NCBI GenBank assembly: GCA_000991245.1
Contig: LBRD01000005.1
Span: 10,944 to 74,943 of the forward strand
Direction of reading: 5' to 3'
From: Parcubacteria group bacterium GW2011_GWC1_36_108
GTDB taxonomy: Bacteria; Patescibacteriota; Minisyncoccia; Moranbacterales; GWC2-37-73
Length of the DNA: 64,000 nt
In this document: piece by piece, positions 1 to 64,000 of the stretch
Layout of the letters: the number at the start of each line of letters is the position of its first letter
Numbering within the stretch: position 1 is the stretch's first letter
The notes under the pieces: generated by a model
Database searches by the model: none
Told to the model about the DNA's origin: nothing
Seen by the model: the letters and a program-made list of their open reading frames with translations, nothing else
Translations under genes and position numbers: made by a program

Positions 1-1124
1 TGAACAATCTTTCCTGCTACTAAACCAACAACGCCAATTGAAAAATGTTCGCTAATGGCAAAAATAAATTTCTTATCCTTAAAGGCGTTTTCGGCTAAAA
101 CTTTAACTTCATCCACTATTTTTTCAGTAATTTTTTGTCTTTCAGAATTATTCGCTTCAAGTTCGAGCGCAAAAATACGAGCTTTTGCAACGTCTTTTTC
201 TATTATCAAATTATAAGCCAAACTGGCATGATTAATTCTGCCAGCCGCATTAATACGAGGAGCTATATAAAAAGAAACTTTTTTAGTATCCGGAATTTCA
301 TTTTCGTTTATTACTATTCTGCCAACCGTAAACAATTCCAAAAGTCCAATACGCCGCGTTTTAGAAAGAACCGTTAATCCGTATTTTACAAAAAGTCTGT
401 TTTCTCCAACAAGAGGAACGCAATCGGCAATAGTTCCAATAGCCACCAAATCAAGCATCCACTTTGAAAGATGTATTTTTTCAGGCAAAAGTTTTTGAAA
501 AACGGCTTGCACAACTTTAAAAGCCACCCCCACACCAGCCAGCTCCTTAAAGGGATAACCACAGCCATCTTGATGTGGATTTATAATAGCAAATGCATCA
601 GGCACACTTGCTGGAACATGATGATGGTCTGTAATGATAACATCCATACCAAAAGAATTTGCCTTTTCAACTTCAGCAATACTAGTGATTCCGCAATCCA
701 CAGTAATAATTAAATTTACATTTTTTTCTTTAAAAATATCAATGGCAGCACTGTTGATTCCATATCCCTCACTATGTTTATTCGGAATATATACAAAAGA
801 TTCAATCCCAAGAAGATCCAATGTTTCCTTAATAATAGCTGATGATGTTATTCCATCTGCATCATAATCACCAAAAATAGCAACTTGCTGTTTTTCATCG
901 CGAGCTCTCTTGATTCTATCAACAACTTTTTCCATATCACCAAAAGCAAACGGATCAAATGAATCCGTTTCATAATTTGGATCAATAAATTGAGATATTT
1001 CTTTTTCAGATTTCAGCCCCCGTGAAAGTAATAATTTTATGACTGATGAGTTTAGTGAGAGTGATGATCCGCCAGCTGGCAGAGATGAAATTTCCTGCGG
1101 TTCTTTAAGCGTCCATTTAGCCAT
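1..1124 (-). CDS. recJ: single-stranded-DNA-specific exonuclease RecJ (N-terminal part; C-terminus lies beyond the window start)
   Basis: Reverse translation from the ATG at 1122-1124 gives MAKWTLKEPQEISSLPAGG... with the DHH motif (LIITVDCGITS...GMDVIITDHHH) about 160 aa in. No in-frame stop occurs before position 1. Confidence 0.85.
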   Translation of the reverse strand, partial: MAKWTLKEPQEISSLPAGGSSLSLNSSVIKLLLSRGLKSEKEISQFIDPNYETDSFDPFAFGDMEKVVDRIKRARDEKQQVAIFGDYDADGITSSAIIKETLDLLGIESFVYIPNKHSEGYGINSAAIDIFKEKNVNLIITVDCGITSIAEVEKANSFGMDVIITDHHHVPASVPDAFAIINPHQDGCGYPFKELAGVGVAFKVVQAVFQKLLPEKIHLSKWMLDLVAIGTIADCVPLVGENRLFVKYGLTVLSKTRRIGLLELFTVGRIVINENEIPDTKKVSFYIAPRINAAGRINHASLAYNLIIEKDVAKARIFALELEANNSERQKITEKIVDEVKVLAENAFKDKKFIFAISEHFSIGVVGLVAGKIV

Positions 1125-1145
1125 AATAAATCATTTAACCATTTC

Positions 1146-1276
1146 AGAAGTTACGCTTTTCGAAACATTTCTTTTTTGGCCAATAGCCGCCGAGAGGGGC
1201 TTCTTGAGCTTTTGGATAGTGAGTATTTATCCAAAAGCGTGCCAAATAAGAAATAGTTGAGAAAATGCGTAAGTCC
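1146..1276 (+). repeat. R-element copy R1 (~130-bp MITE-like element with ~35-bp imperfect terminal inverted repeats and a central 10-bp-stem hairpin CTTTTGGATA/TATCCAAAAG)
   Basis: Nearly identical to the reverse complement of 61711-61840 and related to 1881-1995. Termini GAAGTTACGC...GCGTAAGTCC are inverted. It lies 22 nt upstream of the recJ ATG and 10 nt past the response-regulator stop. Confidence 0.6.
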
Positions 1277-1285
1277 TACATTTAA

Positions 1286-1864
1286 TCATTTAACCACGCT
1301 GCCACATCCAGGACAAACAAATTTCGCTTCAAATACTCGATCCTTTGGATTAATTAATTTGAGCTTAAGTACGAGTTTTGCACTACAATCCAAACAAAGA
1401 TAATTTGCTTGAAAATTAAGGTCTTTGGCTATTTTTTGAGCATCTTGAGCATAAACATCAAAATCCAGTTGATATTCCTTTCCAGCTTGAGTAAACAATG
1501 AGCTTATACGCTCCACTACTTCAATAGGGCGAGTTGTTCCTCTAACAATAAAATCTTTCACTCCCAATTTAGTTGCCCTAATTCTATCTTCTTCCCTACC
1601 CATGTGCGAAGAAATGACGACTGGAATAGTTGAAGTCATAACTGTTTTTTGCAATGATTCAACCATCGAAAATCCATCCATTCTTGGCATAACTATTCCA
1701 GTAAATATTACATCAGGAATTTCTTTTGTCGCTTTGTCTAAACCCTCTACCCCATCGTTTGCCACAATAACTTCAAAATTGGCATTTTGAAATATCTCAA
1801 CATACATTTCTCTTAGTTCAACATCATCATCAACAATAAGAACTTTTAATTTTTTATTTTCCAT
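1286..1864 (-). CDS. response regulator receiver (CheY-like) protein with a C-terminal Cys-rich zinc-ribbon-like tail
   Basis: 192 aa; LIVDDD...FTGIVMPRMDG receiver motifs; C-terminal CLDC...CPGC. Confidence 0.8.
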   Translation of the reverse strand: MENKKLKVLIVDDDVELREMYVEIFQNANFEVIVANDGVEGLDKATKEIPDVIFTGIVMPRMDGFSMVESLQKTVMTSTIPVVISSHMGREEDRIRATKLGVKDFIVRGTTRPIEVVERISSLFTQAGKEYQLDFDVYAQDAQKIAKDLNFQANYLCLDCSAKLVLKLKLINPKDRVFEAKFVCPGCGSVVK

Positions 1865-1880
1865 ATATTTTTAAAATCTT

Positions 1881-1995
1881 GTAATTGCGAGAATATTTTC
1901 TTTTTGGCCAATTGTTGGCGACAGCGACTCTTGAGCTTTTGGATATTGAGCATTCATCCAAAAGCGTGCCAAAAGGGAAATATTCTCGCAATTAC
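1881..1995 (+). repeat. R-element copy R2 (diverged; perfect 18-bp TIR GTAATTGCGAGAATATTT...AAATATTCTCGCAATTAC)
   Basis: Shares the central core ttggcgacagcgactcttgagcttttggata..atccaaaagcgtgccaaa with R1/R3. It is in the same orientation as R1, so R1 and R2 bracket the response-regulator gene. Confidence 0.55.
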
Positions 1996-2004
1996 AAAGC
2001 TGGT

Positions 2005-4062
2005 TTAAATAATTATTTTTATATCGACTGCCAAGGCTTCTCGTCCATCATTATAGATAAAAAGAGGATTAATATCAAATTCCAAAATATCCTTATTCTC
2101 AATTGCAAACTGCATCAGACCACTAATGATACTTGAAAATTCTTCTATGTTATAGGCTTGCTGACCACGTGCACCAGAAAATAAGAAACTTATCTTACTT
2201 TTTAAGATTTGATCCCTAATACTTTGAGCAGACATTGGAGGAATTAGAAAATTAACCATTTTGAAAACTTCCGTATAAATTCCACCCAAGCCATACACAA
2301 TTACTGGTCCAAAAATACTATCTTGTTTGATTCCTAAAATAAGTTCTATTTGTTTATCCTGCATTGGCTGCACAACCAAACGCTCATTTGGAAAATTAGC
2401 TCTTAGTTTTTTAGCAGCAGTTTCTAATGCTGAAGGATCTTTGACATTTAAAATAAGTGCTTGCTTATCTGATTTATGCAACACTTTATCACTATCAATC
2501 TTAATCACGACTGGGTATTGCATAATAGGTGAAATTTCAGATTCAGGTAAAATTTCAACCCAATCTACCGGATTTACAGCATATTTTTTCATAACTACAG
2601 CTGCTTCAGAAAAGTACAACGCACTTCTGTTTTGTTTTTTGGCAACAACAATAATATCTTCGACTTGTTTTTTGCGCGACACAATAATCTCATCCTTACA
2701 AATCATCTCCTTGGTTTTTTTAAAAACGCTCCACTTATAATATTTATCCCAAGCTAAAATTGCACCGTCCGGATTCGAAAAGTTTGGGATTGAGTTTGTT
2801 TTCAATTCATCAACAGCTTTTTTGATACGTCCTCCTCCGATAAATACAGTCATTATTGCAGCTGAATTTTCTTTCCTTTTTTTTATTATAACATTTGTGA
2901 TCTTTTCCACTGGCGTCTGCTGTTGCGGGGTAAGAACTGATATTATTGCACCAATTTTTTGCTTGCTTAAAATATCAATAACACTCTGATATCTATCATC
3001 CTGAGCATCTCCCAATAAATCAATAGGGTTTTCCACGGAGGCTTCCAGTGGCAAAACGCTTTGCATTAGATTTTTTGTTTTTTTGTCGAGATCAGCGAGT
3101 ACAATATTCTTTTTATCAAAAGCATCGGTTGTTAGTACGCCTGCTCCTCCAGCATTCGTAAGCACAGCGACTTTTTCATTTTTTGGAGCATCAACAAATG
3201 AAACAAGTGTGAGCAAGTTAAAAAAATCTTCCAGATCATTAGCTCTAATAACACCTGCTTTTTCAAAAGCAATATCAATAATTTCATCGCTTCCTGCCAA
3301 TGCGCCAGTATGTGACGATATGGCTATTTGTGCTTTTTCTGTTTTGCCAGCCTTCAAAATTACTATTGGCTTTATCTTGGAAACTTTCTTAGCTACTTCA
3401 ATAAACTTTCTTCCGTCTTTTATTCCTTCCAGATACATTCCGATAACTTTTGTTTCCTTATCTTTTGCGAGATATTCAAGCAATGCGGATTCATCAAGTT
3501 GCATCTTATTCCCAACTGAAATAATTTGCGAAAATCCAATATGTTCATTAGCAGCTCTATCCATCAGAGCCACTGCCAATGCGCCTGATTGTGAAATAAA
3601 AGCAATGTTTCCGGCTTTTGGCATTCCGCCAGCAAAAGAAGCATTGAGTTTAAGTTTTGGGACAATAAATCCCAAGCAATTTGGTCCTAAAATGTTTAGG
3701 TTATGTTTTTGTGCAAGTTCAGCCAAATCTTTCTCTCTTTTTATTCCTTCTGCATCAGTTTCGGAAAATCCCGCTGAAATAATAACAAAATTCTTAACTT
3801 TCTCACAACTACCAGCAATCACATCAAGCACAAACTTTGCCGGCACAGCCACCAACGCCACGTCAACAGATTTTTTTATACTATTAAGATCAGGATAACA
3901 ACGTTTTAATCTCAAAAGCTTATAAGAAGGATTCACGAAATATATTTCTCCCTTATAACCAAGTTTTACGATATTATCAACCAAAACGGTGCCTATTTTC
4001 CCTTTTTTGTTTGAAGCACCAATAATAGCGATCGATTTTGGTGCGAAAAGTTTTTCTAGCAT
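2005..4062 (-). CDS. acetyl-CoA synthetase (ADP-forming), fused alpha/beta (NDP-forming acyl-CoA synthetase family)
   Basis: 685 aa; N-terminal CoA-binding domain (SIAIIGAS...GKIG), succinyl-CoA-synthetase-like flavodoxin domain and C-terminal ATP-grasp domain. Confidence 0.8.
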   Translation of the reverse strand: MLEKLFAPKSIAIIGASNKKGKIGTVLVDNIVKLGYKGEIYFVNPSYKLLRLKRCYPDLNSIKKSVDVALVAVPAKFVLDVIAGSCEKVKNFVIISAGFSETDAEGIKREKDLAELAQKHNLNILGPNCLGFIVPKLKLNASFAGGMPKAGNIAFISQSGALAVALMDRAANEHIGFSQIISVGNKMQLDESALLEYLAKDKETKVIGMYLEGIKDGRKFIEVAKKVSKIKPIVILKAGKTEKAQIAISSHTGALAGSDEIIDIAFEKAGVIRANDLEDFFNLLTLVSFVDAPKNEKVAVLTNAGGAGVLTTDAFDKKNIVLADLDKKTKNLMQSVLPLEASVENPIDLLGDAQDDRYQSVIDILSKQKIGAIISVLTPQQQTPVEKITNVIIKKRKENSAAIMTVFIGGGRIKKAVDELKTNSIPNFSNPDGAILAWDKYYKWSVFKKTKEMICKDEIIVSRKKQVEDIIVVAKKQNRSALYFSEAAVVMKKYAVNPVDWVEILPESEISPIMQYPVVIKIDSDKVLHKSDKQALILNVKDPSALETAAKKLRANFPNERLVVQPMQDKQIELILGIKQDSIFGPVIVYGLGGIYTEVFKMVNFLIPPMSAQSIRDQILKSKISFLFSGARGQQAYNIEEFSSIISGLMQFAIENKDILEFDINPLFIYNDGREALAVDIKIII

Positions 4063-4121
4063 ATTTTTATTTTTTATTTATAATATATGTTTATTATATC
4101 AGAAAAATAAACAATTTAAAA

Positions 4122-4148
4122 ACCCGCTCTGCATTGCAGAAACGGGCT
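4122..4148 (-). terminator. hairpin plus T-run terminator downstream of the 4303-4959 gene
   Basis: On the minus strand: cccgtttctgcaatgcagagcggg followed by ttttt. Confidence 0.4.
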
Positions 4149-4302
4149 AATAAGTTTCAAGTAGTGGACTCGCCGCTATTACCACTATCCCAAGGACTTC
4201 TCCTGTTACACTTTTTCGTTGAGGGATGGTGCGGATCCCTCTGCTACTGAATTATATTCAAAGCATCGTAGTCATTTTCCTTTCTTTTAAATTAGACAGT
4301 TT

Positions 4303-4959
4303 TTAGGCTGTCATTTTCTCAACATAGTCAATGACTGCATCCATAATAATTTTGCGAACTTGCTTGCCGCTTGAATATGCGACTGGCTGCACCTTGCCGT
4401 TAACAAGAATACACCCACTCCACGCATCAAGCATGATTTGAATAATTTCCTGAGCACCATCACTGATGGAAAATTTGATTCCTGGAAGTTCCTTGATTGA
4501 AAGATCTAGACCGACATCAAGCACAAACCCCCATGACCTGACCTCCAAACGAATTCCGTCCTCCAGGCATTGAGAAGTTATCTCCTCAACAACTTCCTGC
4601 TGCCTTTTCTGCCGACCAGTTATCATAGCGTTCAGTGAATTTTGATTTGCAATCCTTATTGACTCAAGACCATTCATCCATGACAATAATGCTATTGACT
4701 TATCATCACGCAGAGCAATGCCAAGTGGAAATCTTGCCTCAATCATCCTATTCTGATCGCATCCCCAATCTCCAGATTGCACAATTGCAGAAACAAGTGT
4801 GGGATTATCAAATTCCAATCTGATATCACCCATGTGAACACGTCCTAAAATCATCGCCAGATCATTAATTGCATTTTCAGAACACTTGAATGTCATTATG
4901 ACTGTTGGACCAATTCCAGGATACCGCTTACCCATTTCTCTTAAGATCTCTGCTCTCAT
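4303..4959 (-). CDS. hypothetical protein on a GC-richer island (~45% GC) with a strong SD
   Basis: Start chosen at MRAEILREMGKRYPG, which is preceded by GGGAGG 5 nt upstream. The longer ORF-track N-terminus has no RBS. No recognisable domain. Confidence 0.6.
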   Translation of the reverse strand: MRAEILREMGKRYPGIGPTVIMTFKCSENAINDLAMILGRVHMGDIRLEFDNPTLVSAIVQSGDWGCDQNRMIEARFPLGIALRDDKSIALLSWMNGLESIRIANQNSLNAMITGRQKRQQEVVEEITSQCLEDGIRLEVRSWGFVLDVGLDLSIKELPGIKFSISDGAQEIIQIMLDAWSGCILVNGKVQPVAYSSGKQVRKIIMDAVIDYVEKMTA

Positions 4960-5046
4960 GTGAACCTCCCTTAAAAATATAATGTACAACTTGGTGCATA
5001 AGCAGCCAATCGTTAATGATAGCACAAAATCATGCTTAAGTCAAGT

Positions 5047-5086
5047 CAAAAAAATCACCATTCAATGAAGAGTGGTGATTTTTTGC
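5047..5086 (-). terminator. rho-independent terminator (bidirectional hairpin flanked by A and T runs)
   Basis: aaaaaaatcaccattcaatgaagagtggtgattttttg. Confidence 0.5.
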
Positions 5087-5106
5087 TTTATTACTAGCAT
5101 TTTCAC

Positions 5107-5823
5107 TTATCGTGTCCAGCGAAATGATTTGAAAAAATCATTAAAATCATCCGCAAAAAATTCATATTGGTATTCGCCGGTCCCGCAAACAAAAACATAA
5201 CTATTTCCTTGATGCGAAGTGATGGCCTGAGAAACTCTTGTTCTATTGCCAAGCGGGTCAGTGAAAGAAAATTCAATCATATAGGCGTCTTCTCCTCCAA
5301 TTTTGGTCCGCAATGAGGAAATTTCTTTGAAGTCTTTAATGTGCGTCGAGAGGTCACTGGCAACAGCATTGTGAATTTCTTGATCTGATTTTTGAAAATT
5401 GATCCCAACTGGATTAGACCTAACGTCACAACCGGTTCTTTGATCGCCTTTTAAGCGAAAGCCTCCCAAATATGAATCGCCATATTTTTTTTCTTCATCA
5501 TTGTCTGCAACAAAAGCATTTGGAAATTTAAAGCTAAAATCGGGACCAATGTGAGAATAAGATTCATAATTAATCTTTGAAATTCCCGCATTTATTCTAA
5601 TACCTGTAACATTAGTGTTTGACCAAGATTTTATTCCGCTAATAACACCAAGGATAATAGCTATTATCACTAAGATAAAAAATATTTTTTTAATATCCTT
5701 TTTCCATCCAGCCCAATCCACAAGAAAATGTTTTAAAGTTTTTTTTGAATCAGCTTTATTAACAGCCTCCTTTTCTTCAACTTCTATGATGATTTCATTT
5801 TCGCTATTTTTATCTTCTTCCAT
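5107..5823 (-). CDS. hypothetical membrane-anchored protein (single N-terminal TM segment, extracytoplasmic domain)
   Basis: 238 aa; hydrophobic segment IFFILVIIAIILGVISGI; lies 31 nt downstream of the giant surface-protein gene. Confidence 0.6.
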   Translation of the reverse strand: MEEDKNSENEIIIEVEEKEAVNKADSKKTLKHFLVDWAGWKKDIKKIFFILVIIAIILGVISGIKSWSNTNVTGIRINAGISKINYESYSHIGPDFSFKFPNAFVADNDEEKKYGDSYLGGFRLKGDQRTGCDVRSNPVGINFQKSDQEIHNAVASDLSTHIKDFKEISSLRTKIGGEDAYMIEFSFTDPLGNRTRVSQAITSHQGNSYVFVCGTGEYQYEFFADDFNDFFKSFRWTR

Positions 5824-5853
5824 ATAGGTAAGTCATTATATTGACTTAAGATA

Positions 5854-8800
5854 TTAGCAAGTTGTTCCAGTTACGATTCCACCTTCGATTGTGATAGTAC
5901 AAGTATCAGTAGTCAGTGGACCTTTTACTACAGTAAGCGTACTGCTAACTCCACTGTTTCCATCAACCTTAAATACTCCAGTAGCTGAAACATCTTTAAC
6001 ATCTGAAAGATCATTTCCATTAGCATCAATGTCTGCTGCCATATTCAATGTGTCAGCAAGGTTAAGTCCTCCGCTTCCAGTAAAGTCAGTTCCACTGTTT
6101 CCAAGGTTAGTCAAAACATTATCATGCATATCAATGTCACCTCTCATATCAGAATCCCCTGTTATATCAAAACCTCCCGCAGTAACAGTGAACAGACCAC
6201 CAGAAGTTATTGCTCCACCGAATAATCCGCTAGTAGCAATATTCAAACTTCCGCTACCAACAAGATTCCCGCTAAGAGTAAGCGCTGAAAGATTTGTATC
6301 TCCGTTTGATTGAATTTGCCAATCACCGTCTGTAATTGAAACATTAGCATTAGAATTACCAATATGAACTTGCGCAGCGTCTGCCCCTGCTGTTCCAAGA
6401 TTTATTGTTGAATCTGGTCCAGCAGTGTTGTCAGAATTTGTAAGACCAGTAAGGAAATTTACACTGTCAGCATAAATTGTTGACCAACGTGAACCGCTTG
6501 TTCCAAGTGATCCACCAGTAATGTCACCCTCGACGTGCAAATTAGCCTTGCCAGTTCCTGTATTTCTAATAAAAACATCAGAATCAACAGCATTGTTTGC
6601 AATATCAATATTCATGCTGTTGCTTGTTGAAAAGATGTTTCCACCTGAAAGACCTGCTGTTCCATCGCTAAGTAAGAAAGCTAACACGCTGCCTGTTGTA
6701 TTTACATTTATAGCGCTGTTTAAGTCGCTACCCACTATTGTTCCGTCTATAATTTTTGCAGAATCAACACTATCACCAGAAAGTTTTGCGTTTGTTACTG
6801 CACCATCAACAATAGAATTTGTTGTTATTGAATTATCAACCACAGCAGCTGCAAGAGTTGCTGTGCTAGCATTTCCTGTGATGTTAGCAGCTATATCAGA
6901 TGAAAAAGTTTTAATTCCATCTATTGTTTGATCTCCAATTGTGTAGACACCATTAGTAACAGTTTCAGCATTTCCTGTGATATTAGCAACTATGTCAGAT
7001 GAAAAAGTTTTAATTCCATCGATTGTCTGATCTCCGATTGTGTAAACACCATTGGTAACAGTTGCTGCATTTCCTGTAATATTAGCAACAACATCCTGCG
7101 TGAATGTATTGATGCCAGTCAAAGTGTTATTAGCAGCAGCATAAACTCCATCAGTAACGGTTGCAGCATTTCCTGTAATGTTAGCAACTATATCAGATGA
7201 AAAAGTCTTAATTCCATCTATTGTTTGATCTCCGATTGTGTAAACACCATTGGTAACAGTTGCTGCATTTCCAGTAATATTAGCAACGACATCCTGTGTG
7301 AATGTGTTGATACCAGTCAAGGTATTATTAGCAGCAGTATAAACTCCATCAGTAACGGTTGCGGCATTTCCTGTTATATTAGCAATAACATTTGAAGTAA
7401 ATGTTTTAATTCCATCGATTGTCTGATCTCCGATTGTGTAAACACCATTAGTAACTGTTCCAGCATTTCCACTCACGTTGCCAGTTACATCACCAACAAG
7501 ATCTCCAGTAAATTGAACTGCAGTTATAGTTGTAGTTGAATCGATATTACTTCCGGTTATTGTGTCATTTGCGATTTTTACACCAGTTACCGCTCCGTCA
7601 GCAATCTTTGCAGTAGTTACACTTTGATCTGCAAGCTTCACAGGAGTAATAGCACTATCTGCGATTTTTCCAGAAGTAACAGCAGCATCAAGAATTTTTG
7701 AAGTGATAACAGAATCATCTGCTAATTTTGAAGTTGTTACTGCACCATCAAGAATTTTTGCAGTAATCACGCTACCATCAGCTAATTTAATATCAGTAAT
7801 TGCACCGTCCTGGACTTTTGCTGTTGAGATTGAACCGTCAGCTAAATTAACAGCCACGATTGTTCCATCGGCAATTTTTCCAGAAGTAACAGCACCGTCA
7901 ATTATTTTTGCAGTCGAAACAGAATTGTCAGCTAATTTTATCGTAGTAATTATTCCATCTGCAAGATCAGCTACTTGAACCGTTCCGTCAACAATCTTTG
8001 CGCTAGTCACACTATCGTCTGCTAGCTTTACTGTAGTGATTGCACCATCAGCAATTTTTTCTGTTGTTATTGTTGCATCCAGGATTTTAACTGCTGTTAC
8101 TGAATCATCTGCTAATATTGCAGTTGTCACAGCCAGGTCTTGAATTTTTGAAGTACTAACTGATCCATCTGCCAATTTGATATTTGTAATAGCGCTGTCT
8201 TCAATTTTTGCTGTTGAAATTGAACCGTCAGCTAAATTAACAGCCACGATTGTTCCATCGGCAATTTTTCCAGAAGTAATTGTTCCATCTAAAATTTTTG
8301 AATTAACCACGCTACCGTCAGCCAATTTGCTTGTAAGAATAGCACCATCAGCGATTTGATTGCTTCCAACTCCACCATCAGCAATCCCAACAGTTCCGAC
8401 ACCAATAGTTATTCCTGTTCCAGCGCCGACAGTTAAGGTTACATTTCCAAGTGTTCCACCACCAATCAATCCGTCTCCAGCAGTAACACCAGTTATTGTT
8501 CCACCACCAGCAATTGAGTTAACAGTCCAAGAACCATCGTTATTATTAACAACTGTAACATTGTCTCCAGCAACAATTGATTTAACCATACTTCCGTCTG
8601 AAGCAAGTTTATTTCCTGTTATTGTTCCATCAGCAATCTGCAGCCCAGTTATTGAACCGATAATTTTTGAAGCGTCTAAGCTTGTTATCCATGCAGGGTC
8701 ATTATATGAGCCAGTTGTGTAAACACCATCAGTAACGGTGTCAGCATTTCCTGTAAGTGTTCCAACAACGCTGCCAATAAGATTACCCACGAATGAACCA

Positions 8801-9654
8801 GCAGTAACTGTTCCAGTTGTTGTGACATCTCCGCTGCTTATAACGGTCACGCCATCAGTAAAAGAAGCTGCTGTAACAGCGCCTGTAGTGTTGATAGTAA
8901 TATCTGAAGCTAATTTTGAACCCGTGATTTCATTGTCGCCAATTTTAGCGGCAGTTACCACGCCGTCTGCCAATTTTGCAGTTACAATAGCTCCGTCAGC
9001 AATTTTTATTGTTGTCACAGCGCCATCAGCCAATTTTCCATTCGTTACTGCGCCATCAACGATCTTTGCGGTCACAATTGCATCATCTGCAATTTTAACT
9101 CCCGTAACAACTCCGTCAGCAATCTTTGCTGTTGTCACGCTGCCATCAGCCAATTTAACATCAGTTATTGCACCATCAACAATTTTTGCTGTAGTCACGC
9201 TATCATCAGCCAATTTTAAAGTCACAATTGCACCATCAGCAATTTTACCAGCAGTGATTGAGCCATTTGCCAAAGAAACGCCAGCAATTGCACCATTAGC
9301 CAATTTGGCAGAAGTGATTGCACCATTTTTGATGTCTCTTGCTTTAATCGAATCTCGCAAATTTAATTTTGAATATCGTATGCCAGCATTATTTGCAATA
9401 TCCTTATTTTTTAATCGACGTGAAATGTCTACTACATATTGAACACCATTTTTTTCAGCAACCTTTATCACGCTCAATATTTTTTCAGTTCTTGTTTTAG
9501 CATTAACACCATAAAAACCTGCTCCTAAAATAAAAACAACCATAACCAAAACAGTTACGATTTTAACTTTCTTTGCATTTTTCTTCAAAACGTCAGAAAC
9601 AACCCTTCCCTTTTCTAACACTTCCTGCCCAAAAGCTTTTTTACTCATACTCAT
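5854..9654 (-). CDS. giant repetitive cell-surface protein (N-terminal membrane anchor; dozens of ~9-10-aa [KL]ADG[AS]VT[TS]AKI beta-helix-like repeats plus 33/66-aa repeats)
   Basis: 1266 aa ORF; TM segment VTVLVMVVFILGAGFYGV; extreme Thr/Gly/Ala/Val/Ile repeat composition; DNA tandem repeats of 99 and 198 bp. Confidence 0.75.
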   Translation of the reverse strand: MSMSKKAFGQEVLEKGRVVSDVLKKNAKKVKIVTVLVMVVFILGAGFYGVNAKTRTEKILSVIKVAEKNGVQYVVDISRRLKNKDIANNAGIRYSKLNLRDSIKARDIKNGAITSAKLANGAIAGVSLANGSITAGKIADGAIVTLKLADDSVTTAKIVDGAITDVKLADGSVTTAKIADGVVTGVKIADDAIVTAKIVDGAVTNGKLADGAVTTIKIADGAIVTAKLADGVVTAAKIGDNEITGSKLASDITINTTGAVTAASFTDGVTVISSGDVTTTGTVTAGSFVGNLIGSVVGTLTGNADTVTDGVYTTGSYNDPAWITSLDASKIIGSITGLQIADGTITGNKLASDGSMVKSIVAGDNVTVVNNNDGSWTVNSIAGGGTITGVTAGDGLIGGGTLGNVTLTVGAGTGITIGVGTVGIADGGVGSNQIADGAILTSKLADGSVVNSKILDGTITSGKIADGTIVAVNLADGSISTAKIEDSAITNIKLADGSVSTSKIQDLAVTTAILADDSVTAVKILDATITTEKIADGAITTVKLADDSVTSAKIVDGTVQVADLADGIITTIKLADNSVSTAKIIDGAVTSGKIADGTIVAVNLADGSISTAKVQDGAITDIKLADGSVITAKILDGAVTTSKLADDSVITSKILDAAVTSGKIADSAITPVKLADQSVTTAKIADGAVTGVKIANDTITGSNIDSTTTITAVQFTGDLVGDVTGNVSGNAGTVTNGVYTIGDQTIDGIKTFTSNVIANITGNAATVTDGVYTAANNTLTGINTFTQDVVANITGNAATVTNGVYTIGDQTIDGIKTFSSDIVANITGNAATVTDGVYAAANNTLTGINTFTQDVVANITGNAATVTNGVYTIGDQTIDGIKTFSSDIVANITGNAETVTNGVYTIGDQTIDGIKTFSSDIAANITGNASTATLAAAVVDNSITTNSIVDGAVTNAKLSGDSVDSAKIIDGTIVGSDLNSAINVNTTGSVLAFLLSDGTAGLSGGNIFSTSNSMNIDIANNAVDSDVFIRNTGTGKANLHVEGDITGGSLGTSGSRWSTIYADSVNFLTGLTNSDNTAGPDSTINLGTAGADAAQVHIGNSNANVSITDGDWQIQSNGDTNLSALTLSGNLVGSGSLNIATSGLFGGAITSGGLFTVTAGGFDITGDSDMRGDIDMHDNVLTNLGNSGTDFTGSGGLNLADTLNMAADIDANGNDLSDVKDVSATGVFKVDGNSGVSSTLTVVKGPLTTDTCTITIEGGIVTGTTC
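6880..7480 (-). repeat. in-frame 99/198-bp coding tandem repeats inside the surface-protein gene
   Basis: gtgtaaacaccattggtaacagttgctgcatttcc recurs at 7040, 7238 and 7436 (198-bp period); protein unit NGVYTIGDQTIDGIKTF...ITGNAATVT. Confidence 0.6.
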
Positions 9655-9794
9655 TTTATCTAAATTAATTATTGATAAACATTATTAATGCAATATGCCC
9701 ACATAGGGTTGACTGTCCTGTATATCACATATACCAATTTTTGTCAATTCAACACGCTGTGGTTTATATATATCAATATTAGCTATTAAAAACA

Positions 9795-9826
9795 AAAAAG
9801 CACCGCCGATAGCGGTGTTTTTTGCA
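9795..9826 (-). terminator. rho-independent terminator downstream of dnaJ (bidirectional)
   Basis: aaaaaagcaccgccgatagcggtgttttttg. Confidence 0.55.
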
Positions 9827-9846
9827 AAATAAGTTTTTTTGATGAT

Positions 9847-10920
9847 TTATAAACCAGCTTTTCCCAATTGTTCAATGATTTTTCTTTGATCTCTGGAGAC
9901 ATTTTTTGGGACATCGACGATAATTTTCAACAAATGATCCCCGCGATTCGTGCGTCCAAGACTTGGGACACCTTTTCCTTTGATGCGAAAAAGTTCTCCG
10001 GATTGTGTGCCAGCAGTAATTTTCATTTTTACAGTCTCATCTATCGTTTCCACATTTATTTTGTCCCCCAATGATGCCTGCGAAAATGAAATGTGTTCGG
10101 ATGAAAGCAAATTATTTCCTTCGCGCGTAAATTTATTGTGATTCAAAATGTGAACCGTGATATACAAATCGCCATTTTGAGCACCTCGCTCGCCAGCTTC
10201 TCCTTGACCCTGCATAGAAAGAGTTTGGCCATTTGAAATTCCAGCAGGGATATCAACAGCAACTTTGCGCGATTGTTTGACGCGACCTTCTCCTCGGCAT
10301 TTGTGACATTTTTGTGAAAAAGTTTTTCCCATTCCCTGACAAGTTGGACAAACATAAGCCTGTGAAAATGAACCGAAGAAACTGCTAACCGTTTTGTGAA
10401 TTTGCCCAGAGCCTTTGCAAGTTGAGCAGGTTTCTTGTTTTGCACCGGGTTCTCCACCGCTGCCACCACAAACGTCACAAGCAACACTTTGATAAAGATC
10501 AATCTCTCGATGAGCTCCAGAAACCATTTCTTCAAAAGTTAATTCAACGTCAACCTGAATATCATTGCCGGCTTTTCGCATATCGCGACTTCTGCCACCA
10601 CCGCCACCAAAGATATTAGAAAAAATATCCTCAAATCCCTCGCCAAAATCGAAGCCTTGCCCACCAAATCCTTGACTATTAAAACCGCCACCTCCAAAAC
10701 CTCCGCCCATTTGCTCAAAGCCACTGCCGAATTGATCATATTTTTGACGCTTGGATTTATCTGAAAGCACCTGATATGCTGCATTAATCTCCTTAAATTT
10801 CTCAGCATCACCACCAGACTTGTCTGGATGATATTTATGCGCCAATTTACGATATGCTTTCTTGATTTCATCGTCAGAAGCATTTTTATTAACACCTAGA
10901 GTTTTATAGTAGTCTGCCAT
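9847..10920 (-). CDS. dnaJ: molecular chaperone DnaJ
   Basis: J domain with HPD motif (KYHPDK), G/F-rich linker, four CxxCxGxG zinc-finger repeats and a C-terminal domain. Confidence 0.92.
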
Positions 10921-10975
10921 ATGTTTTATTTATGCTATTTTTCTTACCAATACATATTACAACTAAATAAAAAAA

Positions 10976-11002
10976 TTAGCAATCCCCTAGTGGGAGTGCT
11001 AA
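10976..11002. promoter_or_regulatory. CIRCE (HrcA operator) inverted repeat upstream of dnaJ
   Basis: TTAGCAATC-N9-GAGTGCTAA, 56 nt upstream of the dnaJ ATG. Confidence 0.7.
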
Positions 11003-11026
11003 TTCAAAAGAATACCTAGATCTTAC

Positions 11027-12088
11027 CTACTCCAAAACTTCCTTTGAAACCGTCTCGATTTTAACGCTAAGCATTTTTGTTTTAAACAAGATAAACATAA
11101 TAAATTTAATAATCAAAAACCAAGCGACACTAATAATCGAACCTATTGGATATATCGTCAAGAAAAGCACTGCTGCCAGAATAATTGAAAAAATTGGACT
11201 TTTCTCACTCCCTGTAGCATCAGTATTAAAATAGCTATTAATCTTATTGCTAACAAGGCCTGAGAATATTTCTGATATTTTTTCATTTCCAACGATTGGA
11301 ATTCCTGCCAAATCAGCAAACTGCTTTCTGCCATTTTGAAGAACGAGTTCTTGATTTTTTTGTGACATTTGAGCTTCAGCACCCAAAAAGTTTTCAATGG
11401 CTTGTTTTTTTAATGCTTCTTTTTGTGCCAAGGTCAGATTCGCTGGAAGTTGTGCATCCAACAATTGTTCATTCTCGGGAGACAATTCGCCATTTTGCAC
11501 AAAATCTTTTTGGGACTGCAAAATAAACTGATCAACAGTAAGTTCTTGATCCTTGAGGACTTCAAATTGAGGATTAACTGAAGAAAGAAATGGGATAGCA
11601 ATTTTTTTGGTAACAAAACTGGCATCAAAATGTGGAACTTTCTTTTCCCCATCAAAATTATTCACTGTCAAAAAATATTGCATTGTTATCAAAAATGCAA
11701 TTGAAATCAAAAGGTATGATTTTCCGGCGCGCAAAGATTTCCAGATGCTTATTTTCAAATTGAAATCCATATCCTCCCTAATTCTCTTGGCAGCCAAAAT
11801 CAAAAAGAATCCGCTCAACAAAATCGCCACAAATTGAAGCCAGTCAAAGGCAAAAAAAAGACTCAGTGATAATGAACCAATTAAAACAAGTTTCAAAAGA
11901 AAATCATTCTGCGAAAGCACTGCACTTAAATAAATCAAAATAATATACACAGAAAAAAACGTCATCGGCACAGCCCAAGTGCTTGAAGCAGGAATCATTA
12001 CCGCGCTCTGCACAGACTGCCAAGCCAAAAAAGCAAACACCAACATCAGAAAATTTGGAACGTAGCTTAAAATTTTTCTTTTATTCAT
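11027..12088 (-). CDS. hypothetical multi-pass membrane protein
   Basis: 353 aa with several hydrophobic helices at both termini; no recognised domain. Confidence 0.55.
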   Translation of the reverse strand: MNKRKILSYVPNFLMLVFAFLAWQSVQSAVMIPASSTWAVPMTFFSVYIILIYLSAVLSQNDFLLKLVLIGSLSLSLFFAFDWLQFVAILLSGFFLILAAKRIREDMDFNLKISIWKSLRAGKSYLLISIAFLITMQYFLTVNNFDGEKKVPHFDASFVTKKIAIPFLSSVNPQFEVLKDQELTVDQFILQSQKDFVQNGELSPENEQLLDAQLPANLTLAQKEALKKQAIENFLGAEAQMSQKNQELVLQNGRKQFADLAGIPIVGNEKISEIFSGLVSNKINSYFNTDATGSEKSPIFSIILAAVLFLTIYPIGSIISVAWFLIIKFIMFILFKTKMLSVKIETVSKEVLE

Positions 12089-12127
12089 TTAACTTTAGAA
12101 TTAAATTTTGTTTTTTAGTGCAGAGAC

Positions 12128-12736
12128 TTAATTAGGGATTGCTGGAAGATTACCTGGCAGTCCAGCGCCTGCTGGCAAACTAACATTACTCAATGATTCA
12201 AAAGTTTTTTTCATAATTTCACATTGATCTTCAAACACAACATTTGAAGGAATGTTGAAATCCACATCGCCTGCAGGAACACAACTTGATTTTTCATCAC
12301 TATTTTCAATCTCCTCTTCAATATTTGGAACAGCATCGGTTATTAAATTTTGTTGTTGTTCGGGAAGATTTGTTTTCAAACTTTCCAAACAAGAAGTTGC
12401 CATTTTGAATCCTTTTGTTTCTCCTTCCACCCAAAAATATGTTGTTTCTCCGTCAAAAATAACATTTTCTTTTTTCTTTTCAACATCAGAAACTGCTTTA
12501 AATTTTTTCCCTTGGACATATGCCACTGAGACTTCCCCGTCTTTTGAAGTTGAAGTACATTTCATTTTCGAGCCCAAGCCAATTGCTTCCTTGATGGAAT
12601 TTACAACTCCACCATTTTCAGTCGGCGCGCTTTTTTCTGCTGGCTGCACAGGAGTTTGAGTTTCTTTTTGACTTCCACATCCTGAAAAAACAAGTGCCGA
12701 GCAAACAACCACCGCTGACAAAAATATTTTTTTCAT
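12128..12736 (-). CDS. hypothetical secreted lipoprotein
   Basis: Signal peptide plus lipobox (LVFSGCGSQ). Confidence 0.65.
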   Translation of the reverse strand: MKKIFLSAVVVCSALVFSGCGSQKETQTPVQPAEKSAPTENGGVVNSIKEAIGLGSKMKCTSTSKDGEVSVAYVQGKKFKAVSDVEKKKENVIFDGETTYFWVEGETKGFKMATSCLESLKTNLPEQQQNLITDAVPNIEEEIENSDEKSSCVPAGDVDFNIPSNVVFEDQCEIMKKTFESLSNVSLPAGAGLPGNLPAIPN

Positions 12737-12738
12737 TT

Positions 12739-12883
12739 ACCCAATTAAATAAGATTTGGGTCTAACTTTTTGGCAGAACCAACTTATTCTTGTTTAAAAT
12801 TTAATATTAATTAATATATCCATTCAATACACTCAAATCTTAGTTTTAAATTTTTAATAAAATTTAAAACTATTTAACAGGGT
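12739..12883 (-). repeat. E-element, long form (E1): ~145-bp palindromic MITE-like leader element with nested stems, ending 3 nt before the lipoprotein ATG
   Basis: Terminal arms cccaattaaata...tatttaacaggg; inner complementary pair aagatttggg/ctcaaatctt; homologous to 43839-43986. Confidence 0.6.
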
Positions 12884-12907
12884 ATTTTTTATATAAATTA
12901 TTATTAA

Positions 12908-12954
12908 CATAATTATACCACAAACAAAGAGACTGACAAAATCAGTTTGTTTGT
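12908..12954 (-). promoter_or_regulatory. extended -10 promoter (TGTGGTATAAT) preceded by a hairpin, driving the E1-leader/lipoprotein transcript
   Basis: Minus strand reads caaacaaactgattttgtcagtctctttgtttgTGgTATAATtatg. The same module occurs at 52721-52770. Confidence 0.45.
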
Positions 12955-13069
12955 AATAATCAACCGGCGCCACTTGCTGACGACCGCATTCTAATGGCGC
13001 CAGGGCTTATATGAGCAATAAAATACCATACGCCATTTTTAGCCTTGCAAAGCCTTGTTTTGCCCTGCT

Positions 13070-13098
13070 ATTGACTTTTGGCTAGTTTTGGAGTATAC
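13070..13098 (+). promoter_or_regulatory. near-consensus sigma70 promoter for the 13192 gene
   Basis: TTGACT-17 nt-TATACT. Confidence 0.55.
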
Positions 13099-13191
13099 TA
13101 TTAGGTTAGTGGTAAAATCCAAAATAGTAGCACCTTGAAAACATAGGCATTTTATGCCAATCAAATATCCCACGAGGAAGGAGAAAAAACC

Positions 13192-13860
13192 ATGGCCAGA
13201 GGAAAAGGAAATGTGCACAAGATGCATGATGGCTACAAGCGACATCAGCATAGGACTTCAACACCGCAATTGTTGGCTCTCGCCAACCAGGAAGAAACTG
13301 AGAGGGCCCGTGAGCTCATGTTTGAGGATATGGCTGCGGACGAGGAACGAGAAAGTATGTATGATGCTCTTTTCGGCGTCGATGACGCTACAGACGAACA
13401 ACCCGAATGCGATTTTGGTTTTGACGATTCTCCTTATGGCGGTTTCAGCTTCGAGCTTGATCCGTTTGACAGAGATGATGATTACAGTTTTGAACCGCGA
13501 CCGGAAGATTCCTGGCAAAAAAACGACCAATATGACGCCGGCGATCGAGCCATTGGAACATTACGCTATTACATGGAGGACGTAAAGCCCGATGAAATTT
13601 CATCAAAAGATGTGGGCTGGATTGCATCAAAATATACATTCCTCTCTGCGATGGTTCTAGGTGGTTCATTTGCTGGAGAACTGTTTGAAGAACCAACAGC
13701 TATCTTCGGACGATATACAATCGCCTTAGAACAAAAGCTCAGAGAAGCCCAGATTGAATTCAAAACTTATCATGGGCTCACAGAAAAAGGTTGGCAGACG
13801 CTTAAAGAATTTCACATCCCCGGTGAAAACAATTTAGAGATGAATGGTGTTCACTGCTAG
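13192..13860 (+). CDS. hypothetical acidic protein on a GC-richer island (~48% GC)
   Basis: 222 aa; strong SD AGGAAGGAG 8 nt upstream of ATG; Asp/Glu-rich; no recognised domain. Confidence 0.6.
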   Translation: MARGKGNVHKMHDGYKRHQHRTSTPQLLALANQEETERARELMFEDMAADEERESMYDALFGVDDATDEQPECDFGFDDSPYGGFSFELDPFDRDDDYSFEPRPEDSWQKNDQYDAGDRAIGTLRYYMEDVKPDEISSKDVGWIASKYTFLSAMVLGGSFAGELFEEPTAIFGRYTIALEQKLREAQIEFKTYHGLTEKGWQTLKEFHIPGENNLEMNGVHC

Positions 13861-13881
13861 ACCAACCTTACAGCATAAAGA

Positions 13882-13916
13882 AAGAGCCCAGCGATCTAAA
13901 TCGCAGGGCTCTTTTC
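13882..13916 (+). terminator. rho-independent terminator
   Basis: gagcccagcgatctaaatcgcagggctcttttc. Confidence 0.55.
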
Positions 13917-13928
13917 ATATCCAAGCAA

Positions 13929-14396
13929 CTATTTAGTTTTTTGTTTTATCCAATTCACATATCCCCCATTTGCCTCAACTTCAATTTTCATGATGCAGGA
14001 CTGACTCATTTCCACATTTCTTTTTCCCGCAAAAAGAAACCTGGAGGAAAGAAAAGCTCGCACCTGATGAAGATACTGTGGCAAAAACTTCGCTCTTCGC
14101 TAAAATTTACACTGCGCGCCTACGTCTGCTGACGGGCGCTACGTTTCAAAATTTCTTAACGCTCATCACTCGTTTTTTGCCTACGTACTTCATATGGTGC
14201 AAAGGGAATGCAAAATGCAAGATGCAATAAGTTTTTCCTCAAGCAAATGTTCAGCAACTTTTTTCGCTTCTTTGAGGTTTTTGTGAGTGATGTAGAAGAT
14301 GATGGATTTTATATTTCTTTTAAAATCTATTTCTATACTCGCTTCTTTTTTGATAAATTCTCTCATTAAACCCACCCTGTTTGACAAATTCTTCAC
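13929..14396 (-). pseudogene. cutA: cutA (divalent-cation tolerance protein) remnant, frameshifted and truncated
   Basis: N-terminal CutA-like SIIFYITHKNLKEAKKVAEHLLEEKLIASCI runs into a stop. The CutA-like C-terminus (VLHHEN / IEVEANGGYVNWIKQKTK*) is in other frames further downstream. The 5' end overlaps the neighbouring four-helix-bundle gene. Confidence 0.4.
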
Positions 14397-14877
14397 TTAG
14401 AGTTGCGAGTTGTTTGTCGAGAAGATAATTTGTTTGATAAATGACGCAGATGGCAACATTAGCAGCTGACTCAGGATCGTTCAAATAGGACGAATAAGAC
14501 TGAAAGGACGGATTATTATAGCACAAGTTTCGCACAATTTTTGCCTGCGGAAAATCTTTCGCCCAAAGTTTCAAATTTCTTTGTCGAAGAAAATCCTCGT
14601 AGTCCAAAAGTAATTCTTCCAAACTTGCACGTGCGACGTTTGTCAATTTGAGCTCCGTCTTTTTTGAAGTTCCTGCTGCCCGACTTCCTTCAGCAATATT
14701 TTGTCTGCCACTGCGTGCCGCTTGATCCATCTGATCGCGAGTCCTGCTTTTATAATCAATGTATCTTTTTGTAAATTCAACAGTAATATCGTAGACAATC
14801 GTCGACATCTGAAAGGATTTCAGATCGCGATAGCCACCATGCGTGAACATTAAATTTTCATCAGTCCTATTTGTCAT
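14320..14877 (-). CDS. four-helix-bundle protein (23S rRNA intervening-sequence protein family, long variant)
   Basis: 185 aa; core motif SGRQNIAEGSRAAGTSKKTELKLTNVARASLEEL. Confidence 0.7.
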   Translation of the reverse strand: MTNRTDENLMFTHGGYRDLKSFQMSTIVYDITVEFTKRYIDYKSRTRDQMDQAARSGRQNIAEGSRAAGTSKKTELKLTNVARASLEELLLDYEDFLRQRNLKLWAKDFPQAKIVRNLCYNNPSFQSYSSYLNDPESAANVAICVIYQTNYLLDKQLATLSEEFVKQGGFNERIYQKRSEYRNRF

Positions 14878-14914
14878 ATTCGTCCTATTTGATTTTTGTT
14901 TTTATTATATCACA

Positions 14915-14947
14915 AAAGAGTCCCGACAAAATCGGGACTCTTTTTGG
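14915..14947 (-). terminator. rho-independent terminator after dnaK (perfect 12-bp stem)
   Basis: aaagagtcccgacaaaatcgggactctttttgggg; palindromic and flanked by A and T runs. Confidence 0.65.
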
Positions 14948-14950
14948 GGA

Positions 14951-16903
14951 TTATTTTTTGTCTTCGTCTTTTTTCTCCTCCCCTGCTTCGTCAGCAGGTT
15001 TGCCTGCCTCGGCGGCAGACGGGTCGCCTTCGACTTCAGCTTCTTTCACATCTGCGCCTTCGGCGCCGGCGTTGGCTTCGGTTTTTGCTTTTTCTGCTTC
15101 TTGAGCAGCAGCGTAAAGTTTTTCGCCAATCTTTTGCGCAGCTTGTGAAAGTGTTTCAGTTTTGGCTTTGATTTCATTCAAGTCCTCACCGTTTTTCACT
15201 TTATTAAGTTCTTCGATTGCTTCTTTGACTGGCTTTGTTTCTTCTTCAGTCACTTTGTCGCCAGCATCCTTGATAGCTTTTTCTGTGGTGTAGACAAGTG
15301 TGTCAGCCATATTGCGAGCTTCGACGAGTTCTTTCTTTTGCTTGTCTTCATCAGCATGCATCTCAGCATCTTTTTTCATTTTTTCAATTTCTTCTTTTGA
15401 AAGACCGGATGATGCTTCGATTTTGATTGATTGTGATTTTCCGGTTGCTTTGTCTTTGGCTGTCACATTCAAAATTCCGTTTGCATCGATGTCAAATTCA
15501 ACTTCAATCTGCGGCACTCCACGAGGTGCTGGTGGAATTCCATCAAGCAAGAATTTTCCAAGTGTCTTGTTTCCAGAAGCAACTTCACGTTCTCCTTGCA
15601 GCACGTGAATTTCAACACCCGGTTGATTGTCAGCTGCAGTTGAGAATGTTTGAGTTTTTGAAGTTGGCACAGTTGTGTTTCTTTCAATGAGTGGTGTTGA
15701 AATTCCTCCCATTGTTTCAATTCCTAATGTTAGCGGTGTCACATCCAAAAGCAAAACGTCTTTTACTGATCCTTCAAGCACTCCACCTTGAATAGCCGCT
15801 CCAAGCGCCACCACTTCGTCAGGGTTCACGGAAATGTTTGGTTTTTTGCCAAAGAATTTTTCAACAGTTTGAAGAACAAGTGGCATACGAGTCATTCCTC
15901 CAACCATCACAACTTCATTAATATCAGAAACGGAAAGTTTTGAATCAGCAAGTGCCTTTTTTACTGGCTCTAAAGTTTTTTGCACAAGGTCGCCAACCAA
16001 CTCTTCCAATTTTGCACGACTCATTTTCATCACTAAATGCTTTGGACCAGATGCGTCAGAAGTGATGAACGGTTGATTTATTTCAGTGTCAGCAGCTGTT
16101 GAAAGTTCAATCTTAGCTTTTTCAGCAGCTTCTTTGATACGTTGAAGTGAAAGAGGATCTTTTGAAAGATCAATTCCCTCTTGTTTTTTAAATTCATCGA
16201 TGATCCACTGAATAATGATTTGATCAAAATCGTCTCCACCAAGATGAGTGTCACCGTTTGTTGATTTTACTTCAACAGTGTCTCCTCCAACTTCCAAAAT
16301 TGAAATATCAAATGTTCCGCCGCCCAAATCGTATACTGCAATTTTTTCATCAGCTTTTTTGTCAAAACCATAAGCCAAAGCTGCAGCTGTCGGTTCATTA
16401 ATAACTCGACGAACATTAAACCCTGCAATTTCACCAGCTTCCTTGGTTGCCTTTCTTTGAGCATCGTCAAAATATGCCGGCACGGTAATCACAGCATCAG
16501 TAATTTTTTCTCCAAGTTTTTCTTCTGCATCAGCTTTTAATTTTCCTAAAATCATCGCTGAAATTTCCTGTGGAGAATAATCCTTGTCGCCCATTGTTAC
16601 CTTTACGTTTTCACCAGCATGCACGATTTTGTATGGCATCAGTTTTTCATCGCGCTGCACTTCAGCGTCGTGATAAGCTCGTCCAATTAAACGCTTGATT
16701 GAATATAGTGTGTTAGCGGGATTTGTTACTGATTGACGTTTTGCCAAAAGACCAGCCAGACGCTCACCTGTTTTTGAAATTGCCACCATTGAAGGTGTTG
16801 TGCGGTTTCCTTCTTTGTTTTCAAGGATTTCCGGTTTGCCACCAGTCACGATAGCCATTGCACTGTTTGTTGTTCCTAAATCGATTCCTAAAATTTTACT
16901 CAT
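14951..16903 (-). CDS. dnaK: molecular chaperone DnaK (Hsp70)
   Basis: [16 protein letters not shown] and the substrate-binding and lid domains. Start placed at [14 protein letters not shown], 15 codons inside the ORF-track start. Confidence 0.95.
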
Positions 16904-17146
16904 ATTTTTATAACCCCACAAATCTACAAATCTTTTACGAATATACAAATTAAATTCGTTTTTAAAATATTTGCAAAATTATAGGTTAAATTAATTATTG
17001 CTTATTATTTTTTGTTATATGTTACATGTTATATGTTTTATGTTATACTTATATTAGAGCTTGATACATCGCTATCTGCTTCGCCCTACGGGATATTTAA
17101 CTTATGCCCGTATGGGCTTTTTTATTTATAAAGTTTTCTTCAACCA

Positions 17147-17195
17147 CTTTATAAACTTTATAACTTTATAACTTTATAACTTTTTACTCTACCAC
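17147..17195. repeat. tandem octamer repeat (CTTTATAA)x4-5 between grpE and dnaK
   Basis: actttataactttataactttataactttttac; the inverse-orientation tract (TTTATAAAG)n is at 18534-18572. Confidence 0.5.
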
Positions 17196-17217
17196 CTACC
17201 ACCTAATTCCTAACAAC

Positions 17218-17778
17218 CTATTCGACCACCACTCTTGCTGCACGAATAACTTTTTCTCCAATCTTATATCCCTTAGTTAAAACTTTTTTAATCTTGTTTT
17301 TATATTTGTGATCAACTTTGCAATCCACACATTCATGATCTTCAATTGCTTCGTGATAAATTGGATCAAAATTATCTCCAACCTTCACTTCAATTTCCTC
17401 AACCCCATTTTCGGTCACAATATTTTCCAATTGTTTTTGAATATACATAATTCCAGTTACCCAAGAATTTTCTTTTTGATCTTCCGGGATATGATCAGTC
17501 GAAGCATGAAAATTATCAATTACTGGCAGAATTTCTAAAATGATACTTTGCATTGCATATTTGATTAAATCTTTTTGCGACTCCGCACTTCTTTTTTTGT
17601 AATTTTCAAAGTCAGCTTGGCAACGCTGCCATCCTTCCAAGTTTTCATTTGCTTTTTTCTTTATCTCAGCAAATTCATCCATGGCCTCATCAAGAGAAAT
17701 ATTTTCCTCAACAGATTCTACATTTTTGAGATCAATAATTTCCTCTTTTTCTTTCTTTTTTTTGTGTTCTTTTGACAT
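17218..17778 (-). CDS. grpE: nucleotide exchange factor GrpE
   Basis: 186 aa; GrpE coiled-coil plus C-terminal beta domain (ILPVIDNF...VLTKGYKIGEKVIRAARV). Confidence 0.9.
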   Translation of the reverse strand: MSKEHKKKKEKEEIIDLKNVESVEENISLDEAMDEFAEIKKKANENLEGWQRCQADFENYKKRSAESQKDLIKYAMQSIILEILPVIDNFHASTDHIPEDQKENSWVTGIMYIQKQLENIVTENGVEEIEVKVGDNFDPIYHEAIEDHECVDCKVDHKYKNKIKKVLTKGYKIGEKVIRAARVVVE

Positions 17779-17783
17779 AGGTT

Positions 17784-18527
17784 TTAAAAAATATTTACCA
17801 TTATTATTACTACCATTGATGCTCCTAAAAGTTTCTTGACGTATTCAATCATTGATTTATTTTTTGCATATTCCATTCTTTTAGGACCAATGAGTGCCAG
17901 GATTCCTTTTTCACCAGAGCTCAATCTGTATGGCGATACAATCATTGAACAATTCGCTGTGCCATCAATTGGATTTTCTTTACCGATAAAAATTCTTGTT
18001 TCTCCTTCTTTAATATTCTTTGTGAGTTGATCAAATTTTTCATCAACATAATCCAACATTTCAACTAAACGGCACATTTCATCCAATTCCTTAAATTCAG
18101 GCTCTTCCATCAATTCTCGCATTCCAAAATCTGAAAAATCATCCTTCTCAACCATTCCACTAATAGCAAAGTTTCCACTCACGTGAGAAAGCAATTTTGC
18201 AGTTGTGCGAGTTAAGCGAGTGTTCTGCGCTTTTAATTTCAAAAACTCTCTTTGCATTTTTTGTTGATCCTCTTTTGAAAGCTCTTTGTCCTTCATCACT
18301 TCTTCCACAAAATATCGATAACCCTTGTCAGTTGGAATTCTGCCAGCGCTGATATGCGGTTGATACAGATATCCATCTTCTTCCAGCGCAGTCATATCAT
18401 TTCGTATTGTTGCTGGACTAACTTTAAACTTATATTTTTGAGCCAAAATACTACTACCAACCGGAATAGCGGTTTGAGTATATTCTTCAATCACAGCTGA
18501 TAATATTTTTTCTTGTCTTGGATTCAT
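17784..18527 (-). CDS. hrcA: heat-inducible transcription repressor HrcA (short form, 247 aa)
   Basis: N-terminal winged helix RQEKILSAVIEEYTQTAIPVGSSILAQKY; CIRCE lies directly upstream. Confidence 0.85.
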   Translation of the reverse strand: MNPRQEKILSAVIEEYTQTAIPVGSSILAQKYKFKVSPATIRNDMTALEEDGYLYQPHISAGRIPTDKGYRYFVEEVMKDKELSKEDQQKMQREFLKLKAQNTRLTRTTAKLLSHVSGNFAISGMVEKDDFSDFGMRELMEEPEFKELDEMCRLVEMLDYVDEKFDQLTKNIKEGETRIFIGKENPIDGTANCSMIVSPYRLSSGEKGILALIGPKRMEYAKNKSMIEYVKKLLGASMVVIIMVNIF

Positions 18528-18533
18528 ATAAAA

Positions 18534-18572
18534 TAGTTTATAAAGTTATAAAGTTTATAAAGTTTTTAAAGC
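18534..18572. repeat. tandem repeat (TTTATAAAG)x4 in the hrcA promoter region
   Basis: gtttataaagttataaagtttataaagtttttaaag. Confidence 0.5.
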
Positions 18573-18651
18573 AATACGAGCCCAAACATTACTTTATAAA
18601 CTTTTAACTTTATGAACCTTAAGAACTTATGCATTCATTATAATCCATCCG

Positions 18652-18678
18652 TTAGCAGTCGTCAAGTCCGAGTGCTAA
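18652..18678. promoter_or_regulatory. CIRCE (HrcA operator) upstream of hrcA
   Basis: TTAGCAGTC-N9-GAGTGCTAA, 125 nt upstream of the hrcA ATG. Confidence 0.75.
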
Positions 18679-18704
18679 TTTTTAAAATAATCTATTTTTG
18701 ACAT

Positions 18705-18742
18705 AGAAAAAAGCCCCGATTCTCAGATGAGAATCGGGGCTC
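18705..18742 (-). terminator. strong rho-independent terminator closing the yidD/sORF operon
   Basis: On the minus strand: gccccgattctcatctgagaatcggggc followed by ttttttc. Confidence 0.65.
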
Positions 18743-18764
18743 CTATTATTACAAGAGATAATTG

Positions 18765-18959
18765 TTATTTACAGCGGACACAAATTCCACTGCCGGCACA
18801 ATCATGATTTCTTGTTTTGCCAGGAATCGCCCTGACAAGTAAATCGTGATTAGGACGCCCCTTCCCCTGAAAAACAAGGGCGGAAAGAAAAAGTCCCCTT
18901 GAAAAAACAACCACTTTGTTACCAACGAATACAGACGGCATTGAAACTTGTGTACTCAT
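18765..18959 (-). CDS. small Cys-containing hypothetical protein (sORF-1, 64 aa)
   Basis: GGAGG SD 6 nt upstream of ATG; C-terminal HDCAGSGICVRCK; GC-rich island. Confidence 0.45.
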   Translation of the reverse strand: MSTQVSMPSVFVGNKVVVFSRGLFLSALVFQGKGRPNHDLLVRAIPGKTRNHDCAGSGICVRCK

Positions 18960-19013
18960 AGTCTGCCTCCAAGCAACGAGATCAGCGCATTGCGCTGTAA
19001 AAAACTTTTAAAA

Positions 19014-19127
19014 TCAATCCTTCTCTCTGAACGAATCTGTATTGTCGGCAGGCACACCTCTTCTACAAATATCTTGTATGCAAAGAGCGCCATATGTAAC
19101 AACACAAACTCTGATACGTTTTTTCAT
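19014..19127 (-). CDS. small Cys-containing hypothetical peptide (sORF-2, 37 aa; not in the ORF track)
   Basis: AGGAGG SD upstream; MKKRIRVCVVTYGALCIQDICRRGVPADNTDSFREKD. Confidence 0.4.
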   Translation of the reverse strand: MKKRIRVCVVTYGALCIQDICRRGVPADNTDSFREKD

Positions 19128-19143
19128 TCTTTTTCCTCCTTTT

Positions 19144-19329
19144 TTAAGTTAACAGCTCAACCGATGCTGTTGCACCCAGAACAAAAGGTTCTTCTTCAGA
19201 AGATCTTGGAATTTCCTCGCCAACAGTTAGTTGATGAGAACATTCAACAATATCTATATTGTTAGAACTTTCTTCGCACAGCTGTTTTGTAAGAGTATTA
19301 TGACACACGTAGGTATTCCCTCCTTTCAT
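19144..19329 (-). CDS. small Cys/His-containing acidic hypothetical protein (sORF-3)
   Basis: AGGAGGG lies 9 nt upstream of an internal GTG at 19308, so the true start is probably that GTG (VCHNTLTKQLCEESS...); C-terminus is Glu-rich. Confidence 0.45.
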   Translation of the reverse strand: MKGGNTYVCHNTLTKQLCEESSNNIDIVECSHQLTVGEEIPRSSEEEPFVLGATASVELLT

Positions 19330-19336
19330 TTTTTAT

Positions 19337-19474
19337 TTAGTACTCGAGCAGGGAAAACAAGAAAGTAAAGAAACCTGGATTTCGATCTTTATCCTCATCC
19401 ACAATATCCCGCGTTACCTTCCTAAATTCCTTATCATCATAAACACCAGCGCAACCTCCTGATGACACACACAT
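19337..19474 (-). CDS. small hypothetical peptide (sORF-4, 45 aa; not in the ORF track)
   Basis: GGAGGT SD 7 nt upstream; MCVSSGGCAGVYDDKEFRKVTRDIVDEDKDRNPGFFTFLFSLLEY. Confidence 0.4.
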   Translation of the reverse strand: MCVSSGGCAGVYDDKEFRKVTRDIVDEDKDRNPGFFTFLFSLLEY

Positions 19475-19554
19475 TCTCACACCTCCATTTTCAAATTTTT
19501 AAGTCTACTATATTATATCTAAAATTCCCAATTTCGTATTTAATGTTCCAAGCT

Positions 19555-19809
19555 CTATGCTCCATGTTTCGTGTCTTTCGGAACTGGATCATATCCACCA
19601 TCATTCCAAGGATGACAACGCACAAATCTCTTTATTCCCAGCCACATTCCTTTCAAAATACCAAATCTTTCCACAGCCTGATATGTATAATGACTGCAGG
19701 ATGGATGAAAACGACAAATTCTACCTCCCCAAAACCAAGAAGGAATGCCGTGATCAAGCGAAAAAACCTTCTGATAAATCAATATTAAAAATAATATAAC
19801 TTTTTTCAT
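19555..19809 (-). CDS. yidD: membrane protein insertion efficiency factor YidD
   Basis: 84 aa; [46 protein letters not shown] matches the YidD/PF01809 signature. Confidence 0.8.
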
Positions 19810-19818
19810 TTATTTGCA

Positions 19819-19847
19819 ATACTACACCATAAAATGACTTTTGTCAA
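19819..19847 (-). promoter_or_regulatory. sigma70-type promoter for yidD plus the four sORFs
   Basis: TTGACA-17 nt-TAGTAT on the minus strand. Confidence 0.5.
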
Positions 19848-19973
19848 TATTGTAAGCCATTCTAGAAACTGGACAAAAATCTTATAATATCCTATGCTAT
19901 CAAAAAATGTTTTTATTGTTCTTTACACGGGTATTTATAATATAGTGCAACTCAAATTCAAAAGGAGATTATC

Positions 19974-20456
19974 ATGAAAAAAATTATTGGAGTAGGGCTA
20001 CTTCTTTTTACCTCTATTAAGGGTATTCCAAAAATGTACACTGTCGAAGAGTTAAAAGCAAAACCTTCTATATTTAAGGAGGTTGGGATGATAGGACCTC
20101 CCTTCGAAACTATGGAAGAAAAAGACGACGACAACATCGAAACAACAATAACCAGATTGATTCGAGAAGAAACGCCATTTTCTATTAGTGAAATTCGCCT
20201 TCATGAGATAATTTCCGAAGATTTTAACCTCATACCAAAAAGACCGGACATTTTCACTCGTTATGCGTATGCTTCACTAAAAAGTGATCCACCAAAAGAA
20301 ATCTTGGAGTTGCCAGATATTGACATTAGTTTTGCTGGTTGGCATCCACTTTGCGAAATGTATGACAAATTTACCAGAGTTGAAACGCTGCCTATTCTGA
20401 ATCATTTCAAAAGAAACTCACACTATGCAAAATTATGCCATCTCATTTTGTCATAA
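19974..20456 (+). CDS. hypothetical secreted protein
   Basis: 160 aa; AAGGAG SD; N-terminal hydrophobic signal-like segment. Confidence 0.55.
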   Translation: MKKIIGVGLLLFTSIKGIPKMYTVEELKAKPSIFKEVGMIGPPFETMEEKDDDNIETTITRLIREETPFSISEIRLHEIISEDFNLIPKRPDIFTRYAYASLKSDPPKEILELPDIDISFAGWHPLCEMYDKFTRVETLPILNHFKRNSHYAKLCHLILS

Positions 20457-20484
20457 GTTTTGTCACAACTAGCATAGTAAATCT

Positions 20485-20517
20485 CAAAAAAGCCCTCTTG
20501 ATTCCAAGAGGGTTTTT
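20485..20517. terminator. bidirectional rho-independent terminator
   Basis: aaaaaagccctcttgattccaagagggtttttc. Confidence 0.55.
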
Positions 20518-21323
20518 CATAATATAATCCTTGTGTGAGGAAAATTTTTACCCAACAATATTTTCTCGTAATTTTTCTCATTTAGACCATTGAATATCTC
20601 AACTGATTTTGATCCCTTACCGCAAAGTATGCTAATCTTTTTTATTTTACCCAAAAGACCACCTGTAGCATCAGCATTATGAGATTCTGATAATTTTATG
20701 TTTTTTTTGATATTTTTTAATGAGATATTTTCTACAAGTTCAGCATCGTTATGCAAATAGGGATCTTTAGTAAAAACACCTTCAATATCGGAAGCGAAAA
20801 ACATTTTTTTTATTTTTAATTTATCAGCCAAGTATGGAACAATGGCGTCGCCAGAACATATTGTCATCCCAAGTTTTTTATCAAAAACCATATCTCCATA
20901 CAAAATAGGAATACAATTTTTTTTCAATGATTCCTTGATTGTTAACATATTGAAATCAACAATTTTTTTATTATCATTAATAATAACTGAAGCTGTATGC
21001 ACCGAGGTAATAGGTAACCCCTCAGAAACAAAAATTTCAGTAATAGCATTGTTTAATCGTTGATTGGCATTGCGCGAAAGAAGTGCGCCTTCTATTTTTC
21101 GCTTATCGTTTCCAGTGCCATCCATAAGCGCATATTCTTTTGCCAAGGTATGACCAAAACCACCTGCCCCATGAACAAGCACTAGATCGAAGTCTTTTTC
21201 TTTTTTGGCAAAAATTATAGACTGAGCAACCTTTTTCATGAGAGAATGCCTAACAGAAAAACCTTTTTTGTTTTTGTGGGTTGCAACACTGCCACCAATT
21301 TTAAGTATATATATAGGTTTCAT
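20517..21323 (-). CDS. isopentenyl phosphate kinase / amino-acid-kinase family protein
   Basis: ILKIGGSVATHK...LVHGAGGFGH motifs; start placed at MKPIYILKIGGS. Confidence 0.7.
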   Translation of the reverse strand: MKPIYILKIGGSVATHKNKKGFSVRHSLMKKVAQSIIFAKKEKDFDLVLVHGAGGFGHTLAKEYALMDGTGNDKRKIEGALLSRNANQRLNNAITEIFVSEGLPITSVHTASVIINDNKKIVDFNMLTIKESLKKNCIPILYGDMVFDKKLGMTICSGDAIVPYLADKLKIKKMFFASDIEGVFTKDPYLHNDAELVENISLKNIKKNIKLSESHNADATGGLLGKIKKISILCGKGSKSVEIFNGLNEKNYEKILLGKNFPHTRIIL

Positions 21324-21445
21324 AATTTTATGCGCAATCAAATGATATGATAATACTCATTTTCCCTCCTTTTGTCAATATTCAAAATATGGTTTATAAT
21401 TATATTGTTACGTGGTAAACTATTGAAAAATAAAAAGAAAAAATA

Positions 21446-22354
21446 ATGAAAACTGTTGAATTTAAAAATATCACTTGGATTGACTTTGTTGATCCGGGAG
21501 CAGACGATGTTGTGTATCTGCAGGAAAATTTCGATATCCACCCGCTGGCGATTGAAGAGTTTGTCACTCCGACATATCGTCCGAAAGCTACGCAATATGA
21601 AAATTGCATTTTTCTTACAATTCACATTCCCCTTTTTAATGTTGAAACACGAACAACTTATCCAGGAGAATTAGACATTGTTCTTACTAAAGATCATTTG
21701 ATAACTGGGCAGACAAAAGAAATTTATCAACTAGATGATTTTTTCACAAAATTAGCCAACAACGAAGGGCAACGTCGTTTGTATATGAACAAAACTCCCG
21801 CTCATCTTTTGTATAGTATTCTTGAAATGCTTTTGGAATCATGCTTTCCACGCATTGATCATATCCACAGAAAATTGGAACATATTGAAGAGCAGGTTTT
21901 CAATGGGAAAGAAAAGGAAATGGTTTTCGAAATATCCGTCGTAAAACGTGATATTCTTAATTTTCGCCGAACACTCAAACCTCAACGTCATATCATTGAA
22001 TCACTGGCGCAAATGAAATCCCCTTTGATTGCTGCGGAGCTTTCAGCATATTTTCAAGATCTTACAGGTACAAACATCCGTCTTTGGAATGCGCTGGAAT
22101 CAAACAAGGAAACGATTGAGTCTATGGAGGAAACTAATAATTCTCTGCTTTCCAACAAATTGGATTTCACCATGAAAGTGCTTACCGTTTTTTCAGCAGT
22201 TATGATGCCAATGACAGTATATTCAAATATTCTTGCTATGAGCGCTGATATCCCTTTTGGCAAAAGTCCGCATGCATTTGCTATTCATGTCTCTATAATG
22301 CTTTTCATCTCACTTTGCACTATAATCGTATTCAAAAGCAGAAAATGGCTATAG
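21446..22354 (+). CDS. CorA-family divalent cation transporter (canonical GMN motif not evident)
   Basis: 302 aa; N-terminal HPLAIEEF and RPK motifs; two C-terminal TM helices. Confidence 0.6.
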   Translation: MKTVEFKNITWIDFVDPGADDVVYLQENFDIHPLAIEEFVTPTYRPKATQYENCIFLTIHIPLFNVETRTTYPGELDIVLTKDHLITGQTKEIYQLDDFFTKLANNEGQRRLYMNKTPAHLLYSILEMLLESCFPRIDHIHRKLEHIEEQVFNGKEKEMVFEISVVKRDILNFRRTLKPQRHIIESLAQMKSPLIAAELSAYFQDLTGTNIRLWNALESNKETIESMEETNNSLLSNKLDFTMKVLTVFSAVMMPMTVYSNILAMSADIPFGKSPHAFAIHVSIMLFISLCTIIVFKSRKWL

Positions 22355-22358
22355 GGGG

Positions 22359-22814
22359 CAGCTTATTAGGCTTTAGCTTATTAGCTTTTTAGAAAATGCG
22401 AAAATGCATTCGTTAGCTTATTAAGAAATACAACAGCATGATAAATTCATATAAAGATCTCATTGTTTGGCAGAGATCAATGGAGCTTGTTGTTGAAATT
22501 TATAAAGTTACTGAAGAATTTCCAATAGCGGAGTTGTATGGTATCATATCCCAAATGCGCAGAGCTGCGGTCTCGATTCCTAGCAATATAGCAGAAGGAA
22601 GAAAAAGAAGTACGAGAAAAGATTTCAGACAATTTTTAATTATAGCGTACGCCAGCGCTTCTGAATTGGAAACGCAAATTGAAATATCAAAACGCTTAAA
22701 TTTCATTGAAGTTGACAAATATACAAAAACTGATGCACTATTACTTGAGACAATAAAAATGCTAAACAAAATGATTTCCTCCCTAAAAAGCTAACGCCTA
22801 ATAAGCTAAAAAAT
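22359..22814 (+). repeat. F-element copy F1: imperfect 19-bp inverted repeat (cagcttattaggctttagc / gctaacgcctaataagcta) enclosing a four-helix-bundle ORF and abutting the cysS ATG
   Basis: Same arms as the ORF-less hairpins at 24758-24850 and 41521-41600. Confidence 0.55.
22438..22794 (+). CDS. four-helix-bundle protein (23S rRNA intervening-sequence protein family, short variant)
   Basis: 118 aa; IPSNIAEGRKRSTRKDFRQFLIIAYASASELETQIEIS. Confidence 0.8.
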   Translation: MINSYKDLIVWQRSMELVVEIYKVTEEFPIAELYGIISQMRRAAVSIPSNIAEGRKRSTRKDFRQFLIIAYASASELETQIEISKRLNFIEVDKYTKTDALLLETIKMLNKMISSLKS

Positions 22815-24245
22815 ATGTTAAGTCTATACAATACACTATCTAAAACCAAGCAGGAATTCAAGTCATTAAATCCCGGTAAAGTCGGGATGTATACTTGTGG
22901 ACCAACTGTATACAGTTATTTACACATTGGAAATATTCGAGCATATCTATTGTCAGACACCGTGCGAAGATATTTAGAATATATCGGATATGAAGTACGC
23001 CTGATTAAAAATATCACCGATGTTGGACATCTGACCGATGATGACGTTGCTCAAGGAGATTCAGGAGAAGACAAGATGGTTAAAGCTGCCGAGCGTGAGA
23101 AAAAAACTCCCGAAGAAATTGCCAGATTTTATGAAGAATATTTCAAACAAACCGAGAAGGAATTAAACATTATTCCTGCGCATTTTTTTCCACGCGCCAC
23201 TGCGCATGTTCCGCAAATGATTAAGATCATTGAAGGTCTCATTGAAAAAGGATACGCCTATGAAAAAAATGGTAACGTTTTTTTTGATGTCACAAAATTT
23301 GAGGATTACGGAAAACTTTCTGGCAACACCTTGGAAAATTTAAAAATAGGAGCAAGAATAGAAGAACATCCTGACAAAAAAAATGCTTGGGATTTTGCAC
23401 TTTGGATCAAAGCTCCAAAAGAGCATGCGATGAAATGGGAATCTCCTTGGTCAGTTGGATATCCTGGTTGGCATATTGAATGCTCCGCTATGAGCACAGA
23501 ATACCTTGGCAATACAATTGATATTCATACTGGCGGCGAAGATAACATTTTTCCTCATCAAGAAGCTGAAATTGCGCAAACAGAATGTTACACTGGTCAA
23601 AAATTTGTAAATTTTTGGGTTCATACTCGTCACCTACTAATAGATGGCAAAAAAATGAGCAAATCAAAAGGCAATTTGTTCACGCTTGAAGACATCAAAG
23701 AAAAAGGATTTTCTGCAATGGATCTGCGTTTACTGTTTCTCTCTTCTCATTATCGCAGTCAAACAAATTTCTCCTGGGAAGCTCTTGAGCAAGCACATAA
23801 AAATATTCAGAGAATTAATGATTTTGTATTAAATATTGAAGCAATCGCCTCAAGGGATTTAGTCTCACCAAAAACAATCGACACAAAAGCTGTTGTAGAA
23901 AAATTTGAAGCTGCGATGGATGATGATCTCAACACCCCCCTAGCATTAAGTATTTTTTATGGATTTATTTCTGATTGCAACAAACTTCTTGCAATAAACC
24001 ACATAGACAGCAAAAGTGCGCATAGCATTTTAACACTTTGGAAAAAAATAAATTCTGTTTTTGGATTTATACTTTCCGGTCAAGCAGAGATTCCAGAAGA
24101 AATTAAACTCTTAGTCAAGCAGCGCGAAGAGGCTAGAAACGGAAAAGATTTCAAAAAATCGGACGACCTTCGCGCCCTCATCGAAAAACATGGTTTTATT
24201 TTGGAAGATACTAAGGATGGGCAAAAAATTAGACTAGCTAGCTAG
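22815..24245 (+). CDS. cysS: cysteine--tRNA ligase
   Basis: HIGH (LHIGNIRAY), KMSKS, CGPT and zinc-binding motifs. Confidence 0.93.
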   Translation: MLSLYNTLSKTKQEFKSLNPGKVGMYTCGPTVYSYLHIGNIRAYLLSDTVRRYLEYIGYEVRLIKNITDVGHLTDDDVAQGDSGEDKMVKAAEREKKTPEEIARFYEEYFKQTEKELNIIPAHFFPRATAHVPQMIKIIEGLIEKGYAYEKNGNVFFDVTKFEDYGKLSGNTLENLKIGARIEEHPDKKNAWDFALWIKAPKEHAMKWESPWSVGYPGWHIECSAMSTEYLGNTIDIHTGGEDNIFPHQEAEIAQTECYTGQKFVNFWVHTRHLLIDGKKMSKSKGNLFTLEDIKEKGFSAMDLRLLFLSSHYRSQTNFSWEALEQAHKNIQRINDFVLNIEAIASRDLVSPKTIDTKAVVEKFEAAMDDDLNTPLALSIFYGFISDCNKLLAINHIDSKSAHSILTLWKKINSVFGFILSGQAEIPEEIKLLVKQREEARNGKDFKKSDDLRALIEKHGFILEDTKDGQKIRLAS

Positions 24246-24310
24246 GTACTAGGTTTTAGGTTCTAGGTTTTAGATATTGGGTTCTAGGTTCTGGGTTTTA
24301 GGTGTTAGGA
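24245..24310. repeat. 7-bp tandem repeat tract (TAGGTTN)x~9
   Basis: ctaggttttaggttctaggttttagatattgggttctaggttctgggttttaggtgttagga. Confidence 0.6.
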
Positions 24311-24338
24311 AATGCAAGATACTATTTTAGACAAAAAG

Positions 24339-24380
24339 AAAGGCGGGGGTTGCAGTTTATGCATCCCTCGCCTTTTTTAT
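24339..24380 (+). terminator. rho-independent terminator after cysS
   Basis: aggcgggggttgcagtttatgcatccctcgccttttttatttt. Confidence 0.5.
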
Positions 24381-24399
24381 TTTCCAATATCCAAAACAT

Positions 24400-24591
24400 T
24401 TATTCAAGATCATAAAAATCAGACTCGACACCAGCACCAGCGACGCTCAAAGATTGTTCAAAATTTGCAATACATTTTTGCAATTTCTTATTTTCCGTAT
24501 TCAGGAGGGTGTTTTTATCTTTCGAATCAGTTATTTCCTCATCCTTCTGATTTTCTACCTGATTAAGTTTAAAATCTCCAGCTTCTCTGGT
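24400..24591 (-). CDS. small acidic coiled-coil hypothetical protein (64 aa)
   Basis: Start placed at MTREAG with GGGAAGG 7 nt upstream. A promoter-like TAGTATAAATCTATATTAGTA lies further upstream. Confidence 0.4.
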   Translation of the reverse strand, partial: TREAGDFKLNQVENQKDEEITDSKDKNTLLNTENKKLQKCIANFEQSLSVAGAGVESDFYDLE

Positions 24592-24722
24592 CATAATATT
24601 ACCTTCCCTTTCCGGCATTTGCCGTTTAATTTGACAACGAACTACTAATATAGATTTATACTATTTTTTTGCGATTACGTCAAACTGTGCGCAAATCGTG
24701 CACAAATATCCATCTGGGCTGG

Positions 24723-24750
24723 GTTGATTTTACCAACATACTTGCTATAA
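24723..24750 (+). promoter_or_regulatory. sigma70-type promoter for dnaB
   Basis: TTGATT-16 nt-TATAAT. Confidence 0.5.
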
Positions 24751-24757
24751 TAAAAAA

Positions 24758-24850
24758 ACAGCTTATCAGCTTCTTAGGCATTAGCTTTTTAGAAACCTGA
24801 TAAGATATCTTTTTTCTAAAAAGCTAAGAAGCTAAAAGCCTAACGCCTAC
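24758..24850 (+). repeat. F-element copy F2: long imperfect hairpin in the dnaB leader with no ORF in its loop
   Basis: cagcttatcagcttcttaggcattagctttttagaaa - cctgataagatatcttt - tttctaaaaagctaagaagctaaaagcctaacgcctacc, then ATG 6 nt later. Confidence 0.55.
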
Positions 24851-24855
24851 CCCTT

Positions 24856-26250
24856 ATGGCTAAAGAATGGAAAGACTACAAACCAAAGCAGGCTCCGGCG
24901 CAAAATTATGATCCGCTGCGCACGCCACCACATAACAATGAGGCTGAAATGTCTATTTTGGGTTCTTTGATGTTGGAAAAAGATGCAGTTATCAAAATTG
25001 CTGATCTTTTAAAAGTTGGTGATTTTTATAAAGACATTCACAATCAGATTTATGAAGCAATGCTGGAACTTTATGAGCAGAGAGAACCTTTGGATGTTTT
25101 GAGTATTTCCAACAAGCTGGATGAAAAAAAACAATTGGAACAAATTGGCGGTTCAAGTTATTTGGCTTCCTTAGTTGGAACAGTTCCATCAGCATCCCAC
25201 ATTGTACATTATGCTAAAGTTGTTCAGAAAAAAGCATTGTTGCGCAGACTTATCAATGCTGCCAGTGAAATTATTGAAGCTGGATTCCGCGAAGGTGATG
25301 ACGTAGAAAAAATTCTCGATGAAGCTGAACAAAAACTTTTTGCTGTTTCTCAAAAATATATAAAGCAGGATTTCTTGCCAATCAAATCAATTTTGGAAGC
25401 TGCCTTTAATCGTATTGATGAGCTTCATCGCGATGGCAACAAGTTCCGCGGAATTCCAACCGGCTTTGCTGATCTTGATAATGTTCTGGCTGGCCTGCAA
25501 AAATCTGATCTTTTGATTCTTGCTGCCCGACCTTCAGTTGGAAAAACATCACTAGCACTCGACATCGCACGTCACGTGGCGGTCAGAGAAAATGCAGCAG
25601 TAGCGATGTTCTCTTTGGAAATGTCAGCCGATCAACTTGTGGATCGTATGCTTGCCGCTGAAGCCAATGTTGATTTGTGGCGACTTCGAACTGGGAGACT
25701 CAACAGTGAAGGCGAGAACAATGACTTTCAACGAATTGGCGAAGCAATGGGTATTCTTTCTGAAGCAAAATTATTCATCGATGATACTGCCAGCGCCAAC
25801 ATTATGGAAATGCGCACAATGGCACGTCGTCTTCAAGCTGATAACAACCTCGGACTTATTATTATCGATTACTTGCAATTGATGGAAGGACGCGGCGGAG
25901 ACAATCGCGTGCAGGAAATTTCTGAAATTTCTCGCGGACTAAAAAATTTGGCTCGTGAACTTAACATTCCAATCATCGCACTTTCGCAGTTATCCCGCGC
26001 CGTTGAAGCTCGCTCTCCACAAATTCCAAAACTTTCTGATCTTCGAGAGTCTGGTTCGATTGAGCAGGATGCTGATGTGGTTCTTTTCCTATACCGCGAA
26101 GATCGCGAAAAACCAGACACCCCAAACAAAGGTATTGTTAAAATCATCATCGCCAAGCATCGTAATGGTCCAGTCGGCGAAGTCAGCGCATTCTTCCAAG
26201 AAAACAGCGCGAGTTTTAGGTCACTCGAGAAAATACACCAACAAAATTAA
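24856..26250 (+). CDS. dnaB: replicative DNA helicase DnaB
   Basis: N-terminal DnaB domain; Walker A (ARPSVGKTSLALDIARHVA); RecA-like C-terminal domain. Confidence 0.93.
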   Translation: MAKEWKDYKPKQAPAQNYDPLRTPPHNNEAEMSILGSLMLEKDAVIKIADLLKVGDFYKDIHNQIYEAMLELYEQREPLDVLSISNKLDEKKQLEQIGGSSYLASLVGTVPSASHIVHYAKVVQKKALLRRLINAASEIIEAGFREGDDVEKILDEAEQKLFAVSQKYIKQDFLPIKSILEAAFNRIDELHRDGNKFRGIPTGFADLDNVLAGLQKSDLLILAARPSVGKTSLALDIARHVAVRENAAVAMFSLEMSADQLVDRMLAAEANVDLWRLRTGRLNSEGENNDFQRIGEAMGILSEAKLFIDDTASANIMEMRTMARRLQADNNLGLIIIDYLQLMEGRGGDNRVQEISEISRGLKNLARELNIPIIALSQLSRAVEARSPQIPKLSDLRESGSIEQDADVVLFLYREDREKPDTPNKGIVKIIIAKHRNGPVGEVSAFFQENSASFRSLEKIHQQN

Positions 26251-26384
26251 ATCCGAAATACGAAGCACGAAACTCGAAACAATATCAAAACTCTAATAAC
26301 AAAAATTCGAAACATTTTGAAAATTTGAATTTATTATTTAAAATTGATTTAAAATTTATAATTTAAAATTTAAAATTAAACCTC

Positions 26385-26972
26385 GTGTATCCCAAAGCAT
26401 TTCAAAAATTAATCAAGAATCTTGCTTCCCTTCCTTCGGTTGGTCCTAAAATGGCCGAGCGGTTAGTGCTTTTTCTTTTCAAGCAGGATATTGAAAAAAT
26501 TCGCGATTTTGCAGAAAATCTCTTGGAAATCAAGAATATGAAAATTTGCAAAAGGTGTTTCAACATTGCTGAAGCAGAACTTTGCGAATATTGCAAAGAT
26601 GAAAGACGCGACCAACATTCAATTTGCGTTGTTGAAGAACCACTCGACATCATTTCACTTGAACGCACCAAGGCATACACCGGACTATATCACGTTCTTG
26701 GCGGTGTCATTCAAGTTGGAGATTCTGGTGCAGAACTCAAAATTCCCGAACTTATCTCTCGCATTGAAAATGAAAAAATTACCGAGGTTATTCTGGCCAC
26801 CAATCCAACAACTGAAGGCGATGCGACCGCACTTTATCTCAAACGCAAAATTCAACCACTTGGAATAAAAATCACCCGTCTTGGACGCGGTCTTTCAACC
26901 GGAGCGGATTTGGAATATGCCGACGAACTCACTCTTTCAGAAGCATTGACAAATCGCAAGGAATTGCTATAA
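26385..26972 (+). CDS. recR: recombination protein RecR
   Basis: HhH (SLPSVGPKMAERL), C4 zinc finger (CKRCFNIAEAELCEYC) and Toprim domain. Confidence 0.88.
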   Translation: MYPKAFQKLIKNLASLPSVGPKMAERLVLFLFKQDIEKIRDFAENLLEIKNMKICKRCFNIAEAELCEYCKDERRDQHSICVVEEPLDIISLERTKAYTGLYHVLGGVIQVGDSGAELKIPELISRIENEKITEVILATNPTTEGDATALYLKRKIQPLGIKITRLGRGLSTGADLEYADELTLSEALTNRKELL

Positions 26973-27025
26973 TATCAAGTCAATTGATGCAGCACATTAA
27001 AAAAATATACGGAGGATAACGCGCC

Positions 27026-27331
27026 ATGCTCACAACAGTTCTGATTTCCAGTGGAATTTCGGTTATAGATCCAATGACTTTTGATAGTCTTGACTCTATA
27101 AAGAAATTTGTCACAGACAAATTAAGAGAAATTTTTTACAACAACTTTCCATTTGGGGACATTTTTGATCCAGAAAAAATCATTGTAGAAATTCCTAGCA
27201 ACATCGGGAACACCGTCTGTTTTCATTTTTGCCAAAGTATGGTTAAAAAAAATGACGGCCCACCCTTTATGATTGCGGATGTGACAGTTCACGGAGAAGA
27301 GCACATTGGCTGGATAAAATACATTGATTGA
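27026..27331 (+). CDS. hypothetical protein (first gene of a three-gene SD-bearing operon)
   Basis: 101 aa; GGAGG SD; no known domain. Confidence 0.5.
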   Translation: MLTTVLISSGISVIDPMTFDSLDSIKKFVTDKLREIFYNNFPFGDIFDPEKIIVEIPSNIGNTVCFHFCQSMVKKNDGPPFMIADVTVHGEEHIGWIKYID

Positions 27332-27364
27332 GTTTCTTACTAAAACAAAACTAAGGAGGACCGT

Positions 27365-27838
27365 ATGGCTAAAATTAAGCTTGATCGCAAGGATATCAAA
27401 AAATTACTACCACACCGCTTTTGGATGCTGTTTATTTCGAGTGCTATTTACGAGGAAGGTTCCAAAGAAATTATTGCATACAAAAAAATATCCTGGTGGC
27501 GCGACTTTCCTTTTCTGTTTGGACATTTTTTTACTGAAGTGTTTTATCCAGGAGTTTGTCAATATGAATGCTTTAACCAAGCAGCTGCTCTCTTGGTCAA
27601 GCTCATGAATCCGACATCAGTCAATGGCCTACCAAAGGTTGTCGGCTACGAAGGAATCAAGCATCTTACTCCGGTAAAAGCGGGAGATTATCTTGAAATT
27701 CATGTGCAACTAGATAAGGCTAAGATGGGTGTGTACTTTTTTTCTGGAGAAATATCAAAAAGGGATGCCCGTGGATTGTTGCGTGCAGTAGAAATAAAGA
27801 AGATGCAGGGAGTAGCTGATGCTCCAAAATCAAAATAA
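27365..27838 (+). CDS. hotdog-fold FabZ/FabA-like dehydratase family protein
   Basis: 157 aa; AAGGAGG SD; LPHRFWMLF motif resembling FabZ LPHRFPFLLVD, plus a FGHFF segment. Confidence 0.6.
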   Translation: MAKIKLDRKDIKKLLPHRFWMLFISSAIYEEGSKEIIAYKKISWWRDFPFLFGHFFTEVFYPGVCQYECFNQAAALLVKLMNPTSVNGLPKVVGYEGIKHLTPVKAGDYLEIHVQLDKAKMGVYFFSGEISKRDARGLLRAVEIKKMQGVADAPKSK

Positions 27839-27854
27839 CCAAAGGAGATTTGCC

Positions 27855-28310
27855 ATGCAAGAATCAATAACAATCCTCATTGGAAATCCTGCGAATGCGC
27901 TATACAAAATTGCCGCAAGTCGAGCTTCTGCAAAAACTCCTGGCGATAAAATTCTTTATCCTCATTTTGAAATACTAGCAGATAAGGAAATAGTACACGC
28001 AGGCGACATTGACCGCGTTACCGTAGTTTCCACTGGATTATCCGATGAAGAAGAATTACTGATAATGAAAGGTTTGGCAAAATATTGTGGAACAACAGGA
28101 GCCTCTGCCAGAAAATACCTTTCAGAAAAAGGCTCCGTAGCCATGAATGCAGAGAAAAGCATTAATGCAGTTGAAAGAGCAATGGGTCTTCCCGAAACCA
28201 CTTCCGAACAAAGAAAAGAGGAATGGAAAAAACTCATGGCTGCCAATGGCGACGCGATACTTTCAGCCTGCAAAGAAGGACCAAGACCGGGAGATCTTGG
28301 TTGCGACTAA
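27855..28310 (+). CDS. hypothetical protein (third gene of the operon)
   Basis: Start placed at MQESIT with AAGGAG 8 nt upstream; ~43% GC. Confidence 0.5.
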   Translation: MQESITILIGNPANALYKIAASRASAKTPGDKILYPHFEILADKEIVHAGDIDRVTVVSTGLSDEEELLIMKGLAKYCGTTGASARKYLSEKGSVAMNAEKSINAVERAMGLPETTSEQRKEEWKKLMAANGDAILSACKEGPRPGDLGCD

Positions 28311-28335
28311 TATCTCCATAAAATACTACAAAAAA

Positions 28336-28362
28336 AGCCCCACGGACTCCGCGGGGCTTTTT
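28336..28362. terminator. bidirectional rho-independent terminator (ends the + operon and rplU)
   Basis: aaaaaagccccacggactccgcggggcttttt. Confidence 0.6.
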
Positions 28363-28425
28363 CATATTCAAAGTGTATTTTGTTGTAGATTGAAAGTTGT
28401 TTGTTGTTTGTTGTATGTTACATGA

Positions 28426-28734
28426 TTACGCGATTTTCGTAATTTCCACTTCAGTAAAAAGTTGCTTGTGACCAAATTTAACTTTGTATCTTTTCTTTGG
28501 TTTGTGCTTGATACCCCAAACTTTCTTGTGACGTCCTTGCTCTACCAAAGTTCCTTCAACTTTTGCACCTTCAATGAAAGGAGTTCCGATTTTTGCATCT
28601 TTTTCATCTCCAATAAAAAGCACTTCGTCAAAAGTAATAACTGCGCCAGCTTCTCCTTCAAGCTTTTCAATCTTGATCTTGTCCCCAACAGCTACTTTGT
28701 ATTGCTTTCCGCCTGTTTTGATAATTGCTAACAT
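28426..28734 (-). CDS. rplU: 50S ribosomal protein L21
   Basis: MLAIIKTGGKQYKV...KKVWGIKHKPKKRYKVKFGH. Confidence 0.93.
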   Translation of the reverse strand: MLAIIKTGGKQYKVAVGDKIKIEKLEGEAGAVITFDEVLFIGDEKDAKIGTPFIEGAKVEGTLVEQGRHKKVWGIKHKPKKRYKVKFGHKQLFTEVEITKIA

Positions 28735-28792
28735 TTTTTTATGTATAATTTAAGCCATTTAGTTACTAAATCAGTATAACCGAAAATCAAAA

Positions 28793-30622
28793 CTATGTCA
28801 ACACAGCTTTAATCCTCCTTACGCCACTTGACGATGCTTCTTCTTTTTGAATTTTGAAATGACCCAATTCACCAGTATTTTTGGCGTGCGGTCCTCCGCA
28901 AATTTCACGACTAACCACTTCTCCGGCGTCATTTATGATTGAATATACGGTCACTTTTTCGCCATATTTTGATTCAAAAACTCCCATAGCATTTAGCTTT
29001 TTAGCTTGCTCCAAGGTCATTTCTTCATTCAAAACGTCCAATTTGGCCTCTATTGCTCTGTTCACGAGGTTTTCTATCAATATGAGCTGCTCAGGCACTA
29101 CCTTTTCCGGATGCGAGAAATCGAGCCGTAGTCGCTCTGGTGTGATGTTAGAACCTTTTTGAAATACATGATCACCCAATATTTGCCTAAGTGAAGCCAA
29201 AAGAAGATGCGCCGCGGTGTGCAATCTGGCTGTTTCCTCTCCAGAATCTGCGAGTCCACCTTTAAACATTCCGGCTGAAGCCGTGCGAGAAAGATCTTGG
29301 TGTTTTTTCATTTCATCTCCAGCTTCTTTCTCATCAACTATTACACCCTTTTCCTTGGCAATTTCAATTGTAAGTTCCAATGGAAATCCATAAGTTTGAT
29401 ACAAATCAAAAGCATCTTTTCCTGATATCGCAGTGCTGGATAATTTATTAAATTGTTTCAAGCCATTTTCCAAAGTCTTTCTAAATTTCTCTTCCTCTTT
29501 TTTCAACTCTGCAAAAATTATTTCTCTTTGCTTTTTGAGTTCTGGATAAAAATCTCCAAAATTTTGAATAACAATTTCAGCCAAACTGACTGTAAAATCT
29601 TTTTCAATTCCCAAAAGTTTTCCATAGCGCACTGCCCGACGAATGAGTCGTCGCAAAACATAACCAGCTCCAGTATTAAGAGGCGTCACGCCATCGGCAA
29701 TCATAAAAACACTGGCGCGAACATGATCAGCGATAATGCGAAATGCCTTTTTTGTTTCGTCGCTATCTTGATAACCACTGCCAGAAATTTCAGCTATTTT
29801 TTCAAAAAGTGGTTTAAATAATTCAGTTTCAAAAACCGTGTATTCCCCATCAAGGACTGTCAGTGTCCTTTCAACTCCCATTCCAGTGTCAACATTCGGT
29901 TTGGCAAGTTTTTCATATTTACCTTCAGCCGTTTTGTTAAACTCCATAAAAACATTATTCCAGACTTCCATAATTCTGAAACTATCAACCAAATCTCCAA
30001 ATTTTCCTTCGAGTTTTCCTTCTTCAGGACGCATATCATAAAACATTTCTGTGTCACCTCCGCATGGACCAGTCGCACCAGCAATCCAAAAATTATCATC
30101 GGTTCCAAGTGGAATGATGCGCACATTACTTTTTATCATTTCATCTTCGCCTGCAACCTCAACCTCCATCCCGGCATCTGCAAAAACTTTTTGCCAAGTT
30201 GCAATCGCTTCCTCATCTCGCGGAATAACATTTTCACCCTTAAAAACCGTCACATACAATCTATTTTTATCAAGTCCTAACCATTTTGGATCAGTCAAAA
30301 ATTCAAAGCTCCAAACAATTGCTTCCTTTTTGAAATAATCTCCAAAACTCCAATTCCCCATCATTTCAAAAAAAGTCAGATGACGATTGTCGCCCACATC
30401 ATCAATGTCCCCAGTGCGCACACACTTTTGCACATTAGCAACACGATTACCTCCCGGATGCTGTTCGCCTAAAAGATATGGCACCAAGGGATGCATACCG
30501 GCAGTCGTAAAAAGCGTTGAACCATCAGTTTCACGCGGAACCAAAGAAGCCGAAGGGATGATTGTGTGTCCCTTGCTTTCAAAAAAATCAAGATATTTTT
30601 TTCTAAGTTCATTTGCTGTCAT
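28793..30622 (-). CDS. alaS: alanine--tRNA ligase, short form (catalytic and editing domains only; no C-terminal C-Ala domain)
   Basis: 609 aa; N-terminal class-II core; editing-domain HxxxH/CGGxH motifs near the C-terminus (CGGPHAKNTGELG). Confidence 0.9.
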   Translation of the reverse strand: MTANELRKKYLDFFESKGHTIIPSASLVPRETDGSTLFTTAGMHPLVPYLLGEQHPGGNRVANVQKCVRTGDIDDVGDNRHLTFFEMMGNWSFGDYFKKEAIVWSFEFLTDPKWLGLDKNRLYVTVFKGENVIPRDEEAIATWQKVFADAGMEVEVAGEDEMIKSNVRIIPLGTDDNFWIAGATGPCGGDTEMFYDMRPEEGKLEGKFGDLVDSFRIMEVWNNVFMEFNKTAEGKYEKLAKPNVDTGMGVERTLTVLDGEYTVFETELFKPLFEKIAEISGSGYQDSDETKKAFRIIADHVRASVFMIADGVTPLNTGAGYVLRRLIRRAVRYGKLLGIEKDFTVSLAEIVIQNFGDFYPELKKQREIIFAELKKEEEKFRKTLENGLKQFNKLSSTAISGKDAFDLYQTYGFPLELTIEIAKEKGVIVDEKEAGDEMKKHQDLSRTASAGMFKGGLADSGEETARLHTAAHLLLASLRQILGDHVFQKGSNITPERLRLDFSHPEKVVPEQLILIENLVNRAIEAKLDVLNEEMTLEQAKKLNAMGVFESKYGEKVTVYSIINDAGEVVSREICGGPHAKNTGELGHFKIQKEEASSSGVRRIKAVLT

Positions 30623-30625
30623 ATG

Positions 30626-30662
30626 GGTAGGTGTTAGGTTTTAGTTTTTAGGTTCTAGGCTC
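30626..30662. repeat. 7-bp tandem repeat tract (TAGGNNN)x5 ending 3 nt before the alaS ATG
   Basis: taggtgttaggttttagtttttaggttctaggctctg; mRNA-sense reads ...cctaacacctacccatATG. Confidence 0.55.
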
Positions 30663-30675
30663 TGTATCAAAAAGT

Positions 30676-30900
30676 TTATTTTAGCATTTTTTGGACTTCA
30701 TTCTCAATGGCGTCCCAATCACTGCCACTAAATTTTTTCAATTGATCTTTTTTCTTGAGCATTCCCATAATATCAGCAACATCCTTTTTGTCTTTCGCTG
30801 CCCTCACAGCATCATCAATCGCATCGATTGTAAAGCCATGCAATTTAATTTCTTTTTGCTCGACAATACCCAGTATAAATCCTTTCAAATCTACGTACAT
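30676..30900 (-). CDS. small hypothetical protein (74 aa)
   Basis: ORF only; same orientation as its neighbours. Confidence 0.35.
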   Translation of the reverse strand: MYVDLKGFILGIVEQKEIKLHGFTIDAIDDAVRAAKDKKDVADIMGMLKKKDQLKKFSGSDWDAIENEVQKMLK

Positions 30901-30929
30901 ATTTTTTACTGATTATTTATTACCTTTTA

Positions 30930-31190
30930 TTACCTCCCCAAATTATTCATTTGATGTTTAAGTTTGATAATCTCAAGCTGCATTTGCTGATGATCAGCAG
31001 TCAATTTTTTCAATTGATTTTCCCTGAGAAGAGTTTCGGTTTGAAGTTGCGACTGTTTGTGTTTAAGTTCGCGCAAAACAACATCAACATCCAACATAGC
31101 ACGCTCACTTCTTTTTATGTCAGAATCTTTGAGCATTATCGCCATCTGCAACTTTTTTCTCTGCGCCAACAATTCAGGATCCATTTGCAT
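30930..31190 (-). CDS. small coiled-coil hypothetical protein (86 aa)
   Basis: Heptad-rich sequence; preceded by a CCTAANN repeat leader. Confidence 0.4.
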   Translation of the reverse strand: MQMDPELLAQRKKLQMAIMLKDSDIKRSERAMLDVDVVLRELKHKQSQLQTETLLRENQLKKLTADHQQMQLEIIKLKHQMNNLGR

Positions 31191-31193
31191 AAG

Positions 31194-31276
31194 TTTAGGA
31201 GTTAGTAATTAGAAATTAGGAATTAGGCAATAAAAATCCTGCATTTTACTACAACCTAATTCCTACAACCTACAAG
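31194..31276. repeat. TTAGNAA/CCTAANN 7-bp repeats forming an inverted repeat ending 3 nt before the ATG at 31190
   Basis: ttagtaattagaaattaggaattaggc ... acaacctaattcctacaacctac. Confidence 0.5.
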
Positions 31277-32398
31277 CTATAATATGATTCCTCCGCCCAA
31301 CACCTCATTGTCATCCGCATAAAACACAGCACTTTGCCCTGGCGTTATCGCCTTTTGTCTTTCCAAAAACTCCACTTCCAAAACGGTATTTTTTTGAGCC
31401 CCTGTTGTATGTTGCTTGTTGTATGTTGCTTGTTGTTTTATTATACCACGCACCAAAGGATGCCGGTATCTTATTTTTACATTTACCTCTAATGGCAATT
31501 TCGGCTCATCCGCAATCCAGTTTTTAAGTTCAACTGTCATTATTTTTTTAAACACTTTTTCATCTTCTTCATTATTAGTAACGATGAGTTGATTATTCTT
31601 AAAATCACGCTGGACCACAAAATATGGTCCATTGCCGCCAATATTAATTCCCTTGCGTTGACCAATAGTATAAGTTTCTAGTCCATCATGTGTGCCAATT
31701 TTTTTACCTTCGGTATTAATAATATCTCCTGGCGACAAAGCAAGATTACGTTTGATGAATTTGGTTGGAGTTTTTTCCGGTGTAAAACAAAGACCTTGCG
31801 AATCTTCCTTATCAAAAACTGGCAACTTTATTTTTTCGGCAATTTTTCTTATAGCAGGTTTTTTATATGTTCCCACGGGAAATAAAATTTTTGCGAGCTG
31901 TGCCTGCTTTAAGGAATAAAGAAAATACGTCTGATCTTTTTCTTCATCACTTGAAGTGTAGAGATGAAACTTTCCATCAATATTTTTCACTTCAGCATAA
32001 TGTCCAGTTGCCACAAAATCAGCGTCCATCTCCAACATCTTTTTAAACAAAAAATTAAATTTGATTCTTTCATTGCAAACCACGCAAGGATTTGGAGTGC
32101 GTCCAGCTTTTATTTCTGAAAGAAAATAATCCACGACTTCTTTTTTAAATTCTTGAGCAGCGTTGGAAGTATAAAGAGGGATGTCCAAAATTTGAGCCAC
32201 TTTTCGAGCATCTTGTTGAGATTCAACACTGCAACATTTGTTCTCTCTAAGTTCATCCTGTCCTGGTTCTTTCCAAAAATGCAAAAAAACACCCACGACA
32301 TCATAGCCTTGTTCTTTTAGAAGTGCGGCTGCCACCGAAGAGTCCACCCCGGCGCTCATCCCCACAATTACCCTCTTCTTGATTATATTCTTACTCAT
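31277..32398 (-). CDS. mnmA: tRNA 2-thiouridine(34) synthase MnmA
   Basis: PP-loop VIVGMSAGVDSSVAA; 14-bp in-frame tandem duplication at 31390-31420. Confidence 0.9.
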   Translation of the reverse strand: MSKNIIKKRVIVGMSAGVDSSVAAALLKEQGYDVVGVFLHFWKEPGQDELRENKCCSVESQQDARKVAQILDIPLYTSNAAQEFKKEVVDYFLSEIKAGRTPNPCVVCNERIKFNFLFKKMLEMDADFVATGHYAEVKNIDGKFHLYTSSDEEKDQTYFLYSLKQAQLAKILFPVGTYKKPAIRKIAEKIKLPVFDKEDSQGLCFTPEKTPTKFIKRNLALSPGDIINTEGKKIGTHDGLETYTIGQRKGINIGGNGPYFVVQRDFKNNQLIVTNNEEDEKVFKKIMTVELKNWIADEPKLPLEVNVKIRYRHPLVRGIIKQQATYNKQHTTGAQKNTVLEVEFLERQKAITPGQSAVFYADDNEVLGGGIIL

Positions 32399-32451
32399 AT
32401 GTACTTCATAATACCACCATTTTTCCTCATTGTAAACAAAAAACTAGCCAA

Positions 32452-32709
32452 TCAATTAGCTTTTTTGATTTGGGATATTAATTCCGATTTTTCTTCTCGT
32501 GATAATTTTTTGATACGATTTTCCTCTTTTGATGCAGTAGAGCGATTTTTGAATTTTTTTGCATAAACAAGTTCAACTGGCCGCCTACCACTCGTATATT
32601 TTGCGCCCAACTTTAAATTATTATGCTCATCAACTCTTCTTTTCAAATCTGTCGTAATGCCAGTATAAAAAGTTTTGTCAGAGCATTTCAAAATATATAT
32701 TTGCCACAT
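32452..32709 (-). CDS. GIY-YIG nuclease family protein (UPF0213/YhbQ-like)
   Basis: YILKCSDKTFYTGITTDLKRRVDEHN...GAKYTSGRRPVELVY. Confidence 0.75.
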   Translation of the reverse strand: MWQIYILKCSDKTFYTGITTDLKRRVDEHNNLKLGAKYTSGRRPVELVYAKKFKNRSTASKEENRIKKLSREEKSELISQIKKAN

Positions 32710-32898
32710 TTACTTGGAATATTTCGCCTTAAAATTATCCAGCTCCTCTTTGGGCACATTCTCCTCAATTCTTCTGACAATTTGATGAGCTCGAGTTGCA
32801 GAAATTTTACATTCTTTTGCAATATCACGAAAAAACTTACCTTCAACATGCATCTGATATATTTTTTTCCTTTCCTTTGTAAAATTATACGCTCCCAT
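32710..32898 (-). CDS. small HTH (sigma-70 region-4-like) DNA-binding protein
   Basis: FRDIAKECKISATRAHQIVRRIE; start placed at MGAYNF to avoid overlapping the helicase gene. Confidence 0.5.
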   Translation of the reverse strand: MGAYNFTKERKKIYQMHVEGKFFRDIAKECKISATRAHQIVRRIEENVPKEELDNFKAKYSK

Positions 32899-32918
32899 AA
32901 TTTTATTTTTTTTAATTT

Positions 32919-34232
32919 TTACACACAATTTTTTAAAAATGTTTTTTGGAGTTCCCGCTTTTTCAAAATTTTCATCTTGAGAACATATGTATCATTGTCA
33001 CGAGAAAGTTTCTCTAGAATTTTATTAAATTCATATACTTTTGGATTTACTTCCAAGGCTACTTTATTAATTCCTAATAATTTTATACCATCCAATGTCC
33101 TAACTCGCGAGAGTGCAACGTATCCCATTCCGTATTCAAAAGATTTAGACAAATCCATTTCAACCGCATCCAAGGTCATTCCCTGACTTTTATGCACTGT
33201 GATTGCCCAAGCAAGTCTTAGTGGTATTTGTGTTATGGTGGCAAGCGCTGATTCATTTTCTTCGATTGACCATTTCTCAGGATTTGCAATTATCGTTTTA
33301 CCAGAAAAAGTTTTTACTATCGGTGTACCAGCATGATCAAAATTAGTCACCATTCCCAATGTTCCATTAACATAACCTTTTTCAAAATTATTTTTCACAA
33401 ACATAACCACCGCACCTTTCTTGAGAAATAATGTTTCCGGAGCAAGACATCCCTTTTTTACCGCAGCTGCCACAAATTCATTTCCCTTGGAACTCATCTC
33501 AAAAATTCTAGCTTCTTCTTTTATCTTCTTAAGTTCCAAATTATTAATAGCATCAACATTTATATTATGTGTAAATAACTTGGTTGGCGTAACACTATTT
33601 TTTATATTTTTATTTTGACGTGACAAAATTAAATCTAAGGTTTTCTGATTGCAAGACTTGTTTCTGATGTCGTTTAAAATTTTAAGCATCTGTCCATCTT
33701 CTTGTCTATGTTGTTCTTCCAAATAACAAATTTTTGGAGCCATTTCTTGCCAAGCCGCAGATTCAATAACAAAGCGAGACTCTTCTCCAGATTTTGCCAC
33801 TGGTGGCAATTGAAAAAAATCTCCACACAAAATAACCTGCAATCCACCAAATGGCGAAAATGGCTCTTTAAATTTTTTGCAAATTGCATTAATAATATCG
33901 AGTTGATGCGCATGAAGCATAGACACTTCATCAATAATAAGCACGCTCGTGGTTGCAAAGCGTTGTTTATGATAATGTCTTTTTTTGAGCTTAGTATAAT
34001 CCTCTTCCGTGAATGTATCACTGATCCCCATTCCGGACCAAGAATGAATAGTTTGACCATTCATATGGGTCGCTGCAATTCCGGTTGAAGCAGTAATCGC
34101 CACACCAATACTATTCTCTTTTAGATATTCAATATATTGCTTTAACAAATATGTCTTGCCAGAGCCAGCAGGTCCCGTCAAAAAAACGTTATGTCCAAGC
34201 TTTAAAATATCGAGTGCTGTTTTTTGTTTCAT
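32919..34232 (-). CDS. PIF1/RecD-like ATP-dependent DNA helicase (AAA_30)
   Basis: Walker A FLTGPAGSGKT; LIIDEVSM; CGDFFQLPPV; C-terminal SH3-like fold. Confidence 0.8.
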   Translation of the reverse strand: MKQKTALDILKLGHNVFLTGPAGSGKTYLLKQYIEYLKENSIGVAITASTGIAATHMNGQTIHSWSGMGISDTFTEEDYTKLKKRHYHKQRFATTSVLIIDEVSMLHAHQLDIINAICKKFKEPFSPFGGLQVILCGDFFQLPPVAKSGEESRFVIESAAWQEMAPKICYLEEQHRQEDGQMLKILNDIRNKSCNQKTLDLILSRQNKNIKNSVTPTKLFTHNINVDAINNLELKKIKEEARIFEMSSKGNEFVAAAVKKGCLAPETLFLKKGAVVMFVKNNFEKGYVNGTLGMVTNFDHAGTPIVKTFSGKTIIANPEKWSIEENESALATITQIPLRLAWAITVHKSQGMTLDAVEMDLSKSFEYGMGYVALSRVRTLDGIKLLGINKVALEVNPKVYEFNKILEKLSRDNDTYVLKMKILKKRELQKTFLKNCV

Positions 34233-34320
34233 AAAATAAGCTTATCCTGTTTAGCTATTTTATTCAAGAGACAAAAAACAATCCCAATTAAATGGGACTG
34301 TTTTTGAGTTTCTGTTTTTT

Positions 34321-36417
34321 CTATTTGCTCGCATCAATCATCCTGCGAACTTCATCTAGATTTACTTGTGGACGCGTGCGCTGGGGTTTAAATTTTTTGG
34401 GAGCAATGTGCTGCATTTGCGAAAGTGACATTGGACGATCTTTTGAAACATAGGCTTTGTGTTCAACTTTTTTTTCAGCTGGCTGCGTCACTTTTTGCAC
34501 TGGCTTATTTTCTTGCACTGTTTTAATTGGTTGCCTTGTTGGTTGCTCAATTGGCGCAGCAAGATCAGCATTTTCTTCTTGCTGTCTTTGCATTTTTCTT
34601 TCTTGATTAAGTTTTTCCTTGGCAGTCATCCGTTGATATTCTTTGAGACAATCTTTGCAAAAGGTCGGCCTTTTTCCATCTGGCTGAAAAGGAATTTGAA
34701 TGTTGTCTCCACACATATCACAAATTGCATCAAATTTTGGCCTGTCATCAACTGGTTTGACGTAATAGTCAGGATTTTCCTCCTCTTGTTGCTGAATTTG
34801 GCTTGCTTGAGGCTGCGGTTGATTATATTCTCCAAGATCATCTTGATTTATAGGTGCTTTTTCAGTTGTTACCTGCGTCTGGATCACTTTTTGAGGTTGC
34901 GAAGCACCAAGGGGCTCTGGGATGCTTACAGAGGCCTGCGGCTCATTTTTTTGCTCAGCTGCGACTGGTTGCTGAATTTGAGGTTTTTGCACGGTTTGCT
35001 CAATTCTAGGGGCAAAGTTTTGATGAGCACTTTGTGCAGTCTGAGGCTGCGGAGCTTTGTATTGAACATTGTTTGGATTTTGAATAATTTGACCTGTTGG
35101 AGGCTTGTTGACCGTTTGAAAACCAGCAGCAGGCATAACACCAGCCCAACGAGAAATTTTATCTTCAACTTCTTCTTTACTAGAAGCATAACGCTCACGT
35201 GAGTTGGCAATGATCTTTTCTTCATTTTCGGCAGTATCTTCAATGTACACAGGCGGCAACACTTGAGCAGAAAAAGCATCCCCCGCAATTCCGTCAATCA
35301 TCAATTTCAGATAAATGTTATATTTTGGCAAATTCACAATATCATTTTGCACAAACACGGGCATAAATTCTTTTTCCAAAAATTCAGCATCCATCGCACC
35401 AACACGAAAAGAAATGATTGTGCCAGCATTTCCAAAAATAGCATCACGAACTTTTTCATCAATCTGAGTTATATATTGATTTGCCAAAATCAAATTGAGA
35501 CGATATTTTCGAGCCTCAGACAAAATATTAGCAAAAGATTCTGTTGCGAAGTTTTGAAACTCATCAACATACAAATAAAAATCCTTGCGCTGATCTTCTG
35601 GAATGTCCACGCGTCCCATTGCCGCCAGCTGAATCTTGGTAATCATCATAGCTCCCAAAAGCGCACCATTGTCCTCTCCAATTCGTCCTTTTGAAAGATT
35701 TATGATTAAAATCTTTCGAGTATCCATCGCATCGCGAATATCAAAAGAAGATTGAGTTTGACCAACAATATTTCTAATCAATGAGCTGGACAAAAATTGT
35801 CCAACCTTATTTTGAATCGGAGAAACAACTTCTTGCAAAACTTTATCACTCCATTTTGGAAATTCATCAACCCAGAATTGCCTGATCACAGGATCAGTAA
35901 CTTTCTCCACCACACGCTCGCGATATTTTTTGTCCACCAAAATTCTCGTCACTCCAAGCAAGGTGCTCCCAGGATATTCCAACAAAGCCAAGATTGCATT
36001 ACGCAAAATATATTCCAATCGAGGTCCCCAAGAATCAGCCCAAATCTTTTTGAAAACGCCAATGAGTCCCGATGCTACCAAATGTCTATAATCAGGATCA
36101 ACCGATTCCATCACATTAAAAGCCAGCGGATAATTTTGATCAGCCGGATTGAGGTATATAACATCATTAATACGATTTGCAGGAACCGCTTTCAAAAGTT
36201 TTTCAGCAGTGTCTCCGTGAGGATCGATATAGCAAATTCCGTGACCATTACGAATATCTTGCACCACCAAATTCTCCAGCAGGTTTGTTTTACCCATACC
36301 GGTTTTTCCGATGATATACATATGTCGAGTTCGGTCATCAGTTTTTATTCCGAAAACTCTCTCTTGATTTCTAAAGTTCGTTTTTGCAAAAAATGCAATT
36401 TCGTTGTTATTTGCCAT
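34321..36417 (-). CDS. TraD/TraG/VirD4-like (T4SS coupling-protein-like, AAA_10) P-loop ATPase with a Q/P-rich linker and C-terminal zinc ribbon
   Basis: Walker A IIGKTGMGKT; Walker B YLYVDEFQNF; C-terminal CDMCGDN...CKDC. Confidence 0.7.
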   Translation of the reverse strand: MANNNEIAFFAKTNFRNQERVFGIKTDDRTRHMYIIGKTGMGKTNLLENLVVQDIRNGHGICYIDPHGDTAEKLLKAVPANRINDVIYLNPADQNYPLAFNVMESVDPDYRHLVASGLIGVFKKIWADSWGPRLEYILRNAILALLEYPGSTLLGVTRILVDKKYRERVVEKVTDPVIRQFWVDEFPKWSDKVLQEVVSPIQNKVGQFLSSSLIRNIVGQTQSSFDIRDAMDTRKILIINLSKGRIGEDNGALLGAMMITKIQLAAMGRVDIPEDQRKDFYLYVDEFQNFATESFANILSEARKYRLNLILANQYITQIDEKVRDAIFGNAGTIISFRVGAMDAEFLEKEFMPVFVQNDIVNLPKYNIYLKLMIDGIAGDAFSAQVLPPVYIEDTAENEEKIIANSRERYASSKEEVEDKISRWAGVMPAAGFQTVNKPPTGQIIQNPNNVQYKAPQPQTAQSAHQNFAPRIEQTVQKPQIQQPVAAEQKNEPQASVSIPEPLGASQPQKVIQTQVTTEKAPINQDDLGEYNQPQPQASQIQQQEEENPDYYVKPVDDRPKFDAICDMCGDNIQIPFQPDGKRPTFCKDCLKEYQRMTAKEKLNQERKMQRQQEENADLAAPIEQPTRQPIKTVQENKPVQKVTQPAEKKVEHKAYVSKDRPMSLSQMQHIAPKKFKPQRTRPQVNLDEVRRMIDASK

Positions 36418-36504
36418 AGTTGTAACTAGCGTTGTAGTTATTGCTTATTAAAATGCATTCTTGTTTTTTTGTTGTGGGTTGTAAGTTGTGAGTTATGAGT
36501 TATT

Positions 36505-37785
36505 TTACTCTATTGGTAAGTTCGAAGGGGCGCCACCACGCTTGGCTTCCACTCGAGAAACTGATGGTGCGATCACATTCATATCTGGCAAGTGAAAGAT
36601 TGTTGCCAACTCCTCAGTACTCATTACCATCTGAACACCATCCCCGCTTCTGTTTCGATATCGACGCAAAATTTTGCGTTGACGATAACGCAAACGATTT
36701 CGTTGATTAACCCAATTTGCAAAAGTTTTAGACATATTGTCCGGCTTAAAGCCATTCATATTGTCATCATTAAATTGTTTTAAACTACCCCAAAAACCAG
36801 AAACTCCGTGAGATTTGTCAAAATTTTCTCTAAGACCAAGATATATGTATCGTCCTTTAACACTAAATTGCCATTTTCCAAGATTTTCCTCAACAGCTTT
36901 GAGCACATCTCTTTCTCCTGGAGAAAGACGGGTATCAAGCGGTTGCTCATCTTTCTTTTTTTCCGATGCAAATTCAACTGGCGAATGAGTAGCTTTAAAC
37001 AAGTTGCTAATAACATCAACAAAGTCTTTCCAAAATCTTTCCAGAATAGAATCGCTCTTTTTTTCGTTGCCTTTTAGTTTTTCAACTAATTCTTTTCCTT
37101 TTGTCGAAGCCCAAGATGGTGAATTTGGTGCAATAATCCATTGAAGCCACATCTGTTGCCCTGGACCAAGTTTACCCATAACTTCAAAAAGCCCAGCTAG
37201 TGGATCAATCATAGTGCCAGTGATATCTTCTTCAAATGCCTTATAAGATCGAATAGGATAAGCCAAATGCTTACTTGTAGGAGCAATATCAGCTCCCCAT
37301 AAATCCCATTTCCCGTTAGGAATAATTTTTGGCACATCATCAACATAATCAGGAACTTCAATTATTTCAACGTCAGGATATTGAGCATACAAAGCTGCCT
37401 CGACAAGATTACGATATTTTTTCATCGAACGAATATACAAGTGTACATCGCCAGCATTACTTACTATTTCCAAACTCATATAATCAGTGAACATACCACT
37501 GATATATACTTCAGCAATATCAAAACCTTTTTCAACTCCAGCAAAGGTTGTGAAAAGTGCCTCCATAGGCTTGGGACTTTTTTCAATATTTTTTGGCGGG
37601 ATAAGCTCCAAAAGCACCCAGTCAGCTGAAGCCCAAAAAGCATCCTGCACATGCCTCAGCCAATAAATTTTAAACGTAAAAAATAAAAGCGGCGGCAAAA
37701 TAATGAACCATACATAGCTCATCACCTGCGACGCCGTTTTTATATCTGTACCTATTCCAATTATTGAAGATGAAATAATGTCCAT
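36505..37785 (-). CDS. hypothetical membrane protein co-oriented 88 nt downstream of the T4CP-like ATPase
   Basis: 426 aa; N-terminal TM helix; Arg-rich C-terminus. Confidence 0.55.
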   Translation of the reverse strand: MDIISSSIIGIGTDIKTASQVMSYVWFIILPPLLFFTFKIYWLRHVQDAFWASADWVLLELIPPKNIEKSPKPMEALFTTFAGVEKGFDIAEVYISGMFTDYMSLEIVSNAGDVHLYIRSMKKYRNLVEAALYAQYPDVEIIEVPDYVDDVPKIIPNGKWDLWGADIAPTSKHLAYPIRSYKAFEEDITGTMIDPLAGLFEVMGKLGPGQQMWLQWIIAPNSPSWASTKGKELVEKLKGNEKKSDSILERFWKDFVDVISNLFKATHSPVEFASEKKKDEQPLDTRLSPGERDVLKAVEENLGKWQFSVKGRYIYLGLRENFDKSHGVSGFWGSLKQFNDDNMNGFKPDNMSKTFANWVNQRNRLRYRQRKILRRYRNRSGDGVQMVMSTEELATIFHLPDMNVIAPSVSRVEAKRGGAPSNLPIE

Positions 37786-37829
37786 TTTGTTGTATTTATT
37801 TTAGCGATACTAATACATGAATGAATGCG

Positions 37830-37905
37830 TATGTTGCGAATATGCCAATGACACGAATTTTTGCATTATTTGCATATTCGCGTATTTGCATGAATTTGCA
37901 TAATT
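37830..37905 (-). promoter_or_regulatory. array of ATGCAAAT direct repeats plus ATTCGCGTATT motif upstream of the 36505-37785 gene
   Basis: mRNA-sense: atgcaaattcatgcaaatacgcgaatatgcaaataatgcaaaaattcg. Confidence 0.4.
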
Positions 37906-37912
37906 CGTATCT

Positions 37913-38971
37913 TTATTTCTTTATTGAATATGTTCCACTTTTTGATTTGGCGAAGTAGTTATTCAAGTTTATCACAATAGTTGATTTTTTCACATGTCTT
38001 ATTTCCAAAACCTTGGTAAGAATTTCTTCTCTGCTGAGCGTTCCATCTTTTTTCTTCAAGATTTCTTCAATCACATCTTTCACTGTTCCACTTTTATATC
38101 CCCATTCAACCAAAGCATAAATTCCCCTTCCAACCAAAACGAAATTTTTATCTTTAATCAATTCATTATGCACGGTTTGAGCGTGAGTTTTCTTTCTGTT
38201 TAAATGATACTGATCAATCTTTTTTGCAATATCTCGAAAATGAAGTGGGCGAGATGCCTCCTTCAAAACCAAGTAAGCCTTTTCTCTTGTGCCCTTAGGT
38301 GAAATTTCTTTCCATTTTGCAAGCCCCCATTTTGAAAAAGTGTTTTGCTTGATCTCATCAGAAACTTCCAAATAATGTGTGAACATTTCCTTGGTTAAAT
38401 CAAATGATGACAATTCATTTTTCATCAGTGCAAGCAATTCTTCAGCTGAAAGAGGTTTTTTTTGTGTTTTTAAAATTGCAACTGCAGCATTTTTAACTGC
38501 ACGCCATTTTTCAATATCAAAATCAGGTAATGAATATGAAAAAGCCAATTCACCTTTGATTTCATTGTTTGCAATATTATCGAAACATTCCAAGAAAAAA
38601 GAAACTGAAGACTCTTCGCTTCTTTGTCCTTTTCCAAGTGCAAACAATAGCTCCTTCTCCCCCATTATACCACCATTGCTAGCAAGTGCCAACATAACTT
38701 TTTCTTGTATTTGCAAAAACAAAGTGTCGTTCTTTTTTTCTTTAACTTTTTTCAGAACTTCACGAATAACTTGTCTAACTCTTTCGCGAGTTATGCTATA
38801 TTTTTTTCCAATTTCTTCCAAAGTCATTGAATGAGAATTAAAAACACCCCAACGACTGAAGATTATCTCCTGAGAACGCTCAGAAAAATCAGCCACAATC
38901 TCCCTGAGTGCGTCTGAAAAAAATCCTGTCTTAATTTCTACCCCTTTATTTTCAACAATTGCTTTTTCCAT
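37913..38971 (-). CDS. sigma-70 region-4 / HARE-HTH domain protein (putative transcription factor)
   Basis: LTLEEIGKKYSITRERVRQVIREVLKKV (region 4); C-terminal PLHFRDIAKKI...VGRGIYALVEWG HARE-HTH-like. Confidence 0.6.
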   Translation of the reverse strand: MEKAIVENKGVEIKTGFFSDALREIVADFSERSQEIIFSRWGVFNSHSMTLEEIGKKYSITRERVRQVIREVLKKVKEKKNDTLFLQIQEKVMLALASNGGIMGEKELLFALGKGQRSEESSVSFFLECFDNIANNEIKGELAFSYSLPDFDIEKWRAVKNAAVAILKTQKKPLSAEELLALMKNELSSFDLTKEMFTHYLEVSDEIKQNTFSKWGLAKWKEISPKGTREKAYLVLKEASRPLHFRDIAKKIDQYHLNRKKTHAQTVHNELIKDKNFVLVGRGIYALVEWGYKSGTVKDVIEEILKKKDGTLSREEILTKVLEIRHVKKSTIVINLNNYFAKSKSGTYSIKK

Positions 38972-39110
38972 ATGCTTTACGACTAAATTTGAATATATTA
39001 GGTTTCAAATTATATTAACACATATTAAAATTTTGTCAATAGGCAACAAAAAAATCAAGGGGTCCGGTAGAGACTCCTTGATTTGACACTAAATTTAATT
39101 CTTTTTTGCA

Positions 39111-41513
39111 CTATCTCCGCATTTTGACATCCAAATCCTTTTCCAGCTTATTTGTAATGGCCAACATAACATCATCAATTTCTTTTCCAGTCAATGTCCG
39201 GTCCTGTGCTCCCAAGATTATATGGAAAGCAAAGCTTGAAGTGTCATCTGCAAAATCAATAGCATCAAAAAGATCAACATCCAAAACAAGATCCTTGCCA
39301 GCTGATTGAATAACCATCAAAATTTCATCAATGCGCACATCTTTTTGTGCAAGCAAGGAAATATCCCTAGTCACAATTGGATGCTTTCGAATTGGCGTGT
39401 ACTCTCGCTCATCATCAGAAATTTGTGAAAGTTTATCCATATCAAATTCAAACATTACAACCCTAGTGTCGATATCAAAACCTTCCAAGACAAATGGATT
39501 TATTTCCCCAACATATCCAAAAGATTTTTCACTGCCTTGAATTTTTATTTCGCCAGCACGACTTTGATGCCACAATGAAAGCGGTGTTTCAATTGGAACT
39601 CCCCCGAACGTGTCGTAATAATGGTCAATAATTCCAAGTTGCGCCAAAATATGATCAACTGCAGCCTTGGCCTCAAAAAATCCCGACTCATGTCGCTTAT
39701 CCATTTTTTCTTCCTTAGCGTTTTTTTTCTTTAGCACCATTGCACCTACTAACATTCTTTTTTCTTCAGGCAAAACTTCCCCGTTTGACCAATATACTTT
39801 TCCGATTTCGAAAATATTAAACTCATTAAAATTTTTCAGATTTTCTTTAACATTTTTAAGTATGTTTGGAATCAAGCTGACGCGAAGCTGTGATTGCTCC
39901 GGACTCATTGGCATTTCCAATTCCAAATGTTTTACCTCACCAAGCTGAGCAAACTCAGCATCTTTGGCAGAATAAAAAGAATAATTATACACTTCAGAAA
40001 AACCTTGCCCAGTCAAAATATTTTTTAAAGCACGCTCAAAAATCCTGCTTTCATTTTGCTTGGCAGCTGTTACAGCAACTGATGGAGCAATATTTTCAAC
40101 CTTATCATATCCATAGATTCTTCCGATTTCTTCAATTAAATCTTCCTGACTTTTAAGATCAATTCTAAAAGTTGGAATTTCAGCCAAAAGAATGTCCTTC
40201 TCAATTTTCGCTTTCACGCCCAAAGATGTCAGAATTTTTTCACTCATTTTTGGAGGAACAGCAACACCCAACAATCTATCAACGTAAGCAAGGCTAAGCT
40301 CAACTGTCCATGGTTTTATTTTTTCTTGATATTCATCAATCATACCCTCAAAAGTTGCACCTGCAGTGTGCTCCAAAATTTCAATTACACGTACCATGGC
40401 TTTTTCAGCCAAATTTGGATCGAGCTCTTTTTCAAATCGTGAAGATGCATCAGTAAAAAGTCCCAAACGAGATCTGGTTTTTCGAATTGAAAGAGGTTTG
40501 AAATTTGCAGCCTCAAGAATGATATTGGTTGAATGCTGCGAAATTCCAGAATCTTTTCCACCCATAATTCCAGCCAAGGCCAAAGCTCCATTTTTACCAG
40601 CAATAACAATGTCATCATTGGTCAATTTAATCTTGCTGTCATCGAGCAAAACAATTTCTTCATCTTTTTTCCCAGTTCTAACAACAATTTCATTGCCAAT
40701 CACATCGCCATCAAAAGCATGCAGCGGTTGTCCCAATTCCAACATAACGTAATTAGTGGCATCAACCACATTATTAATTGCGCTTAGTCCACAAGCTTCC
40801 AAGCGCGCTCTCATCCAGTCTGGAGAAGCTTTCACTTGAATACCACTAAGAACTGCGCCGATATATCTTTTGCAAAGATCTTTATTTTCAATTTCAACTT
40901 TCAAGTTCTTAGCTTTCTTGCTTTCCAAAACCAACCCGTCATAGTCATAATCCATTTCTCCACCCTCCAATGCCAAAACTTCTCTGGCCATCGCAACATG
41001 ACTCACGGCATCATGCGCGCGATCTGGCAAAACTTTAATATCCAAAACTTCATCAATATTATTAAAAACTTCTCGCAATTGTGTTCCAATTTCAATGTTT
41101 TTATCCAAAAGTAATATTCCGGCATGGCTAATTCCCAGTCCAAGTTCATCTTCAGCACAAAGCATCCCGTGAGATTTTTCTCCTCTAATTTCACTTTCTT
41201 TGATTTCAAAATTTCCAGGCAAAATACTACCAACAGTTGCTACGGGAACTTTATCTCCTACTGAGATATTATTAGCACCGCAAACAATATCTAAAACTTC
41301 CTTACCAATGTTAACCTTGGTTAGTTGCAACTTGTCCGCATTGGGGTGTTTTGATATTTCCAAAATTTCCCCAACCACCACTCCAGCAAAATCTGATCCA
41401 ACTTTTTCAACCGATTCAACTTCAAAAGAATGCAGCGTGATAAGATTAGCAATTTCAGCAGCAGTTTTTTTTGTATCAGAAAGCTCTTTGAGCCAATTAT
41501 AACTATATTTCAT
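39111..41513 (-). CDS. pheT: phenylalanine--tRNA ligase beta subunit
   Basis: 800 aa with tRNA-binding, B3/B4, B5 and FDX-ACB domains. Confidence 0.92.
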   Translation of the reverse strand: MKYSYNWLKELSDTKKTAAEIANLITLHSFEVESVEKVGSDFAGVVVGEILEISKHPNADKLQLTKVNIGKEVLDIVCGANNISVGDKVPVATVGSILPGNFEIKESEIRGEKSHGMLCAEDELGLGISHAGILLLDKNIEIGTQLREVFNNIDEVLDIKVLPDRAHDAVSHVAMAREVLALEGGEMDYDYDGLVLESKKAKNLKVEIENKDLCKRYIGAVLSGIQVKASPDWMRARLEACGLSAINNVVDATNYVMLELGQPLHAFDGDVIGNEIVVRTGKKDEEIVLLDDSKIKLTNDDIVIAGKNGALALAGIMGGKDSGISQHSTNIILEAANFKPLSIRKTRSRLGLFTDASSRFEKELDPNLAEKAMVRVIEILEHTAGATFEGMIDEYQEKIKPWTVELSLAYVDRLLGVAVPPKMSEKILTSLGVKAKIEKDILLAEIPTFRIDLKSQEDLIEEIGRIYGYDKVENIAPSVAVTAAKQNESRIFERALKNILTGQGFSEVYNYSFYSAKDAEFAQLGEVKHLELEMPMSPEQSQLRVSLIPNILKNVKENLKNFNEFNIFEIGKVYWSNGEVLPEEKRMLVGAMVLKKKNAKEEKMDKRHESGFFEAKAAVDHILAQLGIIDHYYDTFGGVPIETPLSLWHQSRAGEIKIQGSEKSFGYVGEINPFVLEGFDIDTRVVMFEFDMDKLSQISDDEREYTPIRKHPIVTRDISLLAQKDVRIDEILMVIQSAGKDLVLDVDLFDAIDFADDTSSFAFHIILGAQDRTLTGKEIDDVMLAITNKLEKDLDVKMRR

Positions 41514-41520
41514 AAAAATA

Positions 41521-41600
41521 GCTTCTCAGCCTTTAGCTTCTTAGCTTCTTAGAAAATTCAGGACACCTGAAAAGCTAAAAAGCTAACGCCTAAAAAGCTG
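41521..41600 (-). repeat. F-element copy F3 in the pheT leader
   Basis: mRNA-sense: cagctttttaggcgttagctttttagctttt-caggtgtcctga-attttctaagaagctaagaagctaaaggctgagaagctattttt-ATG. Confidence 0.5.
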
Positions 41601-42632
41601 TTAAAATTGTTTAATAAATCTTAAATCTCCAGAGTGAAAAAGTCTAACATCGTCTATTTTATATTTCATCATCGCCAATCGTTCCAAGCCAAATCCCCAG
41701 GCAAATCCCTGATATTTATTTCTTGGATAGCCCACAGCTTCAAAAACATTTTGGTTCACAATTCCAGCTCCACCAAGCTCCAGCCAGCCAGCCCATTTGC
41801 ATGATGAACAACCTTTGCCACCACACACCAAGCAATTAATATCAAATTCAAAACTTGGTTCTGTAAATGGAAAATAACTTGGACGAAGTCTAATCTCAAC
41901 ATCAGCCTTGAAGAATTTTGAGAAAAACTGTTCAGCCACAAATTTCAAATTTCCCACCGTGATGTCTTCGCCAACCATTAAGGCTTCGAATTGATGAAAA
42001 GTGTGATCATGAGTTGTGTCAGTTGATTCGCGACGAAAAACTCGCCCCGGAGCAATAATACGAAATGGTGGCGTGTGCTTTTCCATAAAGCGAATCTGCA
42101 CATCAGAAGTTTGCGTGCGCATCACGACTTTTTCATCTTTGCCTTCATCTTTTAGCCAGAAGGTATCTTGCATATCGCGAGCTGGATGATCCTTAGGGAT
42201 ATTAAGAGCATCAAAATTATAAAATTCTGTTTCCACTTCTGGCCCATCTGCAATTTCAAATCCCATTGAATTAAAAATATCTTCTATTTCATATTGAATT
42301 TTGCTCAGCGGATGAAGATGACCTCGCTGCAATTTTTTAGCCGGCATCGTCACATCAATTTTTTCCGCCGCAAAATCAAAACTTTTTTCCTTAAGTTCTT
42401 TTTCTTTTTCAGCAAGAACGCTTTCAACTTCAATTTTTGTTGCATTTGCAATTTGTCCCACTGTTTTTCGCTCCTGCTCAGTCAAGTCCTTAAGACTCTT
42501 GAGAATGTTTGTAAATTCACTTTTTCTTCCCAAAAATTTAATTCTCAAGTCATTAAGTTGGGCCAAGGATTCTACGGCGAGAATTTCAGCCAAAGCATCT
42601 TCTTTAATTTTGTTTATTTTTTCTTCGAGCAT
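41601..42632 (-). CDS. pheS: phenylalanine--tRNA ligase alpha subunit
   Basis: Class-II motifs 1-3 (FPFTEPSFEFD, GFGLERLAMMKY). Confidence 0.92.
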   Translation of the reverse strand: MLEEKINKIKEDALAEILAVESLAQLNDLRIKFLGRKSEFTNILKSLKDLTEQERKTVGQIANATKIEVESVLAEKEKELKEKSFDFAAEKIDVTMPAKKLQRGHLHPLSKIQYEIEDIFNSMGFEIADGPEVETEFYNFDALNIPKDHPARDMQDTFWLKDEGKDEKVVMRTQTSDVQIRFMEKHTPPFRIIAPGRVFRRESTDTTHDHTFHQFEALMVGEDITVGNLKFVAEQFFSKFFKADVEIRLRPSYFPFTEPSFEFDINCLVCGGKGCSSCKWAGWLELGGAGIVNQNVFEAVGYPRNKYQGFAWGFGLERLAMMKYKIDDVRLFHSGDLRFIKQF

Positions 42633-42633
42633 A

Positions 42634-43836
42634 TTATTTCTTGAAAATTATTTTTACAAAGCCCAGTTTTCCTATTTTCAAAACCTTGCCATCAAATTCT
42701 TTCGTGACCAGTATTTGTGGATCAAGCAATTTTTCATCATCAACTGACACACCGCCTTGCTCAATTTTGCGACGAGCATCTCCCATACTAGAAGCATTTT
42801 CTGATTTCACAACAAGTTCTGACAATTTCATTTCTTCAGAAACTTCAAACTCGGCAATTTCAGTTGGGATTTCTTTTTTGGAAAATGTGTTAATAAAATA
42901 TTCTCTTGCACTTCTTGCTAATTCTTCTCCGTGATATATTGCTGTGATTTCTCCAGCCAACCTAAGTTTTGCATCGCGAGGATTCAATATTTCCTCCTTC
43001 ATCTCTTTTTCAATTTGAGCAACATCTTCCATTGGAATGCGAGTGCAATGAACAAAATATTTTCCGATAAGTTCATCTCCCATACTCATCACTTTGCCAA
43101 ACATTGAATTGGCATCGTCAGTCAGGTTAATAGTATTTCCCCACGAAGAACTCATCTTGCGTCCGTCAAGACCCTCAATCAAATCAGTCATCATAACATC
43201 TTGAGGTTTTTGCTTGTATTTTTTTTGCATCTCGCGACCAGCCAAAAGATTGAAACGTTGATCAGTTCCACCGAGTTCTAAATCGGCTTTTAATACCACA
43301 CTGTCATAACCTTGCATCAAAGGATACAAGAGCTCGCGGAGCGATATGCGTGTCCCCTTTTCTAATCTTTTTTTAATATTATCCCGCGCAATAAATTCAG
43401 CTAAAGAAAAAATATCAGCTTGCTCAGAAATTTCATTGTATGTTAGTTTTCCGAGCCAATCAGAATTTTTAACAACTTCAACTTTACTCATATCCAAAAT
43501 TTTTCCAGCTTGCTCGAAATATGTTTCCATATTTTTTTCAACAACCTCACGCTCAAGCATTGGCCTCTCACTTTCCTTGTCAGAAGTGTCCCCAATCACA
43601 CCAGTAAAGTCGCCAATCAAAAAAACAATTTGATGTCCCAGCTCTTGCAAATCTCTGAGCTTCAAAAGAGGCACAGCTCGACCCAAGTGAATATTTGGAC
43701 TAGTAGGATCAGTGCCGAATTTAATACGCAATTTCTCATCACTAAGAAGCCTCTTTTTAAGATTTTCACAATCAATAACTTCATTAACTCCACGAGTCAA
43801 AATTTCTTCAATTACTTTTTCTTGTTGTTTTTCCAT
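42634..43836 (-). CDS. tyrS: tyrosine--tRNA ligase (with C-terminal S4 domain)
   Basis: GTDPTSPNIHLGRAVPLLKL (HIGH region matching TyrS GFDPTADSLHLGHLVPLL); KMSSS; C-terminal S4 GDARRKIEQGGVSVD. Confidence 0.85.
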   Translation of the reverse strand: MEKQQEKVIEEILTRGVNEVIDCENLKKRLLSDEKLRIKFGTDPTSPNIHLGRAVPLLKLRDLQELGHQIVFLIGDFTGVIGDTSDKESERPMLEREVVEKNMETYFEQAGKILDMSKVEVVKNSDWLGKLTYNEISEQADIFSLAEFIARDNIKKRLEKGTRISLRELLYPLMQGYDSVVLKADLELGGTDQRFNLLAGREMQKKYKQKPQDVMMTDLIEGLDGRKMSSSWGNTINLTDDANSMFGKVMSMGDELIGKYFVHCTRIPMEDVAQIEKEMKEEILNPRDAKLRLAGEITAIYHGEELARSAREYFINTFSKKEIPTEIAEFEVSEEMKLSELVVKSENASSMGDARRKIEQGGVSVDDEKLLDPQILVTKEFDGKVLKIGKLGFVKIIFKK

Positions 43837-43838
43837 TT

Positions 43839-43986
43839 ACCCTGTTAAATAAGATTTGGGCTTTTTAAAAAAGAAAACCCACCTATTAAAGTTAATTTTT
43901 TAATTTTATTCACAACATTATTTAATTCAAGAACCCAAATCTTAATTTTAAATTTTTTAAGGAAATTTAAAATTATTTAACAGGGT
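43839..43986 (-). repeat. E-element, long form (E2), ending 3 nt before the tyrS ATG
   Basis: Perfect 12-bp TIR ccctgttaaata...tatttaacaggg; inner stem aagatttggg/cccaaatctt; ~125-bp AT-rich interior. Confidence 0.6.
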
Positions 43987-44017
43987 GAATAATCTTAAAT
44001 TTTCATTACTAATATAG

Positions 44018-44050
44018 ATTTATAATACCAATTTACACAACTTTTTGCAA
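44018..44050 (-). promoter_or_regulatory. sigma70-type promoter for the E2-leader/tyrS transcript
   Basis: Minus strand: TTGCAA-17 nt-TATTAT. Includes the shared 17-mer tataaatctatattagt also found at 24653-24669. Confidence 0.45.
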
Positions 44051-44091
44051 CACCCAGCCTTGGCTTCACAAAAGGTCAAATCGACAAGGGG

Positions 44092-44120
44092 TTGACTAAC
44101 TTATCAAAAAGATGTATAAT
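44092..44120 (+). promoter_or_regulatory. consensus sigma70 promoter for the GGDEF gene
   Basis: TTGACT-17 nt-TATAAT; a 9-bp perfect inverted repeat tgtgggaaaattgtttcccaca lies in the leader. Confidence 0.55.
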
Positions 44121-44196
44121 TATATATTGTGGGAAAATTGTTTCCCACAGCAAATTATAGAACCTTTACAATTTTATATACCAAGGAGGATTCAAA

Positions 44197-45003
44197 GTGG
44201 AAAATTATTCACAATTAGACATTAGCGTATTCGAACCGTTAGAAAGAAAGTGGTTATGCATCAACCCATGGTGGCGCCGTACGATACGATTGTTTATTTC
44301 AATGATTTTATCTTTTCTTGTTTTCACTGTACCCATGCTATTTTTTATTGAGATAAAACAACATGCATTGCTTTTTTTAACACAATTTATATTGGGAACA
44401 ATTGCATTCTACATCGTTTCAATTCTACTAACAGCAGTTGCAAGAAATCGCAGAACCCTCGCAACATTGTACATAAAACTGAAGGATTTTTCCCTTCGAG
44501 ATTCCTTGACGGGGTTATACAATGACAGAAAGTTCATGACTGAAAAACTGGAATGCATGTCAACGTATGCGAAAGCAAACAATGAATCTGTAGCGATTTT
44601 TTTTGCTGATCTCGATGACCTCAAAGAAATAAACGACAATTACTCGCATCTAGCGGGTGACAGTGCTATCGTAGCAACAGCAAAACGCATGGGCAATGCA
44701 TTTAGGGATAATGATTTCTTGTTTCGCTTCGGAGGAGATGAATTTTTTGCTATAACATTATTAAAAAACACCCCCGAAAACGAGGCGGAGGAAGAAGTAG
44801 CAAAAATTACTCAGAGAATAACGGATTCTGTAAGTACAAAACCAGTGCGTTATGGTGAAGACAAGATACTGTTATCAATTTCCATTGGCGCACACATCCT
44901 AAATCCCGAAAACACAATTGGGAGAGAACTTTTAATTGTAGACAAAAAAATGTACGCAATCAAAAAAGATAGGAAGCTAGGAGGAAAAGCAACAAGAAAG
45001 TAA
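44197..45003 (+). CDS. membrane-anchored GGDEF-domain diguanylate cyclase
   Basis: GTG start with AAGGAGG SD; two or three N-terminal TM helices; RFGGDEF active-site motif. Confidence 0.8.
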   Translation: MENYSQLDISVFEPLERKWLCINPWWRRTIRLFISMILSFLVFTVPMLFFIEIKQHALLFLTQFILGTIAFYIVSILLTAVARNRRTLATLYIKLKDFSLRDSLTGLYNDRKFMTEKLECMSTYAKANNESVAIFFADLDDLKEINDNYSHLAGDSAIVATAKRMGNAFRDNDFLFRFGGDEFFAITLLKNTPENEAEEEVAKITQRITDSVSTKPVRYGEDKILLSISIGAHILNPENTIGRELLIVDKKMYAIKKDRKLGGKATRK

Positions 45004-45011
45004 ACCATACA

Positions 45012-45047
45012 AGCCGGCATAGTGCTAAATCACTATGCCGGCTTTTT
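45012..45047 (+). terminator. rho-independent terminator
   Basis: agccggcatagtgctaaatcactatgccggcttttta. Confidence 0.6.
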
Positions 45048-45067
45048 AATTTGTGTAAAAAATATCT

Positions 45068-45340
45068 CTATAAAAGTCCTAGTCTTTTCTTGGCTTCAAA
45101 TATTTGATGATCATTCATTTGACCAGACTTTTTCATTTGCTCAAGAGTTTTGAGAATGTCAGCTTTGTTTTTTTGAATATTATCCGGAGTCATTACCTTT
45201 TTCATTAAGGCTTCCCTTTCACTTGGACTCATTTTTTCCAATTTTTTCATCGCCATCCTTTGCATAAATCCCATATTTTCAGGATCCATAGGATTAGCAT
45301 TTTTATCTTTTTTCTTTTTGAAAGCATCTAAAATACCCAT
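45068..45340 (-). CDS. small Lys/Met-rich hypothetical protein (90 aa)
   Basis: ORF only. Confidence 0.35.
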   Translation of the reverse strand: MGILDAFKKKKDKNANPMDPENMGFMQRMAMKKLEKMSPSEREALMKKVMTPDNIQKNKADILKTLEQMKKSGQMNDHQIFEAKKRLGLL

Positions 45341-45407
45341 ATTGTTACAAATTTTTAATTTTTAATAAAAACCTGGATTCCCGCCTCCGCGGGAATGACA
45401 AGATGAA

Positions 45408-46310
45408 TTACTTCTTGTATTTAAGTGTTAATTCATAACTTGTTACCAACAGCGCGGTTGCGATAAAAACTGAAGAATACGTTCCGAAAGTAACTCCAAC
45501 CAAAAGCGCCAGTGCAAAAAACTTGATTGATGCTCCACCAAACAAATATATCGCCAACAAAGTTATGATCACAGTAAGAGAAGTGTTGATTGAACGCACA
45601 AGTGTTTCATTTAAACTTTGATTGACCACTTCTGGAAATGGAACTTTCTGTGAACTTTTAAGCAAATTTTCTCGCGTTCGGTCATATACCACGATGGTGT
45701 CGTGAACAGAAAAACCAAGAATTGTAAGCAGCGCTGCAATAAAAGGAATACCGATTTCAACTCCATAAAAATGTCCGAGCACTGAGAAAACTCCCATTGT
45801 AATCAAGATGTCATGAGAAAGTGCAATTACTGCACCTGCACCATATTTCCAAGATTCAACTGGACGAGACACTTTGCGAAAAGCCCAAGCAATATATGCC
45901 ATAATGGCCATAATTGCCAATAACAGGGCGTTTACTGATTTTGATTTTAATTCGCCAGAAACTGAAGAGTTGAAAAAATCAACACTGGATTGAGTAGCAC
46001 CGGAATATTTCTCACTAATTTTTCCCCAAACATCACTGTTTGTTTTGTCATCTTCAGAAGCATAGCGGATTACCATTGAATTATTTTCTAATCCCTGCAA
46101 GGCTAAACTTTTTAACTCCAAATCCTTAAGTGTTTCCGTAACATCCTCCTTGGAAGGAACTTGCTCGGCAAATTTAACCACCATTCGGGTTCCACCAGTA
46201 AAATCAATGTCATATTTCAACCCCCAAACTGCCAAGCTTAAAATACACAGGACAGTTAGAATGCCAGAGAAGATATAGGCGTATTTGGTTTTTCCAATAA
46301 TATTAAACAT
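45408..46310 (-). CDS. secF: protein translocase subunit SecF
   Basis: 300 aa; six TM segments; SecF signature. Confidence 0.9.
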   Translation of the reverse strand: MFNIIGKTKYAYIFSGILTVLCILSLAVWGLKYDIDFTGGTRMVVKFAEQVPSKEDVTETLKDLELKSLALQGLENNSMVIRYASEDDKTNSDVWGKISEKYSGATQSSVDFFNSSVSGELKSKSVNALLLAIMAIMAYIAWAFRKVSRPVESWKYGAGAVIALSHDILITMGVFSVLGHFYGVEIGIPFIAALLTILGFSVHDTIVVYDRTRENLLKSSQKVPFPEVVNQSLNETLVRSINTSLTVIITLLAIYLFGGASIKFFALALLVGVTFGTYSSVFIATALLVTSYELTLKYKK

Positions 46311-46423
46311 GAGATAAAATTTTTATAATTTTTTAATTTTGTAATTTTTAAATAATGTTTTAATTTCTTAATTTTTAAAAATTATAAAATTTGTATTTAT
46401 TTATAAAATTAAAAATTAAAAAT

Positions 46424-48097
46424 TTAATCCAATATATCAGATTTTTTTACTCCTACCATCCACATTCTATTATGGATCCAGTCACTAATGATAACTTTAA
46501 GCATTGTTCTGGTAATTATCACAGCAGTAAACATTGAAACCACAACTCCAATAAAAAGTGCGGCTGCAAAACCTTTCACAAAACCCGTACCCATAAGATA
46601 CAAAATTCCAGCGGTCAGCAAGGATGAAATGTTGCCGTCGCGAATTGATGTCCAAGCACGTTTGAATCCTTCTTCAAGTGAATTCGCAATCGTTCTTCCA
46701 CCACGTATTTCTTCTTTGGTTCTTTCAAAAATCAAAATATTAGCATCGACCGCCATACCAATTGAAAGCACGAATCCTGCAATACCGGAAAGTGTCAGGG
46801 TAATTCCTGTCATTTTGAAAATAGTTATCATCACTGCAGTATAAATAAGCAAAGCTAATGATGCGACAAGTCCTAGGAAGCGATAGAAGATAAGCATAAA
46901 AACAACAACTGCTCCGAGGCCTATTGCTCCAGCAATCAAAATACTTCTAAGCGAATCTGCTCCAAGAGTTGCTTCAACGCTTTGTTGACCAACCAATGTC
47001 AAAGGAACTGGCAGCGCACCTTGATTTAATCTGTCAGAAATATCCTTGGCTTCTTTGAATGTGTAATTTCCTGTAATCACCGCTTGCCCGTTTGTGATTT
47101 CAACTTGAACGGTTGGTGCTATCTGCAATTGTCCATCCAAGAAAATTGCGATTTCTTTTCCTAGATTTTTTTTGGTTAGTTCTGCGAAAAGCTTTGTGCC
47201 TTCTTCGTCAAATTGAAGAGAAACTTCCGGTTCTCCAAGACCTTGCCCGTTTGAATATTGCGCTGTTGCACTTTTTAAGTTTTTTCCGGTAAGCGCCGTT
47301 GTTTGATATTTGAACTGTTCATATTGAGAAGGATCTTTTTTTGCAAAAAGAATGTGCGCACCATGAACTTCCAAATTTTCTCCTTCCCCACGAGATTCAA
47401 TAAATTTAATAATGTGCCAACCATATTGAGATTCCACCAAATCAGGATAAATTTCTCCTGATTTCAAATTGCTTTCGAATAGAATCTTATCAAATTCTGG
47501 CACAAAAGCACCTTTTTTCACGAAATCCAAATCTCCGCCCTTATCCTTGGAGCCGGGATCTTCACTATTATCCTTGGCAAGCTGAGCAAAATCTCCACCA
47601 TTTTTGACTTCATCGAAAATTTTCTGTGCTTTTTCTTTTGCCTGCGTGTTCATCTGATCAAACATTTGTTGAACTTGCGGATCGACAGGACCTTCTTCTT
47701 TAAATTCCAATAACGGAGCGTCTTTAATTTTAGCCTTAGCTTCTTCAATATCTTTAATACCGGGAAGTTCAACAATGATACGATTTTCTCCACTGCTCTT
47801 GGCAATTTGCACCAATGGCTCCCCCACACCAAAAGCATTCACGCGTCTTTCAATGACAGTCTGCGCGCCCTCCATTGCTTCTGCCACTTTTGATGGATCA
47901 ATATTCGAAACATCCGCTTTATATTCCAAATGAAATCCTCCTTGCAAATCAAGTCCCAATTTCAATTTAAACTTATTCAGTGCGTCATAAAGTGGCGTTA
48001 TTTTTGAAACTGCCTGTGGATATGCAACAAGACCAGCAACCACTGCCAAAACGATTACCCCAGCAAATTTCAATTGTAATTTTTTCTTTATATTCAT
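46424..48097 (-). CDS. secD: protein translocase subunit SecD carrying an embedded parvulin-type PPIase domain in the periplasmic P1 region
   Basis: LGLDLQGG and RRVNAFGVGEPLVQ (P1 base); then NGGDFAQLAKDNSEDPGSKDKGGDLDFVKKGAFVPEFDKILF...SQYGWHIIKF (matching PpiC [27 protein letters not shown]...TQFGYHIIKV); then the P1 base resumes (EPEVSLQFDEEGTKLFAELTKKNLGKEIAIFLDG) and six TM helices. Confidence 0.88.
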   Translation of the reverse strand: MNIKKKLQLKFAGVIVLAVVAGLVAYPQAVSKITPLYDALNKFKLKLGLDLQGGFHLEYKADVSNIDPSKVAEAMEGAQTVIERRVNAFGVGEPLVQIAKSSGENRIIVELPGIKDIEEAKAKIKDAPLLEFKEEGPVDPQVQQMFDQMNTQAKEKAQKIFDEVKNGGDFAQLAKDNSEDPGSKDKGGDLDFVKKGAFVPEFDKILFESNLKSGEIYPDLVESQYGWHIIKFIESRGEGENLEVHGAHILFAKKDPSQYEQFKYQTTALTGKNLKSATAQYSNGQGLGEPEVSLQFDEEGTKLFAELTKKNLGKEIAIFLDGQLQIAPTVQVEITNGQAVITGNYTFKEAKDISDRLNQGALPVPLTLVGQQSVEATLGADSLRSILIAGAIGLGAVVVFMLIFYRFLGLVASLALLIYTAVMITIFKMTGITLTLSGIAGFVLSIGMAVDANILIFERTKEEIRGGRTIANSLEEGFKRAWTSIRDGNISSLLTAGILYLMGTGFVKGFAAALFIGVVVSMFTAVIITRTMLKVIISDWIHNRMWMVGVKKSDILD

Positions 48098-48138
48098 AAA
48101 TTTAATTTTATATCATTTTTTTCAAATAGGCAATATTT

Positions 48139-48174
48139 TAAAAAATGCCCACCAGTCTAATGACTAGCGGGCAT
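48139..48174 (-). terminator. rho-independent terminator after the 48193-48666 gene
   Basis: Minus strand: atgcccgctagtcattagactggtgggcat followed by tttttt. Confidence 0.55.
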
Positions 48175-48192
48175 AAATGGCTTGGGAGTAAA

Positions 48193-48666
48193 CTACGCAG
48201 ACAACTGCTCTGACAACTGCCTTATGTTGTACAGCCTAACTTCGGATGGAAAGTTGATAAATTTAATCCTGTGACGTAATTGCAACTCATCAACATACCA
48301 TTTTTCCAGCATTATGCCGAGAGCTTCGCCCATCTCAGAAAAACTCATCTTGGAGATATTGTAATGCAGAGCATCGCAATATGCAAGATGGCACGAAACA
48401 ACTTTTCGAACTCTCTCGATTTCAGTTATCTCATCTCCAACCTTCTTGAAAAACTTACGCCTGAATAAATTCCTGCGAATCCATTCCAGCAAATAAGAAC
48501 ACGGGACCTTCCAGGGTAAAGGAACATTATTCAACTCCTGACACACCTTAAGCAATGTTGTCTCCTCTTTTGCCATTCGATCTAAAGCTTCTTTACTCTC
48601 ATTAATAAGAAGTTTAAATAGATCTTCAAGTTGATTTTTACGCACTTGCACTTCATTTTGCAGCAT
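48193..48666 (-). CDS. hypothetical protein; stand-alone unit with a strong SD and its own terminator, GC-richer
   Basis: 157 aa; GGGAGG 4 nt upstream of ATG. Confidence 0.55.
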   Translation of the reverse strand: MLQNEVQVRKNQLEDLFKLLINESKEALDRMAKEETTLLKVCQELNNVPLPWKVPCSYLLEWIRRNLFRRKFFKKVGDEITEIERVRKVVSCHLAYCDALHYNISKMSFSEMGEALGIMLEKWYVDELQLRHRIKFINFPSEVRLYNIRQLSEQLSA

Positions 48667-48788
48667 AAATCCTCCCTTTTGTAATTCAATTTTTTAAATT
48701 ACGCTATATTTTTTCTTCTGTAAATGTACTTTTAATGATTAAATACTAATTCAATTGAGGATTTATGGCAAGTTATGCTGAGTTTTGT

Positions 48789-49253
48789 TTAATTATCTTG
48801 TTTTAATGCAACTGCAACTTCTTTGATAACTGTTCTTGAGCCGTCATTACTAAGACGCTCAAGAACTTCTCGATATGTCAGCCAGGCGTAAGCTTTGTTT
48901 TCAAAATCAATTTTTACTTTTTCCGTTTGCGTTTCAGCGGCATAATATACGGCGTTTTTAAAAATATAAATTCCTTTGTTTTGTAAAATTCTTTCTTTTT
49001 TCTCATTACCTTTAGCGGTATAAAAATAATGCACGGATTCGCGAAAATTAGGCAAAATTTCAAGGTCATCAATGCTCGTTTCCTCAAAAACCTCACGTCT
49101 GAGTGTTTGCTCTTCGCTTTCACCATTTTCCATATGCCCTTTTGGAAAATCCCATTGCCAGCTGCGGTATTGCACCAAGAGAAACAAGGTTTTATCCTCG
49201 CTTTTTCTATATATAACGCATCCTACTGATTTTTCAAATGATAAATATTTCAT
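48789..49253 (-). CDS. NUDIX hydrolase
   Basis: Nudix box GHMENGESEEQTLRREVFEETSI; start placed at MKYLSF just past the secA stop. Confidence 0.78.
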   Translation of the reverse strand: MKYLSFEKSVGCVIYRKSEDKTLFLLVQYRSWQWDFPKGHMENGESEEQTLRREVFEETSIDDLEILPNFRESVHYFYTAKGNEKKERILQNKGIYIFKNAVYYAAETQTEKVKIDFENKAYAWLTYREVLERLSNDGSRTVIKEVAVALKQDN

Positions 49254-49255
49254 TT

Positions 49256-51904
49256 TTATTTTCCACAACAGTTTTTGTATTTTTTGCCGCTTCCACATAA
49301 ACATAGGTCATTTCTGCCGATATTATCCTTTTTGACAAATGGCTTCTGCGCTGCAGCAGCTTCATTGTTGCCAACTTGTTCTTTTGCAGTCTCATTGCTA
49401 AATTGAGCAGGACTATCCTCGGCTCCGTGAAATTGAATATTTTTGGGTGCAGCTTCTTTTTGGACTGAAGGCTCAGCTGAAACCATTGAGACCTTGAAAA
49501 TTGTTCGCACGGTTGTCGAACGCATATTTTCCATCAAATGAGAAAACATATGAAAAGCTTCTCTTTTGTATTCAATAAGAGGGTCGCGTTGTCCATATCC
49601 ACGAAGTCCAATTCCTTGACGCAAATAATCAATTTCATCAAGATGATTCATCCAAAGCGTGTCTATGGTTTGCAAAATAATTGCCTTTTCAATTTGTCTT
49701 AAAGTTTGCGCACCAATCTCTGTTTCCTTTTGGATATATACTTCCTTGGCTTTTCCCATGACATATTCCATCATCAAGGAAATTTTTTCCACAGTGTTTT
49801 TAGATTTGTCATCCCTAATTTGTTCAAGTTTTTTACTGTCATTTTCAGAAAAGGGAAAAATGTTTTGCAATTCGTTTGTGATAGTTTTAATATCCCAAGC
49901 ATATTCTTCTCCGGTGCAGTGCACCGAAATATTACGTTCAACCTCCTCTTCAACATATTGCATAATTTCAGCTTTCACATCATCCGAGGCTAAAATTTCT
50001 TTACGTTTTTTATATACAACTTCACGCTGTTTATTCATCACATCGTCATAATCTAAAACATGTTTTCGAATATCAAAATTGTAACCCTCAATTTTAGATT
50101 GAGCACTTTCAATGGTGCGAGAAATAATAGCATTTTGAATCGGCTGATCTTCTGGCAATCCAAGAGTGTCCATCATACTTTTAAGCCTATCCCCTCCAAA
50201 TCTTCGCATCAACTCATCTTCCAATGACACATAGAATTGTGATGCTCCCGGATCTCCTTGACGACCAGCTCGTCCTCGAAGTTGATTATCGATGCGGCGT
50301 GCTTCATGTCTTTCTGTACCGATAATATAAAGTCCTCCAACTTCTTTAACTCCTTCTCCAAGTTTAATATCAGTTCCACGACCAGCCATGTTTGTTGCAA
50401 TAGTCACCGCGCCAAGTTGTCCAGCGCCTGCAATAATAGCTGCTTCTCTTTCGTGATGTTTAGCATTTAAAACTTCATGCTTTATTCCTTCACGTTCAAG
50501 CAGCGCACTAAGATATTCCGATTTTTCAATAGCAATAGTTCCAACCAAAAATGGCTGACCTTTTTTATGATTTTCTTTGATAAGTTGAGCAATCGCATCA
50601 AATTTTCCCTTTTCAGTTTTATAAACGACATCAGGCAAATCTTTTCTAATCAAAGTTTTGTTTGTTGGAATTTCCATCACATCAATTTTGTAAACTTTTG
50701 CAAATTCTTCAGCACTGGTTGATGCTGTTCCTGTCATTCCGGCCAGCTTTTTATACATTCTGAAATAATTTTGAAAAGTGATTGTCGCCAAGGTGCGAGA
50801 TTCTTTTTGAACTTCAACGCCTTCTTTCGCTTCAATTGCTTGATGAAGACCATCGCTATAACGACGTCCCTCCATAAGTCGTCCTGTAAAATCATCAACA
50901 ATAATAACCTGTCCGTCTTTTACGACATATTCCTTATCAAGTTTAAACAAAACTTCAGCGCGCAGTGATTGCTCCAAATGATGAACGTAATTTATTTTTC
51001 CAAGTTCATAAATGTTGCCAACTCCAAGATCTTTTTCAACTTTTGCAATTCCATTTTCCGTCAGCGTCACGGCTTTCATTTTTTCATCCACTTCATAATC
51101 TTCTTTTTCCCTAAGACGTGGAACAAGTTGAGCAAAGCGTTGATATAATTTTGTTGATTCGCTGTCTGGAGCTGAAATAATAAGCGGGGTGCGAGCCTCA
51201 TCAATCAAAATTGAATCGACTTCATCAACAATAGCGTAATTAAGTTCTCTTTGTGACATTTGCTCCAAACTTTGCACCATATTGTCACGAAGATAATCAA
51301 AACCAAATTCATTGTTTGTTCCATAGGTAATATCACAGGCATAAGCCTCACGCCTGGTTATTTCAATCAAATTTTCCATCTCCACGCTCACTTCGTCGCC
51401 ATCAAAAACTTGCGGTTCATACAAATATGAAACGTCATGCATAATGCACGCAGTTGAAAGTCCAAGAGCGTTATAAATCGAACCCATCCAATTGCAATCG
51501 CGCTTAGCCAGATAATCATTCACTGTCACGACGTGCACACCTTTTCCTTCAATAGCATTAAGATAAATTGGCAAAGTTGATGTTAAAGTTTTTCCTTCGC
51601 CAGTTTTCATTTCCGTTATCGTTCCTTTGTGAAGAGCAATCCCGCCAATCATCTGCACGTCAAAATGTCTCGTTCCGTTTACACGCTTGGCAACTTCTCG
51701 CACCACCGCAAAAGCCTCTGGCAAAATTTCATCGAGGGTTTCTCCTTTGGAAACTCTCTCTTTAAATTCCTTGGCTTTTCCTTTCAAATCTTCATCAGAA
51801 AGAGCAATCATTTTTTCTTCAAAGGAATTGATTTTTGTTACGATCGGTTTAAGTTTATTTATCTCCCGTTCATTTGAACCGAATATTTTGCTGAATAATG
51901 TCAT
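49256..51904 (-). CDS. secA: preprotein translocase ATPase SecA
   Basis: 882 aa; DEAD-like motor; C-terminal zinc-binding CLCGSGKKYKNCCG. Confidence 0.96.
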   Translation of the reverse strand: MTLFSKIFGSNEREINKLKPIVTKINSFEEKMIALSDEDLKGKAKEFKERVSKGETLDEILPEAFAVVREVAKRVNGTRHFDVQMIGGIALHKGTITEMKTGEGKTLTSTLPIYLNAIEGKGVHVVTVNDYLAKRDCNWMGSIYNALGLSTACIMHDVSYLYEPQVFDGDEVSVEMENLIEITRREAYACDITYGTNNEFGFDYLRDNMVQSLEQMSQRELNYAIVDEVDSILIDEARTPLIISAPDSESTKLYQRFAQLVPRLREKEDYEVDEKMKAVTLTENGIAKVEKDLGVGNIYELGKINYVHHLEQSLRAEVLFKLDKEYVVKDGQVIIVDDFTGRLMEGRRYSDGLHQAIEAKEGVEVQKESRTLATITFQNYFRMYKKLAGMTGTASTSAEEFAKVYKIDVMEIPTNKTLIRKDLPDVVYKTEKGKFDAIAQLIKENHKKGQPFLVGTIAIEKSEYLSALLEREGIKHEVLNAKHHEREAAIIAGAGQLGAVTIATNMAGRGTDIKLGEGVKEVGGLYIIGTERHEARRIDNQLRGRAGRQGDPGASQFYVSLEDELMRRFGGDRLKSMMDTLGLPEDQPIQNAIISRTIESAQSKIEGYNFDIRKHVLDYDDVMNKQREVVYKKRKEILASDDVKAEIMQYVEEEVERNISVHCTGEEYAWDIKTITNELQNIFPFSENDSKKLEQIRDDKSKNTVEKISLMMEYVMGKAKEVYIQKETEIGAQTLRQIEKAIILQTIDTLWMNHLDEIDYLRQGIGLRGYGQRDPLIEYKREAFHMFSHLMENMRSTTVRTIFKVSMVSAEPSVQKEAAPKNIQFHGAEDSPAQFSNETAKEQVGNNEAAAAQKPFVKKDNIGRNDLCLCGSGKKYKNCCGK

Positions 51905-51924
51905 AAAAATTAGTTTAAAAGTTT

Positions 51925-51970
51925 ACCCCGTGAAATTGCTTCGCACCAGCAAAGCTGGATTTCACTGGGT
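51925..51970 (-). repeat. E-element, short form (E5), 21 nt upstream of the secA ATG
   Basis: ccccgtgaaat-tgcttcgcaccagcaaagctgg-atttcactggg. Relative to E3/E4, the arm change T:A to G:C is compensatory. Confidence 0.5.
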
Positions 51971-52124
51971 AAATAAAGTTATAAAGTTCATAAGGCAAAT
52001 TGAACACAAACCAAAACCCTATTTTATAGGGCTAACATTTTATACGTCTTTAGTGTTTGTTTCTTTGCTTATTCTATATCAAAAAACCCCTCCCGTAAAG
52101 GAAGGGTCTGGTTTGTAAAATTTG

Positions 52125-52643
52125 CTAAAATGATTGCAGCACGATTGATCCATCGGGGGCGACGTCGGTGCAGGTTCCGCGTAGGAATGCTTTTTTTCCA
52201 ATAGTAAGCATTGTTTTGATTTTATCAGCAATTTGACTGTCTGATTTCACAATCACACGCACGGGATATGCGGCGTCATTGTCCAAATTACCTTTGGCAT
52301 ATGTGCCCCCGGTTGGAATGCCCTCTATGATTTGCACACTCCAAAACAAATTTGTGTTGGGTGTCATTGTTTTGTTTTTGCATTGTTCCCATTGCGATCT
52401 AATAAGTTTTTTTCTTTCTTCAGAAGTTTCTTGCACAGCTGGAGCTTTCTTTGGCTCAACAGTTTTGCTTTGACTTGGATTTGCAACTGTAGGGTTTAAA
52501 GATTTTACCTCAGCGCTTGCTTGAATCGTTTTGGGAGCAACAGCAACAGGGGCAGGTTTTTTCTTAGCAAAAAGAAGAAATGCTCCAGAAACAACTCCCA
52601 AAAAAATAACAAAACCTAGGACGATTTTTATTTTTGTATCCAT
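52125..52643 (-). CDS. hypothetical secreted/membrane-anchored protein
   Basis: 172 aa; N-terminal TM or signal segment; Pro/Ala/Val-rich linker. Confidence 0.55.
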   Translation of the reverse strand: MDTKIKIVLGFVIFLGVVSGAFLLFAKKKPAPVAVAPKTIQASAEVKSLNPTVANPSQSKTVEPKKAPAVQETSEERKKLIRSQWEQCKNKTMTPNTNLFWSVQIIEGIPTGGTYAKGNLDNDAAYPVRVIVKSDSQIADKIKTMLTIGKKAFLRGTCTDVAPDGSIVLQSF

Positions 52644-52651
52644 TTTTCTTG

Positions 52652-52690
52652 CCCCGTTAAATTGCGGTAATCCGCACTATTTAACTGGGG
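52652..52690 (-). repeat. E-element, short form (E3), hairpin ending 8 nt before the ATG
   Basis: gccccgttaaattgCggtaatccGcactatttaactgggg. Confidence 0.6.
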
Positions 52691-52720
52691 TTGCTTTTTA
52701 AAAAATTACTATTTTTTAAT

Positions 52721-52770
52721 GATTACATTATACCACAAAAAACAAAAGAAAGCTTTTCGACTTTCTTTTG
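52721..52770 (-). promoter_or_regulatory. hairpin plus extended -10 promoter (TGTGGTATAAT) for the E3-leader transcript
   Basis: Minus strand: caaaagaaagtcgaaaagctttcttttgttttttGTGGTATAATg. Confidence 0.45.
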
Positions 52771-52946
52771 TTTAATACAAAGTTAATTGAATCTGTTTTA
52801 TATCATTCCCGTGAAAACGGGAATCCAGGGCTAGGCATAACTCTGGATCCCCAGTCAAGCTGAGGATGACAAGATGCCATTATAATTAAGTTAACCAAAC
52901 AAGGAATATTGCTTAATACTCTTACAATTGCGTAAGTTTTTATAAC

Positions 52947-53309
52947 CTAGAAACGTGCGCTTTCATCAAGCACGACTTTCTTTTTAAGTGAAATTGCACC
53001 TCGTTTTTTTAGTGTTCTAAGTTTATCTTTAAGATGTGTAACTTGCGCTTGCAATTCATCAACAACCATATCAATTGAAGCTTCGATGCTCTCAGTGGTG
53101 TTGTCAGCACGAAACATATTGCGAGGAGTGTGCAGCATAACTTCTACACGAAATTTTCCTTTTTTGTCCAAATCAATCTCAACTTCACTCTTCATAATAT
53201 TATCAACAAACTTATCCAGCGTGCTAAGTCTCTTTTCGATGTATTCCTTAGTAGTCACGTCGATCTCAACTCCCTTGAAAAAAAATCTCATGTTTTCTGT
53301 TGTGCTCAT
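52947..53309 (-). CDS. hpf: ribosome hibernation promoting factor (HPF/RaiA family)
   Basis: 120 aa; typical sigma-54-modulation / S30EA family layout. Confidence 0.8.
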   Translation of the reverse strand: MSTTENMRFFFKGVEIDVTTKEYIEKRLSTLDKFVDNIMKSEVEIDLDKKGKFRVEVMLHTPRNMFRADNTTESIEASIDMVVDELQAQVTHLKDKLRTLKKRGAISLKKKVVLDESARF

Positions 53310-53351
53310 ACGGTTTTTTATATTAATAATTAAATTACAATTTTTTTATTT

Positions 53352-53392
53352 TTCGCATATTTGCGTCATTCGCATCCATTCGCGTATTCATA
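53352..53392 (-). promoter_or_regulatory. TTCGCAT/ATTCGCGTATT repeat cluster upstream of hpf
   Basis: ttcgcatatttgcgtcattcgcatccattcgcgtattcat; shares the 10-mer ttcgcgtatt with 37880-37889. Confidence 0.4.
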
Positions 53393-53400
53393 TAATCGTC

Positions 53401-54330
53401 TCAAAATCCCAAATAATTCACTTCCTCTGTCAGTTGAATTCCAAACTGATCTCGCACTTGTTGTTTAACAAAACTCACCAGCATTATAACATCCGAAGCT
53501 GTTGCCTCGCCAGCATTGATAATATAGTTTGCATGTTTTTCACTGACTTGCGCTCCGCCGATTTGTTTTCCCAAAAGTCCTGCCTGCTCAATAACCCAAC
53601 CTGCTGGCAAAGTTTTATTTCTCACGGGAACGCCTTTTTCTTTTTCAAATTCCTGACACAATTTTTCATTTTCAACCACCGGATTCATAAAATATGAACC
53701 GGCGCTTTTGGTTCCATTTAATCCCCTTGCCGATCTCGTCATTATAGTTTCTGTAACAATTTTTTGAACTTCTGCAATATCACCTTTTTGCAAAGCAAGT
53801 GTAGTTGAAATAACTATCAAATTTTTATTTTCTTTAAAAATACTTGTTCTGTATGCAAAATTACATTGCTCATTTTCAAAAGAAACTAATTCCATTTTTT
53901 CAGTGTCATATGCTGTCACAGTCTTGATACAAGATTTTATTTCTACTGAAAAAGCACCGGCATTTCCTCTCACAGCACCACCAACTGTTCCAGGAATTCC
54001 AGCTAATTTTTCCAAACCGGAAAGCCCCTGACCAGATGTCGTATTTACAATTTTAATAAGAGGTACTCCAGATTGAACCTCAATCATTTCGCCATCAATA
54101 GAAATTTCATTCATCTTTATCTTAATGATAAGACCATCAAAACCATCATCACTAACAAGCAAATTTGTTCCGCCACCCAAAATATAAAAATCTATTTTTT
54201 TGTCTTTAGCAAATTCTAATGCTTCTTTCAGTTCTTCAACCGAAAAAACTTCCGCATAAAATTTTGCATCTCCCCCAATGCGAAACGAAGTAAACGGTGC
54301 TAATGAGATATTTTCTTTTATTTCTATCAT
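53401..54330 (-). CDS. murB: UDP-N-acetylenolpyruvoylglucosamine reductase MurB
   Basis: FAD-binding FTSFRIGGDAKFYAE...ILGGGTNLLV; start placed at MIEIKENI, so the 81-aa ORF-track extension is treated as spurious. Confidence 0.85.
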   Translation of the reverse strand: MIEIKENISLAPFTSFRIGGDAKFYAEVFSVEELKEALEFAKDKKIDFYILGGGTNLLVSDDGFDGLIIKIKMNEISIDGEMIEVQSGVPLIKIVNTTSGQGLSGLEKLAGIPGTVGGAVRGNAGAFSVEIKSCIKTVTAYDTEKMELVSFENEQCNFAYRTSIFKENKNLIVISTTLALQKGDIAEVQKIVTETIMTRSARGLNGTKSAGSYFMNPVVENEKLCQEFEKEKGVPVRNKTLPAGWVIEQAGLLGKQIGGAQVSEKHANYIINAGEATASDVIMLVSFVKQQVRDQFGIQLTEEVNYLGF

Positions 54331-54349
54331 GATTTTTTTATTTAAATTA

Positions 54350-57073
54350 TTATCTCTTGGCTTCGGCTTTTCTCCCTTCTTCAAAAACAAACACTGCAAC
54401 CATGGCGACAAACACTGCCACCCAATCTTGCCACATAATTGGTGCCATATGCAAATATTTTTGCAAAAATGGTAGATACATAAACAAAAGAAGCATTGCA
54501 GTAGAAATAACAGCAGCACCGATAGCATATTTGTTTTTGAAAAAACCGATTGTAAAAACTGAAAGTGTTTCACTGCGAGCTTGCATCAAGTTGACCATCT
54601 GAGTCATTGCAAGCACTGCATATGCCACTGTTGTTGACCTAATATATAATACGCTATTGGGATCAATTTTATTACCAAAATCCCAGCCTCCTCTTTTCAT
54701 TGAAAGAATAAACGCAATCACGGCGCCAGTTGCCATAATAAGACCCACCCGCAGCAATCGCCACACACCAGCTGAATCAATGACTTTTTCTTTTGCGCTA
54801 AATGGTTTTCTTTTCATCACATTTGGTTCTGATGGTTCCAAGCCGAGTGAAAAAGAAGGGAAGATGTCAGTTCCGAGATCAATAGCCAGAATTTGCACTG
54901 CTGTTATTGGCACAGGTATTTGCAATAAAACTCCAATGATTACAGTGAAAAATTCACTCACATTTGAAGTAAAAACATAGTATACAAATTTTCTCAAATT
55001 TTGATAGATGGTTCTTCCCTCTTTTATTGCTCGCACAATTGAAGCAAAGTTATCATCAAGCAAAATCATATCAGAAGCTTCTTTTGCCACATCCGTTCCA
55101 ATGACCCCCATTGCAACTCCAATATCAGCTCGCTTCAGTGCGGGTGCATCATTCACGCCATCTCCCGTCATTGCAATAACAGCGCCACTTTTTTTAAGTA
55201 AAGTTGCAATACGCAATTTTTGCTCTGGAGCAATTCGCGCAAAAGCCACCTCTTTTTCCAAAATTTTTGCAATCAATTCGTCGTCAGATAGCAAATCGAG
55301 CGCTCTTCCGTTTATAACTTCGGCGTTTGTTGATTTTAAAAGTCCAACCTTTTTGGCTATAGCCTCTGCAGTAATTTCATAATCCCCCGTTATCATAATC
55401 ACTTTTATTCCTGATTTGATGCACTCTTCAATTGCGCTGCGCACGTCGGCGCGTGGAGGATCAATCATTCCCATCATTCCAACCCAAACCAAATCCTTTT
55501 CAGCTTCCAAGGAAAACTTATCCCGAGCAACATCATCCAAATCTCTTTGAGCAAAAGCCAAGACTCGGAGTGCCTGTTTGCTCATTGCGTCATAACTACT
55601 TTTGGCTTTCTGTTTTTCTGCAGGAGTAAATGGAATTATTTGATCGCCGACAAGTTTGTGTGTGCAAAGATCAAGCAAAACGTCCGGCGAACCTTTTACA
55701 AATGATGTTTTTTTGCCAGAAATATTATTAGAATACACAACACTCATCCTCATCCGATCAGAAGAAAAAGGATTTTCATCAATTTTTTCCCAACCATTTC
55801 GAAAAAAATCAGTTTCGTTTTGATATTTTTTTGCTACCACCAGCAATGCAGCTTCGGTCGGATCTCCGGTAATAGAAATTAATCCATTTTTTTCCATCAG
55901 ACCACTATCATTACAAAGCGTTCCAATTCGAAACAATGTTTCAAGTTGAGAATATTTTTTAACATCAATTTTTCGTCCAAAGGAATAAAAATCTCCTTTT
56001 TCCTGATAACCTTCGCCATCCACAGTCAATTCATCATCGCCCACAATAATATTTGTGACCATTAGTTCATTGCGCGTGATTGTGCCGGTTTTGTCCGAGC
56101 AAATTATAGAAACGGAAGCAAGTGTTTCCACGGCGTTTAATTTTTTGGCCAGCACATTATATTTTAAAAGTTTTTTCATTCCAAGCGAAAGAGCCACAGA
56201 AATAGCCGCGGGAAGACCCTCTGGCACAACAGAAACAGCCAAAGCAAATGCAAAGAGAAAATTTTCATACAATGATATTTCGCTATAATATCCAGCTATC
56301 ATAACCAGCGTGCCGATAAGGACTGCCAGAATTGAAACATCTCGACCAAGAGTTCGCATTTGTTTTTGAAGTGGAGTTTCCTCTTCCTTAACTTCACTGA
56401 CCATATGCGCAATATTTCCAAGCTGGGTTTTCATCCCCGTACCCGTCACTAAAACAGTAGCGCTTCCTCTAGTGAGTGACGTTCCCATAAAAATCATATT
56501 ATCCATATCCGCCAATACTAAACCTTGCTCAGTAATTGCTCCTGAATTTTTTCTACTAGACTTAGATTCTCCGGTAAAAATAAACTCATTAGCGTAAACA
56601 TCATAACTTTCCAGCAAATATCCATCAGCTGCCACAGAATCTCCAGAAGTTAGCACAATAATATCTCCCGGAACAAGAAAAGAAGCGTCGATTTCTTGTC
56701 GCTGTCCGTCACGCAAAACAATTGCTTTGTCTGATGCTAAGCGGCGGATGTTTTCCAGAGTACGCTCTGCTTTATATTCTTGAAAAAAACCAATGGTTGC
56801 ATTAATACTGATGATCAAGAAAATTATCGTCATATCGCGATATTCCCCAAACAAAAAAGCCAGAACGCCAGCCACTAGCAAAATCCAAACTAACGCGTCA
56901 TTAAATTGATTTAGTAAAAGTGAAAACCAACTCCAAGATTGTTTTTTCTGCACTGCATTTTTTCCATATTTTTTCAATCTTTCTTCCGCTTCCTTACTGG
57001 TCAACCCCGAAACAGTCGCCGAAAATTTCTCCAAAACTTCCTGCTCGGTCAAATTGTATATTTGTTTTTCCAT
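54350..57073 (-). CDS. cation-transporting P-type ATPase (P2/P3-type, Ca2+/Mg2+-like)
   Basis: DKTGTIT phosphorylation motif, TGES-like actuator, GDGVNDAPAL hinge and ~10 TM helices. Confidence 0.9.
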   Translation of the reverse strand: MEKQIYNLTEQEVLEKFSATVSGLTSKEAEERLKKYGKNAVQKKQSWSWFSLLLNQFNDALVWILLVAGVLAFLFGEYRDMTIIFLIISINATIGFFQEYKAERTLENIRRLASDKAIVLRDGQRQEIDASFLVPGDIIVLTSGDSVAADGYLLESYDVYANEFIFTGESKSSRKNSGAITEQGLVLADMDNMIFMGTSLTRGSATVLVTGTGMKTQLGNIAHMVSEVKEEETPLQKQMRTLGRDVSILAVLIGTLVMIAGYYSEISLYENFLFAFALAVSVVPEGLPAAISVALSLGMKKLLKYNVLAKKLNAVETLASVSIICSDKTGTITRNELMVTNIIVGDDELTVDGEGYQEKGDFYSFGRKIDVKKYSQLETLFRIGTLCNDSGLMEKNGLISITGDPTEAALLVVAKKYQNETDFFRNGWEKIDENPFSSDRMRMSVVYSNNISGKKTSFVKGSPDVLLDLCTHKLVGDQIIPFTPAEKQKAKSSYDAMSKQALRVLAFAQRDLDDVARDKFSLEAEKDLVWVGMMGMIDPPRADVRSAIEECIKSGIKVIMITGDYEITAEAIAKKVGLLKSTNAEVINGRALDLLSDDELIAKILEKEVAFARIAPEQKLRIATLLKKSGAVIAMTGDGVNDAPALKRADIGVAMGVIGTDVAKEASDMILLDDNFASIVRAIKEGRTIYQNLRKFVYYVFTSNVSEFFTVIIGVLLQIPVPITAVQILAIDLGTDIFPSFSLGLEPSEPNVMKRKPFSAKEKVIDSAGVWRLLRVGLIMATGAVIAFILSMKRGGWDFGNKIDPNSVLYIRSTTVAYAVLAMTQMVNLMQARSETLSVFTIGFFKNKYAIGAAVISTAMLLLFMYLPFLQKYLHMAPIMWQDWVAVFVAMVAVFVFEEGRKAEAKR

Positions 57074-57244
57074 TTGAAATAATTTAAAAAGATTTGTTTT
57101 TATTGATTTAATTATACCTTTAATAAATCATTTTTTCTACTTGACATTTAGGCAAAATAGGAGTATAATATGAAAATGGTGCCAAACCATAACTAAAAAG
57201 CTTCCAGAGCAATCTGAAAGCTTTTTTATTTAATTTGCCCAATA

Positions 57245-58030
57245 TTAAAGCAATCTTGCTGTTAGGTGCCCTATTCCATAGGGGGCTTCGTAACTTAATA
57301 GTTCAAAATTATATTTTTTTTCATGCAAAATTCCCAAGAGGATTACAATTGAGCGCAGGCCGCATTCTGCAGCTTCAGCAATGGTTTGCTCTTCCATATT
57401 CATCAAGCTTACCAAGTCTCCACTTCCCAAAAAGCGTATCACTGAATGATCAAATGCTTCAGCGCTTGGAGAAAAACCTGCGGGCGCATTTGGAGTAAGC
57501 TTATGAGAAAGATCTGCACTGGCAATAACAGCCACTCTCGGGCTTTTTGGATTGTCTAAAACTTTTTGGATAATTTCGCCATAACGATAATGGCGATCAT
57601 AATTCATAAGAGAAAAAGAAAGATGCACAATCCTTGGTTTAATGTTTTTTGTAAGATGATAAAGAGGGATAATAGCACCGTGATCCAAAAAACCAGGATG
57701 GAGTTTTGCCGGAAACTCTTCACTCATAAGACAGTTGTATGCTATTTTGTCAGCAATTTCAATATTGTTTTTATAACTAACAACTTCATCGTCGCCAAAT
57801 TGTGCAAGACTTCCCTTTAATTCACTTTCTGAATTAATAACAAAAGCATATGGCTCCAAATAAGCATGCGGAGAAATAACAATTATCGTGTCAGGATCAG
57901 CTGCTTCCAAGCCAAGTCGAAGAGACTCAAGAGCATTGAGTGTTTTTTCAAGAAGCTTTAAATCATCAGCATTTCCGATGCTAGGAATGCTTGTTGGTGG
58001 ATGCGGAACAATTGCAGAAAATACAATCAT
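57245..58030 (-). CDS. MEMO1 / LigB-family protein (AmmeMemoRadiSam protein B-like)
   Basis: IVISPHAYLEPYAF and VIASADLSHK motifs. Confidence 0.6.
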   Translation of the reverse strand: MIVFSAIVPHPPTSIPSIGNADDLKLLEKTLNALESLRLGLEAADPDTIIVISPHAYLEPYAFVINSESELKGSLAQFGDDEVVSYKNNIEIADKIAYNCLMSEEFPAKLHPGFLDHGAIIPLYHLTKNIKPRIVHLSFSLMNYDRHYRYGEIIQKVLDNPKSPRVAVIASADLSHKLTPNAPAGFSPSAEAFDHSVIRFLGSGDLVSLMNMEEQTIAEAAECGLRSIVILLGILHEKKYNFELLSYEAPYGIGHLTARLL

Positions 58031-58038
58031 ATTTCTTG

Positions 58039-58077
58039 CCCCGTTAAATTGTGGTAATCCACACTATTTAACTGGGG
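58039..58077 (-). repeat. E-element, short form (E4), ending 8 nt before the ATG
   Basis: gccccgttaaattgTggtaatccAcactatttaactgggg. It differs from E3 only by the paired C to T and G to A substitutions (plus A/T in the spacer). Confidence 0.6.
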
Positions 58078-58133
58078 TTGTCTTAAATGTCAGCAAAGAT
58101 AGTACAAACGGGTGCTTATTAATATTACTATTT

Positions 58134-58943
58134 TTATTTTTTACCTCCATTGATTACTAACATTGCCTTATCCTTAATTGATTTTGGAGCATCGGGATGA
58201 TTTTTGCCAGAAGGATATGCCCAAATGGCATCGAACAAAACTTTTTCATCATATCGATAATTCTCTCCCCTTTTCGTCCCTGGGTCGTTGGTAATAAATT
58301 CTTTTGTTTTTGCGTCATAATCAACAAGCACAAGCATATGTGTGATTGGTCCCGGCTCCGTGAAGTTCGGATTTTTAAGAGCGCGCCCAAAAATTGGAAC
58401 CAAAATAATATTTTGTTTTGCAAGTTCTTTTTTCAAATCATCCAAAATAAAGCTCTTACTGATTGTGAAATTTTTAAAACCATAAAAATCAACGAGAATC
58501 TTACCAACATCTGAAACATCCGTGTCAATAAAATATCCGAAAGTTTTTTCTTCAAATTTCGAGATATCAAATATTTCTTGCTGAGCATCATTCGGCGAAG
58601 AAAAAGATTTACCTTTAATCCACCTCATTGCCATAGCCACCGATGCCTCCTCGCAACCATTTTGGTTTCGCTCATCACTCCAATCGCCCAACGGAGCTTG
58701 CGAAGTAAACGGGACTTTGTTTTTTTCTACTGGCTTAATTTGAACTTGTTCTTCCTTTTGTTTTTCAACTAACTGACTTTTTTTCTCATTTTCATTTTGA
58801 ACATTTTTTTCTTCTGGCAAAATTTGCCTTTGATCATTAACGTCTTGTTTTTCTTGCGCAAAATTTTCGCCCCGAAAAAACAAACCCGCAAATAATGCTG
58901 CAATTAAAAATACTATTCCAAAAAAAATCTTTCGCTTATTCAT
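58134..58943 (-). CDS. membrane-anchored papain-like peptidase C39-like domain protein
   Basis: N-terminal TM helix; catalytic-like Q...NGCEEASVAMAMRW and HMLVLVDYD. Confidence 0.55.
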   Translation of the reverse strand: MNKRKIFFGIVFLIAALFAGLFFRGENFAQEKQDVNDQRQILPEEKNVQNENEKKSQLVEKQKEEQVQIKPVEKNKVPFTSQAPLGDWSDERNQNGCEEASVAMAMRWIKGKSFSSPNDAQQEIFDISKFEEKTFGYFIDTDVSDVGKILVDFYGFKNFTISKSFILDDLKKELAKQNIILVPIFGRALKNPNFTEPGPITHMLVLVDYDAKTKEFITNDPGTKRGENYRYDEKVLFDAIWAYPSGKNHPDAPKSIKDKAMLVINGGKK

Positions 58944-59019
58944 AAATCAATTATACATCTTAACAATAAATGCGCCACATAAAACAAAAAGATATCCGAA
59001 GATATCTTTTTGCATTCAA

Positions 59020-59955
59020 TTATCCAATGAGACTTTTGTAGTTTTCAGCCCAATAGAGAATTTGATTTGCATACCAATCATATTGATATGAAGTTGTGCC
59101 AGAAAGATACAATTTGGCTGCTCTTTTTTCGGCAAGCCTGTTGTGATCCGTCACTCCATAAACATCAGAAAGTTTGAGAGCCACAGCGACTGCAGCATCT
59201 TTCTCGTTCCATGGATCAGGATTTTCCTTCCCTACGACAGCTGAGATGCGATCTTTATATTCCATCCAAGTGTCTGGCATAAATTGTGGAATTCCCATTG
59301 CACCGCCTGTTCCAGCATATGAGCCTGGGTTACATGAGACATTCAATTTTTTGTAGTCATATCCTAAGCTTCCTGCAACATCCTTAATGATCTCTCTACG
59401 CTCTTGGAAAGTTTTCCATGCTCGCGTACTGAGGTAACCATTTTGATGATTGGCTTTTGCACCTTCTTCCACTTCCTGATAGGTACATTCTCCATGATTT
59501 CTGCCTAGGTCAGATTCGACCACTAACAAACCTATAATGAAATTTTTTCGAACACCTGTAGCTTCAGCTGCAAATTCAGCAGCTTTTTCTATCTCAGCAG
59601 GATCAGTGACGACCTTGGGGACAGCTGAGTTTGTTGAGATAAGTTGAATCAACTTTTTCTCATTTTTATCCTCTTTTTTTGTTTCAACCTCTGCATTTGC
59701 AGCAGGATTTTCAATTGTAACCTTTCTTACTTTGGTTATTTTTTCTTTCGAAAATCTTAACAGACTTTGCACTGGCGACTCAGATGCTTGTGCATCAGGA
59801 GTAAGCAAGAACAAGGAGCAAATAGCCACAAATAAAGCCACATTGCGCCCAGATAAAACACTTTTTGTAATACTAATAAGTTTGTTTTTAATAATTACTT
59901 CTTTGCTTGCTTTATCGACAAAACAAACAATTTTTATTTTTAGGCTCTGCAGCAA
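59020..59955 (-). CDS. lytic transglycosylase (SLT domain) with signal peptide
   Basis: GAMGIPQFMPDTW plus an ES-containing catalytic region (VVESDLGRN). Confidence 0.75.
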   Translation of the reverse strand: MLQSLKIKIVCFVDKASKEVIIKNKLISITKSVLSGRNVALFVAICSLFLLTPDAQASESPVQSLLRFSKEKITKVRKVTIENPAANAEVETKKEDKNEKKLIQLISTNSAVPKVVTDPAEIEKAAEFAAEATGVRKNFIIGLLVVESDLGRNHGECTYQEVEEGAKANHQNGYLSTRAWKTFQERREIIKDVAGSLGYDYKKLNVSCNPGSYAGTGGAMGIPQFMPDTWMEYKDRISAVVGKENPDPWNEKDAAVAVALKLSDVYGVTDHNRLAEKRAAKLYLSGTTSYQYDWYANQILYWAENYKSLIG

Positions 59956-60112
59956 AATAATTTGTGCAATTCGTGCTCAGATTTGCGTCAGATTTGTTCT
60001 AAAAAAATCTGAAAGATATCGAGATACCTTGAAGATTTTTTTAGGCAAAGATGACGTGAAGATGAGTTGCGAGGTATATAAATTATTTTACTGCAGAGAC
60101 TTAGACTAAAAC

Positions 60113-60140
60113 AAAAAAGAGTTCCATACGGAACCTTTTT
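60113..60140. terminator. bidirectional rho-independent terminator
   Basis: aaaaaagagttccatacggaacctttttc. Confidence 0.5.
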
Positions 60141-60226
60141 CATATTGTCACAAACTAGTATAAGATATAACGTGTTTTTTGTCAATCCCGAGCTACCAAT
60201 TTTTAATCAAACAATGTGCGTTGTTT

Positions 60227-61168
60227 TTACAATTTCTTTTTTCGCATAACATACATCGGCCTATTGATAACCTCCTTGTGAATATTGGCAATATAAAGCG
60301 CCATCAGTCCGATAGAAATCAAGATAATTCCAACCAAAAAGACCAAAAGGATTGCTAAATTTTCCGCATCGGAAAATGTTGATGCAAACGGAGTGCGAAA
60401 AAAATATTTACCCAATAAAATATAAAAACCTGCCAAACCAGAAACTAAGGTAATCACAATTCCCAGATTTCCAGCTAATTGTAATGGAAACAAGCTCAAT
60501 GAAACAAAGCTGTTCATCGCTAATTTAAAAAGCTTCCAAAAACTATAACTAGCATTTCCATGAATTCTTTCATTGGCATTAAAATTAATATACGCGCGCC
60601 TGAATCCCAACCAATCAACCAGTGCTCTTGTCATTCTATTTGTTTCCGTAAGACGATTAAATTCATCAACAACAACTCTATCAAGTAAGCGATAATCTGT
60701 AGCATTGGGAATAATTTCAATTTCAGCAATTTTGTTAATTACCTTATAAAAAATATTCGAACCTATTTTCTTAAAAAATCCGTTGCTTTTATTCTTATTT
60801 CTAATTCCCACAACCACTTCGGCGCCATTTTCCCATTTAGCAATAAATTCAGGAATAAGTTCGACTGGATGTTGCAAATCACCGTCAAGCATAATGCAAG
60901 CGTCCCCATCGCAATTATTCAAGCCTGCCGTGGTGGCAACTTCTTTGCCGAAATTTCTTGAAAAATCAATAAATTTAACGTCTTGATCTACCTGGGCCAA
61001 TTTTTCCATTTCACCAATAGTATTATCTAAACTGCCATCATTAATAAAAAGAATATTAAAAACATATTTATCGGAGCATTTTTTAAAAACTTCTTGCAAC
61101 TCAATATAAATAAGAGGAATGTTTTTTTCCTCATTATAAGCCGGAATAATAATCGAGATTTTTTTCAT
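60227..61168 (-). CDS. family-2 glycosyltransferase (polyprenol-phosphate sugar transferase-like, C-terminal TM helices)
   Basis: ISIIIPAYNEE, DGSLDNT and DGDLQHP motifs; two C-terminal TM helices. Confidence 0.85.
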   Translation of the reverse strand: MKKISIIIPAYNEEKNIPLIYIELQEVFKKCSDKYVFNILFINDGSLDNTIGEMEKLAQVDQDVKFIDFSRNFGKEVATTAGLNNCDGDACIMLDGDLQHPVELIPEFIAKWENGAEVVVGIRNKNKSNGFFKKIGSNIFYKVINKIAEIEIIPNATDYRLLDRVVVDEFNRLTETNRMTRALVDWLGFRRAYINFNANERIHGNASYSFWKLFKLAMNSFVSLSLFPLQLAGNLGIVITLVSGLAGFYILLGKYFFRTPFASTFSDAENLAILLVFLVGIILISIGLMALYIANIHKEVINRPMYVMRKKKL

Positions 61169-61285
61169 AATCCTTTTGCTTCATTTATCAGTATTAAAAG
61201 TATATCACAATTAAGCGTTCAGTAAAGCACTTTGGATACATACAAAAAAGCGTCACTAAGACGCTTTTTAATGGAAACCGATAAT

Positions 61286-61501
61286 TTATCTCATATTACC
61301 ACCACACATTTTGCATATTCCTTTGTGAATCACGACTTCATTAATTGCGGAAACACCAACAAGAACATATATTATCTTGGAAACAAGTGCCATCTGTCCC
61401 CCAAATAGCATCCCAATTTCCCACCCAAACAGTCCCAACAAGAGCCAATTAAGACCACCGATCACGAGCAATGTAAACGTGACCATATGTAAGCTTTTCA
61501 T
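61286..61501 (-). CDS. DUF378-family small membrane protein
   Basis: LLVIGGLNWLLLGLFGW...KIIYVLVGVSAI. Confidence 0.55.
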   Translation of the reverse strand: MKSLHMVTFTLLVIGGLNWLLLGLFGWEIGMLFGGQMALVSKIIYVLVGVSAINEVVIHKGICKMCGGNMR

Positions 61502-61710
61502 ATATTTTTAACCTTGTTACATTCCAAAAATTGGTAATGTTTAACCAGGTTGTATACAATTTTAAAATCTACGCTTCTAAACAGGCGTCGACCACATCCT
61601 GAATAGTTTGTTATTAATATACAATTAAAAATGCTTTTGCTTTCAAAACAAAAGACAGGTTTTAACCTGCCTTTATGTCTTATGCTTTTTCTATCCAAAC
61701 TATAAATTTA

Positions 61711-61840
61711 GGACTTACGCATTTTCTCAACTATTTCTTATTTGGCACGCTTTTGGATAAATACTCACTATCCAAAAGCTCAAGAGTCGCTGTCGCCAAC
61801 TACTGGCCAAAAAAGAAATGATTCGAAATGCGTAACTTCT
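61711..61840 (-). repeat. R-element copy R3 (reverse orientation; >90% identical to R1)
   Basis: Reverse complement reads agaagttacgcatttcgaatcatttcttttttggccagtagttggcgacagcgactcttgagcttttggatagtgagtatttatccaaaagcgtgccaaataagaaatagttgagaaaatgcgtaagtcc. Confidence 0.6.
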
Positions 61841-61847
61841 GATATTA

Positions 61848-62546
61848 TTAGTTCGAAATTAGCTTATTTAACCATCCAAACAAACTAATTCCTTCTTGTG
61901 CATTCAAAAGTAATGTCTCAATTTCTTGATTAGCTTGTTCTAAAACTTTAACTTGCTGTGTTAATTGCTGTTGATCTCCTTCGTTTGAAAGTTGTGTCTT
62001 AAGCTGATTAAGTTGACGAATTTGTTCCTTGTTTTGATTTAATGTTTCTTGGGACGTTTTTATCTCACCGTAGTTTGGTCCAACAAAAAATTTAGCAACG
62101 CCTCCACGACTCTCTATCTTTTCAATGCTTTTTTCAAGTTTAACTTGATTTTGATTCTGATTCTGAGCAATAACTTTTACCTGTTGTCCAATTCCTCCAG
62201 TTCTGTCAGCTAATTGAATCATTGCCTGAACTGCATTAGCAACCATACTTCTTTTTTGTGCTGCATTAGCGCCAGCATTTGAGTTTCCATTACCTGCCGA
62301 ATTTACAGCACCACCCATTGTTGGTTGAGCAGCATTTTTATCTTGAGTTTGAACTTGTGTAGTTTCTCCTTGATTCATCACTTTGTTTTGTTCCTGGGTT
62401 GGAGAAGTTTTTTCAACTTGACCAGTTGGAGCCTGTACTACTGTTGGCTCAACTTTTGCTTCTTGTTTTGGAGCTGTGTTTGCTGCTTGAGCCTGAAGAA
62501 CAAATCCAAACATCAGCAGCGATGCTGCGAACATTGTTTTTTTCAT
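61848..62546 (-). CDS. secreted Q/N/T-rich coiled-coil hypothetical protein
   Basis: Signal peptide MKKTMFAASLLMFGFVLQAQA; low-complexity mature region. Confidence 0.5.
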   Translation of the reverse strand: MKKTMFAASLLMFGFVLQAQAANTAPKQEAKVEPTVVQAPTGQVEKTSPTQEQNKVMNQGETTQVQTQDKNAAQPTMGGAVNSAGNGNSNAGANAAQKRSMVANAVQAMIQLADRTGGIGQQVKVIAQNQNQNQVKLEKSIEKIESRGGVAKFFVGPNYGEIKTSQETLNQNKEQIRQLNQLKTQLSNEGDQQQLTQQVKVLEQANQEIETLLLNAQEGISLFGWLNKLISN

Positions 62547-62648
62547 TGTTTTTATATTAAATAATTACTACATTAATTATACATCTTTTTTGATATTAAG
62601 TAAATCATTTTTTATTACAAAACGAATTTTCAATTACAAACCAACTAT

Positions 62649-63629
62649 TTATTTCAAGTATTTTTCAATATTTTCTTTGTGCTCTTCAAATGTTTTTGCG
62701 CAATAAATTTGCTTATTACTATCGTGAATATAAAACAAACAATCAGTTTCTATAGGATTAACAATAGCTTCAATTGCATCAAGCCCAGGGTTGCCAATCG
62801 GATATGGCGGAAGTCCCTTGTATTTATATGTGTTATATGGAGAATCAATATTGACGATGTCCGTGGATTTGATTGGTGCCCACCAACCAGTATCTGTTTT
62901 GCCTCGCGCATATTGCACTGTCGCATCAATTTCCAGATTCATATCTTGATTAAGCCTATTCCAAAGTATTCCAGCAATAAGTGGCATATCATCTTTTCCT
63001 GCAGCTTCTCTTTGCACAATTGAAGCTAATTTAAGTCCAGTTGTCCATTTGATGTTCTGCTGGACAAACTGACTAATATATGGGGCGAATTGCTCATCAA
63101 AACGCCGAGTCATCCTATTAGCAATATCAAATCCTTTTTCATCAACCGGAATCAAATATGTATCTGGAAAATATGTGCCTTCAATATAATCAATATTCAT
63201 TTTCGTGTATTCCGTATTCCACTTGTCCAATTCTTCATCGCTCCAGCCAAATGTGTCCGCCAGCTTTTCCCCAATTTGTTCTTTTCTATAACCTTCTGGA
63301 ATAACAACCCATTTCATGTCAGGAGCAAAAGTGAGTTTTCCAGCCAATTGCCAAGCACTCATATTTTTTGAAACATTGTAACCACCAGCTTTAATATCTC
63401 CTTTTTTGAAAAATCGAACCAGCTTAAATGCAACTTTATTTTTTATAAAGCCCTGATTTTTCAACTTATCCAAAGTTTGTGTTTCAGTTTGATTGCGATT
63501 CACAATAAAAACTTTTTTCTCCTCTAGAGATTGTGACGCACCAAAAAATAAAAAGTATATAAGAAAAATACCCCCAATTGCAATCGCAATCAGCCCCGCA
63601 ATTGCACCAATTTTCTTCTTATTTTCCAT
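62649..63629 (-). CDS. mltG: endolytic murein transglycosylase MltG (YceG family)
   Basis: N-terminal TM; LASIVQREAAGKDDMPLIAGILWNRL...PYNTYKYKGLPPYPIGNPG. Confidence 0.85.
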   Translation of the reverse strand: MENKKKIGAIAGLIAIAIGGIFLIYFLFFGASQSLEEKKVFIVNRNQTETQTLDKLKNQGFIKNKVAFKLVRFFKKGDIKAGGYNVSKNMSAWQLAGKLTFAPDMKWVVIPEGYRKEQIGEKLADTFGWSDEELDKWNTEYTKMNIDYIEGTYFPDTYLIPVDEKGFDIANRMTRRFDEQFAPYISQFVQQNIKWTTGLKLASIVQREAAGKDDMPLIAGILWNRLNQDMNLEIDATVQYARGKTDTGWWAPIKSTDIVNIDSPYNTYKYKGLPPYPIGNPGLDAIEAIVNPIETDCLFYIHDSNKQIYCAKTFEEHKENIEKYLK

Positions 63630-63631
63630 TT

Positions 63632-64000
63632 CTACTCTTTTTTATTAAATCCCTCTAAGGATTTAAGAATTTCCAAAGGAATTGCAAAAATGACAGTGTT
63701 GGACTGATCCGAACTAAGATCATTTAAAGTGCTCAAAGTACGCAAGTGCAATGCTCCATCAGCCTTGTTAAGAACATTTGCCGCCTTGGCCAAATTTTCC
63801 GCAGCAATAACTTCTCCTTCAGCTTTAATAATAACCGATCTTTTTTCTCTTTCAGCTTCTGCCTGTTTTCCGATAACTCTTTTCATTTCTTCAGGCAAAG
63901 TAACATCCTTGAGTTCAACAGAATGAACTTCAATTCCCCAAGCATCCGTGGCTTTGTCTACGCTTAATCTAATTTTTTCAGCGATGGTGTCACGATTAGA
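63632..64000 (-). CDS. SPFH/band-7 (HflK/C / stomatin-like) protein, C-terminal part (N-terminus beyond the window end)
   Basis: PEEMKRVIGKQAEAEREKRSVIIKAEGEVIAAENLAKAANVL. The minus-strand reading frame is open to position 64000. Confidence 0.7.
   Translation of the reverse strand, partial: SNRDTIAEKIRLSVDKATDAWGIEVHSVELKDVTLPEEMKRVIGKQAEAEREKRSVIIKAEGEVIAAENLAKAANVLNKADGALHLRTLSTLNDLSSDQSNTVIFAIPLEILKSLEGFNKKE

Follow-up and report, generated by a model that had tools for sequence, protein, structure and literature searches.

Copies of a structured, palindromic intergenic repeat family on either side of a response-regulator gene in Moranbacteria

The window analysed here is the whole 64,000-nt stretch of contig LBRD01000005.1 (positions 10,944 to 74,943 of the forward strand) from Parcubacteria group bacterium GW2011_GWC1_36_108. 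It has a G+C content of 36.9%, and no tRNA gene was found in it. Near its left end, the genes for an ADP-forming acetyl-CoA synthetase-like protein (ACS), a response regulator (RR), and a RecJ-like exonuclease all lie on the minus strand. The RR protein consists of a REC domain and a Cys-rich C-terminal tail. The ACS-RR spacer is occupied by one repeat, R2, and the RR-RecJ spacer by another, R1, both antisense to the operon. A third copy, R3, lies near the other end of the window, sense to its upstream gene and between the stop codon of that gene and an intrinsic terminator. The GC skew is negative throughout the window, so R1 and R2 are opposed to R3 within one replichore. The features are listed below; P1, P2, and P3 are the helices of the predicted fold.

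3-1124, minus strand: 5' part of the gene for the RecJ-like exonuclease, downstream of R1; DHH, DHHA1, and RecJ_OB domains on the full gene in locus L001
1129-1141, plus strand: left 13-bp direct repeat AATCATTTAACCA, abutting R1, just upstream of the RecJ start codon
1142-1283, plus strand: R1, full element, "GTTACGC" subfamily, boundaries from the subfamily alignment; covariance-model match at 1161-1260, 98.1 bits; fold of -53.7 kcal/mol, z -6.7
1146-1180: R1, 5' arm of P1
1181-1206: R1, P2
1208-1238: R1, P3
1241-1277: R1, 3' arm of P1
1284-1296, plus strand: right 13-bp direct repeat AATCATTTAACCA, overlapping the last RR codons and the TGA stop
1286-1864, minus strand: RR gene, 192 amino acids; Pfam Response_reg, E 1.5e-19
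1879-1997, plus strand: R2, full element, with an outer stem of another subfamily than that of R1; covariance-model match at 1889-1987, 104.5 bits; fold of -59.8 kcal/mol, z -9.9
2005-4062, minus strand: ACS gene, upstream of R2; CoA_binding_2, Succ_CoA_lig, and ATP-grasp_5 domains
61651-61674, minus strand: hairpin with a T run behind it, resembling an intrinsic terminator; 30 nt downstream of R3
61704-61843, minus strand: R3, full element, GTTACGC subfamily; covariance-model match at 61727-61825, 100.4 bits
61848-62546: gene upstream of R3

The three repeats are homologous and lie where a sequence-only reading of this DNA had placed them. R1 and R3, which it had called more than 90% identical over some 130 bp, share 91.7% identity across 144 nt (blastn, E 6e-55). 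R2 is 88% identical to R3 over 93 nt and 81.5% identical to R1 over 92 nt, the latter in the core only. A covariance-model search of the 64-kb window at E≤1 returned no copy besides R1, R2, and R3; the same organism has a fourth copy, some 10 kb past the left edge of the window (L001:20328-20483). R1, R2, and R3 fold much better than shuffled sequence, with z values of -5.9 to -9.9 over both strands.

Each copy folds to the same plan: a long outer stem, P1, leads into a three-way junction, from which two hairpins, P2 and P3, branch off. P1 is interrupted, corresponds to what had been described as terminal inverted repeats, and has the inner part TTTTTGGC/GCCAAAAA. P2 comes directly after it and consists of CAA/TTG plus a hairpin of 5 to 6 bp with the loop CGA(C/G)AG. 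P3 begins one A past P2, as GCTTTTGGAT(A)/(T)ATCCAAAAGC, with 10 to 12 bp and the loop A(T/G)TGAG(T/C)ATT(T/C), and rejoins P1 through a GT linker. The central hairpin named in the sequence-only reading, GCTTTTGGAT(A)-loop-(T)ATCCAAAAGC, was indeed found in R1, R2, and R3. The stem that it had spelled ttggcc/ggccaa is present, but the letters were wrong; the inner stem is TTTGGC/GCCAAA, with GTGCCAAA as its right side. The ends proposed for R1 and R3 are likewise present but were drawn too short, as the conserved element runs 4 to 8 nt further on each side (TTTCAGAAG...GTCCTAAATTT). R2 had been credited with a long, perfect inverted repeat of its own, and its 30-nt arms are 93% complementary, with 20 consecutive bp perfectly paired. 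The segment said to vary in the outer stem does differ among the copies, but it is not outer stem; it is the separate small hairpin P2, and the differences are mostly compensatory.

The P3 hairpin was searched for in 185,579 species genomes; it occurs at 87 loci, and the flanking core is shared by about 70 of them. A covariance model was built from 45 distinct cores and run on the fetched DNA. The matches number 92 and come from at least 11 assemblies, almost all labelled Moranbacteria, Parcubacteria, or Patescibacteria. The repeat is thus not confined to the three copies of the window. Copies with the exact hairpin number 14 in Moraniibacteriota UBA12142, 11 each in GW2011_GWD2_38_11 and ELA218, 10 in GW2011_GWC2_37_8, 8 in SRP011637_co1_104 (labelled Bdellovibrionales), 4 in GW2011_GWE2_36_40, 3 in SMAG_U2610, and 2 each in STA_10 and W4_Combined_metabat1_134. 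In the DNA sampled, an assembly holds from 2 to at least 15 copies of the family, the elements are about 100 to 145 bp long, and the apparent density in the regions sampled is about one copy per 10 to 50 kb. The core is asymmetric, and the model scores 78 to 111 bits on one strand versus 15 to 25 on the other. The matches of the model include copies with an altered P3 as well as a divergent subfamily that keeps the architecture, the P2 loop, and the ...AGC/GCGTGCC junction, but replaces the P3 stem altogether (as with GCAGTCA/TGACTGC or GCTGTC/GACAGC). A metagenome scan in which P3 was left free yielded only one further contig, with three copies whose P3 is GCUUUUGAAUA/UAUUCAAAAGC, a double change from G-C to A-U. 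Viral contigs and phage records contained no match to the family. Rfam 15 gave none at the gathering threshold for the window and four loci, and at E≤10 it gave only generic long-hairpin matches to miRNA precursors, far below threshold. A search of the literature on repeats in Moranbacteria, Patescibacteria, and the candidate phyla radiation found nothing relevant, and the family is apparently previously undescribed.

The copies allow the fold to be examined by covariation. In a MAFFT alignment with the structure drawn on it, 90.4% of the cells are paired, versus 42 to 54% with the partners slid, and double changes occur in 19 pairs (175 cells). Shuffles never matched the observed covariation values, except in 3 of 500 for pair-type diversity. 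In a model-fitted alignment of 89 distinct copies, 91.4% of the cells are paired versus 37 to 55% when slid, and 30 of the 38 pairs are doubly changed; because that alignment leans to the model and many copies are related, these figures are to be read as support and not as a probability. P1, P2, and P3 all covary, and P3 variants were also recovered without conditioning on P3. The structure of the central hairpin, whose conservation had been proposed as a check, is therefore conserved, with six P3 pairs among those doubly changed. The arms of P1 are complementary in every copy and are the least conserved part in sequence, changing by compensatory substitutions, with shared ends in the GTTACGC subfamily only; the junction and the P2 and P3 loops are the most conserved and are nearly invariant. 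However, the complementarity of the arms could be maintained by gene conversion between the arms, or by mismatch repair in the hairpin, rather than by selection, and for this reason the covariation is no proof of function. On the strand written as R1 plus, G-U pairs outnumber A-C by 89 to 43. The ratio of about 2:1 is alike for copies sense and antisense to genes, so the asymmetry is a property of the element rather than of the mRNA. As evidence against mRNA-level selection it is weak at best, since many rows share these pairs through common descent.

The alignment also bears on whether the repeats might be sites for a DNA-binding protein or a recombinase, namely a cluster of DnaA boxes or an attC-like site of an integron. 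The motif TTATCCAAA is one mismatch off the DnaA box consensus TTATCCACA, and attC sites, too, flank genes, are imperfectly palindromic, and have a similar length. However, the first T of TTATCCAAA is a C in many copies, and in the divergent subfamily the whole P3 stem is replaced. DnaA boxes were rejected because the motif is not conserved among copies, and the likeness, which the sequence-only reading had suspected of being coincidental, is coincidental. An integron is opposed by the distribution of the copies, which are dispersed singly over many contigs and face both ways, with no same-orientation cassette arrays. The attC core consensus is RYYYAAC...GTTRRRY, which the ends GTTACGC...GCGTAAG do not fit. 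We regard a DNA-level site of either kind as extremely improbable.

The arrangement of R1 and R2 had suggested that they might be the ends of a composite mobile element carrying RR as a passenger. Indeed, two copies in the same orientation flank the 579-bp gene, and the gaps reported to it (1286-1864), 10 nt from R1 and 17 nt from R2, are correct. However, the order ACS-RR-RecJ is kept in three relatives, UBA12142 (L018), GW2011_GWD2_38_11 (L054), and STA_10 (L076). The regulator gene, which on the passenger reading was to be looked for as missing from this site in relatives, is present there in all three, with one or both repeats lacking, and the RR-RecJ junction is without an R copy in each. 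In UBA12142, R2 is absent as well; the ACS stop codon lies 9 nt from the RR start, and the RR-RecJ spacer of about 120 nt contains a different repeat. GW2011_GWD2_38_11 has an orthologue of R2, with shared junction sequences, while its RR-RecJ spacer is free of R. In STA_10 an R copy lies between ACS and RR, 21 nt separate RR from RecJ, and R1 is absent. Since R2 has an orthologue and R1 has none, and since junctions without R1 or without R2 occur in relatives, the two are separate insertions that differ in age and subfamily. R2 is the older insertion, upstream of RR, and R1 a recent one downstream. The sequence similarity between the two is limited to the core, and two copies within a few kilobases are about what the copy density leads one to expect. 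The composite element is rejected on synteny and on the empty junctions of relatives, and we give it almost no credence.

For R1, the insertion has left a visible trace. The 13-bp sequence AATCATTTAACCA has exactly two matches in the window, against 0.03 expected, and these bracket R1 (1142-1283) exactly. With R1 and one AATCATTTAACCA removed, the RR stop codon would stand 7 nt from the RecJ ATG. Among 22 copies of the R1 subfamily, no consistent flanking repeat was found, and only R1 has one; the duplication is thus genuine at R1 without being a rule for the family. The JGI metagenomes gave no match to the empty R1 allele, and the organism is probably absent from that collection.

A number of spacers hold a copy in two or more genomes, among them rpsO-NYN-pnp in four and ACS-RR in three. 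The rpsO-NYN-pnp operon was resolved by tblastn and by reading of the spacers. In UBA12142, the R copy of the pnp spacer is downstream of the promoter and occupies the apical loop of a conserved hairpin in the pnp leader. The L087 copy is on the upstream side of the promoter, and that of GW2011_GWC2_37_8 lies just past the NYN terminator and in the opposite orientation. In ELA218 the pnp leader hairpin is empty, and one copy of each subfamily is found between rpsO and NYN. These different positions within the NYN-pnp spacer indicate independent insertions rather than inherited sites. Because copies of one spacer can face opposite ways, an inversion in situ ("flip") was also considered; for the pnp spacer it was rejected, as the conserved promoter and the leader hairpin show the copies to be in different places. 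We think it probable that R1, R2, and R3 belong to a dispersed, insertion-competent repeat family and that RR is a resident gene rather than its cargo.

Copies of R are themselves hosts to nested insertions of other small palindromes. An element of the form GCCCCGT(T/C)AAATTG...GACGGGG lies within the P3 loop of L001:20328-20483 and of L003:5736-5891, while an orthologous copy in L035 is intact and without it. A 20-nt palindrome, CCTGCCTGCCGGTAGGCAGG, is found inside a copy of L018, a near variant of it inside a copy of L033, and further nested palindromes in L017, L027/L041, and L015. R coexists with three or more further families of small palindromic repeats, and these insert into one another.

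The genomic context of the copies was surveyed across the fetched loci. All lie outside real genes, in both orientations; a crude gene finder placed 12 of them "inside ORF", but the ORFs in question are spurious short ones or start extensions. Of the copies between tandem genes, 25 are antisense and 14 sense; 7 more lie between convergent genes and 6 between divergent genes. Many copies leave less than 20 nt on both sides, and a search of the copies found no sigma-70-like promoter and no intrinsic terminator inside. In elements of 119 to 142 bp there is no conserved ORF or start codon, and the covariation of P2 is not codon-like. The 126 neighbouring proteins gave 158 Pfam families, from diverse housekeeping genes with no common function, and the families listed include no transposase and no integrase; no other neighbour that recurs beside the copies was found. 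A RAYT/Y1 transposase gene was not seen in about 600 kb around R copies. An approximate E. coli query found no RNase III gene in the fetched DNA; as this DNA is only a small fraction of each genome, the negative carries no weight.

This context weighs on the proposal that R is a functional structured RNA family, that is, a cis-regulatory or protein-binding three-way junction kept at particular genes. The near-invariant junction, P2 loop CGA(C/G)AG, and P3 loop A(U/G)UGAG(U/C)AUU(U/C) are what such a family would show, as are the covariation of all helices, the divergent subfamily that retains the architecture with a different P3 stem, the recurrence in rpsO-NYN-pnp and ACS-RR, and the 2:1 excess of G-U over A-C on one strand. 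However, the only transcripts that seem plausible read some copies in one direction and some in the other. Copies bring no promoter or terminator with them, often lack the space for one, and in shared spacers differ in position and orientation, as independent insertions do. Orthologous sites are often empty, the neighbouring genes have no function in common, the subfamilies are genome-specific, and Rfam has no match. We consider an RNA family of this type unlikely.

The best reading is that R is a lineage-restricted, non-coding family of structured palindromic intergenic repeats of Moranbacteria, of the REP/ERIC/Correia kind. The sequence-only reading had called the repeats MITE-like, and the label suits them in part. 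They are small, multi-copy, non-coding, and palindromic, and insertion polymorphism is evident from empty and filled orthologous sites as well as from nested insertions. They show no regular target-site duplication of one length, and their ends are shared within the GTTACGC subfamily only. With no consistent duplication, outer arms that are less conserved than the core, contrary to a classical MITE, and no transposase among the families listed for their neighbours, the strict MITE label is doubtful. As neither an autonomous partner nor a transposase was seen, the case for mobility rests on presence and absence at orthologous sites and on the nested insertions.

Several known systems resemble R. 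ERIC is likewise imperfectly palindromic, measures about 125 bp, and has a core that is conserved; it is multi-copy and restricted to transcribed intergenic regions, in either orientation, is present or absent at orthologous sites, and has no known dedicated transposase (PMC10969869). It folds into a long mRNA hairpin and can alter transcript stability, with an effect of RNase E (PMC10969869, PMC2649163). ERIC and R have no sequence similarity and belong to different phyla, and R differs in its three-way junction, two internal hairpins, and strong covariation. Insertion of ERIC makes a TA duplication, which R does not. The Correia elements of Neisseria (CREE/NEMIS), at about 100 to 155 bp, also combine arms that form an inverted repeat with a core that is conserved; they share transcripts with the neighbouring genes, their RNA hairpin is a substrate of RNase III, and they are present or absent between strains (PMC2649163, PMC10969869). 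In contrast to R, with its variable ends, lack of a promoter motif, and lack of a consistent duplication, Correia elements have conserved ends and TA duplications and can form promoters. The BOX, RUP, and SPRITE repeats of pneumococci show that several unrelated small structured families can share the intergenic regions of one small genome, be transcribed, and sometimes be nested (PMC3049150); coexistence and nesting are seen for R too. The architectures of BOX and RUP differ from that of R, and BOX is modular. RUP has IS630-like ends with a TA duplication.

REP and REPIN sequences share with R a hairpin-forming, intergenic nature, a structure that is maintained, genome-specific populations, no target-site duplications, and long persistence in a lineage (PMC3116915, PMC3337134). 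A REPIN, however, consists of two inverted short REPs with a spacer and needs a REP-flanked RAYT gene, whereas the R core is asymmetric, with two hairpins, P2 and P3, that differ in sequence and length. The likeness nonetheless raises a mechanism of propagation that would be compatible with the main explanation, in which R is a REPIN-like single-stranded DNA element moved by a single-copy HUH/Y1 enzyme (RAYT or IS200/IS605 type) that reads the internal hairpins. The conservation of hairpin structure rather than arm sequence, some strand asymmetry, the inconsistent target-site duplication, insertions that fall in hairpin loops, and genome-specific subfamilies, as in REPIN populations (PMC3116915), are all consistent with such an enzyme. 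However, no Y1 or RAYT gene was seen in the roughly 600 kb around the copies, a three-way junction of about 100 to 145 nt is not a pair of inverted 20- to 25-nt REPs, and copies face both ways in one replichore. The 13-bp duplication at R1 is moreover not produced by single-strand "peel and paste" transposition. We judge an HUH/Y1 mechanism to be quite unlikely.

The classification as a REP/ERIC/Correia-like family, new for the Moranbacteria lineage, fits the data, and it suggests what the elements might do. The spacers have no room for a promoter and the copies carry no promoter or terminator motif, from which we infer that R copies are transcribed inside the flanking mRNAs. Whichever its orientation, a transcribed R would form an interrupted RNA duplex of about 45 bp, which would place double-stranded RNA of that length in the middle of operons. 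Co-transcription together with a long duplex in either orientation would make the likeliest effect a site of processing by a double-strand-specific, RNase III-type nuclease or of mRNA stability. By analogy with Correia elements, we put forward an RNase III-type effect on the mRNA tentatively, as a possibility somewhat short of even. One R copy lies within a pnp leader hairpin, and in E. coli this hairpin is the RNase III entry site for autoregulation of PNPase.

As for propagation, the conserved core would most likely be the recognition module of the enzyme that propagates R. A more specific proposal is that the three-way-junction core serves an undescribed hairpin-loop-targeting system, dependent on single-stranded DNA or RNA, or else has become an RNA module recruited by the host, with a biochemical role of its own; we hold this to be rather unlikely. 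If such a system existed, it would leave no regular duplication, and R would be a mobile structured element of a new class instead of a degenerate derivative of an insertion sequence. A fixed core with drifting arms offers a handle for finding the propagating enzyme.

Bacteria of the candidate phyla radiation have tiny, tightly packed genomes and are usually held to be poor in mobile DNA. Moranbacteria nonetheless keep a well-defined structured repeat at about one copy per 10 to 50 kb in the sampled regions. The covariance model makes the family searchable, and the repeats explain contig breaks in Moranbacteria metagenome-assembled genomes and can serve as strain markers.

The subfamilies are genome-specific, and some copies are mosaic. 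The identity of R1 to R3 is uneven, at 99% over 1202-1284 and 82% over 1136-1201, and the two differ chiefly in P2, which reads GCCGCC-GAGA-GGGGC in R1 versus GTTGGC-GACA-GCGAC in R3. The P2 of R1 and the adjoining CTTCTTGAG instead resemble another subfamily, GCCGGC-GACA-GCGGC-TTCTTGAG. R1 is thus a mosaic, which points to recombination among copies.

R, the hairpin-forming intergenic repeat family of Moranbacteria, is accompanied by a second family of small palindromic repeats, whose ends are GCCCCGTTAAAT...ATTTAAC(N)GGGG. Its two window copies are 94% identical, and related elements lie beyond the window, including one in the source organism (L001).

Window 52641-52693 and 58028-58080: second palindromic family, 53 nt each
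L001:20400-20345; L003:5736-5891; L072 about 4090-4205: elements related to the second palindromic family, beyond the window

An element related to this family sits nested within the loop of P3, the 10- to 12-bp hairpin of R, in R copies of two genomes, and the NYN-pnp spacer of UBA12142, a Moraniibacteriota relative, holds another. Some R copies are themselves chimeric, in that a different conserved element, CCCTCGGTTTGAATAATTCCGCCACGGGAAAACC...TTTTCCCGACCCC, replaces or interrupts the 5' half, which comprises an arm of the long outer stem (P1) and the small hairpin P2.

L074:7449-7616; L086:7775-7862; L061:6301-6381; L062:6980-7073: chimeric R copies

The window contains other repeats as well. 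Direct and inverted copies of a third, intergenic family, with units like AGCTTATTAGGC/TTAGCTTTTTAGAAA, flank genes at 22.4 to 24.8 kb, and the family reappears at 41.5 kb. The fourth, ATTCAA...TTTAAATTTTT...ATTTAACAGGGT, is arranged as a direct pair separated by 31 kb and a local inverted pair. Several spacers contain short tandem units of the GTTATATGTTACATG type, and this motif fills the spacer between the response-regulator and RecJ-like exonuclease genes in UBA12142, where the window has the R copy R1.

Window 22348-22396, 22783-22812, 24759-24860 and 41519-41604: third repeat family
Window 12822-12883, 43835-43872 and 43925-43990: fourth repeat
Window 17000-17042, 28396-28424 and 31404-31432; L018 (UBA12142) about 7185-7215: GTTATATGTTACATG-type tandem units
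Window 14481-14513 and 14860-14892: arms of a 33-nt inverted repeat, 85% complementary, 346 nt apart, at the end of the ORF at 14320-14877

A hairpin conserved in the pnp leader, ACAGTTGAAAAAT...ATTTTTCAACTGT, follows a TTGACA-type promoter, and the loop of this hairpin is the insertion site of one R copy. The arrangement recalls the pnp leader of E. coli, which is cleaved by RNase III.

L005:390-690; L072:3770-3900; L065:1400-1520: conserved pnp-leader hairpin

A variable region at window 4081-5115 includes a minus-strand ORF (4303-5025) of 240 amino acids without a Pfam match; UBA12142 has only about 300 nt there, including an R copy that carries a nested 20-nt palindrome. UBA12142 has an extra block of ~800 bp (L069:2345-3147), consisting of an R copy and a small secreted-protein ORF, relative to window 49256, where the two corresponding flanking genes overlap.

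A minus-strand ORF of 1,266 amino acids at window 5854-9654 lacks Pfam domains and probably encodes a surface protein. It contains seven tandem repeats of 99 nt (33 amino acids) each at 6770-7590, and additional repeats with periods of 30 to 150 nt.

Follow-up and report, generated by a model that had tools for sequence, protein, structure and literature searches.

Compositionally atypical genomic islands and the amelioration of horizontally acquired genes are established concepts (Lawrence and Ochman). As regards translation, Bacteroidia are SD-blind: the anti-SD is retained and sequestered by bS21/bS18/bS6, leaders are A-rich and Kozak-like, and a strong SD is found on rpsU (PMC7797042, PMC9976891, PMC13000453, PMC13000457). 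In a subgroup of Parcubacteria, the anti-SD motif itself has been lost (Tsurumaki et al. 2022, PMC9297842). Apart from this survey, which gives only the absence of the anti-SD in many Parcubacteria, there has been practically no work on how CPR/Patescibacteria initiate translation. Here, we analysed a stretch of 64,000 nucleotides (hereafter the window) from aquifer metagenomes, the source lineage of which is Candidatus Moranbacteria (Patescibacteria/CPR). An earlier note on this DNA had claimed that strong SDs precede a set of accessory genes whereas core genes have none, and had attributed this split either to recent lateral acquisition or to a distinct translational regime. This split holds up and is shared by sister species, and therefore marks a gene class, not only fresh imports.

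The 3' end of the 16S gene in this lineage is GGAUCACCUCCUUUCU, i.e., the canonical CCUCC tail is kept. It was read on L010 (positions 1-104), a contig of 53.9 kb that shares 97.5% identity with the window, and the same tail is found on four further contigs (L097-L100), on one of which (L100) the 16S gene lies ~1.5 kb from a yceG ortholog (89% identity); another of the four comes from a Rifle sample that also gave contigs of this species. Since the 16S ends in this canonical sequence, the SDs are usable: they are able to pair with the tail and most likely are functional. The comparison of SD usage with the 16S tail, which the earlier note had proposed for the whole genome, covered ~85 kb overall, with a census of the 62 gene starts in the window, for which the 20 nt ahead of each start were paired with 5'-ACCUCCUUA-3' and the energy of the duplex was taken as the score.

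The resulting energies are bimodal, with 12/62 starts at or below -7.7 kcal/mol (spacers of 3-11 nt to the start codon) and the remaining 50 at or above -6.2 kcal/mol, mostly above -3, which is the background level. The latter set includes recJ, dnaJ, dnaK, grpE, cysS, dnaB, recR, alaS, pheT, secA and the ATPase at 36417, as the earlier note had claimed. Among 2103 non-start ATGs used as background, 3.1% reach -7 kcal/mol or lower, so the enrichment is significant (binomial p = 3.9e-7), including when the sORFs are excluded (8/58 starts, p = 4e-4), while core genes are at the background level and not under it (P of 0/50 = 0.21). Overall, ~13-19% of the genes are led by a strong canonical motif (GGAGG, AAGGAGG) lying 4-10 nt ahead of the start codon; in a crude census, SD-led genes amount to 0-10% in most Patescibacteria loci vs 40-60% in Clostridia loci. 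At face value, chance or the choice of start codons might produce such a pattern, given that 55 GGAGG-like words occur inside genes on the coding strand and that the sORFs were recognized partly by their SDs. Yet, in addition to the enrichment just described, independent gene callers give the same starts, core N-termini match their orthologs from residue 1 in alignments, and the loci of relatives show bimodal energies likewise, which makes this explanation extremely improbable and, in effect, refuted.

Table 1. SD-led units of the window with their promoters and terminators (dG in kcal/mol).
Feature	Position	Strand	SD	dG	Remarks
hyp218	4303..4975, ATG 4959	-	GGGAGG 4970-4965	-12.0	218 aa
hyp218 promoter-like site	5016..5044	-			TTGACT-17-TATCAT, TG-extended
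hyp222	13174..13860, ATG 13192	+	GAGGAAGGAG 13174-13183	-8.8	acidic, 222 aa; GC3 0.42
hyp222 promoter-like site	13071..13099	+			TTGACT-17-TATACT
Operon of four Cys-rich sORFs	18709..19490	-	own SD each		16-bp terminator 18744-18709
sORF 1	19337-19474, start 19474	-		-10.6
sORF 2	19144-19308, GTG start 19308 (or ATG 19329)	-		-12.1
sORF 3	19014-19127, start 19127	-		-11.6
sORF 4	18765-18959, start 18959	-		-9.3
hyp160	19963..20456, ATG 19974	+	AAGGAG	-8.7
Three-gene operon promoter	26946..26973	+			TTGACA-16-TATAAT, consensus 12/12, TG; inside recR 3' end
Three-gene operon hyp101-hyp157-hyp151/163	27011..28363	+			bidirectional terminator 28331-28363
hyp101	27026-27331	+	GGAGG	-9.5
hyp157	27365-27838	+	AAGGAGG	-12.0	FabZ/ApeI-like hotdog protein
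hyp151/163	27855 or 27819 to 28310	+	AAGGAG (ATG 27855) or GGGAG	-7.7 at 27819
Membrane GGDEF diguanylate-cyclase unit	44092..45044, GTG 44197 to 45003	+	AAGGAGG 44183-44189	-11.4
GGDEF promoter and terminator	44092-44120; 45011-45044	+			TTGACT-17-TATAAT
hyp157b stand-alone unit	48145..48771, gene 48193-48666	-	GGGAGG 48676-48671	-11.3
hyp157b promoter (weak) and terminator	48771-48743; 48174-48145	-			in the secD-nudix slot

The SD-led genes (Table 1) differ from the others in annotation and in orientation. Ten of the 12 are devoid of any Pfam family, vs 11/50 non-SD genes (p = 1e-4), and three of the seven SD units (hyp222, hyp160 and the GGDEF unit, the last between tyrS and hyp90) are inverted relative to both neighbours, vs 1/50 non-SD genes (p = 0.005). 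Near-consensus promoters and terminators of their own, another claim of the earlier note, are borne out for several units, their promoters being of the same type as at core genes; no common function, regulatory motif or leader was found among the SD-led genes. The predicted structure of hyp218 (AF2 model, pLDDT 94.5) gave no fold match; the protein belongs to a family of ~210 aa with 76 clusters, the only taxon-named member of which is from Patescibacteria. At the 90%-cluster level, hyp222 is a singleton, for which no viral relative was found, and the sORF operon was seen only in this species. In hyp160, a second, perfect TAAGGAGGT lies at 20075-20083, ahead of an in-frame ATG at 20088. Public annotations start the GGDEF gene 46 codons short and hyp157b five codons short.

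Upstream of core genes, the repeated leaders and heptamer arrays described previously were found again, some repeated leader elements directly abutting the ATG. In the 20 nt preceding the start, core leaders are ~79% A+T, with an A at -6 in 72% of the genes and a T at -1 in 64%. In SD-led genes, the initiation region folds more strongly (minimum free energy of -30..+30: -6.1 vs -3.6 kcal/mol for non-SD genes), is GC-richer over +1..+30 (0.38 vs 0.28) and is richer in upstream G (0.29 vs 0.10). The SD itself accounts for part of this extra structure and G content. These differences are those expected if SDs were selected merely to compensate for initiation regions that are too G+C-rich or structured, regardless of gene origin. 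We nevertheless consider such an explanation very unlikely: beyond the share of the SD in the signal, GGDEF, hyp160 and hyp101 have an average GC yet strong, conserved SDs, and compensation leaves unexplained the inverted orientation, the missing annotation, the fast evolution and the turnover of slots.

The elevated GC reported for the SD-led genes stands as a group difference (0.400 vs 0.368, p = 0.0025), and the per-gene analysis of GC3 and codon usage suggested at the time agrees, with a raised GC3 (0.365 without the sORFs vs 0.298, p = 1e-4) and a greater codon-usage deviation (p = 4e-5). Of the individual figures, the one for the three-gene operon was correct (35.9-42.3%, given as up to ~43%), while the others were ~3 or more points too high: 41.9% instead of ~45% for 4303-4959, 45.6% instead of ~48% for 13192-13860, which has the top GC in the window, and 37.6-43.6% instead of ~47% for the sORFs. 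Overall, the effect is modest and is absent for hyp160 (36.0%), hyp101 (35.9%) and GGDEF (37.1%), the window mean being 36.9%; the core genes dnaB, dnaJ, dnaK and recR reach 41-42%.

Several SD-led genes occupy the same places in sister genomes, with core-protein identities of 72-97% across the comparison. In four genomes (window, L093, L094, L102; core proteins 72-90% identical), the slot adjoining pheS is occupied by GGDEF, led by an AAGGAG(G) SD; this gene evolves faster than its neighbour (identity 40-57% vs 84-88% for pheS). The FabZ-like hyp157 and its downstream partner hyp163 follow recR, SD-led, in L011 (79% and 66% identity vs 97% for dnaB and 96% for recR), while L012 has the FabZ-like gene with an SD between recR and rplU (59-62% identity), so the SD of hyp157 is kept in three genomes; hyp101 is absent from the L011 and L012 loci. 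For both GGDEF and hyp157, the SD is kept in orthologs while the flanking sequence diverges. In general, SD-led genes that have orthologs diverge several times faster than the genes beside them. Regarding the hyp218 family, its three readable loci (window, L096, L101), in unrelated contexts, are all SD-led and GC-rich for their genome, and their GC3 offset varies little (+0.08 to +0.16) among the three genomes, whose GC is 37-44%; a class-specific compositional regime accounts for this no less well than repeated transfer would. Other slots turn over, with sister genomes carrying non-homologous SD-led genes in some of them: hyp157b is absent from the secD-nudix slot in L093 and L094, where non-homologous genes are found (h75 and h112, respectively, the latter with the SD AAGGGAGG), and L094 carries extra high-GC, SD-led, secreted genes. 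Just past the window end lies a pur/pyr island of 46-55% GC, with a strong SD on every gene; its dihydroorotase is of class II and of the E. coli type. The corresponding locus of L100, where yceG lies near the 16S gene, gave no pur/pyr homolog. This island is clearly a young acquired SD-carrying cassette. When presence at the same locus is compared, hyp101, hyp157b and the pur/pyr island are absent in relatives, while GGDEF, hyp157 and hyp163 are present.

Recent lateral acquisition, as first proposed, thus describes the pur/pyr island, and probably also turnover slots such as secD-nudix, but it fails for GGDEF and the FabZ-like operon because both are found at the same positions, their SDs conserved, in sister genomes. 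Extended to the in-window SD-led genes as a whole, i.e., as recent gains from donors that use SDs and are richer in GC, one candidate being the bacterium on which an episymbiont lives, it finds support in their raised GC3 and deviant codon usage, in the patchiness of hyp101 (missing in L011/L012) and hyp157b (missing in L093/L094), in hyp222, a singleton with the top GC of the window, and in the adjoining island, which behaves exactly so. Besides synteny, however, the GC excess is small, null in three genes and equalled by the core dnaB. Moreover, the expectation of top hits outside the lineage was not borne out: no such homologs were found, the nearest ones of hyp157, GGDEF and hyp218 being from Moranbacteria-type contigs or Patescibacteria, and at the 90%-identity cluster level, the other SD-led genes have only Moranbacteria or Parcubacteria records. 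Neither a donor nor a host link was found for the in-window SD-led genes, no integrase, transposase or tRNA flanks the SD units (Pfam of called genes; tRNA search), and there are no viral-contig relatives and no PHROG/PADLOC matches save a generic GGDEF domain. We thus regard recent acquisition as an unlikely account of the whole in-window set.

The explanation we favour, and hold to be reasonably probable, is that SD-led initiation is confined to a flexible, fast-evolving gene pool, in which the SD is kept by selection long past GC amelioration. The Moranbacteria lineage has, in this reading, two kinds of translation-initiation region: a core class with SD-less, A+T-rich leaders, weak folding and AT-rich first codons, and an SD class corresponding to the flexible part of the genome, i.e., mostly lineage-restricted hypotheticals plus the GGDEF cyclase and the hotdog-fold protein. 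Most SD units are self-contained, with a consensus promoter and a terminator of their own, and inverted placement between two conserved core genes is frequent among them. Judging from these sequences, most SD-led genes may be of foreign origin, having entered the lineage, or circulating within it, as SD-carrying cassettes whose SDs presumably drive their translation. Once a gene is resident, purifying selection would retain its SD, because, we propose, it has no other means of recruiting ribosomes, while its base composition would drift toward that of the genome. As the SD would be kept while composition drifts, SD status would tell the class and ancestry of a gene over long periods rather than how recently it arrived.

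The distinct translational regime put forward by the earlier note is consistent with the canonical anti-SD and with the conservation of the SDs. In its strongest form, it would be a dedicated channel, the SD-ASD interaction vacated by the core being separately tunable, for instance if the 16S tail were occluded or trimmed or if ribosomes were heterogeneous, so as to switch accessory or host-interaction genes together. In addition to the anti-SD being kept though unused by core genes and to the SDs being conserved in orthologs, Bacteroidia offer a precedent, their SD-led rpsU being translated by ribosomes free of bS21 (PMC9976891, PMC13000453), and Parcubacteria often lack bS21 (PMC9297842). 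On the other hand, nothing in our data points to ribosome heterogeneity or to a regulator, no function, regulatory motif or leader is common to the SD-led genes, and SDs also lead the metabolic pur/pyr genes, a pattern suggestive of inheritance from donors rather than of a designed regulon; hence, we find this channel unlikely. Equally speculative, and in our opinion improbable, is the broader view that the whole core proteome of this Patescibacteria family has abandoned SD-ASD pairing, which would serve as a private channel for the flexible pool, maybe for host-interaction genes, tuned en bloc through anti-SD availability, the SD being a durable, composition-independent marker of accessory genes in CPR.

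Should the confinement of SDs to the flexible pool hold genome-wide, the SD would be a simple sequence marker of the accessory or acquired pool in uncultured symbionts, outlasting GC amelioration; gene callers with a single RBS model would mis-start one of the two classes, and the lineage would be a natural system for asking why SD-independent bacteria keep their anti-SD. With the Parcubacteria that have lost the anti-SD, our lineage shares the super-phylum and a general SD independence, but it keeps the canonical tail and uses it for a subset of genes. As in Bacteroidia, core genes have no SD despite a 16S with CCUCC, the sequence ahead of them is rich in A/U, with A favoured at given positions, and a small minority of genes have strong, conserved SDs. 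Yet this minority amounts to ~13-19% of the genes vs essentially one in F. johnsoniae, and consists of accessory or hypothetical genes, not rpsU, bS21 being itself often absent from Parcubacteria (PMC9297842); that the SD-led set is made of 12 unrelated genes argues against membership in a Bacteroidia-type SD-blind system. The DNA analysed contained no rpsU, a result that is uninformative in this respect. Finally, the SD-led genes resemble atypical genomic islands in their deviant GC3 and codon usage, their patchiness in sisters, and their inverted insertion between conserved genes, and they recall amelioration through the gradient from the young island (46-55% GC) to genes with a genome-like GC. 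Unlike genomic islands, however, the SD units are single genes or mini-operons, devoid of an integrase, tRNA or recognisable mobile-element scaffold; several of them are old and syntenic, and what marks them most durably is a translation signal rather than their composition.

The 20 nt preceding each of the 62 gene starts of the window were paired computationally with 5'-ACCUCCUUA-3', and the most favourable duplex energies show a bimodal distribution: 12 starts reach -7.7 to -12.1 kcal/mol, while the other 50 stay at or above -6.2 kcal/mol, the majority above -3. The 12 starts preceded by a strong Shine–Dalgarno (SD) motif are exactly those listed in an earlier note made from the sequence alone (see table; hypothetical proteins are named hyp followed by their length in residues). 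An energy of -7 is attained by 3.1% of the 2103 other ATGs of the window, and strong SDs exceed this background with p = 3.9e-7, or p = 4e-4 without the four short ORFs (sORFs), set aside because their SDs had partly served to recognise them; chance was thus excluded as the cause of the split. Core genes have SD strengths at the background level, with no depletion, and mis-called starts fail to explain the split because core N-termini align with their orthologs from residue 1. Leaderless initiation of core genes was also rejected, as promoter-like -10 boxes lie 30–100 nt upstream of the starts checked (rplU, corA and hrcA). The non-SD genes have an A+T content of 79% over positions -20 to -1, and 72% of them carry an A at -6 and 64% a T at -1; their first 30 coding nt have 28% GC (vs. 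38% in SD genes) and their -30 to +30 region folds weakly (-3.6 vs. -6.1 kcal/mol). That the SDs purely compensate for structured starts is nevertheless quite improbable, since this explanation fails for AT-rich SD genes.

Repeated leader elements adjoin the ATG of unrelated core genes. The hairpin of the leader common to hyp172 and ligB (TGCGG-ATTA-CCGCA vs. TGTGG-ATTA-CCACA) has a compensatory C-G to T-A change, and such leaders could be elements of SD-independent initiation or of regulation. Moreover, intergenic tandem arrays of 7–8-nt units (CTAGGTT x9, TAGGTTT, TTAGGAA, TAGCTTCT, ACTTTATA, ATTTAAA) are found; the majority directly precede core-gene starts, and no SD-led gene has one in front of it.

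Positions of the SD-led genes and of other features (window coordinates unless a relative's locus is named)
Feature	Position	Description
hyp218	4303-4959	strong SD; start 4959
1266-aa hypothetical protein	5854-9654
Long tandem repeats within the 1266-aa protein gene	6861-7471, 8969-9326	periods 99/198 nt and 30/60/120 nt
Leaders of hyp202 and tyrS	12737-12763, 43837-43863	27 nt in common
hyp222	13192 (start)	strong SD
bAvd-like genes	14320-14877, 22438-22794	free-standing, among core genes; no SD
Tandem arrays	17146-17183, 18535-18571, 24242-24309, 26328-26377, 30628-30659, 31195-31237, 41519-41552, 46318-46427	7–8-nt units
Four consecutive Cys-rich sORFs	18765-19474	45, 54-61, 37 and 64 aa; strong SD on each
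hyp160	19974 (start)	strong SD; two SDs within 19963-20090
hyp157, in operon with hyp101 and hyp163	27365-27838	strong SD on all three genes
GGDEF	44197-45003	strong SD; start 44197
hyp157b	48193-48666	strong SD; start 48666
Leaders of hyp172 and ligB	52645-52693, 58032-58080	49 nt in common, 96% identity
pur/pyr island	L009:1-6648 (same species)	about window 64.5-71 kb
hyp218 homologs	L096:10001-10669, L101:8001-8654	SD-led
16S rRNA 3' end, trailer and hairpin	L010:1-600

The window (64 kb, 36.9% GC) gave no matches in tRNA and Rfam scans. In metagenomes of the Rifle aquifer and others, its proteins recur identically on contigs reaching 101 kb, as well as in several GenBank MAGs, under the names Candidatus Moranbacteria bacterium GW2011_GWC2_37_73 or Parcubacteria group bacterium GW2011_GWC1_36_108. 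The gene map, taken from the Pfam labels of contigs with identical proteins, includes recJ, dnaJ, dnaK-grpE-hrcA, yidD, corA, cysS, dnaB, recR, rplU, alaS, mnmA, a PIF1 helicase, a VirD4-like ATPase, DUF8128, a sigma factor, pheST, tyrS, secDF, secA, hpf, murB and a P-type ATPase, among others, and the genes that the earlier note called accessory are interspersed among these core genes. The map also holds a repeat-rich 1266-aa protein and two members of the bAvd-like family (“23S rRNA intervening sequence protein”).

The 16S tail was found on L010, a 53.9-kb contig with 97.5% identity to the window, which starts with the final 104 nt of the 16S rRNA (Rfam, 73.8 bits), ending in ...GGAUCACCUCCUUUCU. 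A metagenome scan with this fragment recovered the same tail on four more contigs, one of which carries a complete 16S and comes from a Rifle sample where contigs of this species were recovered too; on another, the related locus L100, the 16S lies about 1.5 kb from a yceG ortholog 89% identical to that of the window. Some Parcubacteria have lost the anti-SD motif (PMC9297842); given the tail shared by these five contigs, this lineage is not among them, and its ribosome presumably can read these SDs. Behind the 16S gene come a trailer and a terminator-like hairpin (L010, L097, L100); the gene has pyr genes or yceG as neighbours and appears unlinked to the 23S, as no 23S was found downstream (about 4–7 kb in L098–L100).

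The SD-led genes differ from the others in composition as well. As a group, they have a higher GC content (0.400 vs. 0.368, p = 0.0025), as the earlier note had stated, but its figures were too high by about three points or more (measured 41.9% for ~45; 45.6% for ~48; 37.6–43.6% for ~47); hyp160, hyp101 and GGDEF are at the genome mean, while the core genes dnaB, dnaJ, dnaK and recR attain 41–42%. The check that it proposed, run per gene in the window, bears out the difference: GC3 is higher (0.365 vs. 0.298, sORFs left out, p = 1e-4), even relative to non-SD hypothetical genes (p = 0.012), and codon usage departs from that of core genes (p = 4e-5). SD genes more often lack a Pfam family (10/12 vs. 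11/50, p = 1e-4), and SD units are more often inverted relative to both neighbours (3/7 vs. 1/50, p = 0.005). Several SD units do have near-consensus sigma-70 promoters and strong terminators of their own, yet promoters fail to separate the two classes because core genes share the same type.

Functionally, GGDEF is a predicted small membrane diguanylate cyclase and hyp157 a FabZ/ApeI-like hotdog protein scoring under the family cut-offs, while the other SD-led proteins have no match in Pfam, NCBIfam, PHROG or PADLOC; PHROGs and PADLOC returned only generic GGDEF matches, and viral-contig scans with hyp218, hyp222 and hyp157b found no relatives. A full HMMER scan places hyp218 in a family of ~76 clusters of ~210-aa proteins, whose sole named member is a Patescibacteria protein; for the confident AF2 model of hyp218 (pLDDT 94.5), Foldseek returned no match from PDB or BFVD. 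In hyp160, AAGGAG precedes the first ATG, which opens an N-terminal hydrophobic segment, and the only perfect TAAGGAGGT of the window precedes an in-frame ATG at 20088; two isoforms may result, unless the upstream start is wrongly called. The Cys-rich sORFs, closed by a 16-bp terminator, were found in this species only. Public gene calls begin downstream of the SD-led starts of GGDEF (by 46 codons, 222 aa) and hyp157b (by 5 codons, 152 aa); the SDs and ortholog alignments favour the longer forms.

At face value, these genes might be recent imports from higher-GC donors or from a host, as the earlier note proposed. Just past the end of the window, and sharing its contig in several assemblies, a purC/E-purH-pyrF-pyrE-like-pyrD-pyrC cluster with an E. 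coli-type class II dihydroorotase (pyrC) has 46–55% GC in a 37% GC genome and a strong SD (-8.7 to -12.0) on every gene whose start was readable, while the core genes that follow, Band7 and yceG, lack SDs. No homologs were detected in L100, and pyrF is missing from strain L010; the cluster is a textbook young island. Recent import suits this island, and perhaps hyp222, hyp101 and hyp157b: hyp101 is a later addition to its operon, as it is missing from the related loci L011 and L012, and L093 and L094 contain no homolog of hyp157b, their secD/nudix slot being filled by different small genes, one with AAGGGAGG. L094 also has two extra SD-led genes (45–49% GC, secreted or lipoprotein) between secA and the hyp172 homolog.

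Recent import is at odds with GGDEF and the FabZ-like pair, which occupy the same slots in relatives and have kept their SDs. Full-length GGDEF orthologs range from 70% down to 40% identity; in L093, L094 and L102, the gene is inverted beside pheS or tyrS, before hyp90-secF-secD, and every copy, including that of the window, has an AAGGAG(G) SD 6–8 nt from the start, among core neighbours all devoid of SD. At these loci, core proteins are 72–91% identical vs. just 40–57% for GGDEF, and a TTGACT-17-TATAAT promoter precedes the gene in the window and L102. Similarly, L011 has the FabZ-like gene and its downstream partner after recR, and L012 the FabZ-like gene between recR and rplU, with SDs (GGGAGG, AAGGAG, GGAGG) kept within diverged flanks, while dnaB and recR are 92–97% identical and lack SDs. 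As for hyp218, two other SD-poor genomes have homologs 42–48% identical to it, in unrelated contexts and 5–9 GC points over the host genome (GC3 +0.08–0.16); members of this family are SD-led and GC-richer than the host in 3/3 genomes. Taken together, these five tests (GGDEF, FabZ-like genes, hyp157b slot, hyp218, pur/pyr island) show that SD-led genes are of various ages, from young, GC-rich ones to old ones whose composition has ameliorated, the SD persisting throughout. Since moreover no donor was found (for the island proteins, because 90%-identity clusters contain only Moranbacteria or Parcubacteria records), recent import is unlikely as a general explanation.

An AlaS search of genome contigs returned 80 loci; beyond the closest relatives, synteny is gone and no SD-protein homolog was found. 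In a crude census of these loci (ORFs of 100 aa or more, counted from their first ATG; dG <= -7), SD-led genes amount to 40–60% in Clostridia vs. 0–10% in most Patescibacteria loci, so that the wider group shares the SD independence of core genes; the window reaches 15%, L016 18% and L094 27%. Across all Patescibacteria loci of the census, where many single calls correspond to the false-positive rate, a higher GC of SD-led genes is not a clean general rule. A strong-SD minority stands out clearly in this family and in L098–L100, the loci flanking the 16S, where SDs occur solely on genes of 42–47% GC.

Altogether, we consider it fairly probable that canonical SD initiation still works in this lineage and is employed only by a flexible gene pool, whose members would have arrived, or would circulate, as self-contained SD-carrying cassettes, purifying selection holding the SD while their GC decays. 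A dedicated, tunable translation channel, for which Bacteroidia offer a precedent (PMC9976891, PMC13000453), seems doubtful, because neither a function nor a motif is common to the SD genes, and donor-like metabolic genes have SDs as well. In our literature search, neither SD bimodality in Patescibacteria nor the SD as a marker of gene acquisition in SD-poor lineages turned up in any paper. The closest described counterpart is the SD-blind ribosome of Bacteroidia, with its retained anti-SD and A-rich leaders, but the SD-led genes differ here in number and kind and there is no link to rpsU; anti-SD sequestration is described for Bacteroidia. Finally, the SD units resemble classical compositional islands, from which they differ in having no mobility hallmarks.

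Follow-up and report, generated by a model that had tools for sequence, protein, structure and literature searches.

Hairpin elements and their host genes in the window

The window, a 64-kb stretch (64,000 nucleotides) of the genome of Parcubacteria group bacterium GW2011_GWC1_36_108, carries four related elements, all read on the minus strand: two long forms, E1 and E2, and two short hairpins, S1 and S2. E1 (12737-12885; sequence, fold, empty sites and alignments) is an ORF-less element in the leader of a gene for a 202-aa lipoprotein-like protein (12128-12736, minus strand), whose ATG lies 3 nt after it. E2 (43837-43990; sequence, fold, empty sites and alignment), also ORF-less, occupies the 5' leader of tyrS (42634-43836, minus strand) and ends at the same distance from the ATG. 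S1 (52646-52690, hairpin 52652-52690, z = -5.1) consists of CCCCAGTTAAATAGTGCGGATTACCGCAATTTAACGGGG with a CAAG tail; the ATG of a 172-aa gene follows 9 nt downstream, and other Moranbacteria carry copies that are identical or nearly so. S2 (58033-58077, hairpin 58039-58077, z = -4.3) lies upstream of a 261-aa gene and has the inner stem GTGG/CCAC, against GCGG/CCGC in S1. At 39 nt, S1 and S2 would represent the minimal hairpin of the superfamily to which E1 and E2 belong.

The kinship of E1 and E2 with each other and with the short forms, proposed in a first-pass annotation of this DNA, was borne out by sequence, counts and folds. An 18-mer comprising arm and tail occurs four times at up to 3 mismatches, against 0.11 expected, and 8 of 10 arm matches fall in the four elements (E1, E2 and the two short forms). 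E1 and E2 are only 66% identical, and each resembles copies from other genomes at least as closely as it resembles its counterpart here; nothing points to recent proliferation in this genome.

The promoters at both loci were found on both strands as previously described. On the minus strand tyrS is preceded by TTGCAA-17-TATTAT with a TG (44022-44050), which is kept in a relative without E2, and the lipoprotein-like gene by TTGTCA-16-TATAAT with a TG (12912-12939), whose extended -10 element is kept, together with the leader, in the E1-less locus L124. On the plus strand TTGACT-17-TATACT lies near E1 (13071-13099) and TTGACT-17-TATAAT near E2 (44092-44120). The similar layout of the two loci, each with a divergent, promoter-bearing accessory gene, had also been pointed out; it appears incidental: the four other copies whose flanks were inspected are found upstream of rmlC-like, secG and tRNA genes or adjoining pheT, and no such partner was noted for any of them.

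Position relative to the start codon is the more regular feature. The copies examined typically precede a start codon by 3-15 nt and read in the sense direction. In low-GC contigs an ORF starts no more than 15 nt downstream of 17 of the 18 gene-less long (E-type) copies, again in sense orientation, and 13 of the 18 stand exactly 3 nt from the start and read GGGTAAATG (also given as GGGUAAAUG). In the window, most genes have no Shine-Dalgarno sequence. Stop-start coupling with an upstream ORF in E1 or E2 was considered and rejected: the frame that ends in the TAA has no start codon, and nothing consistent was seen in L066 and L085.

The anatomy of both long forms is described on the minus strand, the sense strand of the downstream genes. 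E2 begins with ATTCA, followed by the 5' terminal arm CCCTGTTAAATA (43974-43985), the AU-rich P2 hairpin (AATTTTAAATTT..AAATTTAAAATT, 43944-43973; fold and alignment), the P3 stem AAGATTTGGG / CCCAAATCTT with a variable apex of ~72 nt (43851-43943, strand 43934-43943 pairing with 43851-43860), the 3' terminal arm TATTTAACAGGG (43840-43851) and TAA, after which comes the ATG of tyrS. E1 has the same layout with a degenerate 5' terminus, ATA instead of ATTCA: 5' arm at 12871-12882, P2 at 12843-12870, P3 stem and apex at 12751-12841 (inner strands 12832-12841 with 12751-12760) and 3' arm TATTTAATTGGG at 12740-12751. The terminal inverted repeats noted in the first-pass annotation form a perfect 12-bp pair in E2 and a pair with one U.U and one G.U in E1; the inner complementary pair has one mismatch in E1. 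Across E-type copies the terminal repeats can be extended to ~17 bp (ATTCACCC.. / ..GGGTAAAT). The "~30-nt AU-rich strand" of the earlier description is indeed an AU-rich segment, but not a single strand: it is the P2 hairpin, with compensatory changes such as the closing pair, G-C in E1 and A-U in E2.

Both long forms fold as three-way junctions, with z-scores of -4 to -5.5 across the two strands. The minimum free energies of the sense strands are -32.6 (z = -4.05) and -36.2 kcal/mol (z = -4.53), and the opposite strands fold as well (z = -5.0 and -5.5). Covariation backs the fold together with these thermodynamic scores: among 21 E-type copies 92.6% of cells are paired, compensatory change occurs at 15 pairs, and none of 500 shuffles matches the structure in any measure. 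Helices P2, P3 and P4 covary, U.G being commoner than C.A in P4. The sense strand of E-type copies folds slightly better than its complement (19 vs 9, p = 0.03), a marginal difference; for the short forms, whose loops are mostly 3 nt, the strand-asymmetry test was not significant. A possible internal promoter in the P3 apex was dismissed, its weak 9/12 matches being no better than expected in AT-rich DNA.

Insertion sites and breadth of the family

Comparison with relatives revealed empty sites at both long-form loci. At tyrS, E2 is present in L001 and L002 and absent in L003 and L004; the TyrRS of L002, which has E2, is 95% identical to that of the window, and those of the empty L003 and L004 are 92% and 89% identical. 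The empty L003 leader reads "...ttgcaaaaagttgtgtaaattggtattataaatctatatttagcaataaaaattttATG". Filled and empty tyrS sites differ by ~5-10 extra nt beyond the element, and element boundaries and target motif are approximate. At the lipoprotein locus E1 is absent from L124 and L125: the empty L124 (69% amino acid identity) reads "tgtgatatgattagtgtaataataatttaaataaaaattATG" and the filled window "tgtggtataattatgttaataataatttatataaaaaata[E1]taaATG". Promoter and leader are conserved in the close relatives with empty sites. No target-site duplication was seen at these two filled/empty pairs or at the nested insertions L068, L112, L072 and L110; one of 1-2 bp (AT) would be possible at both kinds of site. 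Precise nested insertions free of duplication are found in L112, L072, L020 and L110, and in L068 and L120 the element sits within the loop of an NTS-like hairpin.

The family is large and dispersed, as had been anticipated. Using the pattern CCCAGTTAAATA-N3-33-ATTTAACGGG, short hairpins bounded by the arms CCCNGTTAAATA / ATTTAACNGGG and a GYAAR tail were found in at least 117 genome stretches of several phyla, including Desulfobacterales, Cloacimonadota, Patescibacteria, Omnitrophota, Bdellovibrionales and others. Almost all of the matches listed are intergenic; outside Patescibacteria the same hairpins have no tie to start codons. The arms covary, GTTAAAT, GTGAAAT, GTTAGAT, GTGGAAT and GTTGAAT each being paired with a matching partner, and the shortest members are 28 nt. 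UBA12142, a MAG of the same species, contributes at least 5 short and one long copy to the matches listed; the window has four elements. In viral contigs there was one chance match, and a single short hairpin in a contig of high GC content proved genuine; the long-form pattern was not found there.

A search for linked genes by all-against-all ORF clustering within 4 kb of the 117 loci gave nothing common to more than 6 of them; the clusters recurring in up to 6 loci encode sugar-nucleotide enzymes, UvrA and ABC ATPases. No transposase family was enriched within the same distance. Rfam at gathering thresholds gave no match in the window and 16 loci, though Rfam need not include DNA repeats such as the Correia, ERIC, RUP and BOX families, and at E <= 10 E2 and S1 returned noise only (e.g. 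CRISPR-DR21 at 17.9 bits, miRNA models). No tRNA or tmRNA was detected in the window, and a literature search by sequence string retrieved unrelated primer matches only. Integron attC sites were ruled out because the polarity of the core site is reversed (5'-RYYYAAC ... GTTRRRY-3' in attC, 5'-GTTAAAT ... ATTTAAC-3' on both strands of the element). A riboswitch or other curated cis-regulatory RNA controlling a regulon was likewise rejected, since no Rfam model matches, the genes downstream are unrelated to each other and relatives do without the element.

Gene-bearing relatives and the probable origin of E1 and E2

A MITE is defined by its relation to an autonomous element, a gene-bearing partner that has the same termini; such a partner was identified. 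A metagenome search with CAAATCTTATTTAAYNGGG returned at least 120 loci, of which 46-55 of those listed, depending on length window and filters, are elements of 265-290 nt, mostly 275-279 nt, with the same arms. Their ORF encodes 84-86 aa (MYYTYVLQS..FYVGFTKDLKLRFEQH..RLKSYLTG*) and matches Pfam GIY-YIG (PF01541) with E = 1e-15 over residues 1-71, with no other domain; the KSYLTG end is present in 108 of 120 close database homologues. The nearest sequences in the PDB are the UPF0213 proteins 1ZG2 (E = 1e-6) and 1YWL (9e-5).

Aligned with full-length AT-type elements, E1 and E2 match them at the first 27 nt, at AAAAATTTAAAATTAAGATTTGAG (codons DLKLRFE) and at the last 26 nt and show two internal deletions. 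The strands of their inner stem read as the codons for DLKLRFE and LKSYLTG-stop; in E2 the two P3 strands are equivalent to the (L)RFE and (L)KS(Y) codons in the GIY-YIG ORF, the stretch of the 3' arm is codons YLTG followed by the stop TAA in gene-bearing relatives, and P2 matches P2 of full-length AT-type elements minus the codons for the N-terminal ~22 residues. The apex resembles the 3' codons of the ORF weakly (z about 1.7). Since both ends align and the stem strands are codons of the ORF, E1 and E2 are probably non-autonomous, internally deleted copies of a selfish GIY-YIG hairpin element of ~280 bp.

The full element would thus be an 84-86-aa single-domain GIY-YIG gene lying within the arms ..ATTCA-CCCTGTTAAATA ... 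TATTTAACAGGG-TAAAT.., with a coding sequence that supplies strands of two internal stems and with its last codons (..LKSYLTG) and stop codon serving as the 3' arm. E1 and E2 would have kept ~50 nt of the 5' end and ~26 nt of a clearly alignable 3' end and lost the ORF, and as single strands they would still fold into the three-way junction of the full element. Each long form would have inserted in sense orientation into a short host 5' leader, 3 nt before the ATG and after the split from the relatives with empty sites, and would therefore be co-transcribed from the host promoter.

Start codons are abutted by 12 of 55 gene-bearing copies, much more rarely than by the gene-less E-type copies, a gap that would not be expected if the latter were purely "dead relics". 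In L134, L172 and L210 hybrids were found, with a complete short element in place of the N-terminal half of the ORF. Neither the window nor the five 8-kb loci from UBA12142, of the same species, contain a full-length GIY-YIG element with these arms, and a nuclease acting in trans in this genome accordingly remains putative. The sole GIY-YIG gene of the window (32452-32709) encodes a protein 36% identical to that of the element and lacks the flanking arms. In Moranbacteria a further small GIY-YIG gene was observed, inserted in a tRNA gene with duplication of 14 nt.

Among known systems, the Ssn nucleases and their NTS repeats come closest. Ssn nucleases are 94-aa single-domain GIY-YIG proteins that cut ssDNA beside hairpin repeats flanking their own genes and present in hundreds of copies; that work linked a repeat to a tiny GIY-YIG ssDNA nuclease and did not show mobility (Chenal et al., Nat Commun 2025, PMC11893778). 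The present family adds insertion polymorphism, nested copies and deletion derivatives, which that paper (PMC11893778) does not report. The two systems share a single-domain GIY-YIG protein of very small size (84-86 aa here, 94 aa in SsnA), a gene bracketed by hairpin-forming inverted repeats (46-55 elements here), many dispersed intergenic gene-less hairpins (at least 117 stretches here), a repeat orientation given by non-palindromic flanks, an IS-like architecture and a cross-phylum distribution. They differ in that the arms CCCNGTTAAATA/ATTTAACNGGG do not fit the published SRM search pattern; the expression HGTCWYN(0-2)YYVSBRHN(0-5)WNVSBRGN(0-2)RNCYNB, run on both strands of the window, matched none of E1, E2, S1 and S2. 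Furthermore, the gene here lies inside one split hairpin instead of between two complete ones, stems and 3' arm are formed by its own coding sequence, UPF0213 proteins are the nearest relatives of solved structure and ssDNA cleavage is putative.

By analogy with Ssn-NTS, the hairpin would be the ssDNA recognition site of the GIY-YIG nuclease, which would move or copy gene-less elements in trans. Extended to the whole family, this would give a class of mobile elements whose sole protein is a GIY-YIG single-strand nuclease of ~85 aa encoded inside its own recognition hairpin and whose gene-less progeny, E-type and short, is mobilised in trans; in Patescibacteria these elements would be directed to, or kept only at, sites just 5' of start codons, riding on host promoters. 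This wider proposal is put forward tentatively, as possible if not quite probable.

Other explanations and the significance of the family

E1 and E2 could instead be mainly cis-acting 5'-leader RNAs for translation initiation of genes without a Shine-Dalgarno sequence, perhaps exapted, which is compatible with a mobile origin. Such a leader could be a thermosensor, a protein-binding operator or a compact fold that frees the AUG region. The constant sense orientation between promoter and ATG argues for it, as do the proximity of low-GC E-type copies to starts (17 of 18 within 15 nt, 13 at GGGUAAAUG, versus 12 of 55 gene-bearing copies), the covariation of P2, P3 and P4 with its excess of U.G over C.A in P4, the slightly better fold of the sense strand and the scarcity of Shine-Dalgarno sequences in the window. 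We nevertheless regard it as unlikely, because the downstream genes (tyrS, lipoprotein-like, rmlC-like, secG) are unrelated, their orthologues function in close relatives that lack the element and Rfam offers no match. The short forms, with no strand asymmetry and mostly 3-nt loops, are more typical of DNA palindromes, the same hairpins outside Patescibacteria are not tied to start codons, and a stem ending 3 nt from the AUG is expected to hinder 30S binding.

The remaining alternatives concern the mode of mobility. The first-pass annotation compared E1 and E2 with the Correia (Neisseria), ERIC, RUP and BOX repeats, with which they share the form of a short non-autonomous element with terminal inverted repeats (12-17 bp here), long and short size classes, an intergenic position beside promoters and gene starts, and a stable stem-loop when transcribed. 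Its reading of a mobile, MITE-like element largely holds, on the strength of the termini, the gene-bearing partner (275-279 nt) and the empty sites, but kinship with those families is not supported: target-site duplications were not seen at filled/empty sites or nested insertions, the elements have no linked DDE transposase, the 4 kb around the 117 loci are not enriched in any transposase family, members go down to 28 nt, and the sole gene found within the arms encodes an 85-aa GIY-YIG nuclease. Origin as a deletion derivative of a DDE insertion sequence, moved by dsDNA cut-and-paste with target-site duplication, is hence extremely improbable. A hairpin related to REP/BIME-RAYT or derived from IS200/IS605 (PATE), moved by a Y1 HUH transposase whose substrates are single-stranded hairpins, would fit the G+C foot with one extrahelical base, a foot geometry that we take to resemble that of IS608 subterminal hairpins, and also the one-sided conserved tail of 4-6 nt, insertion in loops of other hairpins without duplication and the high copy number of gene-less hairpins. 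This too is very improbable: tblastn with an approximate IS200 TnpA query against ~800 kb of loci and the window gave no match (best E = 0.66), the arms are conserved across phyla whereas REPs are normally species- or genus-specific, and the gene within the arms belongs to a different nuclease superfamily. Homing, finally, would make the short hairpins targets of a free-standing GIY-YIG homing gene residing in the hairpin loop, with E1 and E2 as its decayed products. The gene does sit exactly between the two halves of a single hairpin, hybrids exist (L134, L172, L210), and the Moranbacteria GIY-YIG gene within a tRNA gene offers a parallel. Free-standing Seg and I-TevI genes are similarly mobile in or beside host genes and vary in presence among relatives; the enzymes they encode have an added DNA-binding domain and 2-3 times the length, and the genes have neither bounding inverted repeats nor MITE-like progeny. 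Homing leaves the dispersal and nesting of gene-less hairpins unexplained; one deletion architecture is common to E-type copies at many loci and in many genomes, which points to the spread of an already gene-less progenitor, and the empty sites of E1 and E2 lack any hairpin, against simple homing to pre-existing ones. On this balance homing is rather improbable, and derivation from the GIY-YIG hairpin element by internal deletion is preferred.

How small hairpin repeats such as REP and dRS3/NTS multiply in bacterial genomes is a long-standing question, and the present family may show how such repeats spread. It offers gene-bearing, gene-less and minimal hairpin copies with common termini side by side, clean filled and empty sites in near-identical genomes and nested insertions, and nuclease-driven spread is therefore directly testable. 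If the proposed trans-mobilised class is real, it would provide a concrete proliferation mechanism for Ssn-associated repeats, for example the neisserial dRS3/NTS. The short, sequence-defined pairs of hairpin and nuclease could serve as ssDNA tools. For the streamlined Patescibacteria, a selfish element residing in the 25-30-nt leaders of essential genes, with its stop codon adjoining the host start codon, bears on how structured leaders are tolerated in translation without Shine-Dalgarno sequences.

Anatomy and genomic context of E1 and E2

The long-form elements E1 (12737-12885, minus strand) and E2 (43837-43990, minus strand), located upstream of a 202-aa lipoprotein-like gene and tyrS, respectively, were read in the sense direction of the downstream genes, on the minus strand. 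They comprise a 5' arm (CCCTGTTAAATA), the AU-rich hairpin P2, an inner stem (P3, AAGATTTGRG / CCCAAATCTT) that encloses a variable apex of some 72 nt, and a 3' arm (TATTTAAC/TNGGG) that pairs with the first arm (P1); the 3' end is TAA, with the host ATG immediately after. In the 39-nt short forms S1 (52646-52690, minus strand) and S2 (58033-58077, minus strand) the same arms enclose a small covarying stem. The 18-mer composed of arm and tail occurs four times at up to 3 mismatches, compared with 0.11 expected. E1 and E2 fold into three-way junctions (z of -4 to -5.5 on either strand), and the short forms reached z of -4.3 and -5.1. The arm counts and folds confirm that E1 and E2 are real, related elements, as claimed in the first-pass annotation. 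The promoters it listed were all recovered in a promoter scan, and its description required a sole correction: the "AU-rich strand" is itself a hairpin.

E1 and E2 are insertions at both loci, placed in host leaders immediately before the ATG. E2 is present in a relative with 95 % identical TyrRS, whereas in a relative with 92 % identical TyrRS the same promoter and leader continue directly into the ATG; another relative (89 %) also lacks E2. In the 69 % orthologue of the lipoprotein gene the extended -10 and the leader are kept nearly base for base and followed directly by the ATG, and the 55 % orthologue is likewise devoid of E1. Presence or absence at orthologous loci, named as a check in the first-pass annotation, thus gave empty sites in relatives at both loci. 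The inserts start within a few bases of the 5' arm and end with the TAA before the ATG; no target-site duplication was seen when filled and empty tyrS and lipoprotein-gene sites were compared. E1 and E2 are 66 % identical, no more similar to each other than to copies in other genomes. Neither is a recent duplicate of the other.

The window, from a Candidatus Moranbacteria (Patescibacteria/CPR) genome, has a G+C content of 37 %, and most of its genes are preceded by leaders that are rich in A/T and lack a Shine-Dalgarno sequence. Its TyrRS and that of GW2011_GWC2_37_73 are 100 % identical, and its DnaK is 99.4 % identical to that of the MAG UBA12142. In this same-species MAG a short-form hairpin lies 12 nt upstream of the dnaK ATG (L026 2190-2240); at the same place the window (16905-17010) has about 84 nt of unrelated or degenerate sequence with GTGGGGT at its end. 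Short degenerate tandem motifs (TAGGTTCTAGGTTTTAGG.., AGCTTMTTAGC..) at 22359-22395, 24243-24314, 24759-24860, 30628-30664 and 41519-41604 lie directly upstream of many start codons in either orientation, possibly as a leader or terminator feature characteristic of this genome. Near both window ends, about 60 kb apart, are inverted repeats (1136-1284 and 1895-1982 versus 61703-61850) that measure 66-88 nt and reach 99 % complementarity, each with the palindrome GCTTTTGGATA..TATCCAAAAGC; they represent either another repeat family or rearrangement borders. A 1,266-aa ORF (5854-9654, minus strand) made of 99-nt and 30/60-nt tandem repeats probably encodes a repetitive surface protein.

Gene-bearing GIY-YIG elements

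The contiguous P3 3' strand and P1 (CAAATCTTATTTAAYNGGG) matched more than 120 loci in metagenomes. Among the matches listed, about 50 were elements 275-279 nt long, with the same arms at both ends and a single ORF inside (MYYTYVLQS..DG.FYVGFTKDLKLRFEQHNKG.VESTKDRRPLKLIYYEACL..DA..REKYLKTYHGKMFLKKRLKSYLTG*). Its product is a GIY-YIG nuclease with no other domain (Pfam PF01541, E 1e-15); among solved structures, UPF0213 proteins come nearest (E 1e-6). The P3 5' strand corresponds to codons for (L)RFE, and the P3 3' strand with the 3' arm to those for LKSYLTG plus the stop TAA. P2 is made, in AT-rich (CPR-type) copies, of the strands AATTTTAAATTT and the DLKL codons. Homologues form more than 5,300 clusters at 90 % identity (E <= 1e-8), or 6,693 at the 50 % clustering level (E <= 0.001), named in databases only as "GIY-YIG nuclease family protein". 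The best matches are 80-95 % identical and come from several CPR classes, and KSYLTG is the C-terminal end in 108 of the 120 closest.

E1 and E2 align with full-length copies in three parts, namely the first 27 nt, AAAAATTTAAAATTAAGATTTGAG and the last 26 nt, separated by two internal deletions that remove the ORF. Judged by this alignment, they are therefore deletion derivatives of the gene-bearing element with both ends kept, the classical relation between a MITE and its parent. Residual similarity of their apex to the last codons of the ORF (z about 1.7) is no more than suggestive; comparison of L169 with L134 shows that, by eye, it appears clearer in one other copy at least. A hairpin-bounded family of GIY-YIG mini-genes with gene-less derivatives, E1 and E2 among them, thus exists.

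One full-length element (L131 275-563, sense coordinates) lies between pheS and pheT of a relative with 64 % identical PheS, its stop codon adjoining the next ATG (TAGATG); the pheS-pheT spacer of the window contains no element. The window also encodes an 85-aa GIY-YIG protein of UPF0213 type (32452-32709, minus strand; ..LGAKYTSGRRP..), 36 % identical to the element-encoded one. This gene has no flanking arms, and its ATG comes right after the TAA of a 72-aa ORF (32710-32928), giving TAAATG again. In Moranbacteria GWF2_35_54 (L017 1935-2260) a tRNA gene is interrupted in its 5' part by another small GIY-YIG gene of about 290 nt, with ttccGCGATAGCTC duplicated; the tRNA gene is intact in the relative UBA12141 (L057 345-460), and both have a short hairpin element 11 nt upstream of the tRNA.

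The hairpin family and the E-type copies

The pattern CCCAGTTAAATA-N3-33-ATTTAACGGG, scanned in one genome per species, matched more than 117 stretches; copies, which the first-pass annotation proposed to count genome-wide, were thus found in several phyla. Sources among the matches listed include Desulfobacterales/Thermodesulfobacteriota, Cloacimonadota, Patescibacteria, Omnitrophota, Bdellovibrionales, Neomarinimicrobiota and others, and nearly all of these matches are intergenic. A relaxed pattern revealed covariation of the arms (GTTAAAT, GTGAAAT, GTTAGAT, GTGGAAT and GTTGAAT, each with its complementary partner), around an inner part that may be as short as 4 nt or form a branched structure exceeding 120 nt. 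The hairpin has an orientation, since a 5-6-nt tail (GTAAA, GCAAG or GCAGG) is conserved 3' of the 3' arm. Elements are nested within elements at L112, L072, L020 and L110. No form matched an Rfam family, and no protein family was enriched next to the listed loci. A short-form hairpin (CCCCAGTTAAATAGGCTCCGCATTTAACGGGGCAGGC, L006 6255-6285) was noted in a contig of 59 % G+C that IMG/VR lists as viral; the long-form pattern had no match in the viral collection.

Gene-less long-form copies resembling E1 and E2 (E-type) numbered 28 among the matches listed (120-152 nt). In an alignment of the 21 copies with an AU-rich P2, the proposed structure of P1, P2, P3 and a further helix P4 was 92.6 % paired, with 15 pairs showing compensatory changes, and did better than each of 500 shuffles, whichever measure was used, as well as all slid controls. 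ATTCA, conserved 5' of the 5' arm, mirrors TAAAT 3' of the 3' arm, giving inverted termini of about 17 bp. The short forms fit DNA hairpins better than RNA, since their folding energy has no strand asymmetry and their loops are mostly of 3 nt. In E-type copies the sense strand folds slightly better (p = 0.03) and U.G is commoner than C.A in P4, a bias compatible with a strand-specific ssDNA substrate and with a transcribed RNA alike.

The start-codon placement of E-type copies is strikingly regular. In low-GC contigs an ORF starts at most 15 nt downstream of 17 of 18 copies, and at exactly 3 nt (GGGTAAATG) in 13 of them, in comparison to only 12 of 55 gene-bearing copies with such an ORF start. 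The downstream genes (among them tyrS, the lipoprotein-like gene, an rmlC-like gene and secG) are unrelated, which rules out a common regulon, and no consistent upstream ORF was found inside the elements. The tighter tie of the gene-less copies could reflect a preference for such targets, a survival bias where intergenic regions are tiny, or exaptation into a leader module.

Relation to known systems

Correia/ERIC/RUP-type MITEs, REP/RAYT, IS200/IS605 and integron attC sites were weighed as alternatives; where their defining features were compared, at least one did not fit. A probe for IS200-type transposases with an approximate query sequence gave no match in about 800 kb of loci and the window. 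The closest described system, whose logic is common to the E1/E2 family, is that of the Ssn proteins (PMC11893778). SsnA of Neisseria meningitidis, a GIY-YIG protein of 94 aa and one domain, binds the hairpin NTS (a subset of dRS3 repeats) and cleaves only single-stranded DNA beside it (PMC11893778). Ssn homologues occur in many phyla, flanked by NTS-like hairpins whose copies number in the hundreds, and their IS-like architecture was remarked on by the authors (PMC11893778). The E1/E2 family differs in that its arms do not match the published SRM pattern, its gene lies inside one split hairpin, and its coding sequence makes the stems. The first-pass view of a mobile palindromic element was essentially right, but its proposed kinship was not supported: rather than with Correia-type MITEs, the E1/E2 element appears to belong with GIY-YIG/hairpin systems of the Ssn-NTS kind.

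The window itself contains two hairpins, (T)GTCATTCCCGCGGAGGCGGGAATCCAGG (45370-45398) and ATCATTCCCGTGAAAACGGGAATCCAGG (52797-52826), nearly identical to the neisserial dRS3/NTS repeat CGTCATTCCCGCGMAVGCGGGAATCYRG, so that such hairpins are present in a Patescibacteria genome. At two comparison loci (L068 and L120) a short E-type element is placed precisely in the loop of a different, dRS3/NTS-like hairpin, with no duplication seen at these loop insertions.

By analogy, the hairpin would serve as the ssDNA recognition site of the encoded nuclease, which may move or copy gene-less elements in trans. Insertion in sense, downstream of a host promoter, would supply transcription, and a stop codon adjoining the host ATG (UAAAUG) would limit harm to the host gene. 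Systems of the Ssn-NTS kind were recognised recently, and the E1/E2 family adds unusually clear comparative evidence for mobility.
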